A stretch of DNA of 64,000 nt from NCBI GenBank assembly GCA_018262795.1, contig JADFDM010000014.1, positions 5,449 through 69,448 of the forward strand. Direction: 5' to 3'. Below, in pieces: positions 1-64,000 of this stretch; the stretch's first letter is position 1, and each line of letters opens with the position of its first letter. Made by a program: the position numbers and the translations under genes. The DNA is from Sphingobacteriales bacterium. Its GTDB lineage: Bacteria > Bacteroidota > Bacteroidia > Chitinophagales > LD1. Below the pieces are notes generated by a model. It ran no database searches. It saw nothing but the letters and a program-made list of their open reading frames with translations, and was not told the DNA's origin.

Positions 1-2
1 CC

Positions 3-2234
3 GCCTTGCCTTCGGGAACGTATAATATTTTGGTGGCGGATGTGAATGGTTGCCAGGGAGCCGTCACAGCGACTATTAATAATAGCTATACTTTCTCCGC
101 ATCCATTCAAAGTCAAACCGATGTCAGTTGTGCTGGCGGTGCAGATGGAACGGTTACGGTTACTCAAACCGGAGGAGTTCCCGCGTTTCAATATTCTATT
201 GATGGCGGAAACACTTGGCAAAGTAGTGCTATGTTTACAGGATTGTCGGGGGGTGTTTACACTATCTTGGTATCGGATAATAACGGTTGCCTTGCCAACA
301 CAAGCGCTACTATTATTGAGAAACCTCACTTGAACATAGCGGTGGTTTCGGTTTCGAATGTGGGTTGCTTTGGTGACAGTACCGGCTCTATTACCGTGGC
401 TGCCAGCGGTGGCGATAGCGTTTATACTTTCTTGTGGTCAAATGGCAGCAACTCTCAAAACATTTCGGGTGTTACAGCCGGCAACTATTCAGTATCGGTA
501 ACAGACGGGGTGGGTTGTTCTGCTTCTGTTTCTGCGGCTATCACTTCTAATCCGCAACTTATACTTCAGTTAGAGAAAAATAGCCACGTGCTTTGTCATG
601 GAGGGCATAGCGGAGCTATTGATATTACTGTAAACGGAGGTGTTCCGGGTTATACTTATGCTTGGTCCAATAGCTACACTACTGAAGATATTTATGGAAT
701 GGAAGCCGGATTTTATAGCGTAACGGTGACTGATGCTGCTGCCTGTACCATCACCGACAATTATCAAATTACGCAGCCAGCGAGTCAGGTTTCTGCAAGC
801 GCTACCGTAACGGATGTTAACTGTCCGGGGGGAAATGATGGGACTGCCACAGCAATCGGCAGTGGAGGAACTTCTCCCTACTCTTATCTGTGGTCAAATG
901 CACTTGTCGGGAACACTATTATTTCGTTGGAAGCGGGCACTTACATCGTGACGGTGAGTGATAGCAACAGTTGCACTTTTGTCACCACTGCTATTGTAGG
1001 GGAACCACAGCCATTCTCTATTTCATCGGTAGTGCAGGATGCGAAATGTTTTGGGTCAAGCGATGGAGGTGTAAATATTGTTGTGACCGGGGCTACCCCC
1101 GGATATACTTATATGTGGTCGGATGGCTCTGTGAGCCAGAATCTAACAGGTACCGTTGCGGGAACCCCTTCGATTACAGTGACCGATTCTAAAAGTTGTA
1201 CCGTCTCTCAATCCTTCAATGTGAAACAACCGAATGTGATTAACTCATCAGTGGCAGGAAATGATCCGGATTGCCATGGAAACTCTACCGGTTTTGCAGT
1301 TGTTAGTGCAGGAGGAGGAACGCTGCCATACACCTATTCGTGGAGTACCGTGCCTGCTCAGAATGGTTTAATGGGAATAAAGTTAGCCGGTAATCAGCTT
1401 TACTATGTCACTATTACAGACGGGAATAATTGTATTCATGTTGATTCCGTAGAGTTGGCCGATCCTTCGGCTGTAACGGTAACAACTATCCCAACTAATG
1501 TTCGCTGCTTTAATGGAAACAATGGTCAGGTAGAAATTCAGGCAAATGGCGGAAGCGGTAATTATGAATATTTCCTCAATGGAATTTTTCAAACCAGTGC
1601 TGTGTTTACCGGATTAGTAGCCGGAAACTATACGGCTGTGGCGCAAGATGAAAACAATTGCAACGGAGCCGTTAATTTTACGCTGTATCAACCGGATGCT
1701 TTTATTGTGAATGCCGGCCCTGATATTATAGCACTTCACGGACAAACGGTTCAGTTGAATGGAAGCGCTTCATCTGCGAACGGCATCTTGAATTATAATT
1801 GGTCACCGGATGAACAGTTGAGTTGCACTGCTTGCCAGCAAACGAATGCTCGACCCGATTCCACTCTCACGTACTTTCTCACCGTGATGGATGGTGATAG
1901 CTGCTTTAATTACGATTCGGTAACGGTGATGGTAAAGTATGCTACGGATTATTTTATTCCAACGGCCTTTACCCCCAATAGTGATAACCTGAATGATTAT
2001 TTTGATGTAGATATTTTAGGAGCACAGCATATCGAAACAAGTATTTTCAACCGTTGGGGAGAAATGGTTTATCACAATCCGGATCAACCAAACGGTCATT
2101 CAAACGGAAATGCCTGGGATGGAACAAAAAATGGGAAGAGTCTTCCTTACGACACCTACGTCTATCAACTTAAGATTCAGTTTTTTGATGGTACAGAAAA
2201 AACAAAGAACGGAACCGTTGTCTTGATGCGCTAA
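3..2234 (+). CDS. C-terminal part (5' end is upstream of the window) of a giant SprB-repeat cell-surface protein with a T9SS type-B (gliding-motility-associated) C-terminal sorting domain
   Basis: The frame is open to the window edge; the track's M at nt 6 is an in-frame TTG. At least 7 copies of a ~75-aa unit are present: C-x-G-x3-G-x-[IV]-x5-GG-x2-[PG]-Y-x-[YF]-x-W...G-x-Y-x-V-x-V-x-D-x2-GC (SprB-repeat pattern). The C-terminus reads YFIPTAFTPNSDNLNDYF...RWGEMVY...WDGTKNGK...DTYVYQLK...GTVVLMR, the typical type-B CTD signature. Confidence 0.85.
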   Translation, partial: ALPSGTYNILVADVNGCQGAVTATINNSYTFSASIQSQTDVSCAGGADGTVTVTQTGGVPAFQYSIDGGNTWQSSAMFTGLSGGVYTILVSDNNGCLANTSATIIEKPHLNIAVVSVSNVGCFGDSTGSITVAASGGDSVYTFLWSNGSNSQNISGVTAGNYSVSVTDGVGCSASVSAAITSNPQLILQLEKNSHVLCHGGHSGAIDITVNGGVPGYTYAWSNSYTTEDIYGMEAGFYSVTVTDAAACTITDNYQITQPASQVSASATVTDVNCPGGNDGTATAIGSGGTSPYSYLWSNALVGNTIISLEAGTYIVTVSDSNSCTFVTTAIVGEPQPFSISSVVQDAKCFGSSDGGVNIVVTGATPGYTYMWSDGSVSQNLTGTVAGTPSITVTDSKSCTVSQSFNVKQPNVINSSVAGNDPDCHGNSTGFAVVSAGGGTLPYTYSWSTVPAQNGLMGIKLAGNQLYYVTITDGNNCIHVDSVELADPSAVTVTTIPTNVRCFNGNNGQVEIQANGGSGNYEYFLNGIFQTSAVFTGLVAGNYTAVAQDENNCNGAVNFTLYQPDAFIVNAGPDIIALHGQTVQLNGSASSANGILNYNWSPDEQLSCTACQQTNARPDSTLTYFLTVMDGDSCFNYDSVTVMVKYATDYFIPTAFTPNSDNLNDYFDVDILGAQHIETSIFNRWGEMVYHNPDQPNGHSNGNAWDGTKNGKSLPYDTYVYQLKIQFFDGTEKTKNGTVVLMR

Positions 2235-2492
2235 TGCTTAAGAAGTAAAAGAAATTCCTATCGCTCAATAATTTTTCAATCCACTCCTTCCGGAAGTGGA
2301 CGTAGGGATTATTAGTGCAGTACACTTTAACCCTTTTGCTAACTATTTCATCCTGAAAGAAAAAAAAGAGTGTTTTTTTTTTGAAATTCCTTTATACAGC
2401 GTATTTTTCCGCGAGTTTTAAATCGCCTGTGAATTACTTGAATGAGTATTTTATCGGAAACTCCTGACAATTAAATAAACTAAAACTTAAGC

Positions 2493-5400
2493 ATGAGAGA
2501 TTTTCTATCCTCTTTATCCCGGAAACTTATTGTACCTATTGTTGTTCTGTTCCTCTTCCCTTGGTATCAGAGTTTTGGGCAATGTGGATTAAGTTCTTTC
2601 CCAGAAGGAGGAACTTCTACCCCTACCGGTACTTGGCAATCTGTAAATGTGGGAAGCGGCACCTATGCTGACTTTAATGTGACTGCTGGAAATATTTACT
2701 CTTTTCGTTATGCCGGATCCACTGTATTAGGATATGATTGGGATATGACGGTTTCTAGTTCCTCTGCTATCATTCCGTATAACAATTCTTTGACACCTTT
2801 AAATGACTCATGGACCGGTGGAGTAAGTTGTCCTAATACACCTCGTCCTTCTTCTGCGGAGTGGTACTCTACTTTTAACGGAACGTTTAGAGTTAATACT
2901 CATTTATGGAACGGCACCTGCCACAATTTTGTGGGCGGTATAGGTTCAGCAGTTTTACAATATAAGGTATGTCCTACTTCGCCCGATCCGGGACCCGGCA
3001 CTAATCAATGGGTGGTAGATGCCTTTGCTACCGCGGATGTTGCTATCCCTAACTTGGATGCTAGATACGGATATTACACAGATGGGAATTTGAATTTTGC
3101 AACGACTGCTGCTTGGGGTACACTTGGCAGGCCTTCTGATGCTGCTTCATGGGTTGGTTGTGAAGTTCCTAACGATAATTTTGCTATCAGAGCAAGAAGA
3201 ATTGGGTTCCCCTGCGGTTATTATAAAATTAATGTAAACAACGCGGATGATGACATTCGAGTTTATGTGAATGGCACACAGATATTTAGTGCGCCCTGTT
3301 GCATTAGCTCACCGACACTCGCAGCTTCTTATGTTTTAGGGCCAAGTGATCAGGTCGAGATTCGTCTCGTGGATAAATGTGGTACCGGTTTGGCTAATGT
3401 GAGTTTTGTGCCGCAAGGTGTAGCCGCTGTTACCGGTGGTACTATTGGGGGAATTGCCAATGGAACAAACGTATGTGCGGGACCACTCACTGTTCCCTTT
3501 ACTAATGTCACATCTGGCTCTGGAGGAGTTTCAGGGTTAACGAATGGCGGTGCTATTACCTATGATTGGGAGGTTTCCTCCGATGGCGGTCTTACCTACA
3601 ACGCGGTGGGAGTGAACTCCCCTAATTGGACTTTTAATGGTGTTCTTCCGGCTGGTGGAGTCTTTATTATCAGACGAGTTGCTATGGATAAATGTGGAAC
3701 TTCTACCTATTCCAATAGTATTACCATTATAGGTCAGCCACAGCCCAATGGCAGTATGGCTCCTATTACGCAAACAATTTGTCCTGGAACTACTGCTGTG
3801 CTAACATTGAATTTTGCTCCCGGCACATCCCCTTACACTATTTCGTTTACTGATGGAGTTAGCAATTATACACGAACGGGATTATACAGCGGAGATACTT
3901 TACAGGTAAATCCGGTTATTAATACCAACTATAATTTTGTAACCATTACCGACTCGTTCGGCTGTGTCCGCTCCAGTGCATTTACGGGAGGAGCGCAAGT
4001 GCTTGTTCAGCCGTCTATTAATATTACAAGCGTAAATGTTGCGGATGCAGGTTGTTTCGGAGGCAATAATGGTTCGATTACTATTAACGCAAACGGAGGG
4101 GTATCTCCACTACATTATTCTATAGATGGAGGCGCTACTTCACAACTCTCTAATATCTTCAACAATCTTGCCGCAGGGAATTATAATGCTGTTGTGACGG
4201 ATGACTTTGGGTGCACGCAGAATTATGCCGGCAATCCGGTGGTGGTTGGGCAACCTACTGATATTGTTGTTGACTCTGCAATTATTAGAGATGCCAGTTG
4301 TGCGAACGTTTATGATGGCAGTATTTCTATTTATGCTACCGGTGGAGTTCCGCCTTATAGTTATTCGTTGAATGGGGGGCCCACTCAACCCGGGAATGTG
4401 TTCAACGGCCTGGCTTCAAGCACTTATCAAATCAGCATATTTGACACTCATGGTTGTGTGGATACTTCATCGGTAACAATAGGAGACACTTATATCATTT
4501 CAGTGGATACCGTTTCTCAAACCAATTTATCTTGCTTTGGTTCTGCGGATGGTGCGGTTACCGTACAGGTAAATGGAGGTATTCCTCCGTATGATTATTC
4601 GATCAACGGAATTACTTTCCAATCATCCGGAACTTTCTCCGGATTAAGTGCAGGTACTTTTATTATTGTAGGTAGAGATTCAAAAGGTTGCACTGAGTTT
4701 GCTACGGTCAATATTACGCAACCGGGTTTAGTCACCGTAACTGTTGATTCCATTACAAACGTATTATGTAATGGTTCCGCTACCGGTGGTATTTACATGA
4801 CTCCTTCTGGTGGAACACCAGGCTACACCTTTAGCTGGAGTAATAGTGTAAGTACAGAAGATAACCTGAATGTAACGGCAGGCACCTATAATGTGACAGT
4901 GACTGACTCGCATGGTTGTTCCGCAGTCGGTGGTGCTACTATTAATCAACCTTTAGAGCTATTTGTCAATGTGGCTATATATAATGACCTATTGTGTTTT
5001 AATGATTCTACGGGAGCCATAGATGTCACTGCGAATGGTGGAGTTCCCCCTTATTCCTATAGTTGGAGTAATGGATCTTCTTCCGAAGACTTGGATCATT
5101 TGCCAGCAGGAACTTATACAGTAACAGTGACGGATGCAAATGGATGTCAGAAAGATATAACCCAGTCAATTATAGCGCCAACGGCACTGGTCTCCTCTAT
5201 TGTCGGAACCGATGTAAGTTGTAATGGAGCGAATGATGGAGCTGCCGACCTCACTGTAAGCGGAGGAACAACTCCTTATTTCTATCAATGGTCCACTTTC
5301 CAAGCTACGGAAGATGTTACCGGACTCCATGGGGGTCTTTACTATGTAGTTATTAATGACAACAACGGCTGCTCTCAAAGAGATTCTGTGATGATTGCGG

Positions 5401-7556
5401 AACCGCTGCCGTTGGTTCTCTCCACAAGTGTTGTCAACATTTCTTGTTTCAATGCTGGAGATGGAGCTATAGATTTAAGTGTTACCGGAGGCACTCAACC
5501 TTATTCTTATGCATGGAGCAATGGCTCCACCTCCGAAGACTTGACTAATTTATCGGGAGGCACCTATGTTGTAACCGTAACGGATGCCCACAACTGCACC
5601 AGCACCACCTCTGTCATTATTGTTAATCCAACTCTTATTAGCACTAACTTCATCGTCACTTCACCTCTTTGTTTTGGAGATAACAATGGAGTGATTGACC
5701 TAATCGTTTCGGGAGGAACACCAGGTTACACGTTTAACTGGAGCAACGGAACCACCACTGAAGATTTACAAAATATTCCTGCAGGAAGCTATCAGGTGAC
5801 AGTAACAGATGCTAAGGGCTGTGATAAAACGGATTCAACAATAGTAACAGAGCCTGATCCTATAGTAACATCAGGGTTTATTAAAAACGTGACCTGTAAT
5901 GGATATCAAGATGGTATGATTGATATTACAGCCTATGGAGGGACCCTTCCTTATAGTTACCATTGGTCAACAGGAGAGTCAACAGAAGATATTATTCAAC
6001 TTCCCGGTGGTAGTTATTATGTAACAGTAACCGATGCTCATGGTTGTATTGCGTCAACTCTTTATCCCGTGCTTGAGCCTCCGGTATTATCTGTGAGTGT
6101 AGTGGGATCACCGGTTTCGTGCTTTGGTGGGAATAATGGTACTGTAGCTGCTATTCCTGTAGGAGGAGTTACCCCTTACGAATACTTATGGAATAATTTT
6201 GTGACTGATTCTTCGCAACAAGGGGTGATGGCAGGGCATTATGTAGTGCTGTTGACGGACTCTAACGGATGTCACACTTTTGACAGTATTGATATCACTC
6301 AACCCACAGAAATTATTATCACTGGGGTTATTACTGATGTGGCTTGTAATGGAGCCAGCACCGGATCTATTGATATTACAGTTTCAGGAGGCACCCCAGG
6401 TTATACTTATGTTTGGTCAAATAGCACTACCTCTGAAGACCTGACCGGGCTTCCGGCAGGCGTTTATACAGTTTCTGTTACAGATGCTAATGGTTGTGTA
6501 AAGTCCGCTACATTTACGGTGAACCAAGCCGTAAACCTATTTACAAATGTATCCTCCAGTAATCCGGTTTGCTATGGTGGAAGTAATGGATTTATTTCAG
6601 TGGATGTGACAGGAGGAACCATCCCTTACACCTATATATGGAGCACAACACCTCCGCAAACCGGGGCTACTGCTACTAATTTAGAAGCAGGTAATTATAC
6701 CTTGACAACTACCGATGCCGGGAATTGTTCCGCTACGGTGACGGTGGCGCTTACCAATCCAGATTCTATAAATATTACTGCTACAGGAACTGATGCCAAA
6801 TGTTACAATACTGCCACAGGCGAAGTTACTGCCACTGTAACCGGAGGAAAGCCGCCTTATGTTTATACCCTAAATGGTATTACCCAACAGGCTAATTCAT
6901 TTGCTAATCTGGCTCCCGGTACTTATGTAATTGCCGTGAGAGATGCGAACGGTTGTGAGGGAACAAAAGTGTTCACCATAGCTTCTCCAAGCCAGGTGAG
7001 CGTGGACTTAACAGCACCTCAAGCGGTTATTCTTGCAGGGATGACGACTCAGTTGGTGGCCACCGCAAACTCTACCTCTCCCATTGTGAACTATTTCTGG
7101 CAACCTATTGATTCTGTGTTGTTTGACTTTAGCAATTGTGCTGATCCGGAAAATTGCTTTAACCCTTATGTGCAGCCATTTTATACCACTGTGTTTACGG
7201 TGATGGTGATGAATCAGGACTCCTGCTTTGCCAGCGATACGGTGAGCATAATTGTAGAGAACGAATTATCTGCATTTATCCCATCTGCCTTCACGCCAAA
7301 CGGAGACGGATTAAATGATCTATTCACCTTTGATATACTTGGTGCCACGAATATTGAGATTGGTATTTTTAGTCGTTGGGGTGAGCGCGTATTCTACAAC
7401 GCTAACCAGAGCAACGGCATTGGTGCGACTAATGGATGGGATGGCAAGAAGGATGGAAAGGCGTTGCCGGATGATACTTATGTCTATCAAATGAAAATCA
7501 CTTATTTTGATGGAGTGGTGAGAGATAAAACGGGCACAGTTACAATAATGCAATAA
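2493..7556 (+). CDS. Giant SprB-repeat adhesin-like surface protein (1687 aa): signal peptide, Cys-containing ~300-aa head with a PA14-like segment, Ig-like modules, 13 SprB repeats, T9SS type-B CTD
   Basis: ATG start with a hydrophobic signal peptide (LIVPIVVLFLFPWYQSFGQC). Head motif GYYKINVNNADDDIRVYVNGTQIF is tentatively PA14-like. I counted 13 units carrying the C.G...G.I.....GG..PY.Y.W core. C-terminus FIPSAFTPNGDGLNDLFTFDILGA...RWGERVFY...WDGKKDGK...DTYVYQMK...GTVTIMQ. Confidence 0.9.
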   Translation: MRDFLSSLSRKLIVPIVVLFLFPWYQSFGQCGLSSFPEGGTSTPTGTWQSVNVGSGTYADFNVTAGNIYSFRYAGSTVLGYDWDMTVSSSSAIIPYNNSLTPLNDSWTGGVSCPNTPRPSSAEWYSTFNGTFRVNTHLWNGTCHNFVGGIGSAVLQYKVCPTSPDPGPGTNQWVVDAFATADVAIPNLDARYGYYTDGNLNFATTAAWGTLGRPSDAASWVGCEVPNDNFAIRARRIGFPCGYYKINVNNADDDIRVYVNGTQIFSAPCCISSPTLAASYVLGPSDQVEIRLVDKCGTGLANVSFVPQGVAAVTGGTIGGIANGTNVCAGPLTVPFTNVTSGSGGVSGLTNGGAITYDWEVSSDGGLTYNAVGVNSPNWTFNGVLPAGGVFIIRRVAMDKCGTSTYSNSITIIGQPQPNGSMAPITQTICPGTTAVLTLNFAPGTSPYTISFTDGVSNYTRTGLYSGDTLQVNPVINTNYNFVTITDSFGCVRSSAFTGGAQVLVQPSINITSVNVADAGCFGGNNGSITINANGGVSPLHYSIDGGATSQLSNIFNNLAAGNYNAVVTDDFGCTQNYAGNPVVVGQPTDIVVDSAIIRDASCANVYDGSISIYATGGVPPYSYSLNGGPTQPGNVFNGLASSTYQISIFDTHGCVDTSSVTIGDTYIISVDTVSQTNLSCFGSADGAVTVQVNGGIPPYDYSINGITFQSSGTFSGLSAGTFIIVGRDSKGCTEFATVNITQPGLVTVTVDSITNVLCNGSATGGIYMTPSGGTPGYTFSWSNSVSTEDNLNVTAGTYNVTVTDSHGCSAVGGATINQPLELFVNVAIYNDLLCFNDSTGAIDVTANGGVPPYSYSWSNGSSSEDLDHLPAGTYTVTVTDANGCQKDITQSIIAPTALVSSIVGTDVSCNGANDGAADLTVSGGTTPYFYQWSTFQATEDVTGLHGGLYYVVINDNNGCSQRDSVMIAEPLPLVLSTSVVNISCFNAGDGAIDLSVTGGTQPYSYAWSNGSTSEDLTNLSGGTYVVTVTDAHNCTSTTSVIIVNPTLISTNFIVTSPLCFGDNNGVIDLIVSGGTPGYTFNWSNGTTTEDLQNIPAGSYQVTVTDAKGCDKTDSTIVTEPDPIVTSGFIKNVTCNGYQDGMIDITAYGGTLPYSYHWSTGESTEDIIQLPGGSYYVTVTDAHGCIASTLYPVLEPPVLSVSVVGSPVSCFGGNNGTVAAIPVGGVTPYEYLWNNFVTDSSQQGVMAGHYVVLLTDSNGCHTFDSIDITQPTEIIITGVITDVACNGASTGSIDITVSGGTPGYTYVWSNSTTSEDLTGLPAGVYTVSVTDANGCVKSATFTVNQAVNLFTNVSSSNPVCYGGSNGFISVDVTGGTIPYTYIWSTTPPQTGATATNLEAGNYTLTTTDAGNCSATVTVALTNPDSINITATGTDAKCYNTATGEVTATVTGGKPPYVYTLNGITQQANSFANLAPGTYVIAVRDANGCEGTKVFTIASPSQVSVDLTAPQAVILAGMTTQLVATANSTSPIVNYFWQPIDSVLFDFSNCADPENCFNPYVQPFYTTVFTVMVMNQDSCFASDTVSIIVENELSAFIPSAFTPNGDGLNDLFTFDILGATNIEIGIFSRWGERVFYNANQSNGIGATNGWDGKKDGKALPDDTYVYQMKITYFDGVVRDKTGTVTIMQ

Positions 7557-7636
7557 AAGAATATTTTTACGCAGTAAGTCCTGGTCAGTTTGATTGGGAC
7601 TTAGTGTCATATACACTAACTTAAGTAATCCTGAAT

Positions 7637-10600
7637 ATGAAAAAGAATTATACCCCTACCTTCAAAAGCACCCATTTGTTTGCTTTGCTGACGTTATTTT
7701 TTGTCGGGTTCCAAATAAATAGTTTTGGACAGTGCCCTTCTCCATGTGCCGCCAGTTTCTTTAATCAAGGTGGAGCTGTTACGCCAATTTCTAATTCTAC
7801 TCAGCAGGTTACTATCGGTCCGGGCACCTATGTATCTGCTAACGTGCACAACGGAGGTATTTATACTTTCGGCCATTGTAGTAATTCGAGCCCCAATTGG
7901 AGCGATACGCAATTGGGAGGTTTTACAACTTCATCATCTTGCTTATTTTACAATGATGATGCTGGACCGTCTTGTTCCGGGTTACATGCTTCTGCTCAAT
8001 GGTCTTCTAATTTTACAGGAACAATTAATGTTAACTCATACAAATATCCATGCGGTGGATGGAACTCAACAGCAGGCACCTCCGGAATATTAGATTACCG
8101 ATGTGACGGTCCGGGAAACCCCGCTACTTATGGTAATGGAGAATGGTTGCTTTATGCTTGGAATGCTGGTGATGCGAACGGTGGAAGCGGTTCATGGTCA
8201 AGTGCCTACAGTGGTTACATGCCAGTTAGCTCCTTATCATTTAATACCACCAGTTTATGGCCGGACGGAGGTTCCCCATCTGATTATTCCGGATTTTTAG
8301 GATGTTACGTAGGCCCTGATACCCATTCATGGAGTGCTAAGCGTACCGGATTTGATTGTGGGGCGTACCAGATTAGTATTCCTTTTCACGATGACAGTTA
8401 CTACCTGTATGTGAATGGCGGTCTAGTTAGTAGTCACGTGGGAGGATGCTGCGATAATCACGGAGTGGTGTGGACAGGAGTTTTAACCTCTTCCAGTACG
8501 ATTGAGTTTAGAGTGAGTGAAGGTGGCGGAGGTTCTCAGGCTCAAATTCTGGTAACTCCGGTAAGCCCACCAACTCTTACGGCTGGTTCTATATCTGCCG
8601 ATCAAACTATTTGCTCAGGTGGAGATCCTGCCTTGCTGAATAATAACTCCTCGCCCAGCGGGGGCGTGGGACCAGCCTACACGGGTGGGTTTTATACTTA
8701 TAACTGGTACCAATATGATAATTGCAATACGGGGCTTGCGGTAGCGTTGGGAGTTAATGCTCCTACCTATAATCCACCTGCGGGACTTACTTTAACAAGA
8801 TGTTATGTAAGAACAGTAAATGATGCTTGTGGACACGATGCTTACACCACTCCAGTGACTGTAACAGTGGTTGCCGATCCATCTGTGAGTGTGCCGGCTT
8901 ATACAAATAGTACAATTTGTGTTGGAGGTTCTTCAAATGCAAGCGTCAGTGTAAACGGAGGTACCGGAACTATTTCCTACCAATGGCAATATTACAACGG
9001 GGGAACTTGGGGCAATGTCGCTAACGGCTTACCCGCAGGAGCTACCTATTCCAATCAGACCAGCTCAACTATGACGATTAATGGAATCTCAAGTGCAGGG
9101 GGGTATCAATACCGCTGTATAGTGAGCGCTACCGGCTCGGGCTGTAACAGCACTACCAGTTCTCCAGCCACGTTAACAGTAGTAGCAGATCCAACCGTAA
9201 CCCCTGCGGCTCTTACTGCCACAACCATTTGTGCAGGAGGAACATCCGATGCCAGCGTGACAGCTTCCAACGGCACCGGAACAATTTCCTACCAATGGCA
9301 ATATTACAATGGAGGAACGTGGATAAATGTAACTTCCGGAATACCCACCGGTGCAGCTTACGTTGGAACCACTGCTTCTACCATGACCATAGGAGGAATT
9401 ACAGCGGCAGGGAACTATCAATACCGTTGTGTTGTTAGCGCTACCGGCTCTGGTTGTAATTCGGTAACTAGTAGTCCAGTAACATTAACAGTGAATCCAG
9501 ATCCTTCTGTCAGTACTCCATTATTTACAAATGCTACCATCTGTTCGGGGGGGGCAAGCAATGTAAGCGTTACCGCTACAGGTGGAATGACACTCAGCTA
9601 TCAGTGGCAGTATTATAACGGAGGAACTTGGGGAAATGTGACGAATGGCTTGCCTACTGGTGCAACTTATTCGAATGTGACATCCGCTACTATGACTATC
9701 AATGGAATTACCACGCCATCTACTTATGACTATCGTTGTATTGTTAGTTCTACAGGGTCTAGCTGCGATCCAATTAATAGCTCTGCAAACACCTTAACTG
9801 TGGTTGCCGATCCGGCTATCTCTATCAATGGTGGAGGCACCTTCTGTGCTTCTGGTTCATCAGTGTTTACATCTGTTGTTTCCGGTGGAACAGGAACGCT
9901 CTCATATCAATGGCAGAATAGTACAAATGGGGTCACCTTCAATAATATCGGTGGTGCAACTTCATCTAGCTACACTTCTCCATCTGTTTCATCAACTACT
10001 TATTATCGTTGTATCTATTCTGCTACCGGCTCCGGTTGCGGTTCGGCTACTTCAAATATAGATACCGTAATTATTGTCCCTTCTATTGCCAACAATACTA
10101 TCGCCAATTATCAGAAATTTTGTTTGAATGGAGATCCGGCAATAATCGTAGGTGCGGCTGTATCAGGCGGTACAGGATCCTACTCTTATCTTTGGGAGCA
10201 GAGTACTAACGGAGGCGTTTCTTGGTCACCGGCTACCGGTACCAATAATGCCGCTAACTATGACCCGCCATTTACATCTGCCACTATTCGTTATCATAGA
10301 GTGGTTACTTCTGGGGTTTGCCCTTCTACTAGTAATGAGGCTCTGATATTAGTACTGCCTCTGCCTCAGGTAACAAATGTAAGTTCTACTGACGTGTTAT
10401 GTTATGGGGGTAGTAGCGGAACAATAACAGTTTCCGGTTCTACCTCAAATGGTAGTATTTATTATTCTAATAATGGGGGAGGAACCTATCAAGTTTCCGG
10501 TTCCTTTACAGGACTTCCTATCGGAAGTTACAATGTTTATGTGAGAGATGATAGCGCGTGTATTAATAGTTATGTAGGCAACCCGGTGGTACTTAACCAG

Positions 10601-13600
10601 CCAACCGACATTACGCATACTACTACTTTTGTAGATGCCAGTTGCTCTAGCGTTTACGATGGCAAGATTACCGTTTTTGCAAACGGTGGAGTAGCCCCTT
10701 ACACGTACTCATTAAATGGAGGTCCCCCACAACCGGGAAATCAATTTACAGGATTGTCCTCAGGCACTTATTTGGTTTCAGTATTTGACAGTCACAGTTG
10801 CGTGGATACCTCTACTCTTACCTTAAATAATGCGTACGCTGTTACTGGCAGTATTACCTCACAAACTAATGTTTCTTGCTTTGGAGGCGCGAATGGCTCG
10901 GTAGCGGTTTCCTTATCAGGTGGAATTCCTCCGTATTTATACTCAATTAATGGTTCTTCTTTCCAATCATCGGGAACTTTTGCCAGCCTTACTGCCGGAG
11001 TTTATATCGTGGCTGCTAAGGATTCTAAAGGCTGTACGGATTATATAACCGTAAATATTACTCAGCCTTCGCAGTTGAACGTGATGGTAGATGTAGTAAA
11101 TAATGTGGGTTGTTACGGAACTTCTACCGGTGAAATATTTGTGAGCACGAGCGGAGGAACCGCTCCATACAGTTACCTCTGGAGTAATGGCGTGACTACG
11201 GAAGATAATCTGAATGTTCCTGTAGGAACCTACACCCTCACGGTGACTGATAGCAAAGGATGCATTACCTCCACCGGAGCTACAGTGACGCAACCTTTGC
11301 CTTTAACTATTTCATTGGCTTCCTACCATAATCTGCGTTGTTATAATGATTCGTCAGGAAGTATTGATATTACTGTAAATGGAGGAGTGTCTCCTTATTT
11401 ATTTGCATGGAGTAACGGGGCGACTTCTGAAGATGTGCTTAATCTCCATGCCGGCACCTATTTTGTAACAGTTCAGGATGGAAACGGTTGCTTGAAATAT
11501 GATACTGTTACTATTACACAGCCGGCTCAGTTAACCTCCAGTATTGTAGGAACTAATGCTACTTGTAACGGATTTACCAATGGCAATATTGATTTGACGG
11601 TAAATGGCGGCTCTTCTCCTTATACCTATAATTGGAACACCGGTGCTACCACTGAAGATTTAACGAACGTTGGTTCCGGTAACTATACCGTTTTAGTAAA
11701 TGATGCAAATAATTGCACCACTTTTAATTCGATCAACATCGCTCAACCGAATGCCTTAGTATTATCAACTTTAGTGACAAATGTTTCTTGTAACGGAAGT
11801 TCTTCCGGAGGGATAGATTTGACTGTTGCCGGTGGTACTCCTGCCTTTACCTATGTTTGGAATACAGGCGATACTACTCAAGATCTGAGTGCAGTGAATT
11901 CCGGAACTTATTCGGTAACCGTGACAGATGGAAATGGATGTAGCGCTTCCCTTGCGACTACAGTTTCTCAACCGTCTGCATTATCACTTTCAGGCGTAAA
12001 GACAGATGTAACTTGTAATGGTGCGGCCAACGGCTCTGTGAATATCACAGTAGCGGGGGGTACCTCTCCTTACAGTTATGCTTGGACGAATGCTGCAATT
12101 ACTGAAGATATCAGCGGGCTGAATGGTGGAAGCTACAGCGTAACTATCACCGATGCAAATAGCTGTAATGTTTCCGGTACTTATATTATTAATGAGCCAC
12201 TGGCATTAACCACTTCTATATCTGGTACTAACGTGACCTGTCATGGCGCTGCAAATGGTGCGGCTGACTTAACCGTAGGTGGAGGTACCGCACCTTACAC
12301 TTATTTATGGAGTAATTTCCAATCATCCCAAGATTTGACGGGTATTAACGGTGGATGGTATTATGTTGTAGTCACAGATGCTCACTCCTGTGCCATTCGC
12401 GACTCGATATATATTTCTGAACCGGCACAGTTGACCCTTAATGCTTCCGTCACTAACATAGCATGTAACGGAGGTAACGGTGGAGCGATAGATATTACGG
12501 TGACCGGTGGAACGATTACATACAACTATGCTTGGTCAAACGGTGCCACGACAGAGGATCTCACCGGATTGAGTGCCGGCACATACTCTGTTACTATTAC
12601 AGATGCAAATTTATGTAGCATCACTGCCTCTTATAACGTAACGCAACCTCCTGTTCTCACGGTAGGGGTAACATCTTTCAACAATGTAAGTTGTAATGGT
12701 GGAACCAACGGCTCTATAAACACTACCGCAGCAGGAGGCGTGACTCCTTATTCTTATTTATGGAGCAACTCCAGTACTGCTGACGATTTAGTAAATATCC
12801 CTGCCGGAACTTATAGTGTGACGGTAACGGATGCTAACTCTTGTACTGCTACCCTTACGCAAGTTATCACAGAACCATCGGCACTTACTGCCTCAGCAGT
12901 TGCCGGAACTATACTCTGCAATGGAGGTACTACAAATGTAGATTTGACAGTAGGTGGAGGCACGACATCATACACGTATTTTTGGAACAATGGAGCCACT
13001 ACTGAAGACTTAACAGCAGTTGGTGCAGGAACTTATACCGTGAATGTGACAGACGCTCATAACTGTACTGCCACCGCTTCGGTTATTATCAGTCAACCTG
13101 CCCCTTTAGCACTTTCGGCTATTGTTACAAGCCCTGTTTGTAATGGAGCGAATACCGGAGATATTGATTTGAGTGTTTTAGGAGGAACCGGTTCTTATAC
13201 CTATTTGTGGACTACCGGTGACACCACCCAGGATTTATCGGGCTTGGTAGTGGGCACTTATGGAGTCACCGTAACAGATGCTAATAACTGCACCGTTTCG
13301 GGAAGCTATAATATCGTTCAGCCACCGGCATTGGTCATTAATATGGCCTCTTATAACAATGTAAGCTGTAATGGTGGTAGCAATGGTGCGATAAATATTA
13401 CAGTAGGTGGCGGAGTATCTCCTTATAGCTATTTGTGGAGCAACTCAAGTACCTCAGAGGATTTGATAAATATTCCTGCCAACACTTATAGTGTGACGGT
13501 AACGGATGCTAACTCTTGTACCGCTACCCTTACACAAGTTATTTCTGAACCACCGCTGCTTACGGCTTCTGCAGTTGCGGGAACCATACTCTGCTACGGT

Positions 13601-16600
13601 GGAACTACAAATGTAGATTTGACTGTAGGTGGAGGCACAACCGCCTATACTTATTTCTGGAACAATGGAGCAACTACCGAAGACTTAACAGCAGTCGGTG
13701 CAGGAACTTATACGGTGAATGTGACAGACGCACATAACTGTACCGCTACGGCTACTGTAATCATCAGCCAACCGTCCCCATTAACATTATCTGCTATTGT
13801 TACAAGCCCCGTATGTAACGGAGCAAACTCAGGCGACATTGACTTGAGCGTTTCAGGAGGCACAGGACCTTTTACTTATTTATGGACCACCGGTGACACT
13901 ACACAGGATTTATCGGGCTTGGTAGTGGGCACTTATGGAGTCACTGTAACCGATGCCAATAACTGCACAGTTTCCGGAAGCTACAGTATCGTTCAACCAC
14001 CGGCATTGGTGGTGAATTTGGCTTCCTTTAATGATGTGAACTGTAATGGTGGTAGCAATGGTGCGATAAATGTTACAGTAGGTGGCGGAGTATCTCCTTA
14101 TAGCTATTTGTGGAGCAACAGCAGTACCAACGAAGACTTAGTAAATATTCCTGCCGGCACTTATACGGTTACGGTAACAGATGCAAATGCCTGCACAGGT
14201 TCACTCACGCAAGTAATCAGTGAACCTACACTTCTCTATGCTTCTGTTACATCCGACACTATTCTTTGTAATGGAGGAACAGCTAACATAAACTTGACAG
14301 TAACAGGTGGAACGTTGAATTATTCTTACTTCTGGAATAATGGAAGTACAACGGAAGATTTAACCGCTGTGGGTGCAGGGGTATATACGGTACAAGTCAC
14401 CGATGCCCATGCCTGTACAGCTACCGCATCTATTGCTATCAGCCAGCCTACGGCATTGAGCCTCACCACTCAAGTGACCAATGTGCTTTGCAATGGTACT
14501 AACTCTGGTGCGGTGGATTTGACAGTAACCGGAGGTAACTCTCCTTATTCTTACATTTGGAATACTTCTGACACAACGCAGGATTTGAGTAATCTTAGTT
14601 CCGGAACTTACAGTGTAACCGTGACAGATGCGAATGGCTGTACTGCCGGTACTTCAGTGACAATTGCGCAACCTGCTTATGCTCTCACCGGAACTTTAGT
14701 GGCCACAGATGTAACTTGTAATGGAGCAAATAACGGAAGCATTAACCTTACATTATCGGGTGGTGTTCAACCATATTCTTTCTTATGGAGCAACAGTACC
14801 ACGAATGAAGATTTGACCGGAGTGGGAGCTGGAACTTTCACTGTGACGGCAACAGATGCTAATGGATGTGTCTTTACAGACAGTGCTACCGTAAATGAAC
14901 CGACACCTATTTCAGCCTCGATAGTAGGAACGAATGTAACTTGCTACGGAGGAAATGACGGAGCGGCTGACCTTACCGTTGGAGGCGGAAATATTCCTTA
15001 TACTTATCTATGGAGTACTTTCGCCAGCACAGAAGACCTAACCGGATTAACAGCAGGTAATTACACGGTTATTGTTACGGATAACAAAGGCTGCCAAAAA
15101 ATCACTTCGGTTACTATTACTCAACCGACACAGATTGTCATTGCTGGTATAGTTACAAATGTGAACTGCAACGCAGGAACCGATGGCTCTATTGATATTA
15201 CAGTAACCGGAGGAGTGGGAACATACAGTTACTTATGGAGTAATTCTTCTGCAAGCGAAGATCAAAGTTCACTGACCGCAGGCACCTATGCTGTAACAGT
15301 AACTGATTCTAATAACTGTACTGCTTCGGCTACTTACACGATTGGCCAGCCTTCAGCACTTCTTCTTGCAGTTGCTTCATACAACGATGTAAGTTGTAGT
15401 GGTGGTAGTAATGGTAATATCAATATTACCGTTACGGGAGGAGTTCAGAATTACACGTATGGTTGGAGCAATGGAAGTTCAAGTGAAGATCTTGTAAATA
15501 TCCCAGCCGGAACTTACACCGTTACAGTGACGGATGCACACGGATGCTCCGACACATTGACACAGATTATCAACGAACCGGCTGCTTTAACTGCCTCTAT
15601 TACTTCGGGTACTATTTTATGTAATGGTGGTACAGTGAATGTAGATTTGACCGTAGGAGGCGGCACTACTGCTTACTCCTACTTCTGGAACAATGGCACC
15701 ACTACAGAAGATCTTACAGGTGTAGGAGCGGGTACTTATACGGTTATAGTAACAGATGCACACAGTTGCACTGCTACTGCTTCCGTCACTATTAACGAAC
15801 CTGCGCTACTCAGTCTTACTACACAGGTAACCCATGTGCTATGTAATGGAGACAGCACAGGAGCCGTTGATTTAACGGTAAGCGGAGGTACTCTAGGTTA
15901 TACTTATACTTGGGATAACGGAGAAACCACAGAAGATATCAATAACCTTACTGCTGGCACCTACTCGGTAACTGTAACTGATGCTAATCTTTGCACTGCT
16001 ACAGCAAGCGTTACCATTAGCCAACCGGCAGCAATGGTGATGAACGCCACTCCGGTAGATGTAGCTTGTGCAGGTGGCAACAACGGCTCCATTGATATTA
16101 CCGTGAATGGGGGGGTGTTCCCATACGCCTATGCATGGAGCACAGGTGCTATTACGGAAGATGTAAATGGATTGAGTGGAGGAAGCTATTCGGTAACGGT
16201 AACAGATGCCAACGGATGTACCTTGACACAATCATTTATTATTAACGAGCCGACCCCAATTGTATCATCAGTTGCCGGAACGGATGTAACTTGCCATGGC
16301 GCATTTAACGGAAGTGCCGACCTAACAGTTAGTGGAGGTGTTTCTCCTTATACTTTCTTCTGGTCAAATTTCAAGGTGAGCGAAGATATTGCCAACTTGG
16401 GTGGAGGTACTTACTATGTTATCATTACCGATAATCATGGATGTGAACATCGCGACTCCGTAGTTATTTACGAGCCGGATCCGTTATTGCTTACAACAGT
16501 CACGAACGACATCACTTGCTTTAATTTGAACAATGGTTCGGTTGACCTTACCGTAACAGGTGGGACTACTCCTTATGGTTACAATTGGAGCAATGGTGCC

Positions 16601-18622
16601 ACCACAGAAGATTTAAGCAATTTGCCTGGAGGAACTTATGCCGTAACTGTAACGGATGCCAATGGATGCACCGCTACCACTTCAGTATTCATTGTGAACC
16701 CTTCGGCTATTACTGCCAACTTTGTGGTTCATACACCGCTGTGTTTTGGCGATACAAATGGTTCCATTGATCTGATTCCAACAGGCGGAACTCCGGGTTA
16801 TACTTTCTTATGGAGTAATGGAGCAGCCACCGAAGATATTTCAGCTATAGGAGCGGGTGTTTACACCGTAACCATTACCGATACTAAAGGATGTACCGGT
16901 ATTGATTCTACCGAAGTAAAAGAACCAGATCCATTGGTTACTTCAGGTTTTATCAAGAATGTGACCTGTTCCGGTGATGCCGATGGCTTTATTGACATTA
17001 CAGCTTACGGAGGAACCTTGCCTTATAATTATTCTTGGTCAGCAGGCCCATCCACTGAAGACTTGGGCAATGTTCCGGGTGGCAACTATTATGTAACCGT
17101 TACAGACGGAAACGGTTGTCAAGTTGCTTCTCTTTATATTGTTCGCGAACCAGCCCCATTAACTATCAGTTTAGCGAGTGCTAATATCACTTGCTTCGGT
17201 GGTGCTGATGGGTTTGTAGCGGCAATTCCGGGAGGAGGAACTACCCCATACGAATACCTATGGGATGATTTTACTACCGACTCGGTAAGAACAGGATTAG
17301 GTGCCGGTCACTATGCCGTGCTTCTGACAGATTCCAACGGATGCCATATTGTTGACAGCATCTACCTGACACAGCCTACTGAGATTGTCATACAAGCAGC
17401 AACCACTGATGTGGTTTGCAATGGAGGCAAAACAGGGGCTATTAATCTGACTATCACGGGAGGAACTCCCGGCTATACATTTGTGTGGAGCAATGCGGAT
17501 ACAACGGAGGATTTGACAGGTATTGTCGCAGGCACTTACTCGGTCACTGTGACCGATACTTTGGGTTGCTCTAAAACGGCTTCATATACGCTGACACAAC
17601 CGTTGCCGATTTCATTACAGTTATTGACTAGTAAGCCATCCTGCAACGGTAGTCATAATGGTTCAGTATCAGTGGTGGCTACTCAGGGCATAGGGCCTTA
17701 CACATACGTGTGGAATACCGTACCGGTTCAGACGACCGCTTCGGCTGAAGACCTTCCGGCAGGAACATACAGCGTAGTAGTGACCGATGCAAATGGCTGC
17801 ACGGTATCCGATACAACTACTCTGAAGCAACCGGATGCTATTATTGTGACCACCGATGCACATGCTGCGAAATGTTTCAATACGACTGATGGAATGGTAG
17901 TTATTTCAGTGCAAGGCGGAGAGCAGCCATTTATTTATGATTTGAATGGAGTCTCTCAGTTAACCGATACCTTTACCGGACTTACTCCGGGCAATTATGT
18001 GGCCGTAGTTACCGATGTGAACGGCTGTGAAGGATCAGACGCTTTCACCATTGCGCAACCGGGACAAATCACTGTGGATCTTGGTGTTTCGCAACAGGTG
18101 ATATTAACGGGGATGAATACGCAGTTGATTGCTACGGCTGTTTCTACATCACCTATTGTGAATTACTTCTGGAGTCCGGATTCGTTGTTTGATTACAGCC
18201 TTTGTGTAGAACCACAAAACTGTTCAACTCCTTATGTGCATCCAAGAACTACCACCACCTTTAGTGTGACGGTGATGAACTCAGACTCTTGTATGGTTTC
18301 GGACACCATTACCGTTTACGTGAATAATGAACTATCCGCTTTCATACCTACAGCCTTTACTCCTAATAACGATGGCTTGAACGATCGGTTTGAGTTTGAC
18401 ATATTGGGGGCTACCACTATTGAAGTAAGTGTGTTTGACCGTTGGGGTCAACGGATATACTACAATGCGGCTCAGGATAACGGCATCACCGGCAATAATG
18501 GTTGGGATGGAACAGTAAATGGTAAGTACGCACCGGATGATACCTACGTATATCAGATACGAGTGACTTATTATGACGGAACCAAAAAGGATCGAAACGG
18601 AACCGTCACCTTGATGAGATAA
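7637..18622 (+). CDS. Giant SprB-repeat adhesin-like surface protein (3661 aa): head paralogous to the 2493 gene, about 4-5 tandem ~100-aa Ig-like modules (YQWQYYNGGTW...YRC[IV]VS), 34 SprB repeats, T9SS type-B CTD
   Basis: ATG start plus signal peptide (LFALLTLFFVGFQINSFGQC). The head aligns by eye with the 2493 head (GAYQISIPFHDDSYYLYVNGGLV versus GYYKINVNNADDDIRVYVNGTQI). 34 SprB-type units counted. C-terminus FIPTAFTPNNDGLNDRFEFDILGA...RWGQRIYY...WDGTVNGK...DTYVYQIR...GTVTLMR. The start lies only 80 nt after the previous stop. Confidence 0.9.
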   Translation: MKKNYTPTFKSTHLFALLTLFFVGFQINSFGQCPSPCAASFFNQGGAVTPISNSTQQVTIGPGTYVSANVHNGGIYTFGHCSNSSPNWSDTQLGGFTTSSSCLFYNDDAGPSCSGLHASAQWSSNFTGTINVNSYKYPCGGWNSTAGTSGILDYRCDGPGNPATYGNGEWLLYAWNAGDANGGSGSWSSAYSGYMPVSSLSFNTTSLWPDGGSPSDYSGFLGCYVGPDTHSWSAKRTGFDCGAYQISIPFHDDSYYLYVNGGLVSSHVGGCCDNHGVVWTGVLTSSSTIEFRVSEGGGGSQAQILVTPVSPPTLTAGSISADQTICSGGDPALLNNNSSPSGGVGPAYTGGFYTYNWYQYDNCNTGLAVALGVNAPTYNPPAGLTLTRCYVRTVNDACGHDAYTTPVTVTVVADPSVSVPAYTNSTICVGGSSNASVSVNGGTGTISYQWQYYNGGTWGNVANGLPAGATYSNQTSSTMTINGISSAGGYQYRCIVSATGSGCNSTTSSPATLTVVADPTVTPAALTATTICAGGTSDASVTASNGTGTISYQWQYYNGGTWINVTSGIPTGAAYVGTTASTMTIGGITAAGNYQYRCVVSATGSGCNSVTSSPVTLTVNPDPSVSTPLFTNATICSGGASNVSVTATGGMTLSYQWQYYNGGTWGNVTNGLPTGATYSNVTSATMTINGITTPSTYDYRCIVSSTGSSCDPINSSANTLTVVADPAISINGGGTFCASGSSVFTSVVSGGTGTLSYQWQNSTNGVTFNNIGGATSSSYTSPSVSSTTYYRCIYSATGSGCGSATSNIDTVIIVPSIANNTIANYQKFCLNGDPAIIVGAAVSGGTGSYSYLWEQSTNGGVSWSPATGTNNAANYDPPFTSATIRYHRVVTSGVCPSTSNEALILVLPLPQVTNVSSTDVLCYGGSSGTITVSGSTSNGSIYYSNNGGGTYQVSGSFTGLPIGSYNVYVRDDSACINSYVGNPVVLNQPTDITHTTTFVDASCSSVYDGKITVFANGGVAPYTYSLNGGPPQPGNQFTGLSSGTYLVSVFDSHSCVDTSTLTLNNAYAVTGSITSQTNVSCFGGANGSVAVSLSGGIPPYLYSINGSSFQSSGTFASLTAGVYIVAAKDSKGCTDYITVNITQPSQLNVMVDVVNNVGCYGTSTGEIFVSTSGGTAPYSYLWSNGVTTEDNLNVPVGTYTLTVTDSKGCITSTGATVTQPLPLTISLASYHNLRCYNDSSGSIDITVNGGVSPYLFAWSNGATSEDVLNLHAGTYFVTVQDGNGCLKYDTVTITQPAQLTSSIVGTNATCNGFTNGNIDLTVNGGSSPYTYNWNTGATTEDLTNVGSGNYTVLVNDANNCTTFNSINIAQPNALVLSTLVTNVSCNGSSSGGIDLTVAGGTPAFTYVWNTGDTTQDLSAVNSGTYSVTVTDGNGCSASLATTVSQPSALSLSGVKTDVTCNGAANGSVNITVAGGTSPYSYAWTNAAITEDISGLNGGSYSVTITDANSCNVSGTYIINEPLALTTSISGTNVTCHGAANGAADLTVGGGTAPYTYLWSNFQSSQDLTGINGGWYYVVVTDAHSCAIRDSIYISEPAQLTLNASVTNIACNGGNGGAIDITVTGGTITYNYAWSNGATTEDLTGLSAGTYSVTITDANLCSITASYNVTQPPVLTVGVTSFNNVSCNGGTNGSINTTAAGGVTPYSYLWSNSSTADDLVNIPAGTYSVTVTDANSCTATLTQVITEPSALTASAVAGTILCNGGTTNVDLTVGGGTTSYTYFWNNGATTEDLTAVGAGTYTVNVTDAHNCTATASVIISQPAPLALSAIVTSPVCNGANTGDIDLSVLGGTGSYTYLWTTGDTTQDLSGLVVGTYGVTVTDANNCTVSGSYNIVQPPALVINMASYNNVSCNGGSNGAINITVGGGVSPYSYLWSNSSTSEDLINIPANTYSVTVTDANSCTATLTQVISEPPLLTASAVAGTILCYGGTTNVDLTVGGGTTAYTYFWNNGATTEDLTAVGAGTYTVNVTDAHNCTATATVIISQPSPLTLSAIVTSPVCNGANSGDIDLSVSGGTGPFTYLWTTGDTTQDLSGLVVGTYGVTVTDANNCTVSGSYSIVQPPALVVNLASFNDVNCNGGSNGAINVTVGGGVSPYSYLWSNSSTNEDLVNIPAGTYTVTVTDANACTGSLTQVISEPTLLYASVTSDTILCNGGTANINLTVTGGTLNYSYFWNNGSTTEDLTAVGAGVYTVQVTDAHACTATASIAISQPTALSLTTQVTNVLCNGTNSGAVDLTVTGGNSPYSYIWNTSDTTQDLSNLSSGTYSVTVTDANGCTAGTSVTIAQPAYALTGTLVATDVTCNGANNGSINLTLSGGVQPYSFLWSNSTTNEDLTGVGAGTFTVTATDANGCVFTDSATVNEPTPISASIVGTNVTCYGGNDGAADLTVGGGNIPYTYLWSTFASTEDLTGLTAGNYTVIVTDNKGCQKITSVTITQPTQIVIAGIVTNVNCNAGTDGSIDITVTGGVGTYSYLWSNSSASEDQSSLTAGTYAVTVTDSNNCTASATYTIGQPSALLLAVASYNDVSCSGGSNGNINITVTGGVQNYTYGWSNGSSSEDLVNIPAGTYTVTVTDAHGCSDTLTQIINEPAALTASITSGTILCNGGTVNVDLTVGGGTTAYSYFWNNGTTTEDLTGVGAGTYTVIVTDAHSCTATASVTINEPALLSLTTQVTHVLCNGDSTGAVDLTVSGGTLGYTYTWDNGETTEDINNLTAGTYSVTVTDANLCTATASVTISQPAAMVMNATPVDVACAGGNNGSIDITVNGGVFPYAYAWSTGAITEDVNGLSGGSYSVTVTDANGCTLTQSFIINEPTPIVSSVAGTDVTCHGAFNGSADLTVSGGVSPYTFFWSNFKVSEDIANLGGGTYYVIITDNHGCEHRDSVVIYEPDPLLLTTVTNDITCFNLNNGSVDLTVTGGTTPYGYNWSNGATTEDLSNLPGGTYAVTVTDANGCTATTSVFIVNPSAITANFVVHTPLCFGDTNGSIDLIPTGGTPGYTFLWSNGAATEDISAIGAGVYTVTITDTKGCTGIDSTEVKEPDPLVTSGFIKNVTCSGDADGFIDITAYGGTLPYNYSWSAGPSTEDLGNVPGGNYYVTVTDGNGCQVASLYIVREPAPLTISLASANITCFGGADGFVAAIPGGGTTPYEYLWDDFTTDSVRTGLGAGHYAVLLTDSNGCHIVDSIYLTQPTEIVIQAATTDVVCNGGKTGAINLTITGGTPGYTFVWSNADTTEDLTGIVAGTYSVTVTDTLGCSKTASYTLTQPLPISLQLLTSKPSCNGSHNGSVSVVATQGIGPYTYVWNTVPVQTTASAEDLPAGTYSVVVTDANGCTVSDTTTLKQPDAIIVTTDAHAAKCFNTTDGMVVISVQGGEQPFIYDLNGVSQLTDTFTGLTPGNYVAVVTDVNGCEGSDAFTIAQPGQITVDLGVSQQVILTGMNTQLIATAVSTSPIVNYFWSPDSLFDYSLCVEPQNCSTPYVHPRTTTTFSVTVMNSDSCMVSDTITVYVNNELSAFIPTAFTPNNDGLNDRFEFDILGATTIEVSVFDRWGQRIYYNAAQDNGITGNNGWDGTVNGKYAPDDTYVYQIRVTYYDGTKKDRNGTVTLMR
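12644..14668 (+). repeat. In-frame tandem triplication of a 675-bp (225-aa, three-SprB-repeat) superunit inside the 3661-aa gene
   Basis: Unit starts are at 12644 (caacctcctg), 13319 (cagccaccgg) and 13994 (caaccaccgg), an exact 675-nt period. Units 1 and 2 look roughly 85-90% identical by eye, with perfectly identical runs above 40 nt (for example caggatttatcgggcttggtagtgggcacttatggagtcac). The third unit is more diverged toward its end. A more distant copy lies near 15350-15800. Confidence 0.85.
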
Positions 18623-18646
18623 CAAGGATTCAGTAAAATAAAAAGA

Positions 18647-18682
18647 GGTCGTCTCATAAATCAATATGGGACGACTTTTTTA
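18647..18682 (+). terminator. Rho-independent terminator after the 3661-aa gene
   Basis: Stem GTCGTC (18648-18653) pairs with GACGAC (18670-18675) and is followed by TTTTTT (18676-18681), about 25 nt after the stop codon. Confidence 0.7.
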
Positions 18683-18727
18683 TTGGGAGCGTTTTAGAGA
18701 TCGGAGCATTGGGAGATAGCCAAGATT

Positions 18728-18789
18728 AGTTGAGTTGTTAGTGACTTTCCGATGAAAAATCGGGACTAAAACACCAACAACGGCTAAAA
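18728..18789 (+). repeat. 62-nt nested-hairpin element, copy A
   Basis: agttgagttgttagtgactttccgatgaaaaatcgggactaaaacaccaacaacggctaaaa. It differs from copy B at 3 positions. Outer arms are gttgttagtg/caccaacaac and inner arms ttccgat/atcggga. Confidence 0.8.
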
Positions 18790-18852
18790 GTTGATGTGCA
18801 AATCCGCTACTCACCCTATCAGCACCTCCACCCAGTTAACGCTTACTTAGCA

Positions 18853-18885
18853 AGACCTTATAGGTTTTTGAAACCTATAAGGTCT
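18853..18885. repeat. Perfect 15-bp-stem palindromic hairpin (agaccttataggttt-ttg-aaacctataaggtct)
   Basis: Arm 18853-18867 is the exact reverse complement of 18871-18885, with a 3-nt loop. It lies between the two 62-nt elements. Confidence 0.85.
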
Positions 18886-18962
18886 GGTGAAAGGCATTGC
18901 CCGAAGCGGCCCATTCCCTTAACTTATTGACCTTGCACTCTAACCAGTTGGAGACTATGCCC

Positions 18963-19024
18963 AGTTGAGTTGTTGGTGACATCCCGATGAAAAATCGGGA
19001 CTAAAACACCAACAACGGCTAAAA
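18963..19024 (+). repeat. 62-nt nested-hairpin element, copy B (structurally perfect copy)
   Basis: agttgagttgttggtgacatcccgatgaaaaatcgggactaaaacaccaacaacggctaaaa. The outer 10-bp stem gttgttggtg/caccaacaac encloses the inner 7-bp stem tcccgat/atcggga. It sits 235 nt downstream of copy A. Confidence 0.8.
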
Positions 19025-19168
19025 CCTCTTCCGAACTTTAGGGCGAGCCTCCCGACCGATAGTAAACCTACCTGGCATAACAGATGTTTTTTTTGATTGA
19101 AGAGGTGGTTTTTAAGTTAAATGAGCCAAAAACAAGTATCAAAGTCCGTAAAATAATTTCCTTTTGTT

Positions 19169-19630
19169 CATTTTGATATGTCGAAGTGGGTAAAAGAGAA
19201 ACTGGTTTGTGCATTTTGATATGTCAAAGGGGATAAAAGGAAAACACTTTGATGCTATTGGATATGTCAAAGTGGGGAAAGGAAATTTGGTTTGGGCATT
19301 TTGATATATCAAAGTGGGTGTCCGAAAATTGGTTTGGGCATTTTGATATGTCAAAGTGGGTGTCCGAAAACTGGTTTGTGCATTTTGATATATCAAAGTG
19401 GGTGTCCAAAAACTGGTTTGTGCATTTTGATATATCAAAGTGGGTGTCCAAAAACTGGTTCGTGCATTTTGATATATCAAAGTGGGTGTCCAAAAACTGG
19501 TTCGTGCATTTTGATATATCAAAGTGGGTGTCCGAAAACCGGTTTGTGCCCTTTGACATATCAAAACGGGTGGCCGAGAAACCGGTTTGTGCATTTTGAG
19601 ATGTAAAAATGGGTAAAAGAGATTCCCCGA
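19169..19630 (+). repeat. Tandem array of 11 units of 42-43 bp; consensus CATTTTGATATATCAAAGTGGGTGTCCAAAAACTGGTTTGTG with an embedded 14-bp perfect palindrome TTTGATATATCAAA
   Basis: Unit starts are 19169, 19212, 19255, 19297, 19339, 19381, 19423, 19465, 19507, 19549 and 19592. Central units (19297-19548) are near-identical and 19423 and 19465 are identical. Flanking units are degenerate, and the first and last share gggtaaaagaga. There are no unique spacers. Confidence 0.95.
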
Positions 19631-19730
19631 TAGGGTATTCCTGTACCCCATCTGGCGCAAGTATGACGGTCGGCATTCGAGCCAAGCTACTTGTGTCCAT
19701 CATTCAATCAAACAAATACCGCTGTTCGGG

Positions 19731-19755
19731 ATATTCCGTAGGGCATGTCGAACTT
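19731..19755 (+). repeat. 25-nt perfect direct repeat, left copy (atattccgtagggcatgtcgaactt)
   Basis: Identical 25-mer to 19964-19988, offset 233 nt. Confidence 0.9.
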
Positions 19756-19804
19756 ATAGATAAGGGAAGATTTATAATCTGCCAACCAAAACCAAAAAGA
19801 ACCA

Positions 19805-19837
19805 ACCGATGCCATCGCTTTAAGCGATGGCATCGGT
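19805..19837. repeat. Perfect 14-bp-stem hairpin (accgatgccatcgc-tttaa-gcgatggcatcggt)
   Basis: 19805-19818 is the exact reverse complement of 19824-19837. It lies inside the segment bracketed by the 25-nt direct repeats. Confidence 0.85.
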
Positions 19838-19963
19838 ATAAATAGGAGGCCGTCTCCGCCCGTGTCTGTGTCCTCACAGATGCGCCTGCTAACTGAAAAA
19901 TGGCTGTGAATACACAGACATTGGCTCCTCTCGTCTGCATCAGTAGCCAAGCCGTTATTCCAC

Positions 19964-19988
19964 ATATTCCGTAGGGCATGTCGAACTT
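19964..19988 (+). repeat. 25-nt perfect direct repeat, right copy
   Basis: Identical to 19731-19755. Confidence 0.9.
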
Positions 19989-19989
19989 T

Positions 19990-20102
19990 AAATAAAAGAG
20001 GCTACCTCATCAGTCAGAACGATGCGTCTGAGAGTAAAACCTACTTCTACCCCTATGAGAAAATCGTTACTTTTTTGACTTATTAGACAGCCTCTTTTAT
20101 TT
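19990..20102. repeat. 14-bp perfect inverted repeat (AAATAAAAGAGGCT ... AGCCTCTTTTATTT) bracketing 85 bp, about 85 nt upstream of the 20186 start
   Basis: 19990-20003 is the reverse complement of 20089-20102. Confidence 0.8.
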
Positions 20103-20185
20103 TACGACAATAACATTCGGAAATCACGCAAGGGAAATTATCTTTACCCTCCACACTAAAAAATCGGATCACTAAATATACGACT

Positions 20186-21022
20186 ATGAAGAGGATTTTT
20201 CCCTTTGCGTTTGCTTTGCTGCTATGTGCTTTTTCGATGAGTTTATCGGCTCAAGACCAAGTGGCAGCCACGGCAAAGCCGCCCATCATTTCTTTGTTTG
20301 AATATTTAAAGGTTAACCAATCAGAAATTCAGAAAGCGGCTCCGCATTTTCCATGGGATTATGCGAATACTACTTATCAGGAACAACTTTCAAAGTGGCT
20401 GGAGCAATATCCGCGTGAATGGAAGGCACTCCGCACAATGAAGGTGTTTACCGATAATGGTATTGGATGGACCACCTACGGAATTCCAGAAAAATATTTG
20501 GCGCAAAAAGAAACGGTGAATAGTTCCTGGTACCAATGGTACGAAGCCAGTGGAGTGACCAAACAAAGAAAGGAGCAATTGTTCCCTCACTTTCCCGAAT
20601 TAGATAACTCCCTGAAGGGGGATACCTTGGGAAGTAACTTTGAGAGGCGAATTGCGATCTGGCAAAAACTATATCCGAAGGAATATATCACGTTCCTCAA
20701 TACCCCTGAATTAAAGTCCTTAAACCCGTATGCAAAAGGAGAGATCACCATTAACTACACTCCACGGTTTTTGGGAGCTACCATTACTCAGCAATTTCCC
20801 CAAAAGCAAAACTCGAAAGATAAATTACAGGATGAACTTACTTATGAATTGCAGGTGCGCAACTGGTACTTTGTTTTCAAGCCTCAAGAGTTTGAGAGAC
20901 GCTATGGGAAAGATTATGATTATCCTTCCGATTTCAGTGCCGAACAGTATAGGACAAATTCAAAAATGTTGATTGAACGGCAAAGGGATCCGGATTATAA
21001 TACATTGAAAAGAGGTAAATAA
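20186..21022 (+). CDS. Secreted hypothetical protein (278 aa) with an internal PHFP...W..[QK][LY]YP.E[WY] repeat, encoded directly upstream of the fourth giant gene
   Basis: ATG start and signal peptide MKRIFPFAFALLLCAFSMSLSAQ. Two related segments: APHFPWDYANTTYQEQLSKWLEQYPREWKAL and FPHFPELDNS...RRIAIWQKLYPKEYITFL. The stop lies 27 nt before the ATG of the next gene. I recognise no family. Confidence 0.7.
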   Translation: MKRIFPFAFALLLCAFSMSLSAQDQVAATAKPPIISLFEYLKVNQSEIQKAAPHFPWDYANTTYQEQLSKWLEQYPREWKALRTMKVFTDNGIGWTTYGIPEKYLAQKETVNSSWYQWYEASGVTKQRKEQLFPHFPELDNSLKGDTLGSNFERRIAIWQKLYPKEYITFLNTPELKSLNPYAKGEITINYTPRFLGATITQQFPQKQNSKDKLQDELTYELQVRNWYFVFKPQEFERRYGKDYDYPSDFSAEQYRTNSKMLIERQRDPDYNTLKRGK

Positions 21023-21049
21023 TTGTTCCAGACAAGAAATCCGAAAGAC

Positions 21050-24000
21050 ATGAAAACGAGATATACCCATATAAAGAACTTCCTGACACTAGCCCTTTTT
21101 GTATTTGCATTTGTTTCCTCCAAATCTCAAACCAATACCGATGGTGCCATGTATTTGGAATACTATACCAGCTACTATTGGGTTGGGAGCGTAGATGATT
21201 TTACAACCGGGGAATTAAATGACAATGAATTTCGCTGGATTTTTTGGGGAGCTGATAATGCCAACTTAGACGGACAAGGTTGGAGAGGAGGTGCAACCAT
21301 TGGAATAAACTCTGGCGGTTATGGTTGGGTAGGAGGAGGGTTTAATCTTTTAATGAGCCAACAATACGGGGCAGCCGGATCCACGGCTCAGAACGTCCCA
21401 ACGTATTTGCAATTGAGAGGAGAAGGTTGGGAAGATGACTGCTTTGATTGTTACCGTTCAACAGGTACCTTTAGTTGGTCATGTGACCAATGCAGCAGTT
21501 ATATCTACGATGGTGGGTGCGGATGTAGTACCAACGTGCTTTGTGGTTGCTCTGCTGAAGACCAGCATTGCGGTCCGCAGGATATAGATTACGCTATTCC
21601 TTTCAGAGTGGTGCCTCCTTGTTCTCAACTCTTGGCAGGAAATGGCCCTGCTTGGATTGGCGACCGCTATACCTCCGGCTGTGGAAGTTCAGAAAATGAT
21701 AACGTAGGTGCTGAGTTGCAAGTGTATTGGACACCACCGCGACCCACCATGACCGCAACGGCTACCAGCCTTTGTGCGGGAGGTGGTAATGTGACTCTTA
21801 ATTTATCCGGGGTAGTGTTTGGCGGAACGTATGCTATTTATGACGAGTCCACTGCATCCTACTTAACAACTACTTACACGGGATCAAATTATACGCTGTT
21901 CGTAGGTTCCACAAAAACACTTCGCCTATACACCCGAAACAATAGTTGCCAAAGCCAAAGTTGGTTTCCTTTAACTATTACAGTGGCCGGTGCCTTGAAT
22001 GGTGGGTCGGTTGCCAGCGCACAAACGGTTTGCTATGGAGGTGACCCCGCAGCGTTTACGAACACAGCTTCTGCTTCAGGAGGAGTGGGGGGCTTTACCT
22101 ATCAGTGGGAATCACAAACAAATTGTGCCGGAGGCTTTGGCGACATTATCGGAGCCACAAGCAGTACTTACAATATTCCGGCTGGGATTACACAAACAAC
22201 CTGCTACAGAAGAAAAGCTATTAATTACTGTGGCAATGCTTATTCCAACACTCTGACGGTTACGGTACTTCCCCAAATAAATTATGGAACGGTGACTGGT
22301 GGTGGTGGAACTTATTGCGGAACGGCTGACCCGGGCATCATGTCAGTAACTCCTTCCGGAGGCACCGGTTCCTTCGGCTATCAATGGTATTATCAGAACG
22401 GAACGGTATCCTGCCCCAGTGGCACAAATACTTCTGGATGGACACCCATTGGCGGAGCTAATTCTCCCTCTTATGATCCTCCTTCCGGTTTAACTCAAAC
22501 ACGCACGTATGCTGTTCAAGTAGATCCTACAGGTTCTCCTGATTGCAGTGGAGGAACATGGGCAAGTAATTGTGTAACCGTAACAGTAACTCCTGTAGCT
22601 ACAGCAAATGCCGGTGGGCCAGACGTAGCTTGTCAGTCGGGAGTTCCATCCGCCATTACTTTAAGCGGAGCCAGCGTGGGCGGTAGTGCCACCACAGGTG
22701 CATGGTCTATTTCCTCCGGTGGAGGAAGTTTAAGCAACACCTCCCAAACGGCTACTCCGGCTACGGTTACTTATACTCCGGCTCCTAATTATGTTGGCTC
22801 CGTGACGTTGCAACTTTTGACAAACGACCCCGATGGCGCGGGGCCTTGCCCGGCAGTTAGCGCTACCAGAACTATCACAGTGAATCAGGCAGCTACCGTA
22901 ACCGCTGGCGGTCCTGATGGCGTATGTCAGTCGGCCACCCCATCTGCCATTACTTTGAGTGGTTCTTCCTTTGGAGGGAGTGCCTCTACTGCGGCATGGT
23001 CTATCGTGACAGGGGGAGGTTCACTGAGCAATACTTCTCAAACCGCTACCCCTTCATCCGTTACCTATACCCCAGCGGCTAATTTTAATGGCACGGTTAC
23101 ATTACAATTGACTTCAAACGATCCGGACGGAGCGGGTCCTTGTGCCGTAGCCACTGCTACTAGAACTATCGCAGTACATGCGCTGCCATCGGCAGTGCCT
23201 ACCAGTAACTCTCCCGTTTGTGTAAATGATCAGATTAACCTGAATGCAAATGCTTCGGGTGGTTTGCCTGCTTACACCTATAGTTGGAGTGGCCCTCTTG
23301 GATTTTCGTCTTCCAGCGGCTCGCCTTCACTATCCAATGCTACACTTACCATGGCCGGCACATACGCTGTCACTGTCACCGACCAAAATACTTGTTCCAA
23401 CACGGCCAGTACCTCGGTATCTGTAAATCCATTACCGAACGGAAATATCAGTGGTACAAACACCATTTGTAGTGGCTCCTCTTCCGTTATTACTTTCCAT
23501 TTTTCCGTTGGAACAGGCCCCTTCAATATTTCGTTTACTGATGGAACCAATATTTTCTCGAAGAACGGTGTAAGTGATGGAGATACGGCTCAAGTGGCTC
23601 CTCCCTCTACGCTTACTTATACGTATGCGCAAATTACTGATGCTAACGGGTGCACCCGTGGCTCCGGATTTTTGGGAGGCGCTACAGTAACAGTCGCTCC
23701 GCAACCTGCTATCACAAATGTCTCCGTGACCGATGTACTATGCTATGGCGGAAGCACAGGAACAATTTCTGTGACAGCTACCGGAGGCACTCCCTCTTAT
23801 CAGTATTCAATTGATAATGGAGCTACTTTCCAGACCAGCAGCACCTTTACCGCTTTAGCCGCTGGGCCATACAGTATAGTAGTGTCCGATGCACTGAGCT
23901 GCGCCACTGCTTATGGTTTTAATCCTGTAACTATTGCCCAGCCTACGCAGTTAGATCACTCCACGGCAACCACCGATGCCAGTTGCGCCAATGTGTTTGA

Positions 24001-27000
24001 CGGCTCTATCGTTGTGACGGCTACCGGTGGAGTGCCACCTTACAATTATTCACTAAACGGAGGGCCTTCACAAAATGGAAACTCTTTCCTCGGCTTATCG
24101 GGAGGTACTTATGTGGTACAGGTGAATGATGATAATGGATGTTCCGATACTTCTCATGTGCTTATCAATAACTCTTATGGAGTGATTGGCAGTATTGTAA
24201 CACAAACGGATGTTTCCTGTTTCGGAGGTTCAGATGGTACCGTTACCGTGCAACTGACCGGTGGCATCCCTCCTTATTCGTACTCCATTAATGGGTTGCA
24301 GTTTCAGCCTTCGCCAACATTCACCGGTTTATCGGCCGGTAATTATGTAGCCACTCTTCGCGACACAAAAGGATGTACAGATTTTGTTCCGGTTAATATT
24401 GTTCAGCCCAACTTGTTGCAGGCTTTGGTTGATTCTGTCTCTAATATTCTTTGTAGCGGAGGTACTACCGGTGGAATTTATATCACCGTAACAGGCGGAA
24501 CGGCTCCTTACAGTTATTTGTGGAGCAACGGAGACACCACCGAAGATATCTCAGGAATTACAGCCGGCACTTACAATGTAGCCGTCACCGATGCAAAGGG
24601 CTGCTCCACGGCTGCGGGCGTAACTATCAACCAGCCCTTGCCGTTGTTTGTAAGCATTGCATCTTACCAAAACCTGAATTGCTATAATGATTCTTCGGGC
24701 GCAATTGATATTACGGTAAACGGTGGAGTGCCGCCTTATAATTTTAACTGGACTAACGGCTCTTCTTCAGAAGATATTTATGGCCTTCATGTCGGTAGTT
24801 ATGCAGTTACGGTAACGGATGCCAATGGATGTCAAAACGGAGTTTCTCAAACGCTTACTGAACCTACTCAGCTTAGTTCATCTGTTTCAGTAACGGACGT
24901 AACCTGTGCCGGAGCCTTGAACGGAGCGGTGGACTTATCGGTGAGTGGTGGGACTCCGGCTTACTCCTATTTATGGAGCAACGGACTTACCTCAGAAGAT
25001 TTATCCTCAGTTGCCGGAGGAACCTACACTGTAGTGATTACCGACTCAAAAGGCTGTAATGCGGTGAACTCAGCTGTGGTGAATGAAGGCCTTCCTTTAA
25101 ACATCTCAGCAGTGGTCACCAATACATTGTGCAATGGAGATACTTCCGGTGCCATTGATGTTAGTGTTTCTGGTGGAGCTACCCCATACATTTATGCGTG
25201 GAGCAATGGTTCATCCAATGAAGACCTTCAGAATATTTCTGCAGGAAATTATACACTGACAGTGACCGATCTGAACGGTTGTTCCGCAGTCGCTTCATAC
25301 ACCATCACTGAACCCGGCTTGCTCACAGTAGTGCTGGCCGGCCATGCCGATGTTAGTTGCTTTGGCGGGAATAATGGAAGCATTGATATCAATGTGTTTG
25401 GAGGAACTCCTTTATATGCCTACACATGGAACAACAGCGCTACCTCTGAAGACCTAAACGGACTTACCCTCGGCACTTATGCCGTAACGGTGAACGATGC
25501 CAACAGTTGTTCTGCTACCTTTTCTACTATTATTTCACAACCAACGGCTATAGCTTCTTCCATTTCTAAGGTAGATGTAACCTGTCCGGGTGCGGCTAAC
25601 GGTAGTGTTGATCTCACGGTGTCGGGAGGTGTAGGTCCTTATACTTTTGTATGGAATAACGGAGCTACCACCGAAGACCTCACAAATATTACCGGAGGCA
25701 CTTATACGGTGGTTATTACCGATGCTAATTCATGCACTGCAGCTAATTCAATAGTGGTGAACGAAGGCTTGCCTATTCTGATTTCCGGAACCGTAACGGC
25801 TGTGCTTTGTCATGGAGACTCCTCCGGAGCTATTGATATTACCGTGAGTGGTGGCAGCGGCTCTTACTCCTATACTTGGAGTAATGGAGCAAACACACAG
25901 GACATCTCTAATCTGATTGGTGGAACCTATGCCGTTACCGCCACCGATGGAAATGGTTGCAGCGTGGTAGCTACCTTCTTAATCACTCAACCGGCTACTC
26001 TTGTACTGAACGCCACTACGGTAAACGTGAGTTGCGCAGGCGGCTCGGATGGCTCAGTGGACATCACTGTGAATGGAGGCGTGTTCCCTTATAATTATGC
26101 TTGGAGTAACGGCCCTGCTTCGGAGGATATTCATAACGTGATTGCCGGTACTTACAGCGTCACCGTTACCGATGCCAACGGATGCACCATCACTCAAACT
26201 TATAACCTAAACGAACCCAACCCGATCATATCTTTTGTAGTGGGAACCAATGTGAGTTGCAATGGCGCGGCAGACGGCACTGCCGACCTGACCGTAAGCG
26301 GAGGAACATCTCCTTACACGTACTTGTGGTCTAACTTCCAAGGTTCGCAGGATGTGAGTGGGTTGAGTGGTGGTTTATACTATGTAATTATTACCGATGC
26401 ACATGGCTGCACCAATAAGGATTCGGTGATTATTACCGAACCGGCTCCGCTTACACTCTCCACTACCATCACCAATATTTCTTGCTATAACTCCAATGAC
26501 GGAGCTATTGACCTCACTGTAACAGGAGGAACTACTCCTTATTCTTATCTGTGGAGTAATGGTGCTATGACGCAGGACATGAACAACTTGCAGAATGGTG
26601 TGTATGCGGTCACGGTGACCGATGCTCATTCTTGCACCGCCACTACTTCTGTCACCATTGTAAACCCTTCGGTAATCACTGCCAACTTTATTGCCCACGA
26701 TCCGTTTTGCTTCGGCAGCACCGATGGTTCTATTGATTTAATTCCATCGGGTGGCACACCGGGATTTAGCTTTGTGTGGAGCAACGGGGCTACTACCGAA
26801 GACCTATCGGGAGTGGGAGCGGGTACATACATTGTTACCCTCACCGATTCTAAAGGATGCACCCGTGTGGATTCAGCTACCTTAGTAGAGCCGCAGCCAT
26901 TAGTGACTTCCGGCTTTATCAGAAATGTAAGTTGTGCCGGAGCGGCTGATGGATTTATAGACATTACCGCTTATGGCGGAACCTTGCCTTACGCCTTCCT

Positions 27001-28588
27001 TTGGTCGGCCGGTCCTTCTACAGAAGATATTGGCAACCTGCCGGGCGGTAACTATTACGTCACCGTTACCGATGCGAACGGCTGCCAAGCAGCTACCTTG
27101 TATCCGGTGCTCGAGCCTGCTCCACTGACCACCACAATGGCGGCTGCTAATGTATTATGTGCCGGTGGCAAAACGGGCAATGTAGCCGTGATCCCTGCCG
27201 GAGGCACTACCCCCTACTACTACTTGTGGAATACCTTTGATACAGATTCCTCCATTGCCGGAGTTATTGCTGGTAAGTATGTAGTGCAAGTGACTGATTC
27301 AAACGGCTGTTTCACTTATGACAGCGTTCAGATTACAGAACCTCTTCCACTCAACATCAGCGGAACCATCACCGATGCCCTATGCTTTGGCGCGGCTACC
27401 GGTGAGGTAGATATTACAGTTGCCGGAGGAACGCCCTACTATACTTTCGTATGGTCCAATGGAGCAGTAAGTGAAGACCTACTGGGCGTAACCGCAGATA
27501 CCTACACCGTGACGGTAACCGACCAGAACAGTTGTATGAAAGCCGCCACCTTTGTGGTGAATCAAGGAAATGAAATAATTGTAGGCGTAGGTACCTTTAA
27601 TCCTATTTGTCACGGAGGTAATTCCGGCTCCGTATCGGCTATTGCCAGTGGTGGGGCGGGCCCTTATACCTACCAGTGGGGCACCACTCCGGTGCAAACC
27701 GGATTATCTGCCGGCAGCTTAGTGGCTGGCACTTACAACCTCACTGTTGCCGATAGTAAAGCATGTTCGGTAACCGCCAGCGCTACATTGGTAGATCCCG
27801 CTGCCATCGTGGTGACTGCCGATGTCACCGGTGCTAAATGTTTCAATACCGCAACAGGAACGGTGAATACCATTGTTTCAGGTGGGTTCCCTCCTTATAA
27901 CTATTTACTCAACGGCTCCGCTCAATCAACCGGCAACTTTAACGGCTTGTTCCCCGGTGACTATATCATTTTGGTCAGCGATGCTAATGGATGCCAAGGC
28001 AGTACCGACTTTACCGTGGCAGCCCCCAGCCAAATTAGCGTTAGCTTGGGGGTAACCCAACAGGTTATTCTCACTGGCATGGAAACTCAGTTGGTGGCTA
28101 CCGCTACTTCCGACACCGATATTATTCACTACTTCTGGAACCCCGATTCATTGGTTGATTTCACTGGTTGTCCACAGCCCGATAACTGCGCTACCCCTTA
28201 CGTGTTTCCGCGCACTACCACCACTTTCACCGTTTATGTAATGAATGCCGATTCTTGTATTGCTTCCGATACCTTAACCGTAACGGTGCTCAACCAGCCG
28301 TCAGTCTTTATTCCCTCAGCCTTTTCGCCTAATAATGACGGGCTGAACGACTTCTTTGAATTCGATATTCTCGGTGCTACCAACATCGAAATCAGCATCT
28401 TTAACCGCTGGGGGCAAAGAGTGTACTACAATGCTTCCCAGCAAAATGGTATTACCAATTCACACGGATGGGACGGAAACGTAAATGGCAAAAAAGCACC
28501 GGAGGACACCTACGTCTATCAAATGAAAGTGACCTATTGGGATGCCATTACCAAAGATATAAGCGGAACAGTAACGCTGATGAAATAA
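21050..28588 (+). CDS. Giant SprB-repeat adhesin-like surface protein (~2512 aa): signal peptide, distinct Cys-rich head, Ig-like modules, 19 SprB repeats, T9SS type-B CTD
   Basis: The track start at 21023 is a TTG. The in-frame ATG at 21050 gives MKTRYTHIKNFLTLALFVFAFVSSKSQ, a good signal peptide. The head contains CFDCYRSTGTFSWSCDQCSSYIYDGGCGCSTNVLCGCSAEDQHC, unlike the heads of the 2493 and 7637 genes. 19 SprB-type units counted. C-terminus FIPSAFSPNNDGLNDFFEFDILGA...RWGQRVYY...WDGNVNGK...DTYVYQMK...GTVTLMK. Confidence 0.9.
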   Translation: MKTRYTHIKNFLTLALFVFAFVSSKSQTNTDGAMYLEYYTSYYWVGSVDDFTTGELNDNEFRWIFWGADNANLDGQGWRGGATIGINSGGYGWVGGGFNLLMSQQYGAAGSTAQNVPTYLQLRGEGWEDDCFDCYRSTGTFSWSCDQCSSYIYDGGCGCSTNVLCGCSAEDQHCGPQDIDYAIPFRVVPPCSQLLAGNGPAWIGDRYTSGCGSSENDNVGAELQVYWTPPRPTMTATATSLCAGGGNVTLNLSGVVFGGTYAIYDESTASYLTTTYTGSNYTLFVGSTKTLRLYTRNNSCQSQSWFPLTITVAGALNGGSVASAQTVCYGGDPAAFTNTASASGGVGGFTYQWESQTNCAGGFGDIIGATSSTYNIPAGITQTTCYRRKAINYCGNAYSNTLTVTVLPQINYGTVTGGGGTYCGTADPGIMSVTPSGGTGSFGYQWYYQNGTVSCPSGTNTSGWTPIGGANSPSYDPPSGLTQTRTYAVQVDPTGSPDCSGGTWASNCVTVTVTPVATANAGGPDVACQSGVPSAITLSGASVGGSATTGAWSISSGGGSLSNTSQTATPATVTYTPAPNYVGSVTLQLLTNDPDGAGPCPAVSATRTITVNQAATVTAGGPDGVCQSATPSAITLSGSSFGGSASTAAWSIVTGGGSLSNTSQTATPSSVTYTPAANFNGTVTLQLTSNDPDGAGPCAVATATRTIAVHALPSAVPTSNSPVCVNDQINLNANASGGLPAYTYSWSGPLGFSSSSGSPSLSNATLTMAGTYAVTVTDQNTCSNTASTSVSVNPLPNGNISGTNTICSGSSSVITFHFSVGTGPFNISFTDGTNIFSKNGVSDGDTAQVAPPSTLTYTYAQITDANGCTRGSGFLGGATVTVAPQPAITNVSVTDVLCYGGSTGTISVTATGGTPSYQYSIDNGATFQTSSTFTALAAGPYSIVVSDALSCATAYGFNPVTIAQPTQLDHSTATTDASCANVFDGSIVVTATGGVPPYNYSLNGGPSQNGNSFLGLSGGTYVVQVNDDNGCSDTSHVLINNSYGVIGSIVTQTDVSCFGGSDGTVTVQLTGGIPPYSYSINGLQFQPSPTFTGLSAGNYVATLRDTKGCTDFVPVNIVQPNLLQALVDSVSNILCSGGTTGGIYITVTGGTAPYSYLWSNGDTTEDISGITAGTYNVAVTDAKGCSTAAGVTINQPLPLFVSIASYQNLNCYNDSSGAIDITVNGGVPPYNFNWTNGSSSEDIYGLHVGSYAVTVTDANGCQNGVSQTLTEPTQLSSSVSVTDVTCAGALNGAVDLSVSGGTPAYSYLWSNGLTSEDLSSVAGGTYTVVITDSKGCNAVNSAVVNEGLPLNISAVVTNTLCNGDTSGAIDVSVSGGATPYIYAWSNGSSNEDLQNISAGNYTLTVTDLNGCSAVASYTITEPGLLTVVLAGHADVSCFGGNNGSIDINVFGGTPLYAYTWNNSATSEDLNGLTLGTYAVTVNDANSCSATFSTIISQPTAIASSISKVDVTCPGAANGSVDLTVSGGVGPYTFVWNNGATTEDLTNITGGTYTVVITDANSCTAANSIVVNEGLPILISGTVTAVLCHGDSSGAIDITVSGGSGSYSYTWSNGANTQDISNLIGGTYAVTATDGNGCSVVATFLITQPATLVLNATTVNVSCAGGSDGSVDITVNGGVFPYNYAWSNGPASEDIHNVIAGTYSVTVTDANGCTITQTYNLNEPNPIISFVVGTNVSCNGAADGTADLTVSGGTSPYTYLWSNFQGSQDVSGLSGGLYYVIITDAHGCTNKDSVIITEPAPLTLSTTITNISCYNSNDGAIDLTVTGGTTPYSYLWSNGAMTQDMNNLQNGVYAVTVTDAHSCTATTSVTIVNPSVITANFIAHDPFCFGSTDGSIDLIPSGGTPGFSFVWSNGATTEDLSGVGAGTYIVTLTDSKGCTRVDSATLVEPQPLVTSGFIRNVSCAGAADGFIDITAYGGTLPYAFLWSAGPSTEDIGNLPGGNYYVTVTDANGCQAATLYPVLEPAPLTTTMAAANVLCAGGKTGNVAVIPAGGTTPYYYLWNTFDTDSSIAGVIAGKYVVQVTDSNGCFTYDSVQITEPLPLNISGTITDALCFGAATGEVDITVAGGTPYYTFVWSNGAVSEDLLGVTADTYTVTVTDQNSCMKAATFVVNQGNEIIVGVGTFNPICHGGNSGSVSAIASGGAGPYTYQWGTTPVQTGLSAGSLVAGTYNLTVADSKACSVTASATLVDPAAIVVTADVTGAKCFNTATGTVNTIVSGGFPPYNYLLNGSAQSTGNFNGLFPGDYIILVSDANGCQGSTDFTVAAPSQISVSLGVTQQVILTGMETQLVATATSDTDIIHYFWNPDSLVDFTGCPQPDNCATPYVFPRTTTTFTVYVMNADSCIASDTLTVTVLNQPSVFIPSAFSPNNDGLNDFFEFDILGATNIEISIFNRWGQRVYYNASQQNGITNSHGWDGNVNGKKAPEDTYVYQMKVTYWDAITKDISGTVTLMK

Positions 28589-28608
28589 GCACTTCCAACA
28601 ATCTTCGC

Positions 28609-28641
28609 AAACGTCCTGCTGCAAAGCGGGACGTTTTTTTT
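28609..28641 (+). terminator. Rho-independent terminator after the fourth giant gene
   Basis: Stem ACGTCCTGC (28611-28619) pairs with GCGGGACGT (28626-28634) with one G-T wobble, loop TGCAAA, then a T8 run. Confidence 0.75.
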
Positions 28642-28688
28642 GGACAGTTGGATGCGCAACATGAGGTATTGTATTTGGCATGATTAGA

Positions 28689-28708
28689 ATCCCGATGGCT
28701 ATCGGGAT
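28689..28708. repeat. 8-bp-stem hairpin atcccgat-ggct-atcgggat, same CCCGAT/ATCGGG core as the inner stem of the 62-nt elements
   Basis: 28689-28696 is the reverse complement of 28701-28708. The core is shared with 18748-18766 and 18983-19001. Confidence 0.75.
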
Positions 28709-28920
28709 GGTGTGAGAGCCTCTCCCTGTCACTTACGAGTGGCAGGGCGGGCTACTCGATCATGTGCTGCCCTATCGCTGTCTTGTCACACGCTACTTGT
28801 CCGGTTGAGGCGCTGTGCTCTGAAACCCGTGCAAGAAGAGAGTTGCTGTCCAACGATGACGAAATGCTGCGTGGCTTGTGCTATCTTCTTCAAGCCGCAT
28901 TCAATTAAATTCAAACGAAC

Positions 28921-29644
28921 ATGGCTTTAAGATGTAAGCGCATTGCGTTGATGTATTCTGCTAACTCTTTGTCAGTCCCCCGTTACGAAATGAGGCGAAC
29001 TGTCCGCGAAGTTGTTTCCACGGGTCAACGTCATTTTGCTTATGTAAAAGGCACCTCCGGCAATCTCGATATTGCCCTCATTTACAAAATAGTTTCGGGC
29101 CGGTGTTTATGGGCTTTAGTAACGCTTACGTGCGTTGGATCTTTGCCAAGGGGAGCCAAAAAGCAGCCGCTTTGGATTTAAACAAAACCCTCCTTTCCAT
29201 TAATCAGAAACTAAAACAGTGGGAGCCGCAGGTTTATTTTTTATACCCCGAAGACTCTAAGGATGAGAAAACTATTTTTCCGCACAAGCGCACGCCTTTT
29301 TACAAAGGCAGCGATATAGCCCGTTGCGAGCAAATACATGTTTTGGCCAATCAGCTCGCAAACTATCCGACCCTCGCAACGCTGTGCACCGAAGTGCTCA
29401 ATTTTTATAAGCTGCTTGAAAGCAAGTGCGCCCCCGCCACGGTGCCGAAGGAGACGTAAAAGATAAAAGCAATATACTGGAGCAAAAGCGCAAAAAAGTA
29501 TGCGCTGAAATGTATGGCAACCTTGGATGGTTAATGTATGTGTATCGGCATAACTTAAAGCAAATTACCCCATACTTAGACATGGGCGTAATTAAGAATA
29601 AGGTTAGAAGAAAGAAGCATAGCGATGAGCAGCCAGCGGAATAG
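28921..29644 (+). pseudogene. Probable frameshifted remnant of a gene of unknown function (three consecutive + strand ORF pieces in three different frames)
   Basis: ORFs 28921-29181, 29103-29459 and 29426-29644 overlap head to tail on the same strand. Each has protein-like composition (...RRTVREVVSTGQRHFAYVKGTSGNLDIALIYKIVSGR / FSNAYVRWIFAKGSQKAAALDLNKT...LANYPTLATLCTEVLNFYKLLESK / GDVKDKSNILEQKRKKVCAEMYGNLGWLMYVYRHNLKQITPYLDMG...). Joining them needs two frameshifts, near 29100 and near 29440. Alternatively only the 118-aa middle ORF is real, or there are sequencing errors. Confidence 0.35.
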
Positions 29645-29727
29645 CTCCTTACTCACACAAGTTTATTCAATTATAGGATTAGGCGCATAGGTCTCTACCT
29701 GTTACAAATCTGGCTCTCTTTTTTAAC

Positions 29728-29997
29728 GGTCGCCTCTACGAGGCTTTGTTGAATACACTATTTTTTGCTACCAAAAGTTTCGACCCTCCGGGACTGGAAA
29801 AATGCAACTATTTAATTTGCTTGAATCGGCTTTAGCTCCATAGGAGCAACCTTTTGGTAGGAAAGGGCGAATGCTGCATTGAAGCCTCATAGGGGCGACC
29901 ATTTTATTTGTTTACAGACAAAAATATTAGTACTGCTTGTCCTATCTGCAAGCTGGATCTTGCTAATGGCTATCGCAGCATTCTCACCATAGGGGAG
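29728..29997. repeat. Cluster of short REP-like hairpins (GCYCC-ATA/TAC-GGRGC type) plus an inverted pair gctaccaaaag / cttttggtag
   Basis: gcctc-tac-gaggc (29732-29744), gctcc-ata-ggagc (29835-29847), gcctc-ata-ggggc (29884-29896) and ctcacc-ata-ggggag (29983-29997). 29767-29777 is the reverse complement of 29851-29860. A related CCGTAGG core occurs in the 25-nt repeats of the first island. Confidence 0.6.
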
Positions 29998-30073
29998 TGT
30001 TATTAACCGATAGATCAATTTAATTAGAACGAATCTGTTTTTTGTGTATTTTTCACAATAAAAATGTAAAGAC

Positions 30074-33000
30074 ATGAAAAAAATTTACACGCTCGTGTTT
30101 TTTTGCGGTAGCCTAATTTTAGGTCAGGCACAAACCAGTTGCTTTGCCCCGTTTATTGATTTTCACTATTACTACGGCAACTCAGGTTACGCCACCAACA
30201 TTGCTTATGCCGATATGAATAATGATTCAAAACTAGATGCCATCGTAGGGGCTACGAACATCTTTATTATGAATGGCAATGGGAATGGAACCTTTGCGGT
30301 GGGTGCGGAATATTCTTCAAATGGAAAAGCCACCAGAGAAATGGAAGTGGCCGACTTTAACAGCGATAATAAACCCGACATCATTTCATTTGATAACCCC
30401 AATTCAGGCTATAAATCACTAAGCATTTATACGAACAATAACTACACCGGCATTTCGCAAGCGGTTTCATTTCCTACTAATATCATAGCTGGTGGCGGCA
30501 GCAGCAATCCGGGAAATATAGAAGTAGCTGATTTAAATGCAGACGGAAAGAAGGATGTGGTGATTACAAATTACAGCGGCAATAAACTTTACATCTGTAA
30601 AAACAATGGCAACAATACACTCACGGTCATTGATTCTCTTTCAACAGATGTGCACCCACTAAATATTGCTTTAGGTGATCTAAATGGTGATAGCAAGCCT
30701 GATATTGTTTGCACGCACGAATACAGTACAAGCAGCGTTTCTGTGTTTCTGAATAACGGTTCGGGAACCTTTACCGCAGGTGCATCTTTGGGAAATGTAA
30801 CCAGTTACGGAGGAGTTGCGTTGGCAGATTTTGATGGCGATAACAAGCTGGATATTATTTACAGCAATGGACCTTATTTTACTTATTGTAAAGGAAACGG
30901 TAACGGCACTTTCGGTACCGGAACGGACATATACATAGCGAGCACTGCGCGGGAACTATTTGCGGGCGACTGGAACCATGACACTAAAATGGATGTGGCT
31001 TGGGCAGATGGAAGCAATCACTCGGCAGGAAGTATATTAGGAAATGGCAATGGCACCTTTCAAGAAATTTTAGGAACTAGCACTTACGGAAATGCGGTTG
31101 ATCTTACTATCGCAGATTTTGATGGCGATAATTATGAGGACATGGTTACTTCCAATGGTGTTGCCCACAACATTTCCTTTTTAAAAGGGCAAACCGATGG
31201 TTCTTTCGGCCCACTAAGTTTACATGCAGGTGCCAGCCCTGAAAGATTCACTATCGGATTAATAAACGGGGATACGATTCCCGATATTATTACGGCAGAC
31301 TATCGCTCCAATTCCGTAAGTGTGATGCTTGGCAATGGCAACGGGTCATTTCAAAGTTCTATTCATAACATTGCAGGGGCTTCGCTGCATGATGTCGCCT
31401 TAGCGAAATTGAATGGCGATGCTTATATGGATGCCGTAGCAGCTACTAATTCTGGAAGCATTTCTGTTTTACTCGGCAATGGGAACGGAACGTTTCAAAC
31501 TCCGGTGTTTTATTCTGCTACAGCAGCCGGTGGCGACCAAGCAGTAGCATTAGGCGATGTAAATAACGACACTAAAACAGATGCCGTTCTTTCTTCTGCC
31601 AACATGGATAGTATTTATGTTTTTCTGGGAAACGGGGACGGAACTTTTCAATCTGCCTTAGGATATAAAGCGGGCGACCGACCTTATGACGTAAAACTTG
31701 CTTTGATAAATAACGATAACTTTTTAGATGCGGTAGTGCCGAATGATCTTTCAAACGATGTCACTGTATTATTTGGAACCGGAACAGGAGGTTTTTTGCC
31801 GCCATTAAGCGTACCTACCGGTGCAGGGCCGCGCACCGTTGCCTTGGCTGATTTGGATAACGATACCGATCGGGATATTGTTTGTGTCAATAATAATGGC
31901 AATAATATTTCTATACTGATTAACAATGGCAACGGCATCTTTGCTTCGGCTGTAAATTATGCGGTTTCCAATAGCGCAAGCCCGGGCACAGTCGCTGTCG
32001 AAAAATTTGACAGCGATAATTTTATGGACATAATTGTATCGCAGTATAGTGCGAGTAACGTAGCGGTGTTACTGAATAATGGCAACGGTACCTTTGGAGC
32101 ACTCTCTACTTACCAAACAGATTACCATCCACAAGATGCGCTGCTTTTTGATTTTAATTACGATGGATTCACCGACATTGCTTCCTGTAATGAAGTCGGA
32201 AGTGTAACCGTTATTCTCAACAGCGGGGTTTCATTGACCGCTGCGGGCAGCACTCAATTATGTACCGGTGATTCTGTTCAACTCTCTGCACTGGGAGGTA
32301 CTTCTTATCTCTGGAGCACAGGCGCTACTACTGCTTCTATTTACGTTAATTCTGCTGACACTTACACCTGCACCGTAACGGTAAACGGTCAGTTTGGAAC
32401 CTGCATTGCAGAGGCCGGCAGCATTCCGGTAACTGTTAGCAGCGGGCCGCCAACAGTAGGCTTTACACCGGCCAATAGCGACCACTTTTGTGTATCTGAT
32501 GGCCTCCTTAATCTTTCGCTTATTGGCGGTAGTCCACAAGGAGGTACCTTCTCCGGCAACTATGTGACCAATGGACTTTTTGATGCCACAAGTGCCGGAC
32601 TCGGACCTCATATAGTTACATACACCATTACCGATAATTGCGGTACCGCAAGTGCGAGCGATACCTTATTTATTGACAATGAAGTTTTAGCTAGTATTAA
32701 TTTTCAAAATGACACTTTCTGCACAAATGGAGGAACGATTGTTTTAGCACCATACGGTACCCCGGCCGGAGGGGTTTGGGGGGTAGGCAACACGGTAATT
32801 ACACAGGTAAACCTAAGCCAAGTGCCGCCTGGTAATTATACCCTTCATTACGCTACCGTATCGGGCGGCTGCAAGGACACCGCTTATGCCACCATTCAAG
32901 TGATAAACTGCACTGGTCTGAATGAACTAAGTGAAAGTACTCTGCATGTGTTTCCTAATCCGAGCAATGGTTCATTTATTATTGAAGTAGAAGAAGGATC

Positions 33001-33169
33001 TGAATTTTCAACGGCTATAATTTTTGACCTTGCCGGAAAAAATGTTTTTGAAAAAAATATTTCAGACCAGAAACAAATTGAATTTAACACCAGTTTAAGT
33101 AGTGGAATTTATCTGCTGCAACTCTATTCGAAAGAGAATTCAGTAATGAAGAAAATTAGTATTGAGTAG
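30074..33169 (+). CDS. FG-GAP/VCBS-repeat protein with Ig-like modules and a T9SS type-A (Por) C-terminal sorting domain
   Basis: Signal peptide MKKIYTLVFFCGSLILGQAQ. More than 10 repeats of the pattern [AG]D[FL][ND]gDg.[PLM]D[IV]v...s..vsV[FL]LgNGnGTF. C-terminus LHVFPNPSNGSFIIE...GIYLLQLYS...KKISIE is typical of type-A CTDs. Confidence 0.85.
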   Translation: MKKIYTLVFFCGSLILGQAQTSCFAPFIDFHYYYGNSGYATNIAYADMNNDSKLDAIVGATNIFIMNGNGNGTFAVGAEYSSNGKATREMEVADFNSDNKPDIISFDNPNSGYKSLSIYTNNNYTGISQAVSFPTNIIAGGGSSNPGNIEVADLNADGKKDVVITNYSGNKLYICKNNGNNTLTVIDSLSTDVHPLNIALGDLNGDSKPDIVCTHEYSTSSVSVFLNNGSGTFTAGASLGNVTSYGGVALADFDGDNKLDIIYSNGPYFTYCKGNGNGTFGTGTDIYIASTARELFAGDWNHDTKMDVAWADGSNHSAGSILGNGNGTFQEILGTSTYGNAVDLTIADFDGDNYEDMVTSNGVAHNISFLKGQTDGSFGPLSLHAGASPERFTIGLINGDTIPDIITADYRSNSVSVMLGNGNGSFQSSIHNIAGASLHDVALAKLNGDAYMDAVAATNSGSISVLLGNGNGTFQTPVFYSATAAGGDQAVALGDVNNDTKTDAVLSSANMDSIYVFLGNGDGTFQSALGYKAGDRPYDVKLALINNDNFLDAVVPNDLSNDVTVLFGTGTGGFLPPLSVPTGAGPRTVALADLDNDTDRDIVCVNNNGNNISILINNGNGIFASAVNYAVSNSASPGTVAVEKFDSDNFMDIIVSQYSASNVAVLLNNGNGTFGALSTYQTDYHPQDALLFDFNYDGFTDIASCNEVGSVTVILNSGVSLTAAGSTQLCTGDSVQLSALGGTSYLWSTGATTASIYVNSADTYTCTVTVNGQFGTCIAEAGSIPVTVSSGPPTVGFTPANSDHFCVSDGLLNLSLIGGSPQGGTFSGNYVTNGLFDATSAGLGPHIVTYTITDNCGTASASDTLFIDNEVLASINFQNDTFCTNGGTIVLAPYGTPAGGVWGVGNTVITQVNLSQVPPGNYTLHYATVSGGCKDTAYATIQVINCTGLNELSESTLHVFPNPSNGSFIIEVEEGSEFSTAIIFDLAGKNVFEKNISDQKQIEFNTSLSSGIYLLQLYSKENSVMKKISIE

Positions 33170-33305
33170 AAAAGTGGTTGAATAAAAATTGTATCAGCAA
33201 GCTCTCGTTTTGTGAGCCTGCACCTTTCAATACTCAAGTGTCGGTTCAAGAAAATAGGTGTTCGCTTTAAAATGAGAGTATCTTACGGTTCTTGTTACTC
33301 GTTTT

Positions 33306-35558
33306 TCAGAACCTCACATTCACGCCTGCCAGAAAGTTGAAGCCCGCTTGCGGATAGTAGTAGTTGTAAGTATAAGGGCCGTCCGTTTGCAGTGAACCGC
33401 TGCCATCGTCATAAGCATAGCGCTCGGTCCAAGTGTAGCCATTGCTTTCGTATAAGCGGTTCAGCACATTGTTGAGCAGCAGTTTCAGCGTTATCTCCTT
33501 CCCTTCCTGTTTCAACGGCACCGAATAAGTAATGTTGATGTTAGAGTAGGTAAAGGGTTTCAACTTGCGGTTATCATTCTGGGTATTGTCTAAGTACTGC
33601 TTGCTTACGGCTTTGGTCATCAAGCTGACGGAAAGCCCTTTGAGCGGACGAAGCACCAACTCCAGCGAAGCGATAAAAGAGGGAGAGAAGGAGATGTCGG
33701 TTTGGTGATGATTTGTGATGATTGTGAGGGTATCCACCGGCACATAGTTTTCATCGTAGGTATAAATGTATTCGTCAAACGATTTGATTTTGTTGAACGA
33801 GTAAGCAAAGGAGTAGTGAATGGAGAACACGTTCACCGGGACAGTACGCGCTGCCTTGCTGCTTTTTCTTTTAAAATTAAAAGAGCCGGTCAGCTCTACT
33901 CCGGTTCGGTAACTCACCGGCACATTCTCCTTGATTGGGCTGCCCACATTGGTCAGCCGGCCGGTAAGTACCAACTGGTTTTTGTAATACATCAGGTAAT
34001 AATTAATACTGAAAGGGAAATCGCTTCGGTGTAGTTTATAACCGGCTTCTACATCGTGCATCATCTCCGCTTTCACTTCGCGCCCCGCATATAGTGCGGC
34101 TAACAAATCATCGCGGTTCGGCTCGCGGTGACCCAGCGCATACGAAGCATATAATTGATGTAGCGGATTGATTTGATACAGCAATCCGGCTTTGGGATTT
34201 ATAAAGTGCCATGTCTTCGATACCTCGTAAGATGTTTGTGAATCATCTACTCCCTTGGTGGTATAGCCCACGTAGCGGTATTGCACATCGGCATACAAAT
34301 TTAAATGATGAAACAATTCGTAGTTGAACTTGACATACACGTTAAAATCATTTTTTGTGGAGTGGCCATCGTAGTAATGCTTGCTCTTGTCTATCACGAC
34401 TTCCTGTGCCCAAATTACTTTGCCGTATTGCTTTCCGCGATACTGTGCCAGCAAACCGCCCAACGTAGCCGATACTTTTTTATAATCGTAGTTTAGAGCA
34501 AAAGTGCCTCCATAGAAAATATTATTGAGCCAGAGCTGACGAACCAAATCGGTATAGGCACTCGGCATCGTTTCAAAATAACTCTGAATAGCTGCACCGG
34601 TTTTATATTCTTCATAATACCCTTTGCCGAGCGTAGCAAACAATCCCGCATTCAAATAAAAGTGAGAAGGCAACTGCCGGGCTAATAGCAGTTGGAGGTA
34701 ATGTTGCTTATAGTTATCTGTTTGATTTTTGTAGGGAGGAAAGTGAGAGCCGTAATCGGTGCCGGCCTCATTATAGGTGCGGTTCACTTTCAACGAATCT
34801 TCCGACACGCCATACCAAGCCTGATAAGTTTTTTCACCTCCTCCGAAATACAACAGTTTCACAAGTGTTTTATCATCCTGATAACCGGTCTGAAAAAACC
34901 AGGACTGGAGGTTAGACGAAGCGCGGTCAACATACCCGTCCGACACAATCCAAGAGCCGGAGCCTTCGATAAAATAGTGTTGTTTAAGAAGACCACTACC
35001 AACTTTCAGATTGCCGCGAAAAGTATGGAAGGAGCCGGCAGAAACCTCTGCCTCTACAAAAGGTTTGGGGGAAGCGGTTTGAGTTTGCACACTCACTGTT
35101 CCGCCAAAAGCGCTGCCCCCGTTGGTAGAGCCACCTACGCCCCGTTGTATTTGTATGCTTTGCGCGGAGGATGCTACATCGGGTAAGTCCACCCAAAAAG
35201 TTCCCTGGCTTTCGGCATCGTTTACCGGAATTCCGTTTAGCGTTACGTTCACGCGGGTATTATCGCTGCCGCGAATGCGAATACCGGTATAACCTACTCC
35301 TGCTCCGGCATCGGAAGTGGTCACTGCCGAAGGGGTGTTGTCGAGCAGAAAAGGCAAATCCTGTCCCAGATTGTTTTTGTTCAACTCCGCCTTGCCGATG
35401 TATTGATAGGTAGTGGGAGAATTTTGCTTTGCGCGTGTAGCATTTACGATCACTTCGTCTTTAAAAATAACTTTCAGTGAATCGGCTCCGTGGCCGGTAG
35501 TGTCTGTTTGCGCCAAAGCTGCGTTGGCAATAAACAGAAAGAATAATGTCTTTTTCAT
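33306..35558 (-). CDS. TonB-dependent outer-membrane receptor (750 aa), TPP-riboswitch controlled; predicted thiamine or thiamine-precursor uptake
   Basis: Signal peptide MKKTLFFLFIANAALAQ and plug-like N-terminus (VIVNATRAKQ...GIRIRGS...VNVTLNGIPVND). A long beta-barrel rich in Y/G alternation ends in a terminal aromatic residue (...AGVNVRF). A THI-box lies in the 5' leader. Confidence 0.85.
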   Translation of the reverse strand: MKKTLFFLFIANAALAQTDTTGHGADSLKVIFKDEVIVNATRAKQNSPTTYQYIGKAELNKNNLGQDLPFLLDNTPSAVTTSDAGAGVGYTGIRIRGSDNTRVNVTLNGIPVNDAESQGTFWVDLPDVASSAQSIQIQRGVGGSTNGGSAFGGTVSVQTQTASPKPFVEAEVSAGSFHTFRGNLKVGSGLLKQHYFIEGSGSWIVSDGYVDRASSNLQSWFFQTGYQDDKTLVKLLYFGGGEKTYQAWYGVSEDSLKVNRTYNEAGTDYGSHFPPYKNQTDNYKQHYLQLLLARQLPSHFYLNAGLFATLGKGYYEEYKTGAAIQSYFETMPSAYTDLVRQLWLNNIFYGGTFALNYDYKKVSATLGGLLAQYRGKQYGKVIWAQEVVIDKSKHYYDGHSTKNDFNVYVKFNYELFHHLNLYADVQYRYVGYTTKGVDDSQTSYEVSKTWHFINPKAGLLYQINPLHQLYASYALGHREPNRDDLLAALYAGREVKAEMMHDVEAGYKLHRSDFPFSINYYLMYYKNQLVLTGRLTNVGSPIKENVPVSYRTGVELTGSFNFKRKSSKAARTVPVNVFSIHYSFAYSFNKIKSFDEYIYTYDENYVPVDTLTIITNHHQTDISFSPSFIASLELVLRPLKGLSVSLMTKAVSKQYLDNTQNDNRKLKPFTYSNINITYSVPLKQEGKEITLKLLLNNVLNRLYESNGYTWTERYAYDDGSGSLQTDGPYTYNYYYPQAGFNFLAGVNVRF

Positions 35559-35643
35559 TGCAGTGTTTAAACCGGTGAAAGAATTATTCTTTCTAAGAGT
35601 GGAGAAAATTTCGAGCGAGAGAGTCCCGCAATTCTGCGAGATT

Positions 35644-35755
35644 CTTTCTGTCCCTTACGCACGAATTACCGTGATCAGGTTCGAAGGGTTCTTCTCAGAT
35701 TCTAAATCAGTATTCCGATGTCCGAAATCAAAAATTTAAAAACGCCCCCAGAAAG
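35644..35755 (-). promoter_or_regulatory. TPP (THI-box) riboswitch aptamer in the leader of the TonB-dependent receptor gene
   Basis: The minus strand reads CTTTCTG-GGGGCG-[P3 hairpin ATTTCGG-ACA-TCGGAAT]-CTGAGA-AGA-ACCC-TTCGA-ACCTGATC-ACGGTAATTCGTG-CGTAAGGGA-CAGAAAG. P1 is CTTTCTG/CAGAAAG. The conserved CUGAGA, ACCC, ACCUGAUC and CGUAnGGGA blocks are in canonical order and spacing. Confidence 0.85.
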
Positions 35756-35796
35756 CTGGCGCAAAGGTAGAAGAAGAAAACTGAGAAATGCAACTG

Positions 35797-37596
35797 TTAT
35801 TTGGGAATGGTGAAACATACCTTCGTGCCGCCTAAAAGCGAAGGCTCAATCCATATTTTACCATTGAGGTTGTCAATGATTTTTTTGCAAATGGTAAGGC
35901 CAATTCCGGCTCCTCCGTATTCATCGCGAGCGTGCAGCCGCTGAAAAATAATAAATACCTTTTGCCGGTACTCTTCCGGAATTCCAATGCCGTTATCATC
36001 AATACTGAATAAATAATGACGACTCTGCTCTGTGCAATTAATTTCGATTTCGGGTAATTTATTCAGATTATATTTTACTCCATTATCAATCAGGTGAGTA
36101 AAAATGTGGCGCATCGCAATGGAGCCGGTTTGCACCTTTGGCATATTCTCATAGCGAATAATGGCCGTCAGGTCTCCATTCTCCGATACCATACTCTGTT
36201 TCACTTCTTCCAGCAAGAGACGGATGTCCACCTCTTCGGTATTTACAGAGGGATTGATGTTACTCCACTCGATCAGATTGTTCAGCACATTCATCAGGCG
36301 TTTAGCACCATCGCTCAGATATTGCAGGTATTCGTGTTGTTCTTTCGAAAGGCTTCCATTCATAGACTTCTCCAACAGTTGCGAGTAATTGGAAATCATG
36401 CGCAAAGGCTCTTTCATATCATGCGAGGCCGCATGAGTAAATTGCTTTAACTCAAAGTTGCTGGCCTCCAGCTTGCGCGCATATTCTTCAATTTCGATGG
36501 CCTTTTTCTTTAGCACCTCTTGCTCCTTTTTCCCTTCTTCTAATTGAAAACTCAACATGGCATCGTTAATCGCAGCGCTTTTGTGAAACACGTGCATTTC
36601 CTCTTTGTGCTTCTCCGCTAATTTCATTTTATCGCAAGCTTCGCGATAGTTGCCCGCATCGTAGAGCATCTCGCTCCAGTAGCCAAATAAATTGTAATAG
36701 TCAATATTGAGTTGTAGTTCTTTGAATATTTTTTCCCCTTCCAAAAACCAGTGCTGCGAATCCTTATACTCTTTTTTCAAATGGTAGCAACGCCCTATCT
36801 GCCGGCAAAGATTTAACTGAAAGCGTTTGTTGGCCGACTTGGTAGCTTTTTCCAAAGCCTCGAAAGCAGCTAAAAGTGCTGAATCGAACTCTCCTTTCTC
36901 CGCCAGTTTCACGGCCATATTTCCAAGCGCTACACTCAGGCTTACATCGTCTTGTATTTCGCGCGACAAGTCGGCTGCCTTTTTGTAAAACTCAAATGCT
37001 TCTTCTTTACTTCCACCCGATTCCTCTACGTTTACACCGAATGAAATATAGCAACGGGCAATGCCGTTCTTTTCGTTCAACTGCTTATATTGCTCATAGG
37101 CACTGTTCAGACAAACTTCGGCCAGTGAAGAAAGTTCAAGCCTGCCGTAAATAATTGAAAGATTAAATTGAGAACGGGCAAGAGTGAGCTTCCCCTCTTG
37201 ACTGAGATCTATCTTTGACTGCAATAGGCGAATGGATTCATCGTAAGCATACTTCGATTGAGTTAACTGCCCCTGATAATCGCAATTTAACCCTAACAAG
37301 CGCAACAACTCTGCTTTGTGTTCCGTGTCTTCCCTCTCATCTAACCGCTCAATGGCGGCTTCTAATAACTCAATGGAGGCAGGGAAAGAACTGACAATGT
37401 CCGTATAGAAGCGGGCTAACTGACGAGCCGCTTTAAAAATCAATGGCCGGTTACCAATATCGCAAGCGAGATTATAAGCATCCACCGCAAATTCTTCAGT
37501 GGCGGCCTCTCGCTTTTCAAAACGCTTTTCCGCCTCGGAAAGAAGATTTCCGATAACCTCTGTGATAGATCTGGATAATGCGTGTGCCCCTGCCAT
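35797..37596 (-). CDS. Cytoplasmic sensor histidine kinase with an N-terminal TPR-like region (HisKA + HATPase_c); no adjacent response regulator
   Basis: H-box FTHAASHDMKEPLRMI, N-box HLIDNGVKYN, G-boxes DDNGIGI and GGAGIGLTICKKII. About 370 aa of helical repeat upstream. No obvious transmembrane segment. Confidence 0.85.
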   Translation of the reverse strand: MAGAHALSRSITEVIGNLLSEAEKRFEKREAATEEFAVDAYNLACDIGNRPLIFKAARQLARFYTDIVSSFPASIELLEAAIERLDEREDTEHKAELLRLLGLNCDYQGQLTQSKYAYDESIRLLQSKIDLSQEGKLTLARSQFNLSIIYGRLELSSLAEVCLNSAYEQYKQLNEKNGIARCYISFGVNVEESGGSKEEAFEFYKKAADLSREIQDDVSLSVALGNMAVKLAEKGEFDSALLAAFEALEKATKSANKRFQLNLCRQIGRCYHLKKEYKDSQHWFLEGEKIFKELQLNIDYYNLFGYWSEMLYDAGNYREACDKMKLAEKHKEEMHVFHKSAAINDAMLSFQLEEGKKEQEVLKKKAIEIEEYARKLEASNFELKQFTHAASHDMKEPLRMISNYSQLLEKSMNGSLSKEQHEYLQYLSDGAKRLMNVLNNLIEWSNINPSVNTEEVDIRLLLEEVKQSMVSENGDLTAIIRYENMPKVQTGSIAMRHIFTHLIDNGVKYNLNKLPEIEINCTEQSRHYLFSIDDNGIGIPEEYRQKVFIIFQRLHARDEYGGAGIGLTICKKIIDNLNGKIWIEPSLLGGTKVCFTIPK

Positions 37597-37658
37597 ATAA
37601 TATGAGTCTTATTATAATACGGACAGCAAGCTTTTTTGTTCCTTCAACGGAAAAAATA

Positions 37659-38171
37659 TCAAAGTAGATTTTCGATAAACGCAGCAGCCTGTGAGAATCG
37701 CTCTGATTCGCTTCCTCTGATTACTTTATAGTTTACATCTGCCAGCTCCAACTCCTTCACAAACTGCTGGTACAGGTCTGTTCGATCATGCGGATTAGCT
37801 CTTTGCTCATCGGCCTGCCAGGGGACATCGGTATAGCAAAGTAAGTGCAGCCTGCGCTTGCGATTTGCAATTTCTTTATCTATCCAATCAGGTATTTCCC
37901 ACCGATAGTAGCGCAGCCATATTTTAATATTGATCAGATCGTTGTCACTCAACAATATGCGAGTTACTTTTTGAATCATTCGCTCTTCTTCCGCTATTAT
38001 TTGTTCAGCAATTCGTATCACATCTTCCCGATTGTAAGGCCGGTGAAGGGCTGCGATGTAATGTCGAGAAATATCAGGAACATATACCGTATTGAAGTAC
38101 TCGCTCAATTGCTCTGCCAGTGTGGTTTTGCCGGTTGATTCGGTGCCGGTAATCGTTACTTTCGGAATCAT
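37659..38171 (-). CDS. NadR-type P-loop ATPase (ribosylnicotinamide-kinase-like domain)
   Basis: Walker A GTESTGKTT close to the N-terminus. Start placed at the ATG at 38171 (MIPKVTITG...), which overlaps the pnuC stop as ATGA. The track's longer ORF begins inside pnuC. Confidence 0.7.
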   Translation of the reverse strand: MIPKVTITGTESTGKTTLAEQLSEYFNTVYVPDISRHYIAALHRPYNREDVIRIAEQIIAEEERMIQKVTRILLSDNDLINIKIWLRYYRWEIPDWIDKEIANRKRRLHLLCYTDVPWQADEQRANPHDRTDLYQQFVKELELADVNYKVIRGSESERFSQAAAFIENLL

Positions 38172-38743
38172 GCTACTGCTTTTTGTTCCAACCGAAATTG
38201 TTTTCGCCACTCGGTAAAACCATACACTGCTACGATAGAGAAAAACACATACAACGCAGCAGTAGGGTAAAGCCCTTTTACGGCATACATCACCGCAGCA
38301 ATAGCGTCAATGGCTATCCAGTATAGCCAGTTCTCCAATACTTTACGTGCCGTCATCCAGGTGGCGATAAAACTAAATACAGTGACGGTGGAATCGTAGT
38401 ATGACAGCGAATTGCCCAAGCGGGCAAAAACGTATCCAAACAGAGGCACCAAAGAAGCTCCGGCAATCATCAGCCATACATTCTTCGTCACTGAGAAGCG
38501 GCTTATATCCTGCTCTTCGTGATGCTCTTTTTTATTCCATTTCCACCAGCCGTAAAAGCCGGCAAATACATAATAGCTCTGAAGGATAGCATCTTGAAAC
38601 AAGTAGTGTTGGATATTAATGAAGATATAAAGCCCGGAGCCGATAATGCCGACTGGCCAGCACCAGATATTCCCTTTTGAAGCGAGCAGCACATACAGCA
38701 CTCCTAATGCAACTGCCAAATATTCAAGATATGTTTCCATCAA
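38168..38743 (-). CDS. pnuC: PnuC-family transporter (nicotinamide riboside transporter family; thiamine-type PnuT not excluded)
   Basis: 191 aa, about 6-7 hydrophobic helices, Trp-rich motif FAGFYGWWKWNKK. Pairing with a NadR-like ATPase gene is classical for this family. Confidence 0.75.
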   Translation of the reverse strand: MMETYLEYLAVALGVLYVLLASKGNIWCWPVGIIGSGLYIFINIQHYLFQDAILQSYYVFAGFYGWWKWNKKEHHEEQDISRFSVTKNVWLMIAGASLVPLFGYVFARLGNSLSYYDSTVTVFSFIATWMTARKVLENWLYWIAIDAIAAVMYAVKGLYPTAALYVFFSIVAVYGFTEWRKQFRLEQKAVA

Positions 38744-39636
38744 TACAGCTTCACCTTGTCCGACCTCACTTCTAAGTTATACTTTCGCCCCATCACCAAG
38801 GCTAAGTTATCGGATATATGACCTGCCGGGAAATCATAACAAACCGGGTAGTGATACGCTGCCACATGTTCGGCAATAATATCGTAAGCGGTGCAGCCGA
38901 AAGGCACTCGATTGTCTTTCATATCAGTAAACGAACCTACTACTAAACCCGCCAGACTTTGCAATTTTCCGGAGCGCTTTAGGTTCATCATCATGCGATC
39001 TATGTGATAGAGATATTCATCTAAGTCTTCCAGAAAAAGAATTTTACCGGAGGTGTTGATACCGCTTTTGGTACCGGTAATGCTATACAGAATAGAAAGG
39101 TTTCCACCTATTAAGACCCCCTCTGCATTTCCGGCTCGGTTTAATGGATTTGATCCTATTTCAAATTCATTTCGCATCCCGAATAATTCATTTCGCACAC
39201 TCTCTATGGAAGCAGGGGTAGCTTTCGGAAAGTTAAAGGGCATGGGCGCGTGAAGGGTTTGAATACCGATGATGTTCGTGATATGCACGTGCAAGAAAGT
39301 AACATCACTAAAGCCGACTACCCACTTAGGGTGTTTCATAAACGCATCGTAATTCACCTCATCCATCATGCGCACGGTGCCATAGCCCCCGCGGGCGCAA
39401 ATAATCGCTTTCACCTCCGGGTTATCTATGGCATGTTGAAAATCTGTCTGCCTATCGGTATCCGTTCCGGCAAACTGGCGAAACTCCTTACCAATGGAAT
39501 TCCCGATACGCACTTTCAAGCCCCAGCTTTCAAAAATTCGGATGGCCGGTTGAATTTCTTCCTGTGTAATTTTACGTGCCGTGCTCAATATATAAACAAG
39601 GTCTCCTTCTTTCAATGCGGGTGGTCGTAACAGCAT
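38740..39636 (-). CDS. ldcA: LD-carboxypeptidase (peptidase S66, muramoyltetrapeptide carboxypeptidase family)
   Basis: L.GD.V.I.S...... N-terminus, ICARGGYG motif and nucleophile context VVGFSDVTFLH. The stop overlaps the pnuC ATG by 4 nt. Confidence 0.8.
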   Translation of the reverse strand: MLLRPPALKEGDLVYILSTARKITQEEIQPAIRIFESWGLKVRIGNSIGKEFRQFAGTDTDRQTDFQHAIDNPEVKAIICARGGYGTVRMMDEVNYDAFMKHPKWVVGFSDVTFLHVHITNIIGIQTLHAPMPFNFPKATPASIESVRNELFGMRNEFEIGSNPLNRAGNAEGVLIGGNLSILYSITGTKSGINTSGKILFLEDLDEYLYHIDRMMMNLKRSGKLQSLAGLVVGSFTDMKDNRVPFGCTAYDIIAEHVAAYHYPVCYDFPAGHISDNLALVMGRKYNLEVRSDKVKLY

Positions 39637-39699
39637 GAAGCGAAAATAAAACAGTTACCGTCTTTGACGCTTTACTTTAAATTTTGAATTTAGCCGAAC

Positions 39700-41778
39700 A
39701 TGAAAGACTGGAAAAGATATACAATTACAGCCGCTTTGCCCTATGCCAATGGCCCCAAGCACATCGGGCATTTAGCCGGGGCTTACCTACCGGCTGATAT
39801 TTATGTGCGTTATCTGCGTTTAAACAAACGGGAGGTAGTATTTGTATGCGGCAGCGATGAACACGGCACCGCTATTACTTTTCAGGCTTTGCAAGAGCAC
39901 ACCACCCCACGTGCTATTATTGACAAATATCACTTGCTGATAAAGAACAGCTTTGAACAATTAGGCATCTCCTTCGATATTTATCACCGCACCAGCGAGC
40001 CGCTGCATCACGAAACTGCGCAGGAATTTTTCCTCGATTTTTACAACAAGGGTTTGTTTAAGGAAGTGACTTCGGAACAGTATTACGATGAAGAGAAAAA
40101 AGTTTTTCTGGCCGATCGGTACATTCAGGGGACTTGCCCCAATTGCGGCTACGAAAAGGCTTATGGCGACCAATGTGAAAAATGTGGCAAGGCACTTTCA
40201 CCCAGCGAACTGATTAACCCGCGCTCTACTTTAAGCGGAGCAAAACCGGTGATGCGCGCTACCAAACACTGGTATTTGCCGCTGAACGAATACGAACCCT
40301 GGCTGCGAAAATGGTTGTTGCGCGATCATGCCAAAGATTGGAGGTCGAATGTATATGGCCAATGCAAGAGTTGGATTGAAGGGGGCTTACAACCTCGCGC
40401 CATGACTCGTGACGGGGAGTGGGGCATCAAAGTGCCGGTGAAAGATGCCGAAGGCAAAGTGTTGTATGTGTGGTTCGATGCGCCTATCGGTTATATCTCG
40501 GCTACAAAACAATGGGCCATTGAAAACAATAAGCGCTGGGAGTTATACTGGAAAGATTCTGATACTCGATTGATTCACTTTGTGGGGAAGGACAACATCG
40601 TTTTTCACTGCATCATTTTTCCGGTGATGCTGCACATGCATGGCGATTACATTGTTCCCGATAATGTACCGGCTAATGAGTTTTTAAATTTGGAAGGCGA
40701 TAAAATGAGCACCAGCCGCAAGTGGAGTGTGGAGATGCACGAATACTTAGAGGATTTTCCCGGCAAGGCCGATGAACTCAGATATGTGCTCTGTTCCATC
40801 GCTCCCGAAACCAAAGACAGCGAATTTACCTGGAAGGATTTTCAAACAAGAGTGAACAGCGAGTTGGTCGGCATTTTCGGCAACTTAGTAAACCGAGTGC
40901 TTATTCTCACCGAAAAGTATTTCGACAACCAAGTACCTCCGTCAGGAGAGTGTAGTGAACTGAAAACCTTTGTAGAAAGTCAGCGCAACAAAATATCGGA
41001 GGCTATTGAGCATTTCCACTTCCGCGAAGCGCTTAGTGAAATGATGAATGTGGCCCGGCACGGCAATCAATTACTGAGCGAGAAGGAGCCGTGGAAAACA
41101 ATTAAGACCGATAAGGAATACACGGCCACCACTTTGTACGACTGTTTGCAAATTATCGCAAACCTCGGCATTTTGTGCGAGCCATTTCTACCCTATACCT
41201 CGCGCAAAATTTTTGCGATGCTCAACTTAGATCCTACTCATTTTTCGTGGTCCGATGTGGGGCGGCAGGATTTATTGAAGCCGGGGCATATACTCGGAAA
41301 GGCAGCTTTGTTATATCAGAAAATTGAGGATGAGCAGGTGGAAACTCAAATATCGAAACTAAAGAAAGTAGCTGCCGAACATCACAAAGCCGATGATGCC
41401 TCTGCTAAACAACCGGCAAGTGCTCAGAAAGTAGAAATGGAAAACCCCAAACCTGAAATTGCGTACGATGATTTCAGCAAATTGGATTTGCGTATAGGCA
41501 CTATTCTTACGGCAGAAAAAGTAGAGAAAGCTGACAAGTTGTTGAAGTTAAGTGTGGACGTGGGTTTTGAAACGCGCACGATTGTTTCGGGCATTGCAGA
41601 GTATTTTAAACCGGAAGAGTTGATTGGGTTGCAGGTGAGCGTAGTGGTAAACTTGGCTCCGCGCAAAATTCGCGGCATCGAATCGAAGGGAATGATTTTA
41701 CTGGCAGAGAACGAAGACGGCAAACTACACTTTGTAAATTCTCAACAATTAACCAAAAACGGTAGTGCCATCCGTTAA
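39700..41778 (+). CDS. metG: Methionine--tRNA ligase with a C-terminal tRNA-binding (EMAP/Trbp111-like) domain
   Basis: HIGH-type motif [21 protein letters not shown]-type motif KMSTSRK, zinc knuckle CPNCGY...CEKCG. The C-terminal LDLRIGTIL...[19 protein letters not shown] is the OB-fold tRNA-binding domain. Confidence 0.95.
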
Positions 41779-41824
41779 GAGTTTTTTACTTTCGGCAATT
41801 ATTATTCATCCAAACTTCTTATTC

Positions 41825-43027
41825 ATGAAAACAAGACTTTACTTACTCCTGATTCTTGCCACTGCCTCGTCTCAGCTATTTGCTCAGTGCGGCAGCCGCT
41901 ATAAGGACATGATTTTCCCGAACGTAACCGTGACCAGCGATGTTACTTACTCTACTTCTAACAGCACTACGCTGAAAATGGATATTTATGAACCCACCGG
42001 TGACACCGCCTCCACGCGACCGGTTTTGATTATGGCACATGGTGGTAGTTTTATCGGGGGAGATAAAACAGAATCTGTATGCGCCCAACTATGCACCAAC
42101 TATGCTAAACGCGGATATGTGGCAGCATCTATTAATTACAGATTAGAGGGGAATCCTTTGAATATGTTGGATTCCATTAAAGCAATAACCATTGTGTTGA
42201 AATCTATCAGCGATGGCAAATCGGCTGTTCGTTTTTTCCGCAAGGACGCGGCCACTACCAATACTTATAAAATAGATACTAACTGGATTTTTGCCGGAGG
42301 TAATTCAGCTGGAGCCGTAACATATATGCACGTGATGTATCTGGACTCTACCGGAGAAGCTCCTGCTGCGATGCAAGGGATTATCAATAGCAATGGTGGG
42401 TTTGAAGGCAATAGTGGGAATGATGGCTATTCTTCAAAAATACAAGGCGTGATGAATTTGGCAGGTGGGTTAAATGTGCCTGAGTTTGTAGGCCCCGGCA
42501 GTGGTCCTTCTTTCAATGCGCAAGGCGATCAGGATGCTACCGTGCCTTATGGATGTGCAAATGCACAAGGAGGTGCTACCCCCGTTCGCTTGTGTGGTTT
42601 GGGAGCGATTGAGCCGCTCTACGTTCAATATAATGTAAACCATGTAAGCATTGTTTACCCCGGTGCTGGGCACGTGCCTTGGCAGAGTAATGCCGGTGAA
42701 ATGACTCAGATTGATACGACCTCGGCTAATTTCTTTTATTCGCTGATGTGTAGCAGTTCTACTTCTATTCATGATGTGAAATTTGAAGCCAACATCATGT
42801 TGTTCCCCAATCCGGCTAATACCCAACTGAATCTTCATACCAGTGTTCAACCTTCGTCTGTTGCTATCCTAAATAACTTGGGGCAAACGGTATTGCTTCA
42901 AAATAATATTGAAGGAAACAACTTGCAGTTTAATACTTCAACTCTTGCAAAAGGAATTTACTTGGTGAAAATTGAATTCGCAGATAGAAACTATATGACT
43001 GCTATCCGAAAAGTAGTGATTGAATAA
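41825..43027 (+). CDS. Secreted alpha/beta-hydrolase (esterase/lipase-like) with a T9SS type-A C-terminal sorting domain
   Basis: Start moved to the ATG at 41825 (MKTRLYLLLILATASSQLFAQ). HGGSF oxyanion motif and GNSAGA nucleophile elbow. C-terminus MLFPNPANTQLNLH...GIYLVKIEF...RKVVIE. Confidence 0.8.
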   Translation: MKTRLYLLLILATASSQLFAQCGSRYKDMIFPNVTVTSDVTYSTSNSTTLKMDIYEPTGDTASTRPVLIMAHGGSFIGGDKTESVCAQLCTNYAKRGYVAASINYRLEGNPLNMLDSIKAITIVLKSISDGKSAVRFFRKDAATTNTYKIDTNWIFAGGNSAGAVTYMHVMYLDSTGEAPAAMQGIINSNGGFEGNSGNDGYSSKIQGVMNLAGGLNVPEFVGPGSGPSFNAQGDQDATVPYGCANAQGGATPVRLCGLGAIEPLYVQYNVNHVSIVYPGAGHVPWQSNAGEMTQIDTTSANFFYSLMCSSSTSIHDVKFEANIMLFPNPANTQLNLHTSVQPSSVAILNNLGQTVLLQNNIEGNNLQFNTSTLAKGIYLVKIEFADRNYMTAIRKVVIE

Positions 43028-43046
43028 AACCTCTCTCTGTTCAAAT

Positions 43047-43085
43047 AAAAAAAAGTCCCGATTCATTGAGTCGGGACTTTTTTTG
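43047..43085. terminator. Bidirectional rho-independent terminator between convergent genes
   Basis: A8 run, stem GTCCCGA (43055-43061) pairing with TCGGGAC (43071-43077), then a T8 run. Confidence 0.8.
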
Positions 43086-43107
43086 TGATTAAAAGATGGA
43101 AGAAGTA

Positions 43108-44142
43108 TTACCCCTTGCCAGCGGCTGATTTCTTTTTAAGAATCGTTTTGCTCAACATAAACGTTACGCCTACATTAAATCCGAGATTAGTAAAGGGAGC
43201 TGAAGGCCTGAAATCTTCCTTAGGTTTCGTTTTATCATAAGCCGAATTATAATCCTGATTGTTAGAAGTGTTGTCTAACTTATCTACGAAATTAAATTCT
43301 GTGCGATACACTCCTCTGTCGTCAATCCGGCTTACGCCATCTGTATCCCACTGAGTTAACTTCGCTTCTTTTGCTTTGATCACCAAATACTGACCATTCA
43401 CTTCGGCAGTAATTGCCAAATAAGGGAGTGGCTTGTAACAAACTCCCACAGCACCATTCACTCCAATGGATATATCGCCTTCGGTTTTTAAAGTCACATC
43501 GGTATGATGGCCCAAATAATAGGGCGACTTATTAATGAGGTCTGCTAAGGCCGGCTCTTTGCTAAACACATCATCCTCTACATCAATTCTAATCTTATGA
43601 GTCAGTTCTCCGAACACCGGCATAGAAACTCCTAAGCGGGCGTAGGGATACACTTTCCAACCGGGCTTGGCTCCCTGCACAATCACCGAAGGCATCAGCG
43701 AAAGACCGAAAGCATTAGTGGTGATATGTGCATTCATATAATACCCCACACTGGTAAAAGCAGGAGGATTGCCAAAGCCGGATTGAATTGTTAGTTCGCG
43801 AGTTTGGTCGCAAGAGTAGGTGCCGCTTTTGAGATAGGATACCCCTAATTCTACCCCAATGTATGGGTTAATCATATAGCCAAACCCGAAAGTAAAATTC
43901 ATTCCTTTTCCGTACGAACCGTGAATGGGTTGATTAAAAGGAATGGAGTCGTTGATGTTGGCCATATCAATCAAGCCATCTTTGTCCGGTGAAAAGGGAT
44001 CCACTTTAGGGCCTGTCAGATTTTCGCTACTCTGAAATCCGGGCCAGGCGTAACCCCCGGCTACCCGAAGGGTAAAATACTGCGCTTTCACCGAAGTAAT
44101 TCCGATAACGGCAAAAGCTAAAACAAGGAAGTTCTTTTTCAT
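43108..44142 (-). CDS. Hypothetical outer-membrane beta-barrel protein
   Basis: Signal peptide MKKNFLVLAFAVIGITSVKAQ. Alternating aromatic/Gly beta-strand pattern with a C-terminal ...GFNVGVTFML strand. No family recognised. Confidence 0.6.
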   Translation of the reverse strand: MKKNFLVLAFAVIGITSVKAQYFTLRVAGGYAWPGFQSSENLTGPKVDPFSPDKDGLIDMANINDSIPFNQPIHGSYGKGMNFTFGFGYMINPYIGVELGVSYLKSGTYSCDQTRELTIQSGFGNPPAFTSVGYYMNAHITTNAFGLSLMPSVIVQGAKPGWKVYPYARLGVSMPVFGELTHKIRIDVEDDVFSKEPALADLINKSPYYLGHHTDVTLKTEGDISIGVNGAVGVCYKPLPYLAITAEVNGQYLVIKAKEAKLTQWDTDGVSRIDDRGVYRTEFNFVDKLDNTSNNQDYNSAYDKTKPKEDFRPSAPFTNLGFNVGVTFMLSKTILKKKSAAGKG

Positions 44143-44264
44143 AGTTGTTGATTTATATCGGCTATATTACAAAAAGTACTCTGCTTGTTACTGTTTTGAA
44201 AGTGAATAGGTTTTACCGCAGGGCAGATTTTCTATTTTCGCACTCCGCTTTTAAGGTCCCTTAG

Positions 44265-44336
44265 TTCAATGGATAGAACGAAAGTTTCCTAAACTTTAAA
44301 TACAGGTTCGATTCCTGTAGGGACCACAGTTTGAAA
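44265..44336 (+). tRNA. tRNA-Arg (anticodon CCT)
   Basis: Cloverleaf: acceptor GGTCCCT/AGGGACC, D arm GTTC-AATGGATA-GAAC, anticodon stem AAAGT/ACTTT with loop TT-CCT-AA, T arm ACAGG-TTCGATT-CCTGT, discriminator A. CCA is not encoded. Confidence 0.9.
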
Positions 44337-44809
44337 ATTAGTTATTGGCAAATCAATTATAGTCGGAATACCCACTGATGCGAAGTGCTTTGACTTTTTG
44401 CTGATTTTACAAGCCAAAGTTCTATTCCCGAAAAAGAAACCGATGCTTTCTTCCAGCCTTCAATCTATCTCGACTTCCGAGTATCATTATTTTTCCCGAA
44501 TGGCAGGTGGTCTTCAATAAATAGAGGTTCTTGTTTAAGCATTCGTGCTTTTGCTCAATTTCTTAGCGTTTCTGTCAATAAGGTTATAGCGTGAGCAGAG
44601 AATGACGAGAAATTATGGAAGCCTCACATCCATCAAGGCACCGTAATTTTGTAAAGCTGCCAATTGATAATCTGCTTATTGGTAATTATTTTCTCGTTTA
44701 TCACTCGTTGCTTACTGCTCGATTCTTGTTTCTAAACATCTTTCTAAACTTCAAAAGCAGGGAAATCTCGGAAGTCTGCTCGCAGCAATGTATCTTCGCG
44801 CCTCATTTT

Positions 44810-46744
44810 ATGATAGCAGTTAGCAATATTCAACTCAGTTTTGGTGGTCGGGCTATGTTCGACAACATCTCTTTCCTCATTAACGATAACGATAAAATCG
44901 GTTTAACGGGCAGGAACGGAGCCGGCAAGTCCACCCTCCTCAAAGTGCTCAAAGGATTACAACCGATAGACGGAGGTGATATTATGTATCCCAAGGGAAC
45001 CGTAATCGGCTATTTGCCGCAAGAACTTCACACCCAGTCAGAGCTCAGTGTGATACAGGAAACTAAAAAGGCCTTTGAGCTGGCCTCACAATATTTAGAG
45101 GAGAAGGAGAAGATCATGCACGAAATGGAAACCCGCACCGACTACGAAAGCGAGAGTTACATGGAGTTGATTGAGCGCTTGGGCGAAGTGGAACATCAGA
45201 TCGAAATACATGATGGATACAGTATAGATGAGCAAACCGAGCGCGTGCTCAAAGGCCTCGGCTTTGAACCTGCCGACTTTGAAAAACCGATGAAAAGTCT
45301 GAGTGGCGGCTGGCAAATGCGAGTAGAGTTGGCAAAAATTCTATTACAGAAACCCGACTTAGTGCTGCTGGACGAGCCAACTAACCACCTTGATATTGAA
45401 TCGGTGCTGTGGCTCGAAAAATTTTTGAAGGAATATCCCGGGGCTATTATCATGGTGAGCCACGACCGCAGTTTTCTCGATAACATTACAGCGCGCACCA
45501 TCGAGGTGATTAGCGGAAATATTGATGACTACCCGGCTCCCTATACCCGCTATACCGAGTTGCGCAAAGAAAGACGCGAGCAGGTAATTAACGCGCAGAA
45601 AAACCAGCAGCGAGAAATTGCACAGATAGAGCGCAACATCGAACGGTTTCGCGCCAAAGCCAGTAAAGCCACCTTTGCACAGAGCTTAATTAAGAAGTTA
45701 GACAAGATGGATATTATAGAGGTGGAAGAAGAAAACATCTCTGCCATGAATCTCCGCTTTCCCGCAGCACAGCCTTCGGGTAAAGTAGTGATGACTGCGA
45801 AAAATATTGTGAAGAAGTACGGCCCCAAAACGGTGATTAATAAGCAGAGTGTGCAGATTGACCGGGGCGATAAAATTGCATTTGTAGGGAAGAATGGCAT
45901 GGGCAAAACCACCTTCAGCCGCATCTTAGTGGGCGACTTGAATTTTGACAGCGGAGATCTGGAACCGGGCTATAATGTGACTACCGGCTACTATGCTCAG
46001 CACGCAGCCGACAGCATGGATGGAAAGGATACGGTGCTGGAAGTGGTGGATCGGGTAGCCGTGGGCGACATCCGGACCAAGTTGCGTGATTTGCTCGGCT
46101 GCTTTTTGTTTAAGGGAGATGATGTGTACAAGAAAGTAAAGGTGCTAAGCGGTGGTGAAAAAGGTCGTCTCGCTTTGTGCAAAATGATATTGGAGCCACG
46201 CAACTTCTTAGTCATGGACGAGCCGACCAACCACCTCGACATGCTGTCGAAAGAAATTTTGAAAAGTGCTATCAATCAGTTTGAAGGAACCGTGATCATC
46301 GTTTCGCACGACCGCGATTTTCTGCACGGCCTCACCGACAAAACTTTTGAATTTACCAAAGAGGGGATTAAAGAGCATCTGGGCGATATCAATGAGTTTC
46401 TTGCCAAAAAGCAGGTGGAAGATATGCGACTGCTGGCTAAAAAAGAAGAGGAGAAAAAGAAGTCGGATAGCAAAAGCACAAAAGCAGAAAGCAAACCCGG
46501 CAACAACGGCAGAGATCACGACCGCGAAACTAAAAAGGTGAAGTCTGAAATTGAAAAATGCGAAAAGCGCATCGAAGAGTTAGAAACCTCTATTCAGTCG
46601 TTGGATGAAAAATTGCAGCACCCCGAAAAATTCCAAGAACTGAGCAAAGACCCTGATTTTTTTGCCAACTACGAAAAGTTGAAAAAGCAGTTAGATGCTG
46701 AAATGCAAAAGTGGGAAGAATGGAATGAGCAGTTAAGTGCTTGA
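44810..46744 (+). CDS. ABC-F family ATPase (two ABC domains, no transmembrane domain, C-terminal charged coiled coil)
   Basis: Start placed at the ATG at 44810 (MIAVSNIQLSFGGRAMF...), typical for ABC-F. Walker A GRNGAGKST and GKNGMGKTT, signatures LSGGWQMR and LSGGEKGR. Lys/Glu-rich tail. Confidence 0.9.
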   Translation: MIAVSNIQLSFGGRAMFDNISFLINDNDKIGLTGRNGAGKSTLLKVLKGLQPIDGGDIMYPKGTVIGYLPQELHTQSELSVIQETKKAFELASQYLEEKEKIMHEMETRTDYESESYMELIERLGEVEHQIEIHDGYSIDEQTERVLKGLGFEPADFEKPMKSLSGGWQMRVELAKILLQKPDLVLLDEPTNHLDIESVLWLEKFLKEYPGAIIMVSHDRSFLDNITARTIEVISGNIDDYPAPYTRYTELRKERREQVINAQKNQQREIAQIERNIERFRAKASKATFAQSLIKKLDKMDIIEVEEENISAMNLRFPAAQPSGKVVMTAKNIVKKYGPKTVINKQSVQIDRGDKIAFVGKNGMGKTTFSRILVGDLNFDSGDLEPGYNVTTGYYAQHAADSMDGKDTVLEVVDRVAVGDIRTKLRDLLGCFLFKGDDVYKKVKVLSGGEKGRLALCKMILEPRNFLVMDEPTNHLDMLSKEILKSAINQFEGTVIIVSHDRDFLHGLTDKTFEFTKEGIKEHLGDINEFLAKKQVEDMRLLAKKEEEKKKSDSKSTKAESKPGNNGRDHDRETKKVKSEIEKCEKRIEELETSIQSLDEKLQHPEKFQELSKDPDFFANYEKLKKQLDAEMQKWEEWNEQLSA

Positions 46745-46794
46745 GACATTCGCAATATGAAAAGCAAGGTTGATTCGCTGCTGAACTACCGTGC

Positions 46795-47562
46795 TTAATC
46801 CGCCACATTCTTTCTGAATCGAATATTCAGGTACTCCACGAAGAGGGAGAACAAGATAGAGACGTACACAAAGGCTTTGTTCACATGCACTTCAAATCCC
46901 TCCAATATCAACGTAAGCCCTATCATGATTAAAAACGAAAGCGCGAGTATTTGCAGCGTGGGGTAGTTATTGATGAAGTCTGAAATATAGCCCGCAAAAA
47001 GCATCATAATAACAATAGAAATAACCACAGCCGCCATCATCACAATCACATGTTGTGTCAGCCCCACAGCCGTGAGGATAGAGTCAAAAGAAAATACAAT
47101 ATCAATCAAAACTATCTGGAGGATAACAGACCAAAAAGCGTTGCCCCCTAAAGATTTATGATGTTCCTCTTTAGCAGTCACCTTACCGTGTATCTCGGTA
47201 GTGCTTTTAGCTAAAAGGAAAAACCCTCCAAGAATAAGAATCAAATCTCTACCGGAAATAGCAACCACTTGGGCAGGGTTTGCCACCTTCAGCCATTCAA
47301 AAATAGTTTGCAGTGGCAACACAAAAAGAGGAGTGGTAAGAGTAATAATCCACCCGATAAATGCCAGCAAAATAAGGCGCATGACCAAGGCAAAAAGTAA
47401 GCCTACATTGCGGGTGCGCTTCTGTTCACTCTTGGGCAACTTGCCGGCCACTAACGAAATAAAGATGATGTTATCTACCCCCAAAACAATCTCCAGAAAG
47501 GTCAGCGTGATCAAACTGATCCATGCATCGGGATGAGAAAAAACTGAAAAGCTAAAGTCCAT
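46795..47562 (-). CDS. TerC-family integral membrane protein
   Basis: Start placed at the ATG at 47562 (MDFSFSVFSHPDAWISLITLTFLEIVLGVDNIIFISL...). Duplicated (L/I)D.VFS.DSI motif. Polytopic. Confidence 0.8.
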   Translation of the reverse strand: MDFSFSVFSHPDAWISLITLTFLEIVLGVDNIIFISLVAGKLPKSEQKRTRNVGLLFALVMRLILLAFIGWIITLTTPLFVLPLQTIFEWLKVANPAQVVAISGRDLILILGGFFLLAKSTTEIHGKVTAKEEHHKSLGGNAFWSVILQIVLIDIVFSFDSILTAVGLTQHVIVMMAAVVISIVIMMLFAGYISDFINNYPTLQILALSFLIMIGLTLILEGFEVHVNKAFVYVSILFSLFVEYLNIRFRKNVAD

Positions 47563-47916
47563 TGAACGCGAAAATAGAGGAATACTGAAAAGAGTTAGAA
47601 CGAAATACGAGCAATCAGATTTTAAATGATTTATACGGTAAAGTTCAGAGAGGCAATAGCAGCAAAAGAAATTAAACGATGACAATGTTGAGGGTAAATC
47701 ATTAAGCGGAATGCGTAAGGGTTGGTGATCGTACCAAATGAAAGGTGGAACAACTTAAAAGCAATATTACTTTTAGGTAACAGAGGTTGTTTTGAAGATT
47801 ACTTTAGAACGTTTTTAAGCGGAATATTCAACTATGTTTGCGAACTGATTTTTTCTAAAGAAAGTTGTCCGTTTGATCTTCTAACGCTTCTGAATCAGCA
47901 CCAAAAATAACTACCC

Positions 47917-50900
47917 ATGAGAGCGATATTTGCCTTACTACTGATCAGTGCCGCCTTCTTGACCTCTTATGCCCAACAATGGCATTCTTCATATGTGCCC
48001 TATTTGCGAGCAGTGAACACCATCGCTATTTTGGATCGGAATGCAATAGTAGTAGGAGGTGGTAACTTATCCAACGATTCACTTCAAGCGCTATACCGAT
48101 CCAATGATTATGGGTTGATGTGGAATATGAACCCGACCGACAACATTTCTTCTTGGATAAAGAGTATCAGTTTTAGTGATACCCTCCATGGTTTTGGCGT
48201 TGGTTTTAATGGCAAGATGGTTAGCACTGCGGATGGGGGTCGCAGTTGGATATTCCGCCATTCCCCGGTAGAGCGTCATTTCTTTAAAGTTGAGTATGTG
48301 TCGGCTTCCACTTTGTTTGCCGTAGGCGGAAACTATTTATCCGATACCATGACAATTCTTAAAAGCACCGATAACGCGAATACTTGGAATGTAGTTCTAA
48401 ATACAAGTGGAAAGTGGGTTAAAGCAATTTCGTTTATAGATACTTTAAACGGCTTTGCAGTGGGAGACAGCGGTATCATTTTGCATACAATCAATGGGGG
48501 TATCTCTTGGGCAGCGATAACTACTCCTGTACTGAGAGATTTCAATGCAGTTACTTTTGTCAATGCAGATACAGGATATATTGCAGGAGGAGAATCAGGG
48601 ACTAACCAGACAAGAACAATATTGAAAACTACCGATGGTGGCAGTAGTTGGAACATTAGTAAAGATGAATCTGGATCTCGCTTAAATGATGTTTCATTTG
48701 CAGATAACATGCATGGATATGCCGTTGGCGACAGTGCTACCTGTTTTACAACTACCGATGGGGGACAAACCTGGGTGGCGCAGTCCATCCCCAACTCAAT
48801 TCCCAATGATAATTTTAATGTGGTAAAGTATTTTGCCTCTGATTTTATACTTATTGGATCTCAGTTTGGGAGAGTATCCCTCTATGCTGGCACCGGAATA
48901 CCGGAAATCCTTGCAGAGGGGCATTACTCTCCCTTTTCAAATTCAGCCACTTTGTATGCGTTAGTAAATACCCACGGCTACCCGGCTCAGTATAAATTTA
49001 CTATTGACACTACAAGTAACTTCAGCAACCCCATTGCTGCAAACTGGCCGATTGATGTCAATTCAGATACCATCGCTCAAATAGAAGCTCTATTTTATAA
49101 CCTTCAGCCTAATGTTACTTATTATTATTTCCTGACGCTGTCCAATATTGATGGGAGTTATTATGGCGATACTTTATCGTTCACAACCGGTACCGGGCTT
49201 TATCAGGTGCAAACTGAAAACGCAGATAGCATCACTGAAACCAGTGCTCGCGCGAAAGGGTTCGTTCAACAGTTTCCGGTCAGTGCTACGGTTTATTTTG
49301 AGTATGATACTACACAAACCTTCAGCCATTCAGTTTTAGCTTCCCCATCCTTGATCAATGATACTATGAAGCATGAAGTAACTGCTTCCCTTTCCGGGTT
49401 GTTACCGTACTCAAAGTATTATTACCGTTTAACCGCGGTAACAGCTAACGGTCTTACTTACCGCGGAAACATACAGTCTTTTGTGACCTTCAACAATGGG
49501 TTGTATAGTAAGCTGGAAATCCTATCAGCTACCAATATTACTGATTCATCTGCCACATTGAATGCCGTTTTGGATAAATTTCAGGTAGCCGCTAATCTGG
49601 TTTTTGAATATGGCACCAATCCATTGCAGTTATCGGATAGCATTGTAGCTACCCCCACAAATATTAATGATACCTTACCACATCCACTACATGCCAACCT
49701 CAACAATCTGCAACCCTACACTTATTATTATTTCAGGATAAGAGCAGCCACAAAATTCGGTTCGTATTTTTCTTCGATAGATACATTTTTCACGGGGCAC
49801 CTCTTTGTAACTTTACAGATTCAACCGGCTAGTAAGATTACCACATACAGCGCTCAGTTAAATGCTTTGTTTCAGTCTTTAGCCAGCGATGACACGCTCA
49901 CATTTGAATATGGCACCACCCTATCCTTTGGCAATGAAATAGCCGCCTCTCCAAATATTGTGAGCGATAATGTATTACATCAGGTGAGCGCTACTCTGCC
50001 AAGCCTTACTTCCAACACTCTTTATTACTATCGCCTCCGACTCAATACCAATGGTTTTGTTGTTTATACGCATACAAAACAATTTTTTGCTGGCCAAAAC
50101 GAGATTCCAAATTGGGACTTTGAAAACTGGCAGCATATTACCCAAGTAGCATTATCCGATATGTTTACGCTTGGCAATGTGGATATTGTAACCTCCTATA
50201 ATGGGACTAAGGCGGCCTATTTATACAGCACCCCTGAAATGCCTGCCGGATTAGTAGCAAATGCTCCTTTAGGGCTTCATGGTCCTGGCGAAGGCGGGTC
50301 TCCTTTTACGTCTCTGCCGGACTCATTGATTTTTTATAGCGCTTATGATATACAACCGGGCGATACCGGTTATGTGCTTCTGGTGTTTAAAAAAAATGGG
50401 ACTATTAATAATCAAGTTTTCTTCCCCATTACGGGTAATACTAGTGGAGTTTTCAAGCGCCAGGCCTTCAACATTCCATATACCAATTTTATCACTCCAG
50501 ATACTGTGATACTAGGTTTTTTGAACACAAACATTCTGAATGGCCAAGTGGGAAATACGTCCAGTTGGATGAAAATAGATGACGTATCTTTTAGCGGAAC
50601 CTCACAAAATATTCCTGATCCCGGTTTTGAAAATTGGGATACCGTACAATATGATGCTCCCGAGAGATGGGGATTAAGTTTGATAGAAACACCTGTTAAT
50701 CTCCTTCCGTTCGTCCCTTTTACTAAATCAACTGATGCTTATTCGGGAGATTATGCTATCCGGTTCCAAAGTATTTATCAGCCACCCGTGATAAAAGTTG
50801 CCTACATTAACACCTCCTTAACGAATGAAGATGGTTCCCCTAATTTCCCGGTAAATCACCGATACCAAACGCTGAATGGTTATTGTAAATTCTTACCTGA

Positions 50901-51438
50901 AAATGGGGATACTCTGAAGGTCTTTGTGTGGATGTTTAAGAATGGACAGCCGGTTGGCTGGGGAAATTTGTCTTTAGTAACACCCGTTACTTCCTATAAT
51001 TATTTTTCTGTCCCGCTGATGTATAACGATACAAGTACCATTCCTGATAGCTGCTCTATTCGGTTTTCAACCAGCGAAAATCATACAGCCGGCAACTCAA
51101 TAGTATATCTGGATAATTTAGGGTTTGATGGATTTTACGGAAATGATACCACCTCTTCAATTTGGCCAGTAGTGATGGCGAGTGATTCTCAGATTACGTT
51201 AAAAGTATTCCCTAACCCTGCCGAATCAGTGCTTTATATTTTAGCAAGTGGTTTTATCGAGGGAGCAACGGAATATGAAATTATCAATATCAATGGACAG
51301 AAGATGGATCGCTTCAGTGACGTGCATTCAAACACGTTGTTAATCTCAAAAAATATTTCGCATTACCCTGCGGGTATTTATTTGGTAACAGCACATGGCA
51401 GCAGCGGGAATGTTTCCAGCCGATTTATAAAGCAGTGA
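47917..51438 (+). CDS. Secreted multidomain protein: BNR/Ycf48-like beta-propeller, five ~95-aa FN3-like repeats, two jelly-roll-like modules, T9SS type-A CTD
   Basis: Signal peptide MRAIFALLLISAAFLTSYAQ. Repeated S.D.G..W and T.DGG.SW propeller motifs. Five repeats end in L.P.[TV].YYY[FR]. Two modules open with IPNWDFENW and IPDPGFENW. C-terminus LKVFPNPAESVLYIL...GIYLVTAHG...RFIKQ. Confidence 0.8.
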   Translation: MRAIFALLLISAAFLTSYAQQWHSSYVPYLRAVNTIAILDRNAIVVGGGNLSNDSLQALYRSNDYGLMWNMNPTDNISSWIKSISFSDTLHGFGVGFNGKMVSTADGGRSWIFRHSPVERHFFKVEYVSASTLFAVGGNYLSDTMTILKSTDNANTWNVVLNTSGKWVKAISFIDTLNGFAVGDSGIILHTINGGISWAAITTPVLRDFNAVTFVNADTGYIAGGESGTNQTRTILKTTDGGSSWNISKDESGSRLNDVSFADNMHGYAVGDSATCFTTTDGGQTWVAQSIPNSIPNDNFNVVKYFASDFILIGSQFGRVSLYAGTGIPEILAEGHYSPFSNSATLYALVNTHGYPAQYKFTIDTTSNFSNPIAANWPIDVNSDTIAQIEALFYNLQPNVTYYYFLTLSNIDGSYYGDTLSFTTGTGLYQVQTENADSITETSARAKGFVQQFPVSATVYFEYDTTQTFSHSVLASPSLINDTMKHEVTASLSGLLPYSKYYYRLTAVTANGLTYRGNIQSFVTFNNGLYSKLEILSATNITDSSATLNAVLDKFQVAANLVFEYGTNPLQLSDSIVATPTNINDTLPHPLHANLNNLQPYTYYYFRIRAATKFGSYFSSIDTFFTGHLFVTLQIQPASKITTYSAQLNALFQSLASDDTLTFEYGTTLSFGNEIAASPNIVSDNVLHQVSATLPSLTSNTLYYYRLRLNTNGFVVYTHTKQFFAGQNEIPNWDFENWQHITQVALSDMFTLGNVDIVTSYNGTKAAYLYSTPEMPAGLVANAPLGLHGPGEGGSPFTSLPDSLIFYSAYDIQPGDTGYVLLVFKKNGTINNQVFFPITGNTSGVFKRQAFNIPYTNFITPDTVILGFLNTNILNGQVGNTSSWMKIDDVSFSGTSQNIPDPGFENWDTVQYDAPERWGLSLIETPVNLLPFVPFTKSTDAYSGDYAIRFQSIYQPPVIKVAYINTSLTNEDGSPNFPVNHRYQTLNGYCKFLPENGDTLKVFVWMFKNGQPVGWGNLSLVTPVTSYNYFSVPLMYNDTSTIPDSCSIRFSTSENHTAGNSIVYLDNLGFDGFYGNDTTSSIWPVVMASDSQITLKVFPNPAESVLYILASGFIEGATEYEIININGQKMDRFSDVHSNTLLISKNISHYPAGIYLVTAHGSSGNVSSRFIKQ

Positions 51439-51478
51439 TGCCAAGCCTTCAATAGCGTTAAAGAGGCAATAGCAGCAG

Positions 51479-52075
51479 CTACCAAATTTTAAGTTGGGTC
51501 TCCTTCAACACAAAACTTTTGCGATGAAGAGGAGATGGCCCCGATTCAATTAGTACTTTTCGGTGGAAGGCAGTAGCGTATCCTTTGTTTTGCAACCATC
51601 CGTATGCAGGATATTTTTCATGCGCCTGCGCCATATATTCATCGCGGTATGTTTTAGCAAGCACCGAGGCGGCTGCAATGCTCATATATTTGCCATCTCC
51701 CTCTACAATAGTCAGGTGCGGAATATTCTTATAGGGTTTAAAGCGATTGCCATCCACCAGTATAAAGCCAAATTGCGTCCGGAGTTTTTCTAAAGCTAAG
51801 TGCATAGCTAACAGCGAGGCATTCAGAATATTGATTTCGTCTATCTGGGTATTATCTACCGAGGCGACTGCATAAGCAGTGGCTTCTTTCTCAATCACAA
51901 TCCGCAAAGCCTCCCGATTTTTAACACAAAGTTTTTTTGAATCATTCAGCAATTCATTCTGAAACCCTTTGGGCAAAATAACAGCCGCAGCAAACACCGG
52001 CCCTGCTAAGCAACCGCGACCGGCCTCATCACAGCCGGCTTCTACAAATTTTTTCTGATAATAGGGCAAAAGCAC
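51479..52075 (-). CDS. rnhB: Ribonuclease HII
   Basis: N-terminal catalytic motif AGCDEAGRGCLAGPV, 198 aa. Collinear with the RNase HII family. Confidence 0.9.
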   Translation of the reverse strand: MLLPYYQKKFVEAGCDEAGRGCLAGPVFAAAVILPKGFQNELLNDSKKLCVKNREALRIVIEKEATAYAVASVDNTQIDEINILNASLLAMHLALEKLRTQFGFILVDGNRFKPYKNIPHLTIVEGDGKYMSIAAASVLAKTYRDEYMAQAHEKYPAYGWLQNKGYATAFHRKVLIESGPSPLHRKSFVLKETQLKIW

Positions 52076-52174
52076 TTCCGAATATGGAAAGACTTGTCAA
52101 GTTTTAAAACACATGCACATAAAATAAAAAAGGGCAGCTATTGAGCCGCCCCCTAAAACCACCAAAACTTTTAT

Positions 52175-52993
52175 TTATTTCTTTTCTCCGTTTTCAAACA
52201 CTAAGAGTTCCTGTCCTCCATCTTTGTGCACCATCTTTCCTTGGCCATCGCGTTGGTTGTTGCTCCAATGACCTATGTACTGGTCGCCATCCGCCCAGGT
52301 AAATATCCCTTGTCCATCCATTTTACCATCGGCAAAGGCCCCTTCATATTTATCTCCATTTGCCCAAATAAAAATTCCTTTACCGGTGCGCTTGTTTGCA
52401 GTAAACTGTCCGATGTATTGATCGCCATTAGAAAAAGTCATTTTACCAAATCCCTCTTTTTTGTCGGCAGCAAAGTAGCCGTCATAAATATTTCCATTGC
52501 GGTAGTAATACTTCCCCTGTCCGGTTTTAATTCCATTTGTAAAAGCGCCTTCGTAGCGATCGCCATTGGCATAATACAAGGTACCTTTGCCACTGATGCT
52601 CCCCACAAACATTTCCCCCACATACTTATTGCCATTGGCGTAGGCGTAAGTGCCCCAGCCGCTCATTTCATTATTCTCAAACTGACCCACATACTTATCG
52701 CCATTAATAAAATCATAAGAGCCTCTGCCGGAGCGGGTATCATTTTTCCAATCGCCATAATAGGAGGAACCATCTTTGAATACGGCCCGGCCTACACCAT
52801 TCCGCATATCGTTCTTCCATTCCCCCGAATACATTGAGCCGTCAAAATAGGTAGCTCTTCCGAGGCCTTCTTTTTTGCCGTCTTTGTATTCGCCTTCGTA
52901 CTTCCCATTTACATAAATGGGGCTGTTGTCTTGGGCACTTATTTCACAACAGGCAATAGCGACAATAAAAAAGGGTAGTAAAAAACTCTTCAT
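52175..52993 (-). CDS. Secreted MORN-repeat protein
   Basis: Signal peptide, then about 10 tandem Y.G.[WF].....G.G 23-aa MORN units. Confidence 0.8.
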   Translation of the reverse strand: MKSFLLPFFIVAIACCEISAQDNSPIYVNGKYEGEYKDGKKEGLGRATYFDGSMYSGEWKNDMRNGVGRAVFKDGSSYYGDWKNDTRSGRGSYDFINGDKYVGQFENNEMSGWGTYAYANGNKYVGEMFVGSISGKGTLYYANGDRYEGAFTNGIKTGQGKYYYRNGNIYDGYFAADKKEGFGKMTFSNGDQYIGQFTANKRTGKGIFIWANGDKYEGAFADGKMDGQGIFTWADGDQYIGHWSNNQRDGQGKMVHKDGGQELLVFENGEKK

Positions 52994-53158
52994 GACTCCA
53001 TTTAAAAACCAATGACACTCCGTGTGTGTCGAATCTACATTTACATTACGAAGGCGTATGTAAAAAGTTACACCCGTGGTTTTGCTTCTTGAAAAGTGTC
53101 ATTTGCGTTAACATAAATGGAAGAACTTAGCGTTTGAATATCACTTGAAATTTCATCG

Positions 53159-54652
53159 TTGAATCCGATTCGAAAACTTGCATCACAAACCGCCATTTAC
53201 GGCCTCAGCAGCATTGTTGGGCGCTTTCTAAACTACTTGTTAGTGCCGCTTTACACCTATTCCTTTAAAACAGGCCAATACGGAGTGGTGTCTGAGTTTT
53301 ATGCCTACTCAGGTTTTTTTTCGGTGCTATTGGTGTTTGGCTTAGAAACCGGATTTTTTCGATTTAGCCAAGAGGAAGAAAAAAAGGAAAAGGTGTACTC
53401 GACCGCTTTAAGTTTTGTAATGCTGGCGAACGTGCTCTTTCTATTGTTGATTGTATTGTTTGTAAACCCACTGGCGGCCTCCCTTCGCTACCCACAACAC
53501 CACGAATACTTTTACTGGTTTGCGCTGATACTGGCCTTCGACTCTATTTCATCTATCCCTTTTGCCCGACTGAGAGCAGAAAATAAAGCGATAAAATTTG
53601 TAGCGATAAAATTATTGGAGATAGGCATACTCGTAGCACTCAACATTTTCTTCATTGTGATTTGCCGTGAAGCGGGGGAGAAAAATCCGAATTCATGGCT
53701 GGGGTCACTGTATAAACCCGAAATAGGAGTCGGCTATATTTTCATTTCCAACCTCATTGCTTCCTCGATAAAAATGTTTTTGCTTTTCCCGATGCTGCTC
53801 GGCATTCGGGGAGGTATAGACCGAGAACTTTTCGGGAAAATGATTCGCTATTCTATGCCGATGGTGATCATTGGTTTTGCAGGTATTATCAATGAAATGC
53901 TCGACCGGATGGTACTCAAGTTTTTATTGCCTTATGATAATGCTACCAATATGCAGCAACTCGGTATTTACGGAGCCTGTTATAAACTCTCTATTCTGAT
54001 GACTTTGTTTATTCAGGCATTTCGCTACGCAGCCGAACCCTTTTTCTTTTCGCACGCAAAGGAAAACGGTTCGCGAAAAATTTATGCCGATGTGATGAAA
54101 TACTTTGTGATTGTATGTGTGTTCGTGTTCCTGTTGGTGATGCTTTACCTCCACTGGTTTCAGGACTTCATCGGTAAAGATTTCCGAGTAGGGTTGCCGG
54201 TAGTTCCTATTCTGCTGATGGCCAATCTGTTTCTGGGGGTGTATGTCAATTTATCTATTTGGTATAAACTCACCGATAAAACTATGATGGGTGCTTGGGT
54301 ATCTATTGCCGGGGCAGTGATTACATTAGTGCTGAATATTCTGTGGGTTCCCATTTGGGGATATATGGGAGCCGCTTGGGCCACTTTTATTTGTTATGCG
54401 TTTATGGCATTGGTATCGTATCTTCTCGGCCGAAAATTCTATCCGGTTGATTACGATGTAAAAGCGATTTTGGGATACATTCTCTTAGGCCTGGGTATTT
54501 GGCAAGGCTATGTTTTACTGACTCAAAATATTTTTGCCACACAACCCTTCTGGATGACTGCAACACCTTTAATGTTGCTGTTCCTCCTCATCATTTGGTT
54601 CACCGAGGGCAGGAAGTTGTTCCAGCGCTTCCGCTTATCCGCCAAAGTTTAA
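53159..54652 (+). CDS. MOP-superfamily oligosaccharide/polysaccharide flippase (Wzx-like)
   Basis: Polytopic protein (about 12-14 helices). The N-terminus (M)NPIRKLASQTAIYGLSSIVGRFLNYLLVPLYT is typical of Bacteroidota flippases. TTG start; there is no upstream in-frame ATG. Confidence 0.75.
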   Translation: MNPIRKLASQTAIYGLSSIVGRFLNYLLVPLYTYSFKTGQYGVVSEFYAYSGFFSVLLVFGLETGFFRFSQEEEKKEKVYSTALSFVMLANVLFLLLIVLFVNPLAASLRYPQHHEYFYWFALILAFDSISSIPFARLRAENKAIKFVAIKLLEIGILVALNIFFIVICREAGEKNPNSWLGSLYKPEIGVGYIFISNLIASSIKMFLLFPMLLGIRGGIDRELFGKMIRYSMPMVIIGFAGIINEMLDRMVLKFLLPYDNATNMQQLGIYGACYKLSILMTLFIQAFRYAAEPFFFSHAKENGSRKIYADVMKYFVIVCVFVFLLVMLYLHWFQDFIGKDFRVGLPVVPILLMANLFLGVYVNLSIWYKLTDKTMMGAWVSIAGAVITLVLNILWVPIWGYMGAAWATFICYAFMALVSYLLGRKFYPVDYDVKAILGYILLGLGIWQGYVLLTQNIFATQPFWMTATPLMLLFLLIIWFTEGRKLFQRFRLSAKV

Positions 54653-54673
54653 ATTTTATCTTTGCCCACCTCC

Positions 54674-55108
54674 ATGAAAATCAGGATTATTAATAAGAGC
54701 ACAAACCCTTTGCCGGTATATGAAACAGCAGGATCGGCAGGGATGGATGTGCGTGCATTTACCGAAGAAGAAATACTTTTAAAGCCCTTAGACCGCAAAC
54801 TAATTCCCACCGGCTTATTTCTCGAATTGCCCGAAGGATATGAGGCACAACTGCGCCCTCGGAGCGGCTTGGCGTTTAAGCATGGCATCAGCTTGCCCAA
54901 CAGCCCGGCTACTATTGACAGCGACTACCGGGGTGAAATCAAAGTGGCGCTCATCAATCTTTCTAAAGAAGATTATGTGGTGAAGAGTGGCGAACGAATA
55001 GCCCAAATGATTATAGCCCGGCACGAACGTGCCGAATGGATACGAGTAGAGGAGATCACAGAAACTTCCAGAGGAGAAGGAGGTTTTGGCAGTACCGGAA
55101 AACACTAA
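54674..55108 (+). CDS. dut: dUTP diphosphatase
   Basis: ATG at 54674 (MKIRIINKS...). Motifs [25 protein letters not shown] and a C-terminal [11 protein letters not shown]. Confidence 0.95.
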
Positions 55109-55171
55109 CCAAAGCTGAAAACCACAGTTACTCAAAAACGATTATCAATTAACTAATAAGCATTCACTGAT

Positions 55172-56179
55172 ATGAGAATCATAATTCCAATGGCGGGATG
55201 GGGAACTCGCCTACGACCACATACCCTCACTATTCCCAAGCCCATGTTACCGGTAGCCGGCAAACCGATTGTGCAGCGATTAGTAGAAGATTTAATGGCT
55301 TCCACCGATCAGAAAGTAGAAGATATTGTTTTCATTATCCGCAAAGATTTTGGAAAGGGAATCGAAGAGCAGTTGATGAAGATTGCTGACAAAACCGGGA
55401 GTAAAGGGCATATTGAATATCAGGATGAGCCGCTCGGCACAGCTCATGCTATTTTATGTGCCGGAGAGTTTCTGGAAGGAAACATCATCGTAGCCTTTGC
55501 CGATACCTTGTTCAAAAGCGACTTCAAAATAAATACCGGACAAGATGGGGTAATATGGGTACAAAAGGTAGCTAACCCCGCAGCCTTTGGAGTGGTGAAA
55601 CTGAATGAGGAAAATGTGATCACTGACTTTGTAGAAAAACCGAAAGAGTTTATTTCTGATTTGGCCATCATCGGTATTTACTATTTCCGCGATGGCGCGC
55701 ATCTGCGCAGCGAAATGCAATACTTGGTAGATAATGACATCCGCGAAAAGGGAGAGTATCAACTGACTAATGCGCTGGAGAATATGAAAGCGAAAGGCGC
55801 AAAGTTTTATAAAGGAGAAGTGGTGGAGTGGTTAGACTGCGGCAACAAAGACGCGACCGTTTACACCAATCAACGGGTGTTGGAATTTATTAAACCGGAG
55901 GAACGAATTAGCCCCAGTGCCCTTGTGGAAGATTCGGTGATTGTGCATCCCTGCTTTGTGGATGAAGGGGCGGTGATTAAAAACTCAGTGATTGGTCCTT
56001 TTGTTTCGGTAGGAAAAAATTCGGTGATCGAAAACTCGGTAGTCAAAAACTCCATTATCCAGAACAAAACCATCTTAAAAAATAAGTTAATCTACAACTC
56101 CATGCTTGGGAATTATGTTAAACTTGAAGGCAGAATGGAAGATTGGAGCATTGGCGATCACAATATTATCATTCAGTAA
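55172..56179 (+). CDS. Sugar-phosphate nucleotidyltransferase with a C-terminal left-handed beta-helix (hexapeptide) region
   Basis: N-terminal G-rich loop IIPMAGWGTRLRPHTLTIPKPML. The C-terminal region has imperfect hexapeptide repeats (SVI.NSV[IV].N). Confidence 0.8.
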   Translation: MRIIIPMAGWGTRLRPHTLTIPKPMLPVAGKPIVQRLVEDLMASTDQKVEDIVFIIRKDFGKGIEEQLMKIADKTGSKGHIEYQDEPLGTAHAILCAGEFLEGNIIVAFADTLFKSDFKINTGQDGVIWVQKVANPAAFGVVKLNEENVITDFVEKPKEFISDLAIIGIYYFRDGAHLRSEMQYLVDNDIREKGEYQLTNALENMKAKGAKFYKGEVVEWLDCGNKDATVYTNQRVLEFIKPEERISPSALVEDSVIVHPCFVDEGAVIKNSVIGPFVSVGKNSVIENSVVKNSIIQNKTILKNKLIYNSMLGNYVKLEGRMEDWSIGDHNIIIQ

Positions 56180-56220
56180 GCGCTGATGGCGCAAACCCTT
56201 AATCACTTTAATCGCAGTTC

Positions 56221-57981
56221 ATGAGACCGGTTTTGTTTTTTGTCTTGTTTATTTCTTGTGCTGTAATGGCAGAGGCTGCCGGCTCCTTTCCCGGAGGGGA
56301 TAAAAAGAAGAAGAAAAAGGAGGCGGACAAATCGCACGCTTCCTCACTTACCGCAGAGCAGCGCAGCAAATTAGATCGCTTGTTTTTAGATGCGGAGAAG
56401 GCCAAGATATTGGAGGATTGGGAGGCCGCCATCAGGGACTACAAAAGCGTGATAGAAACCGATGCTTCTAATGCCGATGCTCACTTTCAGTTAGCGCAGA
56501 TATATTCTGATCAAACCAATTGGAAGGAAGCTGAGAAAGAAGCTTTAGAAGCTATCCGATTAGATGGAAACAATAAGTGGTATTTAGAAACCCTGGCCAA
56601 TATATATATGAGCGAAGGCAAGGCCAAAGAAGCACAAAGCACCTTTGAAACGCTTGTCAAAAAATTCCCTTCTAATCCCGATTACTATCTCAATCTGGGC
56701 TTTCTGTATTCTAAGATGGGCCAATACGAAAATGCCATCAAGGTGTACGACCAATTTGAGAAGAATTTCGGCATAGATGAGCAGGTGATTCAAGAAAAAA
56801 AGAATCTGTATCTGCGCCTCAATAAATTCAACGAAGCGGCCAATGAAATTCACAAACTCACCGATGCTTATCCGAATGAACCTCAGTATATGCTGATGGA
56901 AGCAGATTTATATAAAGCAAAAGGGGATAAGGAGAAGGCAAAGGAAGTGTATGACCGTGTGCTGAAGTTAGATCCCAATAATCCGCAAGCGCAGTTAGGG
57001 CTGGCGCAACTGAATATGAGCACCAACAGCGATGTGCAGAAAAAGGAAAACCTGAAAGAGATTTTTGAGAATCCGAAAGTGAATATTGATACAAAGGTGA
57101 GCATTCTGCTTATTTCCTTCATACAAATGAACAGTGGCGATTCTGCTAAAAGAAAGGAAGCTATTGAACTTGCAAATATTCTCACCCGTGTTCATCCCGA
57201 TGAAGCTAAAGCATTTGCCGTGCAAGGCGATCTGTATTACATGGATGAGCAGAACGATAAAGCGCTCGCATCTTATCAAAAAGCGCTTACACTCAGTAAG
57301 GATGTATTTCAGGTGTGGCAGCAAGTCATGGTTATTTACAACCTGAAGCAGGACTGGAAAAAAGTATTGGAAACGGCCAATGAAGCGATGGAACTTTTCC
57401 CCAATCAAGCCATGATATACTTTTTTAAAGGCGGAGCCGAAATGCAGTTGAAGGAATATGACAAAGCTATCCGCAGTTATTCGAAAGGAGAAAAGATGAG
57501 TGCCGATGATACCAAGTTGCGCGCACAGTTTCTGGCAAATATGGGCGATGCCTACCACAGCCTGAACGAGAATGGTGAAAGTGACAGCGCTTATGAGAGA
57601 GCATTGAAGTTAGATCCCGAAAATGCCTACGTGCTGAACAACTACAGTTACTACCTCAGTGTTAGAAAAGAAAACTTAGACAAGGCCAAGCAGATGAGTG
57701 CCTATGCCACCAAATTAGACCCCAACAACGATTCCTTTCTGGATACTTATGCTTGGATACTTTTCCAAATGGGGAACTATACGGCTGCAAAAGAATGGCA
57801 GGAGAAAGCCTTGAAGGCAGGAGGCGACAAAAGCGCCACCATCTTAGAACACTATGGCGACATACTCTTTAAGCTCGGCAATAAATCAGAGGCGATGGAG
57901 TACTGGAAAAAAGCAAAACAGGCCGGTTCAGATTCAGGCGCTTTAGATCGCAAAATTGCCGAGCAGAAATACTTAGAATAG
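56221..57981 (+). CDS. Secreted TPR-repeat protein
   Basis: Signal peptide, then about 12 TPR-like 34-aa units (A...Y..AL.LDPNN recurring). Confidence 0.8.
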   Translation: MRPVLFFVLFISCAVMAEAAGSFPGGDKKKKKKEADKSHASSLTAEQRSKLDRLFLDAEKAKILEDWEAAIRDYKSVIETDASNADAHFQLAQIYSDQTNWKEAEKEALEAIRLDGNNKWYLETLANIYMSEGKAKEAQSTFETLVKKFPSNPDYYLNLGFLYSKMGQYENAIKVYDQFEKNFGIDEQVIQEKKNLYLRLNKFNEAANEIHKLTDAYPNEPQYMLMEADLYKAKGDKEKAKEVYDRVLKLDPNNPQAQLGLAQLNMSTNSDVQKKENLKEIFENPKVNIDTKVSILLISFIQMNSGDSAKRKEAIELANILTRVHPDEAKAFAVQGDLYYMDEQNDKALASYQKALTLSKDVFQVWQQVMVIYNLKQDWKKVLETANEAMELFPNQAMIYFFKGGAEMQLKEYDKAIRSYSKGEKMSADDTKLRAQFLANMGDAYHSLNENGESDSAYERALKLDPENAYVLNNYSYYLSVRKENLDKAKQMSAYATKLDPNNDSFLDTYAWILFQMGNYTAAKEWQEKALKAGGDKSATILEHYGDILFKLGNKSEAMEYWKKAKQAGSDSGALDRKIAEQKYLE

Positions 57982-58043
57982 GAACTTGCCCGATCATCAT
58001 TTCAATCTTTCCATCTTTGGCATACTATTTACCCTTTCACCGC

Positions 58044-58811
58044 ATGAAGTTTTTTTCTGCCTTTCGATTTGTACTTATTAGCACCCTTTTATTTTCCGGT
58101 TTGTGTAGCAACGCACAAGCGGTAGCCGGTGATTCTATCGCCACCAAATATCACTTGATAGAAGACAGCGCCAAAGCGCAGCAAACCCTCTTTCACTCTC
58201 TTTCTATGCGCGCAAAACTCACTTGGGCCGATGAAAAAACGGAGCAGGATTTCACCGGCAGTATTCGTATTCAAAGTGACAGTTTAATATGGGTAAGCCT
58301 TTCGGGGCCTATGGGTATTGAAGGTTTTCGCGTGCTTATTTCTCCCGATACTTTTAAAATTATCAATCGGTTGGGGAATGAATACGCCATCCGCGAATTC
58401 AACTACCTCGAACATTGGTTGTTGTTTCCGCTTTCGTATAAAATGCTGGAACAGTTATTGGCCGGGCAACTCATAGATATTCCTCAGTTGGCAGTAGCCG
58501 TAGGCCGCGAAGACAGTGCAGTGATTCTTTACCGCGAAAACAATAAACTGTTAGAGAAGATTTGGCTAAACCCCCAAAACTATACAGTGGGCAAAATTCT
58601 GTTGAAAGACAAAATGCTGCAACAGGATATGACCATTACCTTTGAAGCCTATAATCTTTTGAACGGCAAACCGTTTTCATACAGGCGCGCAGTGGATGTT
58701 CATCAAGGCTCAATGGGCTTCCATCTACAAATGGAAATTTCCAGAATCACGATAAACGATTCACTTTCGTTCCCGTTTGAAATAAACGAACGATACAAGA
58801 AGGTGGAATGA
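58044..58811 (+). CDS. DUF4292-like (LolB-fold-like) outer-membrane lipoprotein candidate
   Basis: ATG at 58044 (MKFFSAFRFVLISTLLFSGLCSNAQ). It occupies the position between the TPR protein and the M23 peptidase that is conserved in Bacteroidota. The family assignment comes from memory of this synteny, not from a search. Confidence 0.55.
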   Translation: MKFFSAFRFVLISTLLFSGLCSNAQAVAGDSIATKYHLIEDSAKAQQTLFHSLSMRAKLTWADEKTEQDFTGSIRIQSDSLIWVSLSGPMGIEGFRVLISPDTFKIINRLGNEYAIREFNYLEHWLLFPLSYKMLEQLLAGQLIDIPQLAVAVGREDSAVILYRENNKLLEKIWLNPQNYTVGKILLKDKMLQQDMTITFEAYNLLNGKPFSYRRAVDVHQGSMGFHLQMEISRITINDSLSFPFEINERYKKVE

Positions 58812-60148
58812 CAGCGGAGATCAATAATCAGCATTCAGAAATTAACATTCAGACAAGAACACACAAAGCCGCCAGTCGTTGGCAGCCCTCTTTGTCTGTA
58901 GCTTTCCGCCTCCTATTTTTAGTCCTCCTCTCTTTCACTTCTCTCCTCGCTTTCCCGCAAGGTTCGCTCAAACAAAAGAAAGACCAACTGCAAACGCAGA
59001 TGGAAAAACTACAGAATGAGATTAAACTCATAGAAGCGGCTATCAAAAAAACCAGCGACAAAAAACAAAAAGGGCTTAGCGAAATACTTTCCTTGCAAGC
59101 GAAAATCCGCTCGCGCGAAAAGCTGATTAAAAATATCAACGATCAGATTGGCGACTTGGATCAAACTATTGGACAAACGTCAGACGAAATAAGTGCGCAG
59201 AATGCGCAGGTAGAAAAAATGAAGGCCGATTATGCCAATATGCTTCGCAAGAGTTACGAAAACCTCACCCTGCGAAATGAAGTGGTATTTGTGCTTTCCT
59301 CTACCTCATTTTTCGAAGGTCTTCGCAGATATAATTATCTGCTCACTATTGCCGAATACAGACGCAACCAAGCCAAGGCCATTCAGGAAAGTATCAATAA
59401 GTTGCAAGATCGAAAGAATGATTTGCAACAAACCAAAGACGAAAAAGTTGGGCTGCTGCAAAAGCAAAGCAATCAAAAGTCGGTGCTGGAAAAGGAGAAG
59501 AGCGAAAAGAATACAGCCGTTAATCAGTTGCAGGAAAAAGAAAAAAAATTGCGCAAACAAGTAGAAGCTAAGAATGCTGCCGCTCGCAAACTGAATGATC
59601 GCATACAGGCAATCATTGAAGAGGAAATACGGCTGGCTCGCAAAAAGGCCGAAGAGGAGGCAAAGAAAAAAGCCGCTAATGGAACCGTAGTGAAGCCGGG
59701 AGCCATGCCTATGACCCCCGAAGAGCAGGCGCTGTCAAAGGACTTTGCCGGCAACATCGGCAAACTGCCTTGGCCGGTATTGCGCGGGCATATCATTTCT
59801 CAATTTGGCAAGCACGAGCATCCGGCACTTAAAGGGGTGATGATAGAGAACAATGGAGTGGATATTAAAACCGAAAACGGAGCCGATGCGCGGTCTGTTT
59901 TCAGCGGCACGGTTGTGAGTGTATTCTCACTACCCACCACTCATTACTGCGTCATTATTAAGCATGGCGAATACTTTACCGTTTACTCCAACTTAGAATC
60001 AGTGGCCGTAAAATCAGGCCAGGCCGTTACCATTAAGCAAACTATTGGCAAGCTGTTTACCGATAAAGGAGAAGACCTCACCAAAGTGCATATCGAAATC
60101 TGGAAGGGAAAGGAAAAGATGGATCCTGAACTGTGGCTGGCTGATTAA
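58808..60148 (+). CDS. M23/LytM-domain peptidase with a long N-terminal coiled coil (EnvC-like murein hydrolase activator)
   Basis: The ATG overlaps the previous stop (ATGA). A ~250-aa Lys/Glu/Gln-rich coiled coil precedes the C-terminal LytM-like GVDIKTENGADARSVFSGTVVSV...HGEYFTVYSNL. Confidence 0.8.
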   Translation: MTAEINNQHSEINIQTRTHKAASRWQPSLSVAFRLLFLVLLSFTSLLAFPQGSLKQKKDQLQTQMEKLQNEIKLIEAAIKKTSDKKQKGLSEILSLQAKIRSREKLIKNINDQIGDLDQTIGQTSDEISAQNAQVEKMKADYANMLRKSYENLTLRNEVVFVLSSTSFFEGLRRYNYLLTIAEYRRNQAKAIQESINKLQDRKNDLQQTKDEKVGLLQKQSNQKSVLEKEKSEKNTAVNQLQEKEKKLRKQVEAKNAAARKLNDRIQAIIEEEIRLARKKAEEEAKKKAANGTVVKPGAMPMTPEEQALSKDFAGNIGKLPWPVLRGHIISQFGKHEHPALKGVMIENNGVDIKTENGADARSVFSGTVVSVFSLPTTHYCVIIKHGEYFTVYSNLESVAVKSGQAVTIKQTIGKLFTDKGEDLTKVHIEIWKGKEKMDPELWLAD

Positions 60149-60344
60149 AACCGTATTCCTTCCTTCTCCCTCGATTGGTATCTTGCCGATCGCAAAATTT
60201 TCTCCCCTCCAGCAAAAACGGCAACAATCCGGTATCTCTATGACAAATATCATCCCTCAAAAGGTTACCTTTAGCACGGTCATTATCGGCTTAAATAGGC
60301 CTGATTACCGTATATTTATTTTCTTCGCACAAAAATTGAACTGT

Positions 60345-62012
60345 ATGAAAAAGAGTTTTCTTCTCGCCCTTGCTTTCTGTGTTTTCACGGGAGCGTTTGC
60401 ACAAGTGAATATTACCGTGGGGCCTTACTTACAAAGCCCTACTCCTTCCTCCATTAAGGTATTGTGGAGAACCGATATAGCTGCTACTTCAAAAGTTACC
60501 TACGGCACAGATTTGGCCAACCTGAATCTCACCGCTACTGATACGGCTCTGGTCACTCGCCATGCTGTAGAACTTAGTTCGTTGGCCCCTTACACCAAAT
60601 ATTTTTATGCGGTGTATGATGGCAGCACCCTTTTAGAGGGCATTGACAGCGCTCACTGGTTTCGCACCTTTCCGGTAGCCGGCACTGAAGTTCCTTTTCG
60701 GGTGTGGGCAACTGGTGATTTTGGCAAAGGCAACAGCAAGCAAGCAGCCGTGCGCGATGCTTTTGTAAATTACGATACTACCGAAACTAACTTTTGGATT
60801 TGGTTAGGCGATAATGCCTATCAAGATGGCACTGAGCAGGAATATAAGGACAAGGTTTTCGACTCGGTATATGGCTATAAAAAACTAATGGAGCATTTGC
60901 CCTTTTTGCCTACTCCGGGAAATCACGACTACAACTCTGTGTCACCGGTGACCTCTCCTAAGCCTCCTTTGACCCACACCGGCCCTTACTATGATTTTGT
61001 AGATGTGTATAAGAATGGCGAAGCGGGGGGAGTACCTACCGGGCATGAATTGTTTTATTCGTACGATTATGCCAATGCTCACTTTATCTCTTTGAATTCT
61101 GAATTAGGCTCTTTATTCACTTCTGCCGATGACTGGACGGGAGTTAGTCCTTTCAACACCTTCACTTCTTCGCCCATGACCCAATGGCTTACACAAGATT
61201 TACAGGCCAACACAAAACCTTGGGTAATCGTCTATTTTCATCAGCCTCCCTATACCGATGGCTCGCACGATACCGGTGCTTGGTGGGAGGTGTATATGAA
61301 AGCAATGCGGGAACACTTTGCTCCGATATGGGAACAATACGGAGTGGACTTGGTGGTGTGTGGTCACTCTCATGTGTATGAAAGAAGCTACTTAGTGAAA
61401 GGGTCTTATGGTAACACCGCAGACATAAACCCCAGCAATTATGTGCAAAGCAATAATGGTGTTGACTCTATGGGGCAAGCATTTGTGAAATATACCGGAG
61501 GCACCAATCCCAATCAAGGAACCGTGTATGTAGTGAATGGAAACAGCGGCAGCAGCGATGGCTCTGCGCCCTTGCACCACCCATATATGTACACCAGTTA
61601 CGGATGCGATACTTGCTGCGGTTCACTTATCATTGATATAAACGGCAACCGCTTAGATGGCCGCGAAATAGATGCTACCGGAGTTGTGCGCGATCACTTT
61701 ACTATGCTTAAAGAAAGTGGAACCGGCATCAATGATTTGAATAAAGATTTTATTGCCGGATTAAAAGTAGTGCCCAACCCTTTTAGCAATTCGACTAAGG
61801 TAAGTTTTGAGTTAAAGGCCGATACTGAAATCAATATTCAATTGAGCGATGTAACCGGAAAAGCAATCAACATTTATAGTGGTAAGATGGATAAAGGACA
61901 AAAAGAATTGAAAATTGATGCTCAACAACTGAAGTTGGCCAAAGGTGCCTACATCTTGAATCTTTCTACTCCGCAAAAGCAAATAGGCAAAACAATATTG
62001 AATATTGAATAG
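60345..62012 (+). CDS. Purple-acid-phosphatase-like metallophosphoesterase with a T9SS type-A C-terminal sorting domain
   Basis: ATG at 60345 (MKKSFLLALAFCVFTGAFAQ). PAP N-terminal FN3-like VGPYLQSPTPSSIKVLWRT. Metallophosphoesterase motifs GDFG, GDNAY, GNHDY and GHSHVYER. C-terminus LKVVPNPFSNSTKVSFEL...GAYILNLST...ILNIE. Confidence 0.85.
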   Translation: MKKSFLLALAFCVFTGAFAQVNITVGPYLQSPTPSSIKVLWRTDIAATSKVTYGTDLANLNLTATDTALVTRHAVELSSLAPYTKYFYAVYDGSTLLEGIDSAHWFRTFPVAGTEVPFRVWATGDFGKGNSKQAAVRDAFVNYDTTETNFWIWLGDNAYQDGTEQEYKDKVFDSVYGYKKLMEHLPFLPTPGNHDYNSVSPVTSPKPPLTHTGPYYDFVDVYKNGEAGGVPTGHELFYSYDYANAHFISLNSELGSLFTSADDWTGVSPFNTFTSSPMTQWLTQDLQANTKPWVIVYFHQPPYTDGSHDTGAWWEVYMKAMREHFAPIWEQYGVDLVVCGHSHVYERSYLVKGSYGNTADINPSNYVQSNNGVDSMGQAFVKYTGGTNPNQGTVYVVNGNSGSSDGSAPLHHPYMYTSYGCDTCCGSLIIDINGNRLDGREIDATGVVRDHFTMLKESGTGINDLNKDFIAGLKVVPNPFSNSTKVSFELKADTEINIQLSDVTGKAINIYSGKMDKGQKELKIDAQQLKLAKGAYILNLSTPQKQIGKTILNIE

Positions 62013-62033
62013 TGGTGCGAGAGGCTAGTGACC

Positions 62034-62076
62034 AACTTATAGTTCCGCATAGCGCATTTATGCGGAACTATAAGTT
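62034..62076. terminator. Perfect 17-bp-stem hairpin downstream of the phosphoesterase gene (possible terminator or REP-like element; no T-run)
   Basis: aacttatagttccgcat (62034-62050) is the exact reverse complement of atgcggaactataagtt (62060-62076). 9-nt loop. Confidence 0.5.
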
Positions 62077-62188
62077 CACTACCAAAGACTTTAAAAGTAT
62101 TTGGTAAAAGGTAAGCATCATAAAACAAAAAAGAGGGATGATTCGTTATGCTTTTAGGCGCACTTCCGCCATTTGACCTACTGAGATC

Positions 62189-62839
62189 ATGAACGAACCC
62201 ATTGTTACTATCCGGCAAGAAATTGCCAGCTCTCTCACCCATGCGGCCGGTATTTTATTCTGCCTCATTGGTATTCCTGTACTTCTTTTTTCGGCATCGG
62301 CTCAAGGAACGGCCATTACCTTGTGGTCGGTGGCCATTTTCGGCTTTGGAATGCTCACGGTGTACATGTCCTCCACTTTATACCACGCCATACAACACAA
62401 GAGAGCCAAACGCATACTCCGTGTGTGGGATCACATCAGTATTTTTTTTCTGATTGCGGGTAGCTATACTCCTATTATCACAAAATATACTCCACCGCAC
62501 ACGGCCTTTCTCTTCCTTTCGGTGATGTGGGGTATTGTGGGGGTGGGTGTAGTGCAAAAGATATTTTTTACCGGCAGGTTCGAAGCGCTTTCTGTATTTC
62601 TGTATCTGGGCATGGGCTGGATGGCGGTGTTTATTCTCAAACCACTGCTACACAATATGCCACTCGAAATTTTCTGGTGGATGTTAGCCGGAGGGCTTTG
62701 CTATACTTTCGGTATTATTTTTTACATCTGGAAACGGCTGCATTATCACCATGCTATCTGGCATGTGTTTGTGTTGGGCGGAACGGTCTTTCACTATTTT
62801 GCTGTCCTTTTTAGCATCCCTGTCCACACGACACTCTAA
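62189..62839 (+). CDS. Hemolysin-III / PAQR family membrane protein
   Basis: 216 aa, 7 predicted helices. Family motifs SSLTHAAG, STLYH and a C-terminal HAIWHVFVLGG. Confidence 0.85.
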   Translation: MNEPIVTIRQEIASSLTHAAGILFCLIGIPVLLFSASAQGTAITLWSVAIFGFGMLTVYMSSTLYHAIQHKRAKRILRVWDHISIFFLIAGSYTPIITKYTPPHTAFLFLSVMWGIVGVGVVQKIFFTGRFEALSVFLYLGMGWMAVFILKPLLHNMPLEIFWWMLAGGLCYTFGIIFYIWKRLHYHHAIWHVFVLGGTVFHYFAVLFSIPVHTTL

Positions 62840-62926
62840 CAAACACCGATTTGGATTTTTCGTGACGAAACATATCTTCGCAAATCCAGTAAAATTTAAA
62901 AGAAGTTCCCTCTGAAAATACTGCTC

Positions 62927-64000
62927 GTGAAATTTTTGAAAAAGAATATCCTCCTGATTACCGTTTTATGCGCATTTGTGTTCTCGGCAAATGCCGGTAC
63001 CGGCAATGATAACCTGATTACCTGCGTAGCTAATGAATGTTACGATGAGCCATCAGAGATCATGCAGGTAGCTACAGGTAAAGCGGGGGAACTGATTGAT
63101 TCTTTTTATCAAAAGCGACATAAGTACGATGGGTTTAACGGCTGCGTAATGGTGGCTAAAGATGGGGTTCCTATTTATTCAGGAGCTTTCGGCTATGGTG
63201 ATTACTACGATAAAGATACGCTAACTTTAGAGTCCTCGATCCAACTGGCTTCTGTTACTAAAACTTTCACCTCCAGCGCTATTCTGCTGTTGGTAGAAAA
63301 AGGTTTTCTTTCCTTAGATGATTCTATTCAGAAATTCTTTCCTGAATTTCCGTACTCCGGCATCACGGTAAAACTTCTTTTATCGCACCGCTCCGGCTTG
63401 CCCGATTATATCTATTGGGATAAATACTTCATTGGCACCGATGTGAAATACCTAAGCAATGCCAAAGTGCTGGATCTATTGATTCGCAAAAAACCGGATG
63501 TGCGCTGCCGTCCCGATCGCTTGTTCTTATACTCCAACACTAATTACGCACTGCTTGCCTCTATTATAGAAAAGGTAACCGGCATCAACTACAAAACGTT
63601 TATGCACGATGTGTTTTTTGCTCCCTTGGGAATGGCCAACACGTATGTATATACTCCGGATGATTCAGAAACTTGTTGTCGCACCATCAGCTACGAAGGC
63701 CGGTGGCGGGAATGGAAGGATGGGGTGTATGACGGAGTGTATGGCGACAAAGGGATTTATTCTTCCGTAGAGGATCTGCTGAAATGGGATCAGGCTCTTC
63801 GTGCGGGCTTAGTGCTTTCCGAAGAAACACTTCAGGAAGCGTATAAGCCGCGCAGTTTAGACCGTTATTCATTTGCGAAAGAAAAGGATAAAAACTATGG
63901 CTATGGCTGGCGCATGATTAAGCAGCCGGATAATTCCTATCTGATTTACCACAACGGCCTATGGCATGGCAGCAATAATGTGTTTGCCCGCGATCTGAAA
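62927..64000 (+). CDS. Beta-lactamase-family serine hydrolase (class C / PBP4*-like), 3' end outside the window
   Basis: Not in the ORF track because it has no stop. The frame is open from 62900 to the window edge. GTG at 62927 (or TTG at 62936) gives the signal peptide KFLKKNILLITVLCAFVFSANA. S-x-x-K motif SVTKTF and downstream YSN motif (LYSNTNY). Confidence 0.75.
   Translation, partial: MKFLKKNILLITVLCAFVFSANAGTGNDNLITCVANECYDEPSEIMQVATGKAGELIDSFYQKRHKYDGFNGCVMVAKDGVPIYSGAFGYGDYYDKDTLTLESSIQLASVTKTFTSSAILLLVEKGFLSLDDSIQKFFPEFPYSGITVKLLLSHRSGLPDYIYWDKYFIGTDVKYLSNAKVLDLLIRKKPDVRCRPDRLFLYSNTNYALLASIIEKVTGINYKTFMHDVFFAPLGMANTYVYTPDDSETCCRTISYEGRWREWKDGVYDGVYGDKGIYSSVEDLLKWDQALRAGLVLSEETLQEAYKPRSLDRYSFAKEKDKNYGYGWRMIKQPDNSYLIYHNGLWHGSNNVFARDLK

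Follow-up and report, generated by a model that had tools for sequence, protein, structure and literature searches.

A close known counterpart of the proteins considered here is the gliding adhesin SprB of Flavobacterium johnsoniae, partnered by SprF, a giant surface protein of ~6500 aa whose filament measures ~150 nm (PMC13104615). Type-B substrates of the T9SS depend on shuttles resembling SprF, and orphan ones have a shuttle in common: the type-B adhesins Fjoh_1123 along with Fjoh_1720 and Fjoh_4934, which have a C-terminal domain (CTD) of type B and no porP/sprF-like gene downstream, use the common orphan shuttle Fjoh_1677 (PMC12618676). SprB-repeat proteins with type-B CTDs are the least understood class of large T9SS cargo, and the genome considered here alone encodes about 41 of them.

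The window analyzed here, a stretch of 64,000 nucleotides from a Sphingobacteriales bacterium, holds four co-oriented open reading frames of this class (g1–g4; Table 1). The first is truncated by the window; in the full genome it encodes 1262 aa (G000:C5:3894-7679). The Pfam SprB-repeat model (PF13573; gathering threshold 28 bits) scored 204, 432, 938 and 657 bits on g1–g4, over 7, 13, 30 and 19 stretches, respectively. The type-B CTD model TIGR04131 (cut-off 35 bits) scored 47.6–51 bits on g1, g2 and g4 and matched the g3 C-terminus above cut-off in a whole-genome scan, and PF13585 (CHU_C; cut-off 27) scored 47.6–58 bits on all four, each time within the last ~90 residues. Both models were thus recovered above their cut-offs, bearing out the class assignment made in a preliminary description of the sequence. 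Read by eye, g2, g3, g4 and full-length g1 begin with a putative Sec signal peptide, basic residues at the N-terminus giving way to a hydrophobic stretch. The T9SS machinery expected alongside such substrates is encoded in the genome, with SprA (526 bits), GldM (347 bits), one GldJ-like gene and PorP/SprF-like genes numbering 14. RTX or hemolysin-type calcium-binding repeats were absent from Pfam scans of g1–g4.

Table 1. Features of the SprB-repeat gene cluster; positions are those of the window.
Feature	Position	Strand	Content or basis
g1, 3' part of SprB-repeat protein (5'-cut by window)	3..2234	+	10 units, type-B head, PKD-like domain, type-B CTD
g2, short stalk protein, 1687 aa	2493..7556	+	13 units = 4 + 1x3 + 6
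g2 head, type A, residues 25-320: N-terminal beta-sandwich, then PA14-like domain (modeled)	2565..3452	+	Structure model + Foldseek
g2 stalk, whole	4017..6995	+	Unit alignment and tree
g2 units N1-N4	4017-4958	+	Part of g2 stalk
g2 sole three-unit module, a-e-f	4959-5633	+	Part of g2 stalk
g2 six fixed C-terminal units	5634-6995	+	Part of g2 stalk
g2 tail: PKD-like domain + type-B T9SS CTD	6996..7553	+	Profile matches
g3, long stalk protein, 3661 aa, type-A head	7637..18622	+	34 units = 4 + 8x3 + 6
g3 pre-stalk: three Ig-like domains in tandem	8960..9768	+	Period 309-312 nt
g3 modular middle: eight three-unit modules (u05-u28), types abc and def	11303..16705	+	Unit comparison, tree
g3 most alike tandem modules, n=3 (u11-u19)	12656..14680	+	DNA period 675 nt; first pair 81% identical
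g3 fourth copy of u11-u19 type module	~15359-16030	+	DNA comparison
Terminator-like hairpin then T-run, directly past g3 stop	18642..18680	+	Read from sequence
Secreted companion gene, 278 aa; ends 27 nt before g4	20186..21022	+	ORF, homology
g4, medium stalk protein, 2512 aa, type-B Cys-rich head	21050..28588	+	19 units = 4 + 3x3 + 6
g4 modular middle: three three-unit modules (u05-u13)	24644..26671	+	Unit comparison
Strong terminator-like hairpin + T-run downstream of g4	28609..28636	+	Terminator scan

Outside the coding regions, the gap between g3 and g4 contains a 1.5-kb non-coding island rich in repeats, and a single tRNA at 44255-44326 was the sole Rfam match in the whole window. A scan for sigma-70 promoters and terminators gave no enrichment over shuffled sequences; the sigma-70 consensus is probably not that of the host, bacteria of this group probably using another promoter consensus.

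The heads fall into two types with no relation to each other: g2 and g3 have type A (30% identical), g1 and g4 have type B (53%). Neither type found a match by sequence in PDB or Pfam. Specifically, the Pfam PA14 model (PF07691) gave nothing at E ≤ 1 on the g2 and g3 heads, and homologous domains in other giant proteins gave sub-threshold matches only (E 0.007 and 0.037). The structure model of head A was confident (pLDDT 89, pTM 0.87), and a Foldseek search with it placed the PA14 sugar-binding domains of MpIBP, Epa9, Cea1 and Flo1 among the top matches at a probability of ~1.0, with target-normalized TM scores of 0.37–0.56 (highest for MpIBP) and E values from ~1e-5 (MpIBP) to 3e-3 (Flo1). 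Head A is thus confidently modeled as a PA14-like lectin fold, and glycan binding or another adhesive role would fit such a head. Head B is Cys-rich, and its model, built on a 7-sequence alignment, was unusable (pLDDT 34). Genes with a type B head are always preceded by a gene of the 278-aa companion type: a paralog of the companion directly precedes g1, and in relatives its homologs directly precede the head-B genes.

Anchor spacing and an HMM built from the units both gave 13, 34 and 19 SprB units for g2, g3 and g4, matching the preliminary counts; Pfam agrees for g2 and g4 and overlooks four divergent g3 units (30 stretches versus 34 units). The first five units correspond position by position in the three genes, as had been proposed, with same-position amino acid identities of 41–61% versus ~25–45% off the diagonal. 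At the other end, where about nine corresponding units had been proposed, eight were position-matched across g2, g3 and g4 (43–81%) and nine only between g3 and g4. Beyond these shared ends g2 has no further units, g4 has 6 and g3 has 21, in exact agreement with the earlier estimate. In a maximum likelihood tree of all 73 units, every positional trio (13 in number, from the first five plus last eight units of g2, g3 and g4) by itself made up one side of a branch, ten of them with strong support; the tree implied 12 label changes, the minimum possible, whereas shuffled labels averaged 31.2 and none of 200 shuffles went that low. The first five and last eight units thus group by position, not by gene; units from the middle of g3 group by gene (u11/14/17/23, u12/15/18/24, u13/16). 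The nucleotide identity of corresponding units had been put at ~70% by eye and was measured at 59–60%, with four-fold degenerate sites only 32–34% identical, i.e., saturated, which strengthens the conclusion that these are old paralogs.

A single scaffold had been ascribed to all four co-oriented genes; g2–g4 do share one, but g1 is only a distant relative of it and is not built on it. The g1 units reached best identities of 34–55% with no clean diagonal, and the g1 tail is 46–48% identical to the others, compared with 62–69% among g2–g4. Membership of g1, with its 10 units, in the plan set out below as a case of n = 0 was considered and is not established, only some of its units lying beside N3, N4, C6 and C8 in the tree. 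Nor is the g2–g4 scaffold shared by any of the ~40 other SprB-unit ORFs of the genome, the best of which reached ~49%.

The rods of g2–g4 consist of four fixed N-terminal units, n three-unit modules and six fixed C-terminal units, each unit of the ends being unique, n being 1 in g2, 8 in g3 and 3 in g4. One module comprises three units, 225 aa or 675 nt, and the DNA period is likewise 675 nt; the middle is expandable, as first described, but more specifically changes in three-unit steps only. Unit counts in 73 complete orthologs were 13 (45 proteins), 16 (13), 19 (5), 31 (3), 34 (3), 37 (3) and 12 (1), and apart from the ortholog of 12 units their unit strings parse as 1234 + triplets + STUVWX. 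For SprB-repeat proteins, a three-unit module did not turn up in an incomplete literature search, whose silence is not proof of absence. A three-unit piece of the stalk gave only weak PDB matches (E ~5e-4) to phage decoration proteins, which are probably Ig-like domains, no more than a hint that the stalk unit has an Ig-like fold.

Adjacent three-unit blocks of g3 are 92–93% identical within this genome, versus 62–78% when set against the blocks at orthologous positions in another species, so that local homogenization or turnover acts in the middle of the long gene; it is absent from the ends. The preliminary argument against simple homogenizing conversion consequently stands where different genes or the fixed ends are concerned, but needs qualifying for the g3 middle. 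Internal repeat DNA is at most 85% identical (81–85% for the youngest modules), and the figure is only ~60% for the DNA of the paralogs and of most modules. DNA of such low identity is a poor substrate for homologous recombination, which leaves the youngest modules as the only ones between which continuing change is plausible; most of the middle expansion is old and common to several species.

Taken as a whole, the locus is a tandem array of old paralogs conserved in the genus and probably encodes related adhesin-like fibrils that have set lengths and are anchored through the T9SS. From N- to C-terminus each protein has a putative Sec signal peptide, a head of type A or B, some Ig-like domains, SprB units of ~75 aa with two cysteines each that make up the rod, then a PKD-like domain and the type-B CTD; the location of the CTD puts the C-terminus next to the cell and the head, at the N-terminus, away from it. 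The CTD would deliver the protein to an outer-membrane shuttle or anchor of the PorP/SprF type encoded elsewhere. Length would change by unequal recombination or by duplication and deletion, in a three-unit register and in the middle only, the ends never being involved, and the outcome would be heads presented at three predetermined heights above the cell. The earlier suggestion of graded-length surface stalks with different or related heads fits the signal peptides, type-B CTDs, two head types and recurring size classes.

No PorP/SprF-like gene (PF11751) was matched in the window or adjoining g1–g4; the nearest match, C5:77060-78010, an orphan gene and one of several candidates for the shuttle, lies ~7.6 kb past the window end and ~43 kb downstream of g4. 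Such a gene is likewise missing within 1.5 kb of 33 of the 41 type-B proteins of the genome. Because orphan type-B substrates are known (PMC12618676), the missing downstream shuttle gene does not exclude membership of the class; a shared shuttle encoded elsewhere is to be expected, and by analogy with the F. johnsoniae orphans several substrates would use one shuttle.

Comparison with related genomes showed that the order of the cluster and its short, medium and long size classes are kept in the genus, with size classes and head types staying paired; g3 is collinear with its P0077 counterpart across 34 units. In one relative, G013, many stop codons occur throughout the cluster, which is therefore dispensable there. 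The three-unit rule could be a historical by-product, with length devoid of functional or structural meaning: an ancestral triplet duplication would have been followed by later unequal crossovers at a lag of three, where homology is best. We give this account appreciable though minority weight. Identity at lag 3 does exceed that at other lags: unit identity peaked at lags 3, 6 and 9 in all nine long orthologs tested (52–61% versus 44–50% elsewhere) and, more weakly, in both 19-unit g4-type proteins tested (48–53% versus 41–45%). Moreover, the youngest copies are whole triplets, and the long gene, its middle reshuffled, has 31, 34 or 37 units depending on the species. A meaningless length is harder to reconcile with the short gene, which holds 13 units in 45 orthologs even though their heads have diverged to ~50% identity, or with the g4 type, whose G012 ortholog matches it one-to-one, middle included. 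The joint retention of size classes and head types across the genus also speaks against it, as does the strong purifying selection indicated by unit pairs that are 93% identical in amino acids and only ~55% identical at four-fold sites.

The fibrils might also be mobile gliding-motility adhesins, functional analogs of SprB that are loaded onto the helical gliding track and grip different substrata, their reach being adjusted by length. This is a sub-case of the set-length fibril explanation and not an exclusive rival, and we consider it rather unlikely. The SprB-type repeats and type-B CTDs of g1–g4 are as it predicts, and genes for gliding and for the T9SS are present, as listed above. In F. 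johnsoniae, a type-B CTD can by itself steer cargo onto the track, but static type-B adhesins such as Fjoh_3952 also exist (PMC12618676). Two features of the genome itself count against mobility: the CTDs of g1–g4 form a group of their own, to which no other CTD encoded there is more than 44% identical, and a separate SprB-like gene of 6285 aa (C19:69100-87955) is directly followed by an SprF-like gene (C19:88091-88948), the best PorP/SprF match of the genome.

More doubtful is a reading in which the three-unit module is a structural super-repeat, its three domains making up one rigid or helical period, and the rods act as a 'molecular ruler' holding heads at discrete heights over the outer membrane in a layered adhesive coat. 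If this were true, length would be selected in quanta and would not drift; type A heads would stand at 13 and 31–37 units, and type B heads with their companion at 10 and 16–19.

A variation system, in which the paralogs swap sequence by conversion or are expressed one at a time so that the surface varies in the face of phages or grazers, is very improbable. The tandem, co-oriented arrangement, shared ends that could serve as recombination anchors, within-gene homogenization in the g3 middle and the repeat-rich island between g3 and g4 would all suit it. On the other hand, direct comparison of corresponding units, with their low DNA identity and saturated synonymous sites, revealed no conversion tract between genes; none of the genes is incomplete, signal peptide, head and CTD being present in each; orthologs pair off one-to-one between species; and no invertase or recombinase gene was found among the scanned ORFs adjoining the cluster. 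Finally, although the genome is in 19 contigs and the long-gene orthologs of two fragmented relatives are split into two frames, with X residues suggesting gaps or ambiguous bases, it is extremely unlikely that collapsed or mis-joined repeats account for the unit counts, given that the 11-kb g3 ORF is open throughout, that its internal repeats are divergent enough to be assembled, and that independent assemblies (P0077, and G012 with a 1.95-Mb contig) have the same plan and triplet order.

The cluster offers a natural, genus-wide series in which the same rod ends enclose one, three or eight modules and carry two head types. The series bears on how the rod is built (possibly with a three-domain period), on the part played by length in adhesion or gliding, and on the choice of shuttle by orphan substrates. 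For annotators, the 4 + 3n + 6 rule provides a check on assemblies of genes that are hard to assemble.

Among known systems, MpIBP, the giant RTX adhesin of Marinomonas primoryensis, would be alike in its working: its long rod of tandem Ig-like domains projects ligand-binding domains off the cell. Among structural matches to head A, the PA14 domain of MpIBP ranks first. The protein differs in using the T1SS with C-terminal RTX repeats, in having its ligand-binding domains near the C-terminus, i.e., the opposite polarity, and in its near-identical extender repeats, the units of g2–g4 being position-specific. The Candida Epa and yeast Flo adhesins are likewise paralog families with an N-terminal PA14 lectin head—matched structurally to head A at a probability of 1.0—on a repeat stalk of variable length, but they are eukaryotic and GPI-anchored, have low-complexity Ser/Thr stalks, and share no homology beyond the PA14 fold. 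A higher-order period is also found in titin, in whose Ig/Fn3 super-repeats same-position domains of different super-repeats are more alike than neighbors; titin is an intracellular protein of eukaryotes whose periods, of 7 and 11 domains, are linked to the thick filament, and the analogy to the SprB rod is only formal. SprB itself shares with g1–g4 the PF13573 repeat family, the type-B T9SS sorting domain and the predicted character of a giant, filament-forming surface protein. The cluster differs from it in protein size (only 1262–3661 aa, against the 6000–6500 aa or so expected of an SprB ortholog), in the heads, in having no adjacent shuttle gene, and in the 4 + 3n + 6 plan, no description of the like having been found for SprB; size, the lack of a downstream sprF and the separate 6285-aa gene exclude g1–g4 as SprB orthologs. 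The cluster thus belongs to a known protein class and is not a new kind of system; what it adds to that class are the three-unit steps, the recurring size classes and the two head types.

The first 28.6 kb of the window (1-28588) holds four co-oriented giant SprB-repeat genes, as the preliminary description had proposed: g1, which is 5'-cut, and g2, g3 and g4, with short, long and medium stalks, respectively. The window spans C5:5449-69448 of the source genome (G000), which comprises 3.48 Mb in 19 contigs. The nearest relative among public genomes is metagenome-assembled and bears the label 'uncultured Chitinophaga sp.'; database orthologs carry the name 'Chitinophagales bacterium'. Profile searches bore out the predicted SprB repeats and type-B C-terminal sorting domain (CTD) of type IX secretion systems (T9SS). 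All four proteins passed Pfam SprB (PF13573) and CHU_C (PF13585), and the type-B T9SS sorting domain TIGR04131 exceeded the curated cut-off for g1, g2 and g4 and, in a whole-genome scan, for g3 as well. A PKD-like domain lies just N-terminal of the CTD in each. The g4 length, 2512 aa as first described, assumes the ATG at 21050; the TTG start in the ORF list gives 2521 aa. The g2-g3 gap is 80 nt, and hairpins resembling terminators lie downstream of g3 and of g4.

Coordinates of the giant genes and associated features (window positions unless a contig is named)
Feature	Location	Strand	Details
Paralog of companion ORF	C5:3095-3826		directly upstream of g1
g1	3..2234	+	truncated by window edge; complete gene C5:3894-7679, 1262 aa
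g2	2493..7556	+	1687 aa
g3	7637..18622	+	3661 aa
61-bp direct repeat	18729-18790 and 18964-19024		g3-companion island; two copies 235 nt apart
42-bp tandem array	19163-19614		non-coding island between g3 and companion ORF; ~8-10 copies
22-25-bp direct repeat	19733 and 19968		g3-companion island; two copies ~235 nt apart
Companion ORF	20186..21022	+	278 aa; own signal peptide; stop codon 21020-21022
g4	21050..28588	+	2512 aa
Interval after g4	28589-30073		~1.5 kb; no ORF >118 aa
FG-GAP/VCBS-repeat protein	30074-33169		1031 aa; type-A T9SS CTD (Por_Secre_tail)
Second array of the 42-bp array core	G000:C15:193594-193973
Single copy of 42-bp array core	C12:50780
SprB-like ORF, then PorP/SprF match	G000:C19:69100-88948		6285-aa ORF; match immediately adjoining
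Decaying cluster in related genome G013	G013:C12:328598-338809		loci L020, L034

Delimiting units (74-82 aa) by anchoring on the first cysteine motif gave 13, 34 and 19 repeats for g2, g3 and g4, the numbers first given; g1 has 10 in the complete gene, seven of them complete inside the window. Pairwise identity matrices among g2, g3 and g4 showed two clean diagonals. Units 1-5 correspond position by position, as claimed, and so do eight C-terminal units (g2 u06-13, g3 u27-34, g4 u12-19); the ninth that had been suggested corresponds only between g3 u26 and g4 u11 (64% identity). The middle then holds 0, 6 and 21 extra units in g2, g4 and g3, in line with the first count. In a maximum-likelihood tree of all 73 units, the 13 positional trios each formed one side of a branch, 10 with strong support, and label changes numbered 12, the minimum possible (mean for shuffled labels, 31.2). 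End units thus group by position and not by gene, refuting gene-wise clustering for the scaffold ends; the middle units of g3 do cluster by gene.

The scaffold was thought to be common to all four genes, but g1 lacks it: there is no clean diagonal, its units reach at best 34-55% identity, and its tail shares 46-48% with those of g2-g4, against 62-69% among those three. Nor was the scaffold found in the other SprB-unit ORFs of the genome (about 45; best match ~49%). The estimate of ~70% nucleotide identity proved too high, as corresponding units are 59-60% identical when codon-aligned and their four-fold sites are saturated (32-34% identical); the genes are therefore old paralogs, as proposed, and older than 70% would suggest.

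The extra units come in threes. One triplet is copied in g3 as u11-13, u14-16, u17-19 and u23-25 (identity ≤93% aa, 84-85% nt), with DNA copies at 12674, 13349, 14024 and 15377 and a period of 675 nt. With unit types a, b and c assigned to one triplet kind (the fifth N-terminal unit is type a) and d, e and f to a second (the first two of the last eight corresponding units are types e and f), g2 reads 1234 aef STUVWX, g4 reads 1234 aef def def STUVWX, and g3 reads 1234, eight triplets, STUVWX. Every protein parses in this way, which gives a plan of 4 + 3n + 6 units. In 73 complete orthologs, drawn from the protein database and related genomes (two partly overlapping sources), unit counts were 13 (45 proteins), 16 (13), 19 (5), 31 (3), 34 (3) and 37 (3); the sole exception, P0031, has 12 units and lacks four C-terminal ones.

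Mean unit identity peaked at lags 3, 6 and 9 in nine of nine long orthologs (52-61% versus 44-50% elsewhere), and weaker peaks were present in both 19-unit g4-type proteins examined. At least six independent length differences (two 16-unit short-gene kinds; g4-type genes with 16 versus 19 units; long-type genes with 31, 34 and 37) are all multiples of three units; length changes occur only in three-unit register. This register could arise because the best internal homology, at lag 3, guides the changes, because a three-domain structural period is needed, or from both together.

The heads preceding the stalks fall into two types with no detected cross-type similarity: type A (g2 and g3, 30% identical over ~450 aa) and type B (g1 and g4, 53% over ~310 aa). 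For g2 residues 25-320, a confident model drawing on 30 orthologs (pLDDT 89, pTM 0.87) had PA14 carbohydrate-binding domains as its top structural matches (probability ~1.0), in the order Marinomonas primoryensis RTX adhesin (MpIBP; target-normalised TM ~0.55), then the fungal adhesins Candida Epa9, Cea1 and Flo1 (0.37-0.47). The Pfam PA14 model gave no match on head A. Its second half (residues ~160-310), the PA14-like part, shares 35-55% identity with a domain occurring in 3-9 tandem copies, spaced ~230 aa from one another, in further giant T9SS surface proteins of Chitinophagaceae and Saprospiraceae (P0061, P0063, P0065, P0074); giant Chitinophagaceae proteins have eight or nine copies, and two copies gave sub-threshold PA14 hits. 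These domains make up a divergent PA14-like family, which Pfam picks up only weakly.

The companion ORF is in the frame of g4 yet is a separate gene, and its product, of a secreted protein family, has no Pfam match. It had been thought unique to g4 among the giants; this is wrong, since a paralog precedes g1. In at least seven relatives, companion homologs lie directly upstream of head-B genes, so companion plus head-B giant is a conserved pair, and the companion may serve head B as a dedicated accessory or partner.

The 42-bp array in the island before the companion ORF has the consensus TGGTTTGTGCATTTTGATATATCAAAGTGGGTGTCCGAAAAC, containing the 14-bp palindrome TTTGATATATCAAA, and no Rfam match; the 61-bp and 22-25-bp repeats are found nowhere else in the genome. 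Just downstream of the cluster comes the FG-GAP/VCBS-repeat gene and after it, encoded on the opposite strand, a TonB-dependent receptor and a TPR-histidine kinase.

Among 30 relatives searched, full-length matches to either head were confined to the same genus. The order short-long-medium recurs in related genomes: 13, 34 and 19 units in G012; 13, 31 and 16 in G018; a g1-like gene, a 13-unit gene and a long gene reaching the contig end in G016; and, in G009, genes of 16 and 31 units close to a g1-like one. The G012 ortholog matches g4 one-to-one by unit, including the six extra units; its head is not clearly type B, and a head-B search gave just a weak match elsewhere in G012. In G013, a same-genus species, g1/g4-like, g2-like and g3-like heads contain many in-frame stop codons; the entire orthologous cluster is decaying.

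All 34 units of g3 are collinear with those of the database protein P0077, with identical triplet-kind order (heads 66% identical), so that most of the expansion is older than the speciation events; the long-gene middle of other species is not collinear with g3. Within g3, identity reaches 93% for u12/u15 and 92% for u13/u16, versus 62-78% to their positional orthologs in P0077, so local homogenisation or turnover acts on the long-gene middle and spares the ends. These near-identical pairs differ at ~45% of four-fold sites, indicating that these events were not recent and that purifying selection on the protein sequence is strong. Saturation of synonymous sites between paralogs, together with one-to-one orthology across species, makes a variation or cassette system unlikely.

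The genome carries genes for SprA, GldM, a GldJ-like protein and 14 PorP/SprF-like proteins, none of the 14 within the window. The 6285-aa SprB-like ORF and the top-scoring PorP/SprF match (236 bits), which directly follows it, are likely the true SprB-SprF pair; g1-g4 are therefore not SprB orthologs. Type-B substrates of F. johnsoniae depend on a cognate SprF-like shuttle, and one orphan shuttle is common to three orphan substrates (PMC12618676). The present genome has 41-42 type-B CTD proteins, 33 of 41 without a PorP/SprF-like gene within 1.5 kb, so that 14 such genes would require extensive shuttle sharing. As a group, the CTDs of g1-g4 stand apart (54-70% mutual identity, ≤44% to any other CTD), making a single shuttle common to all four the likeliest arrangement.

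g1-g4 are best read as a family of adhesin-like fibrillar proteins anchored through the T9SS. On this reading the outer membrane would hold the C-terminus, and a rod of set length would carry the N-terminal head at its distal end. SprB (~6500 aa) forms a filament of ~150 nm (PMC13104615); scaling from it suggests roughly 40 nm for g2, 60 nm for g4 and 85 nm for g3, and the rods would be longer than this if units lie end to end. The literature searched yielded no description of a plan of fixed ends plus triplets, of the conserved length classes or of head B paired with a companion gene, and all three appear undescribed. They are refinements within a protein class that is already known, the orthologs bearing the annotation 'gliding motility-associated C-terminal domain-containing protein'.
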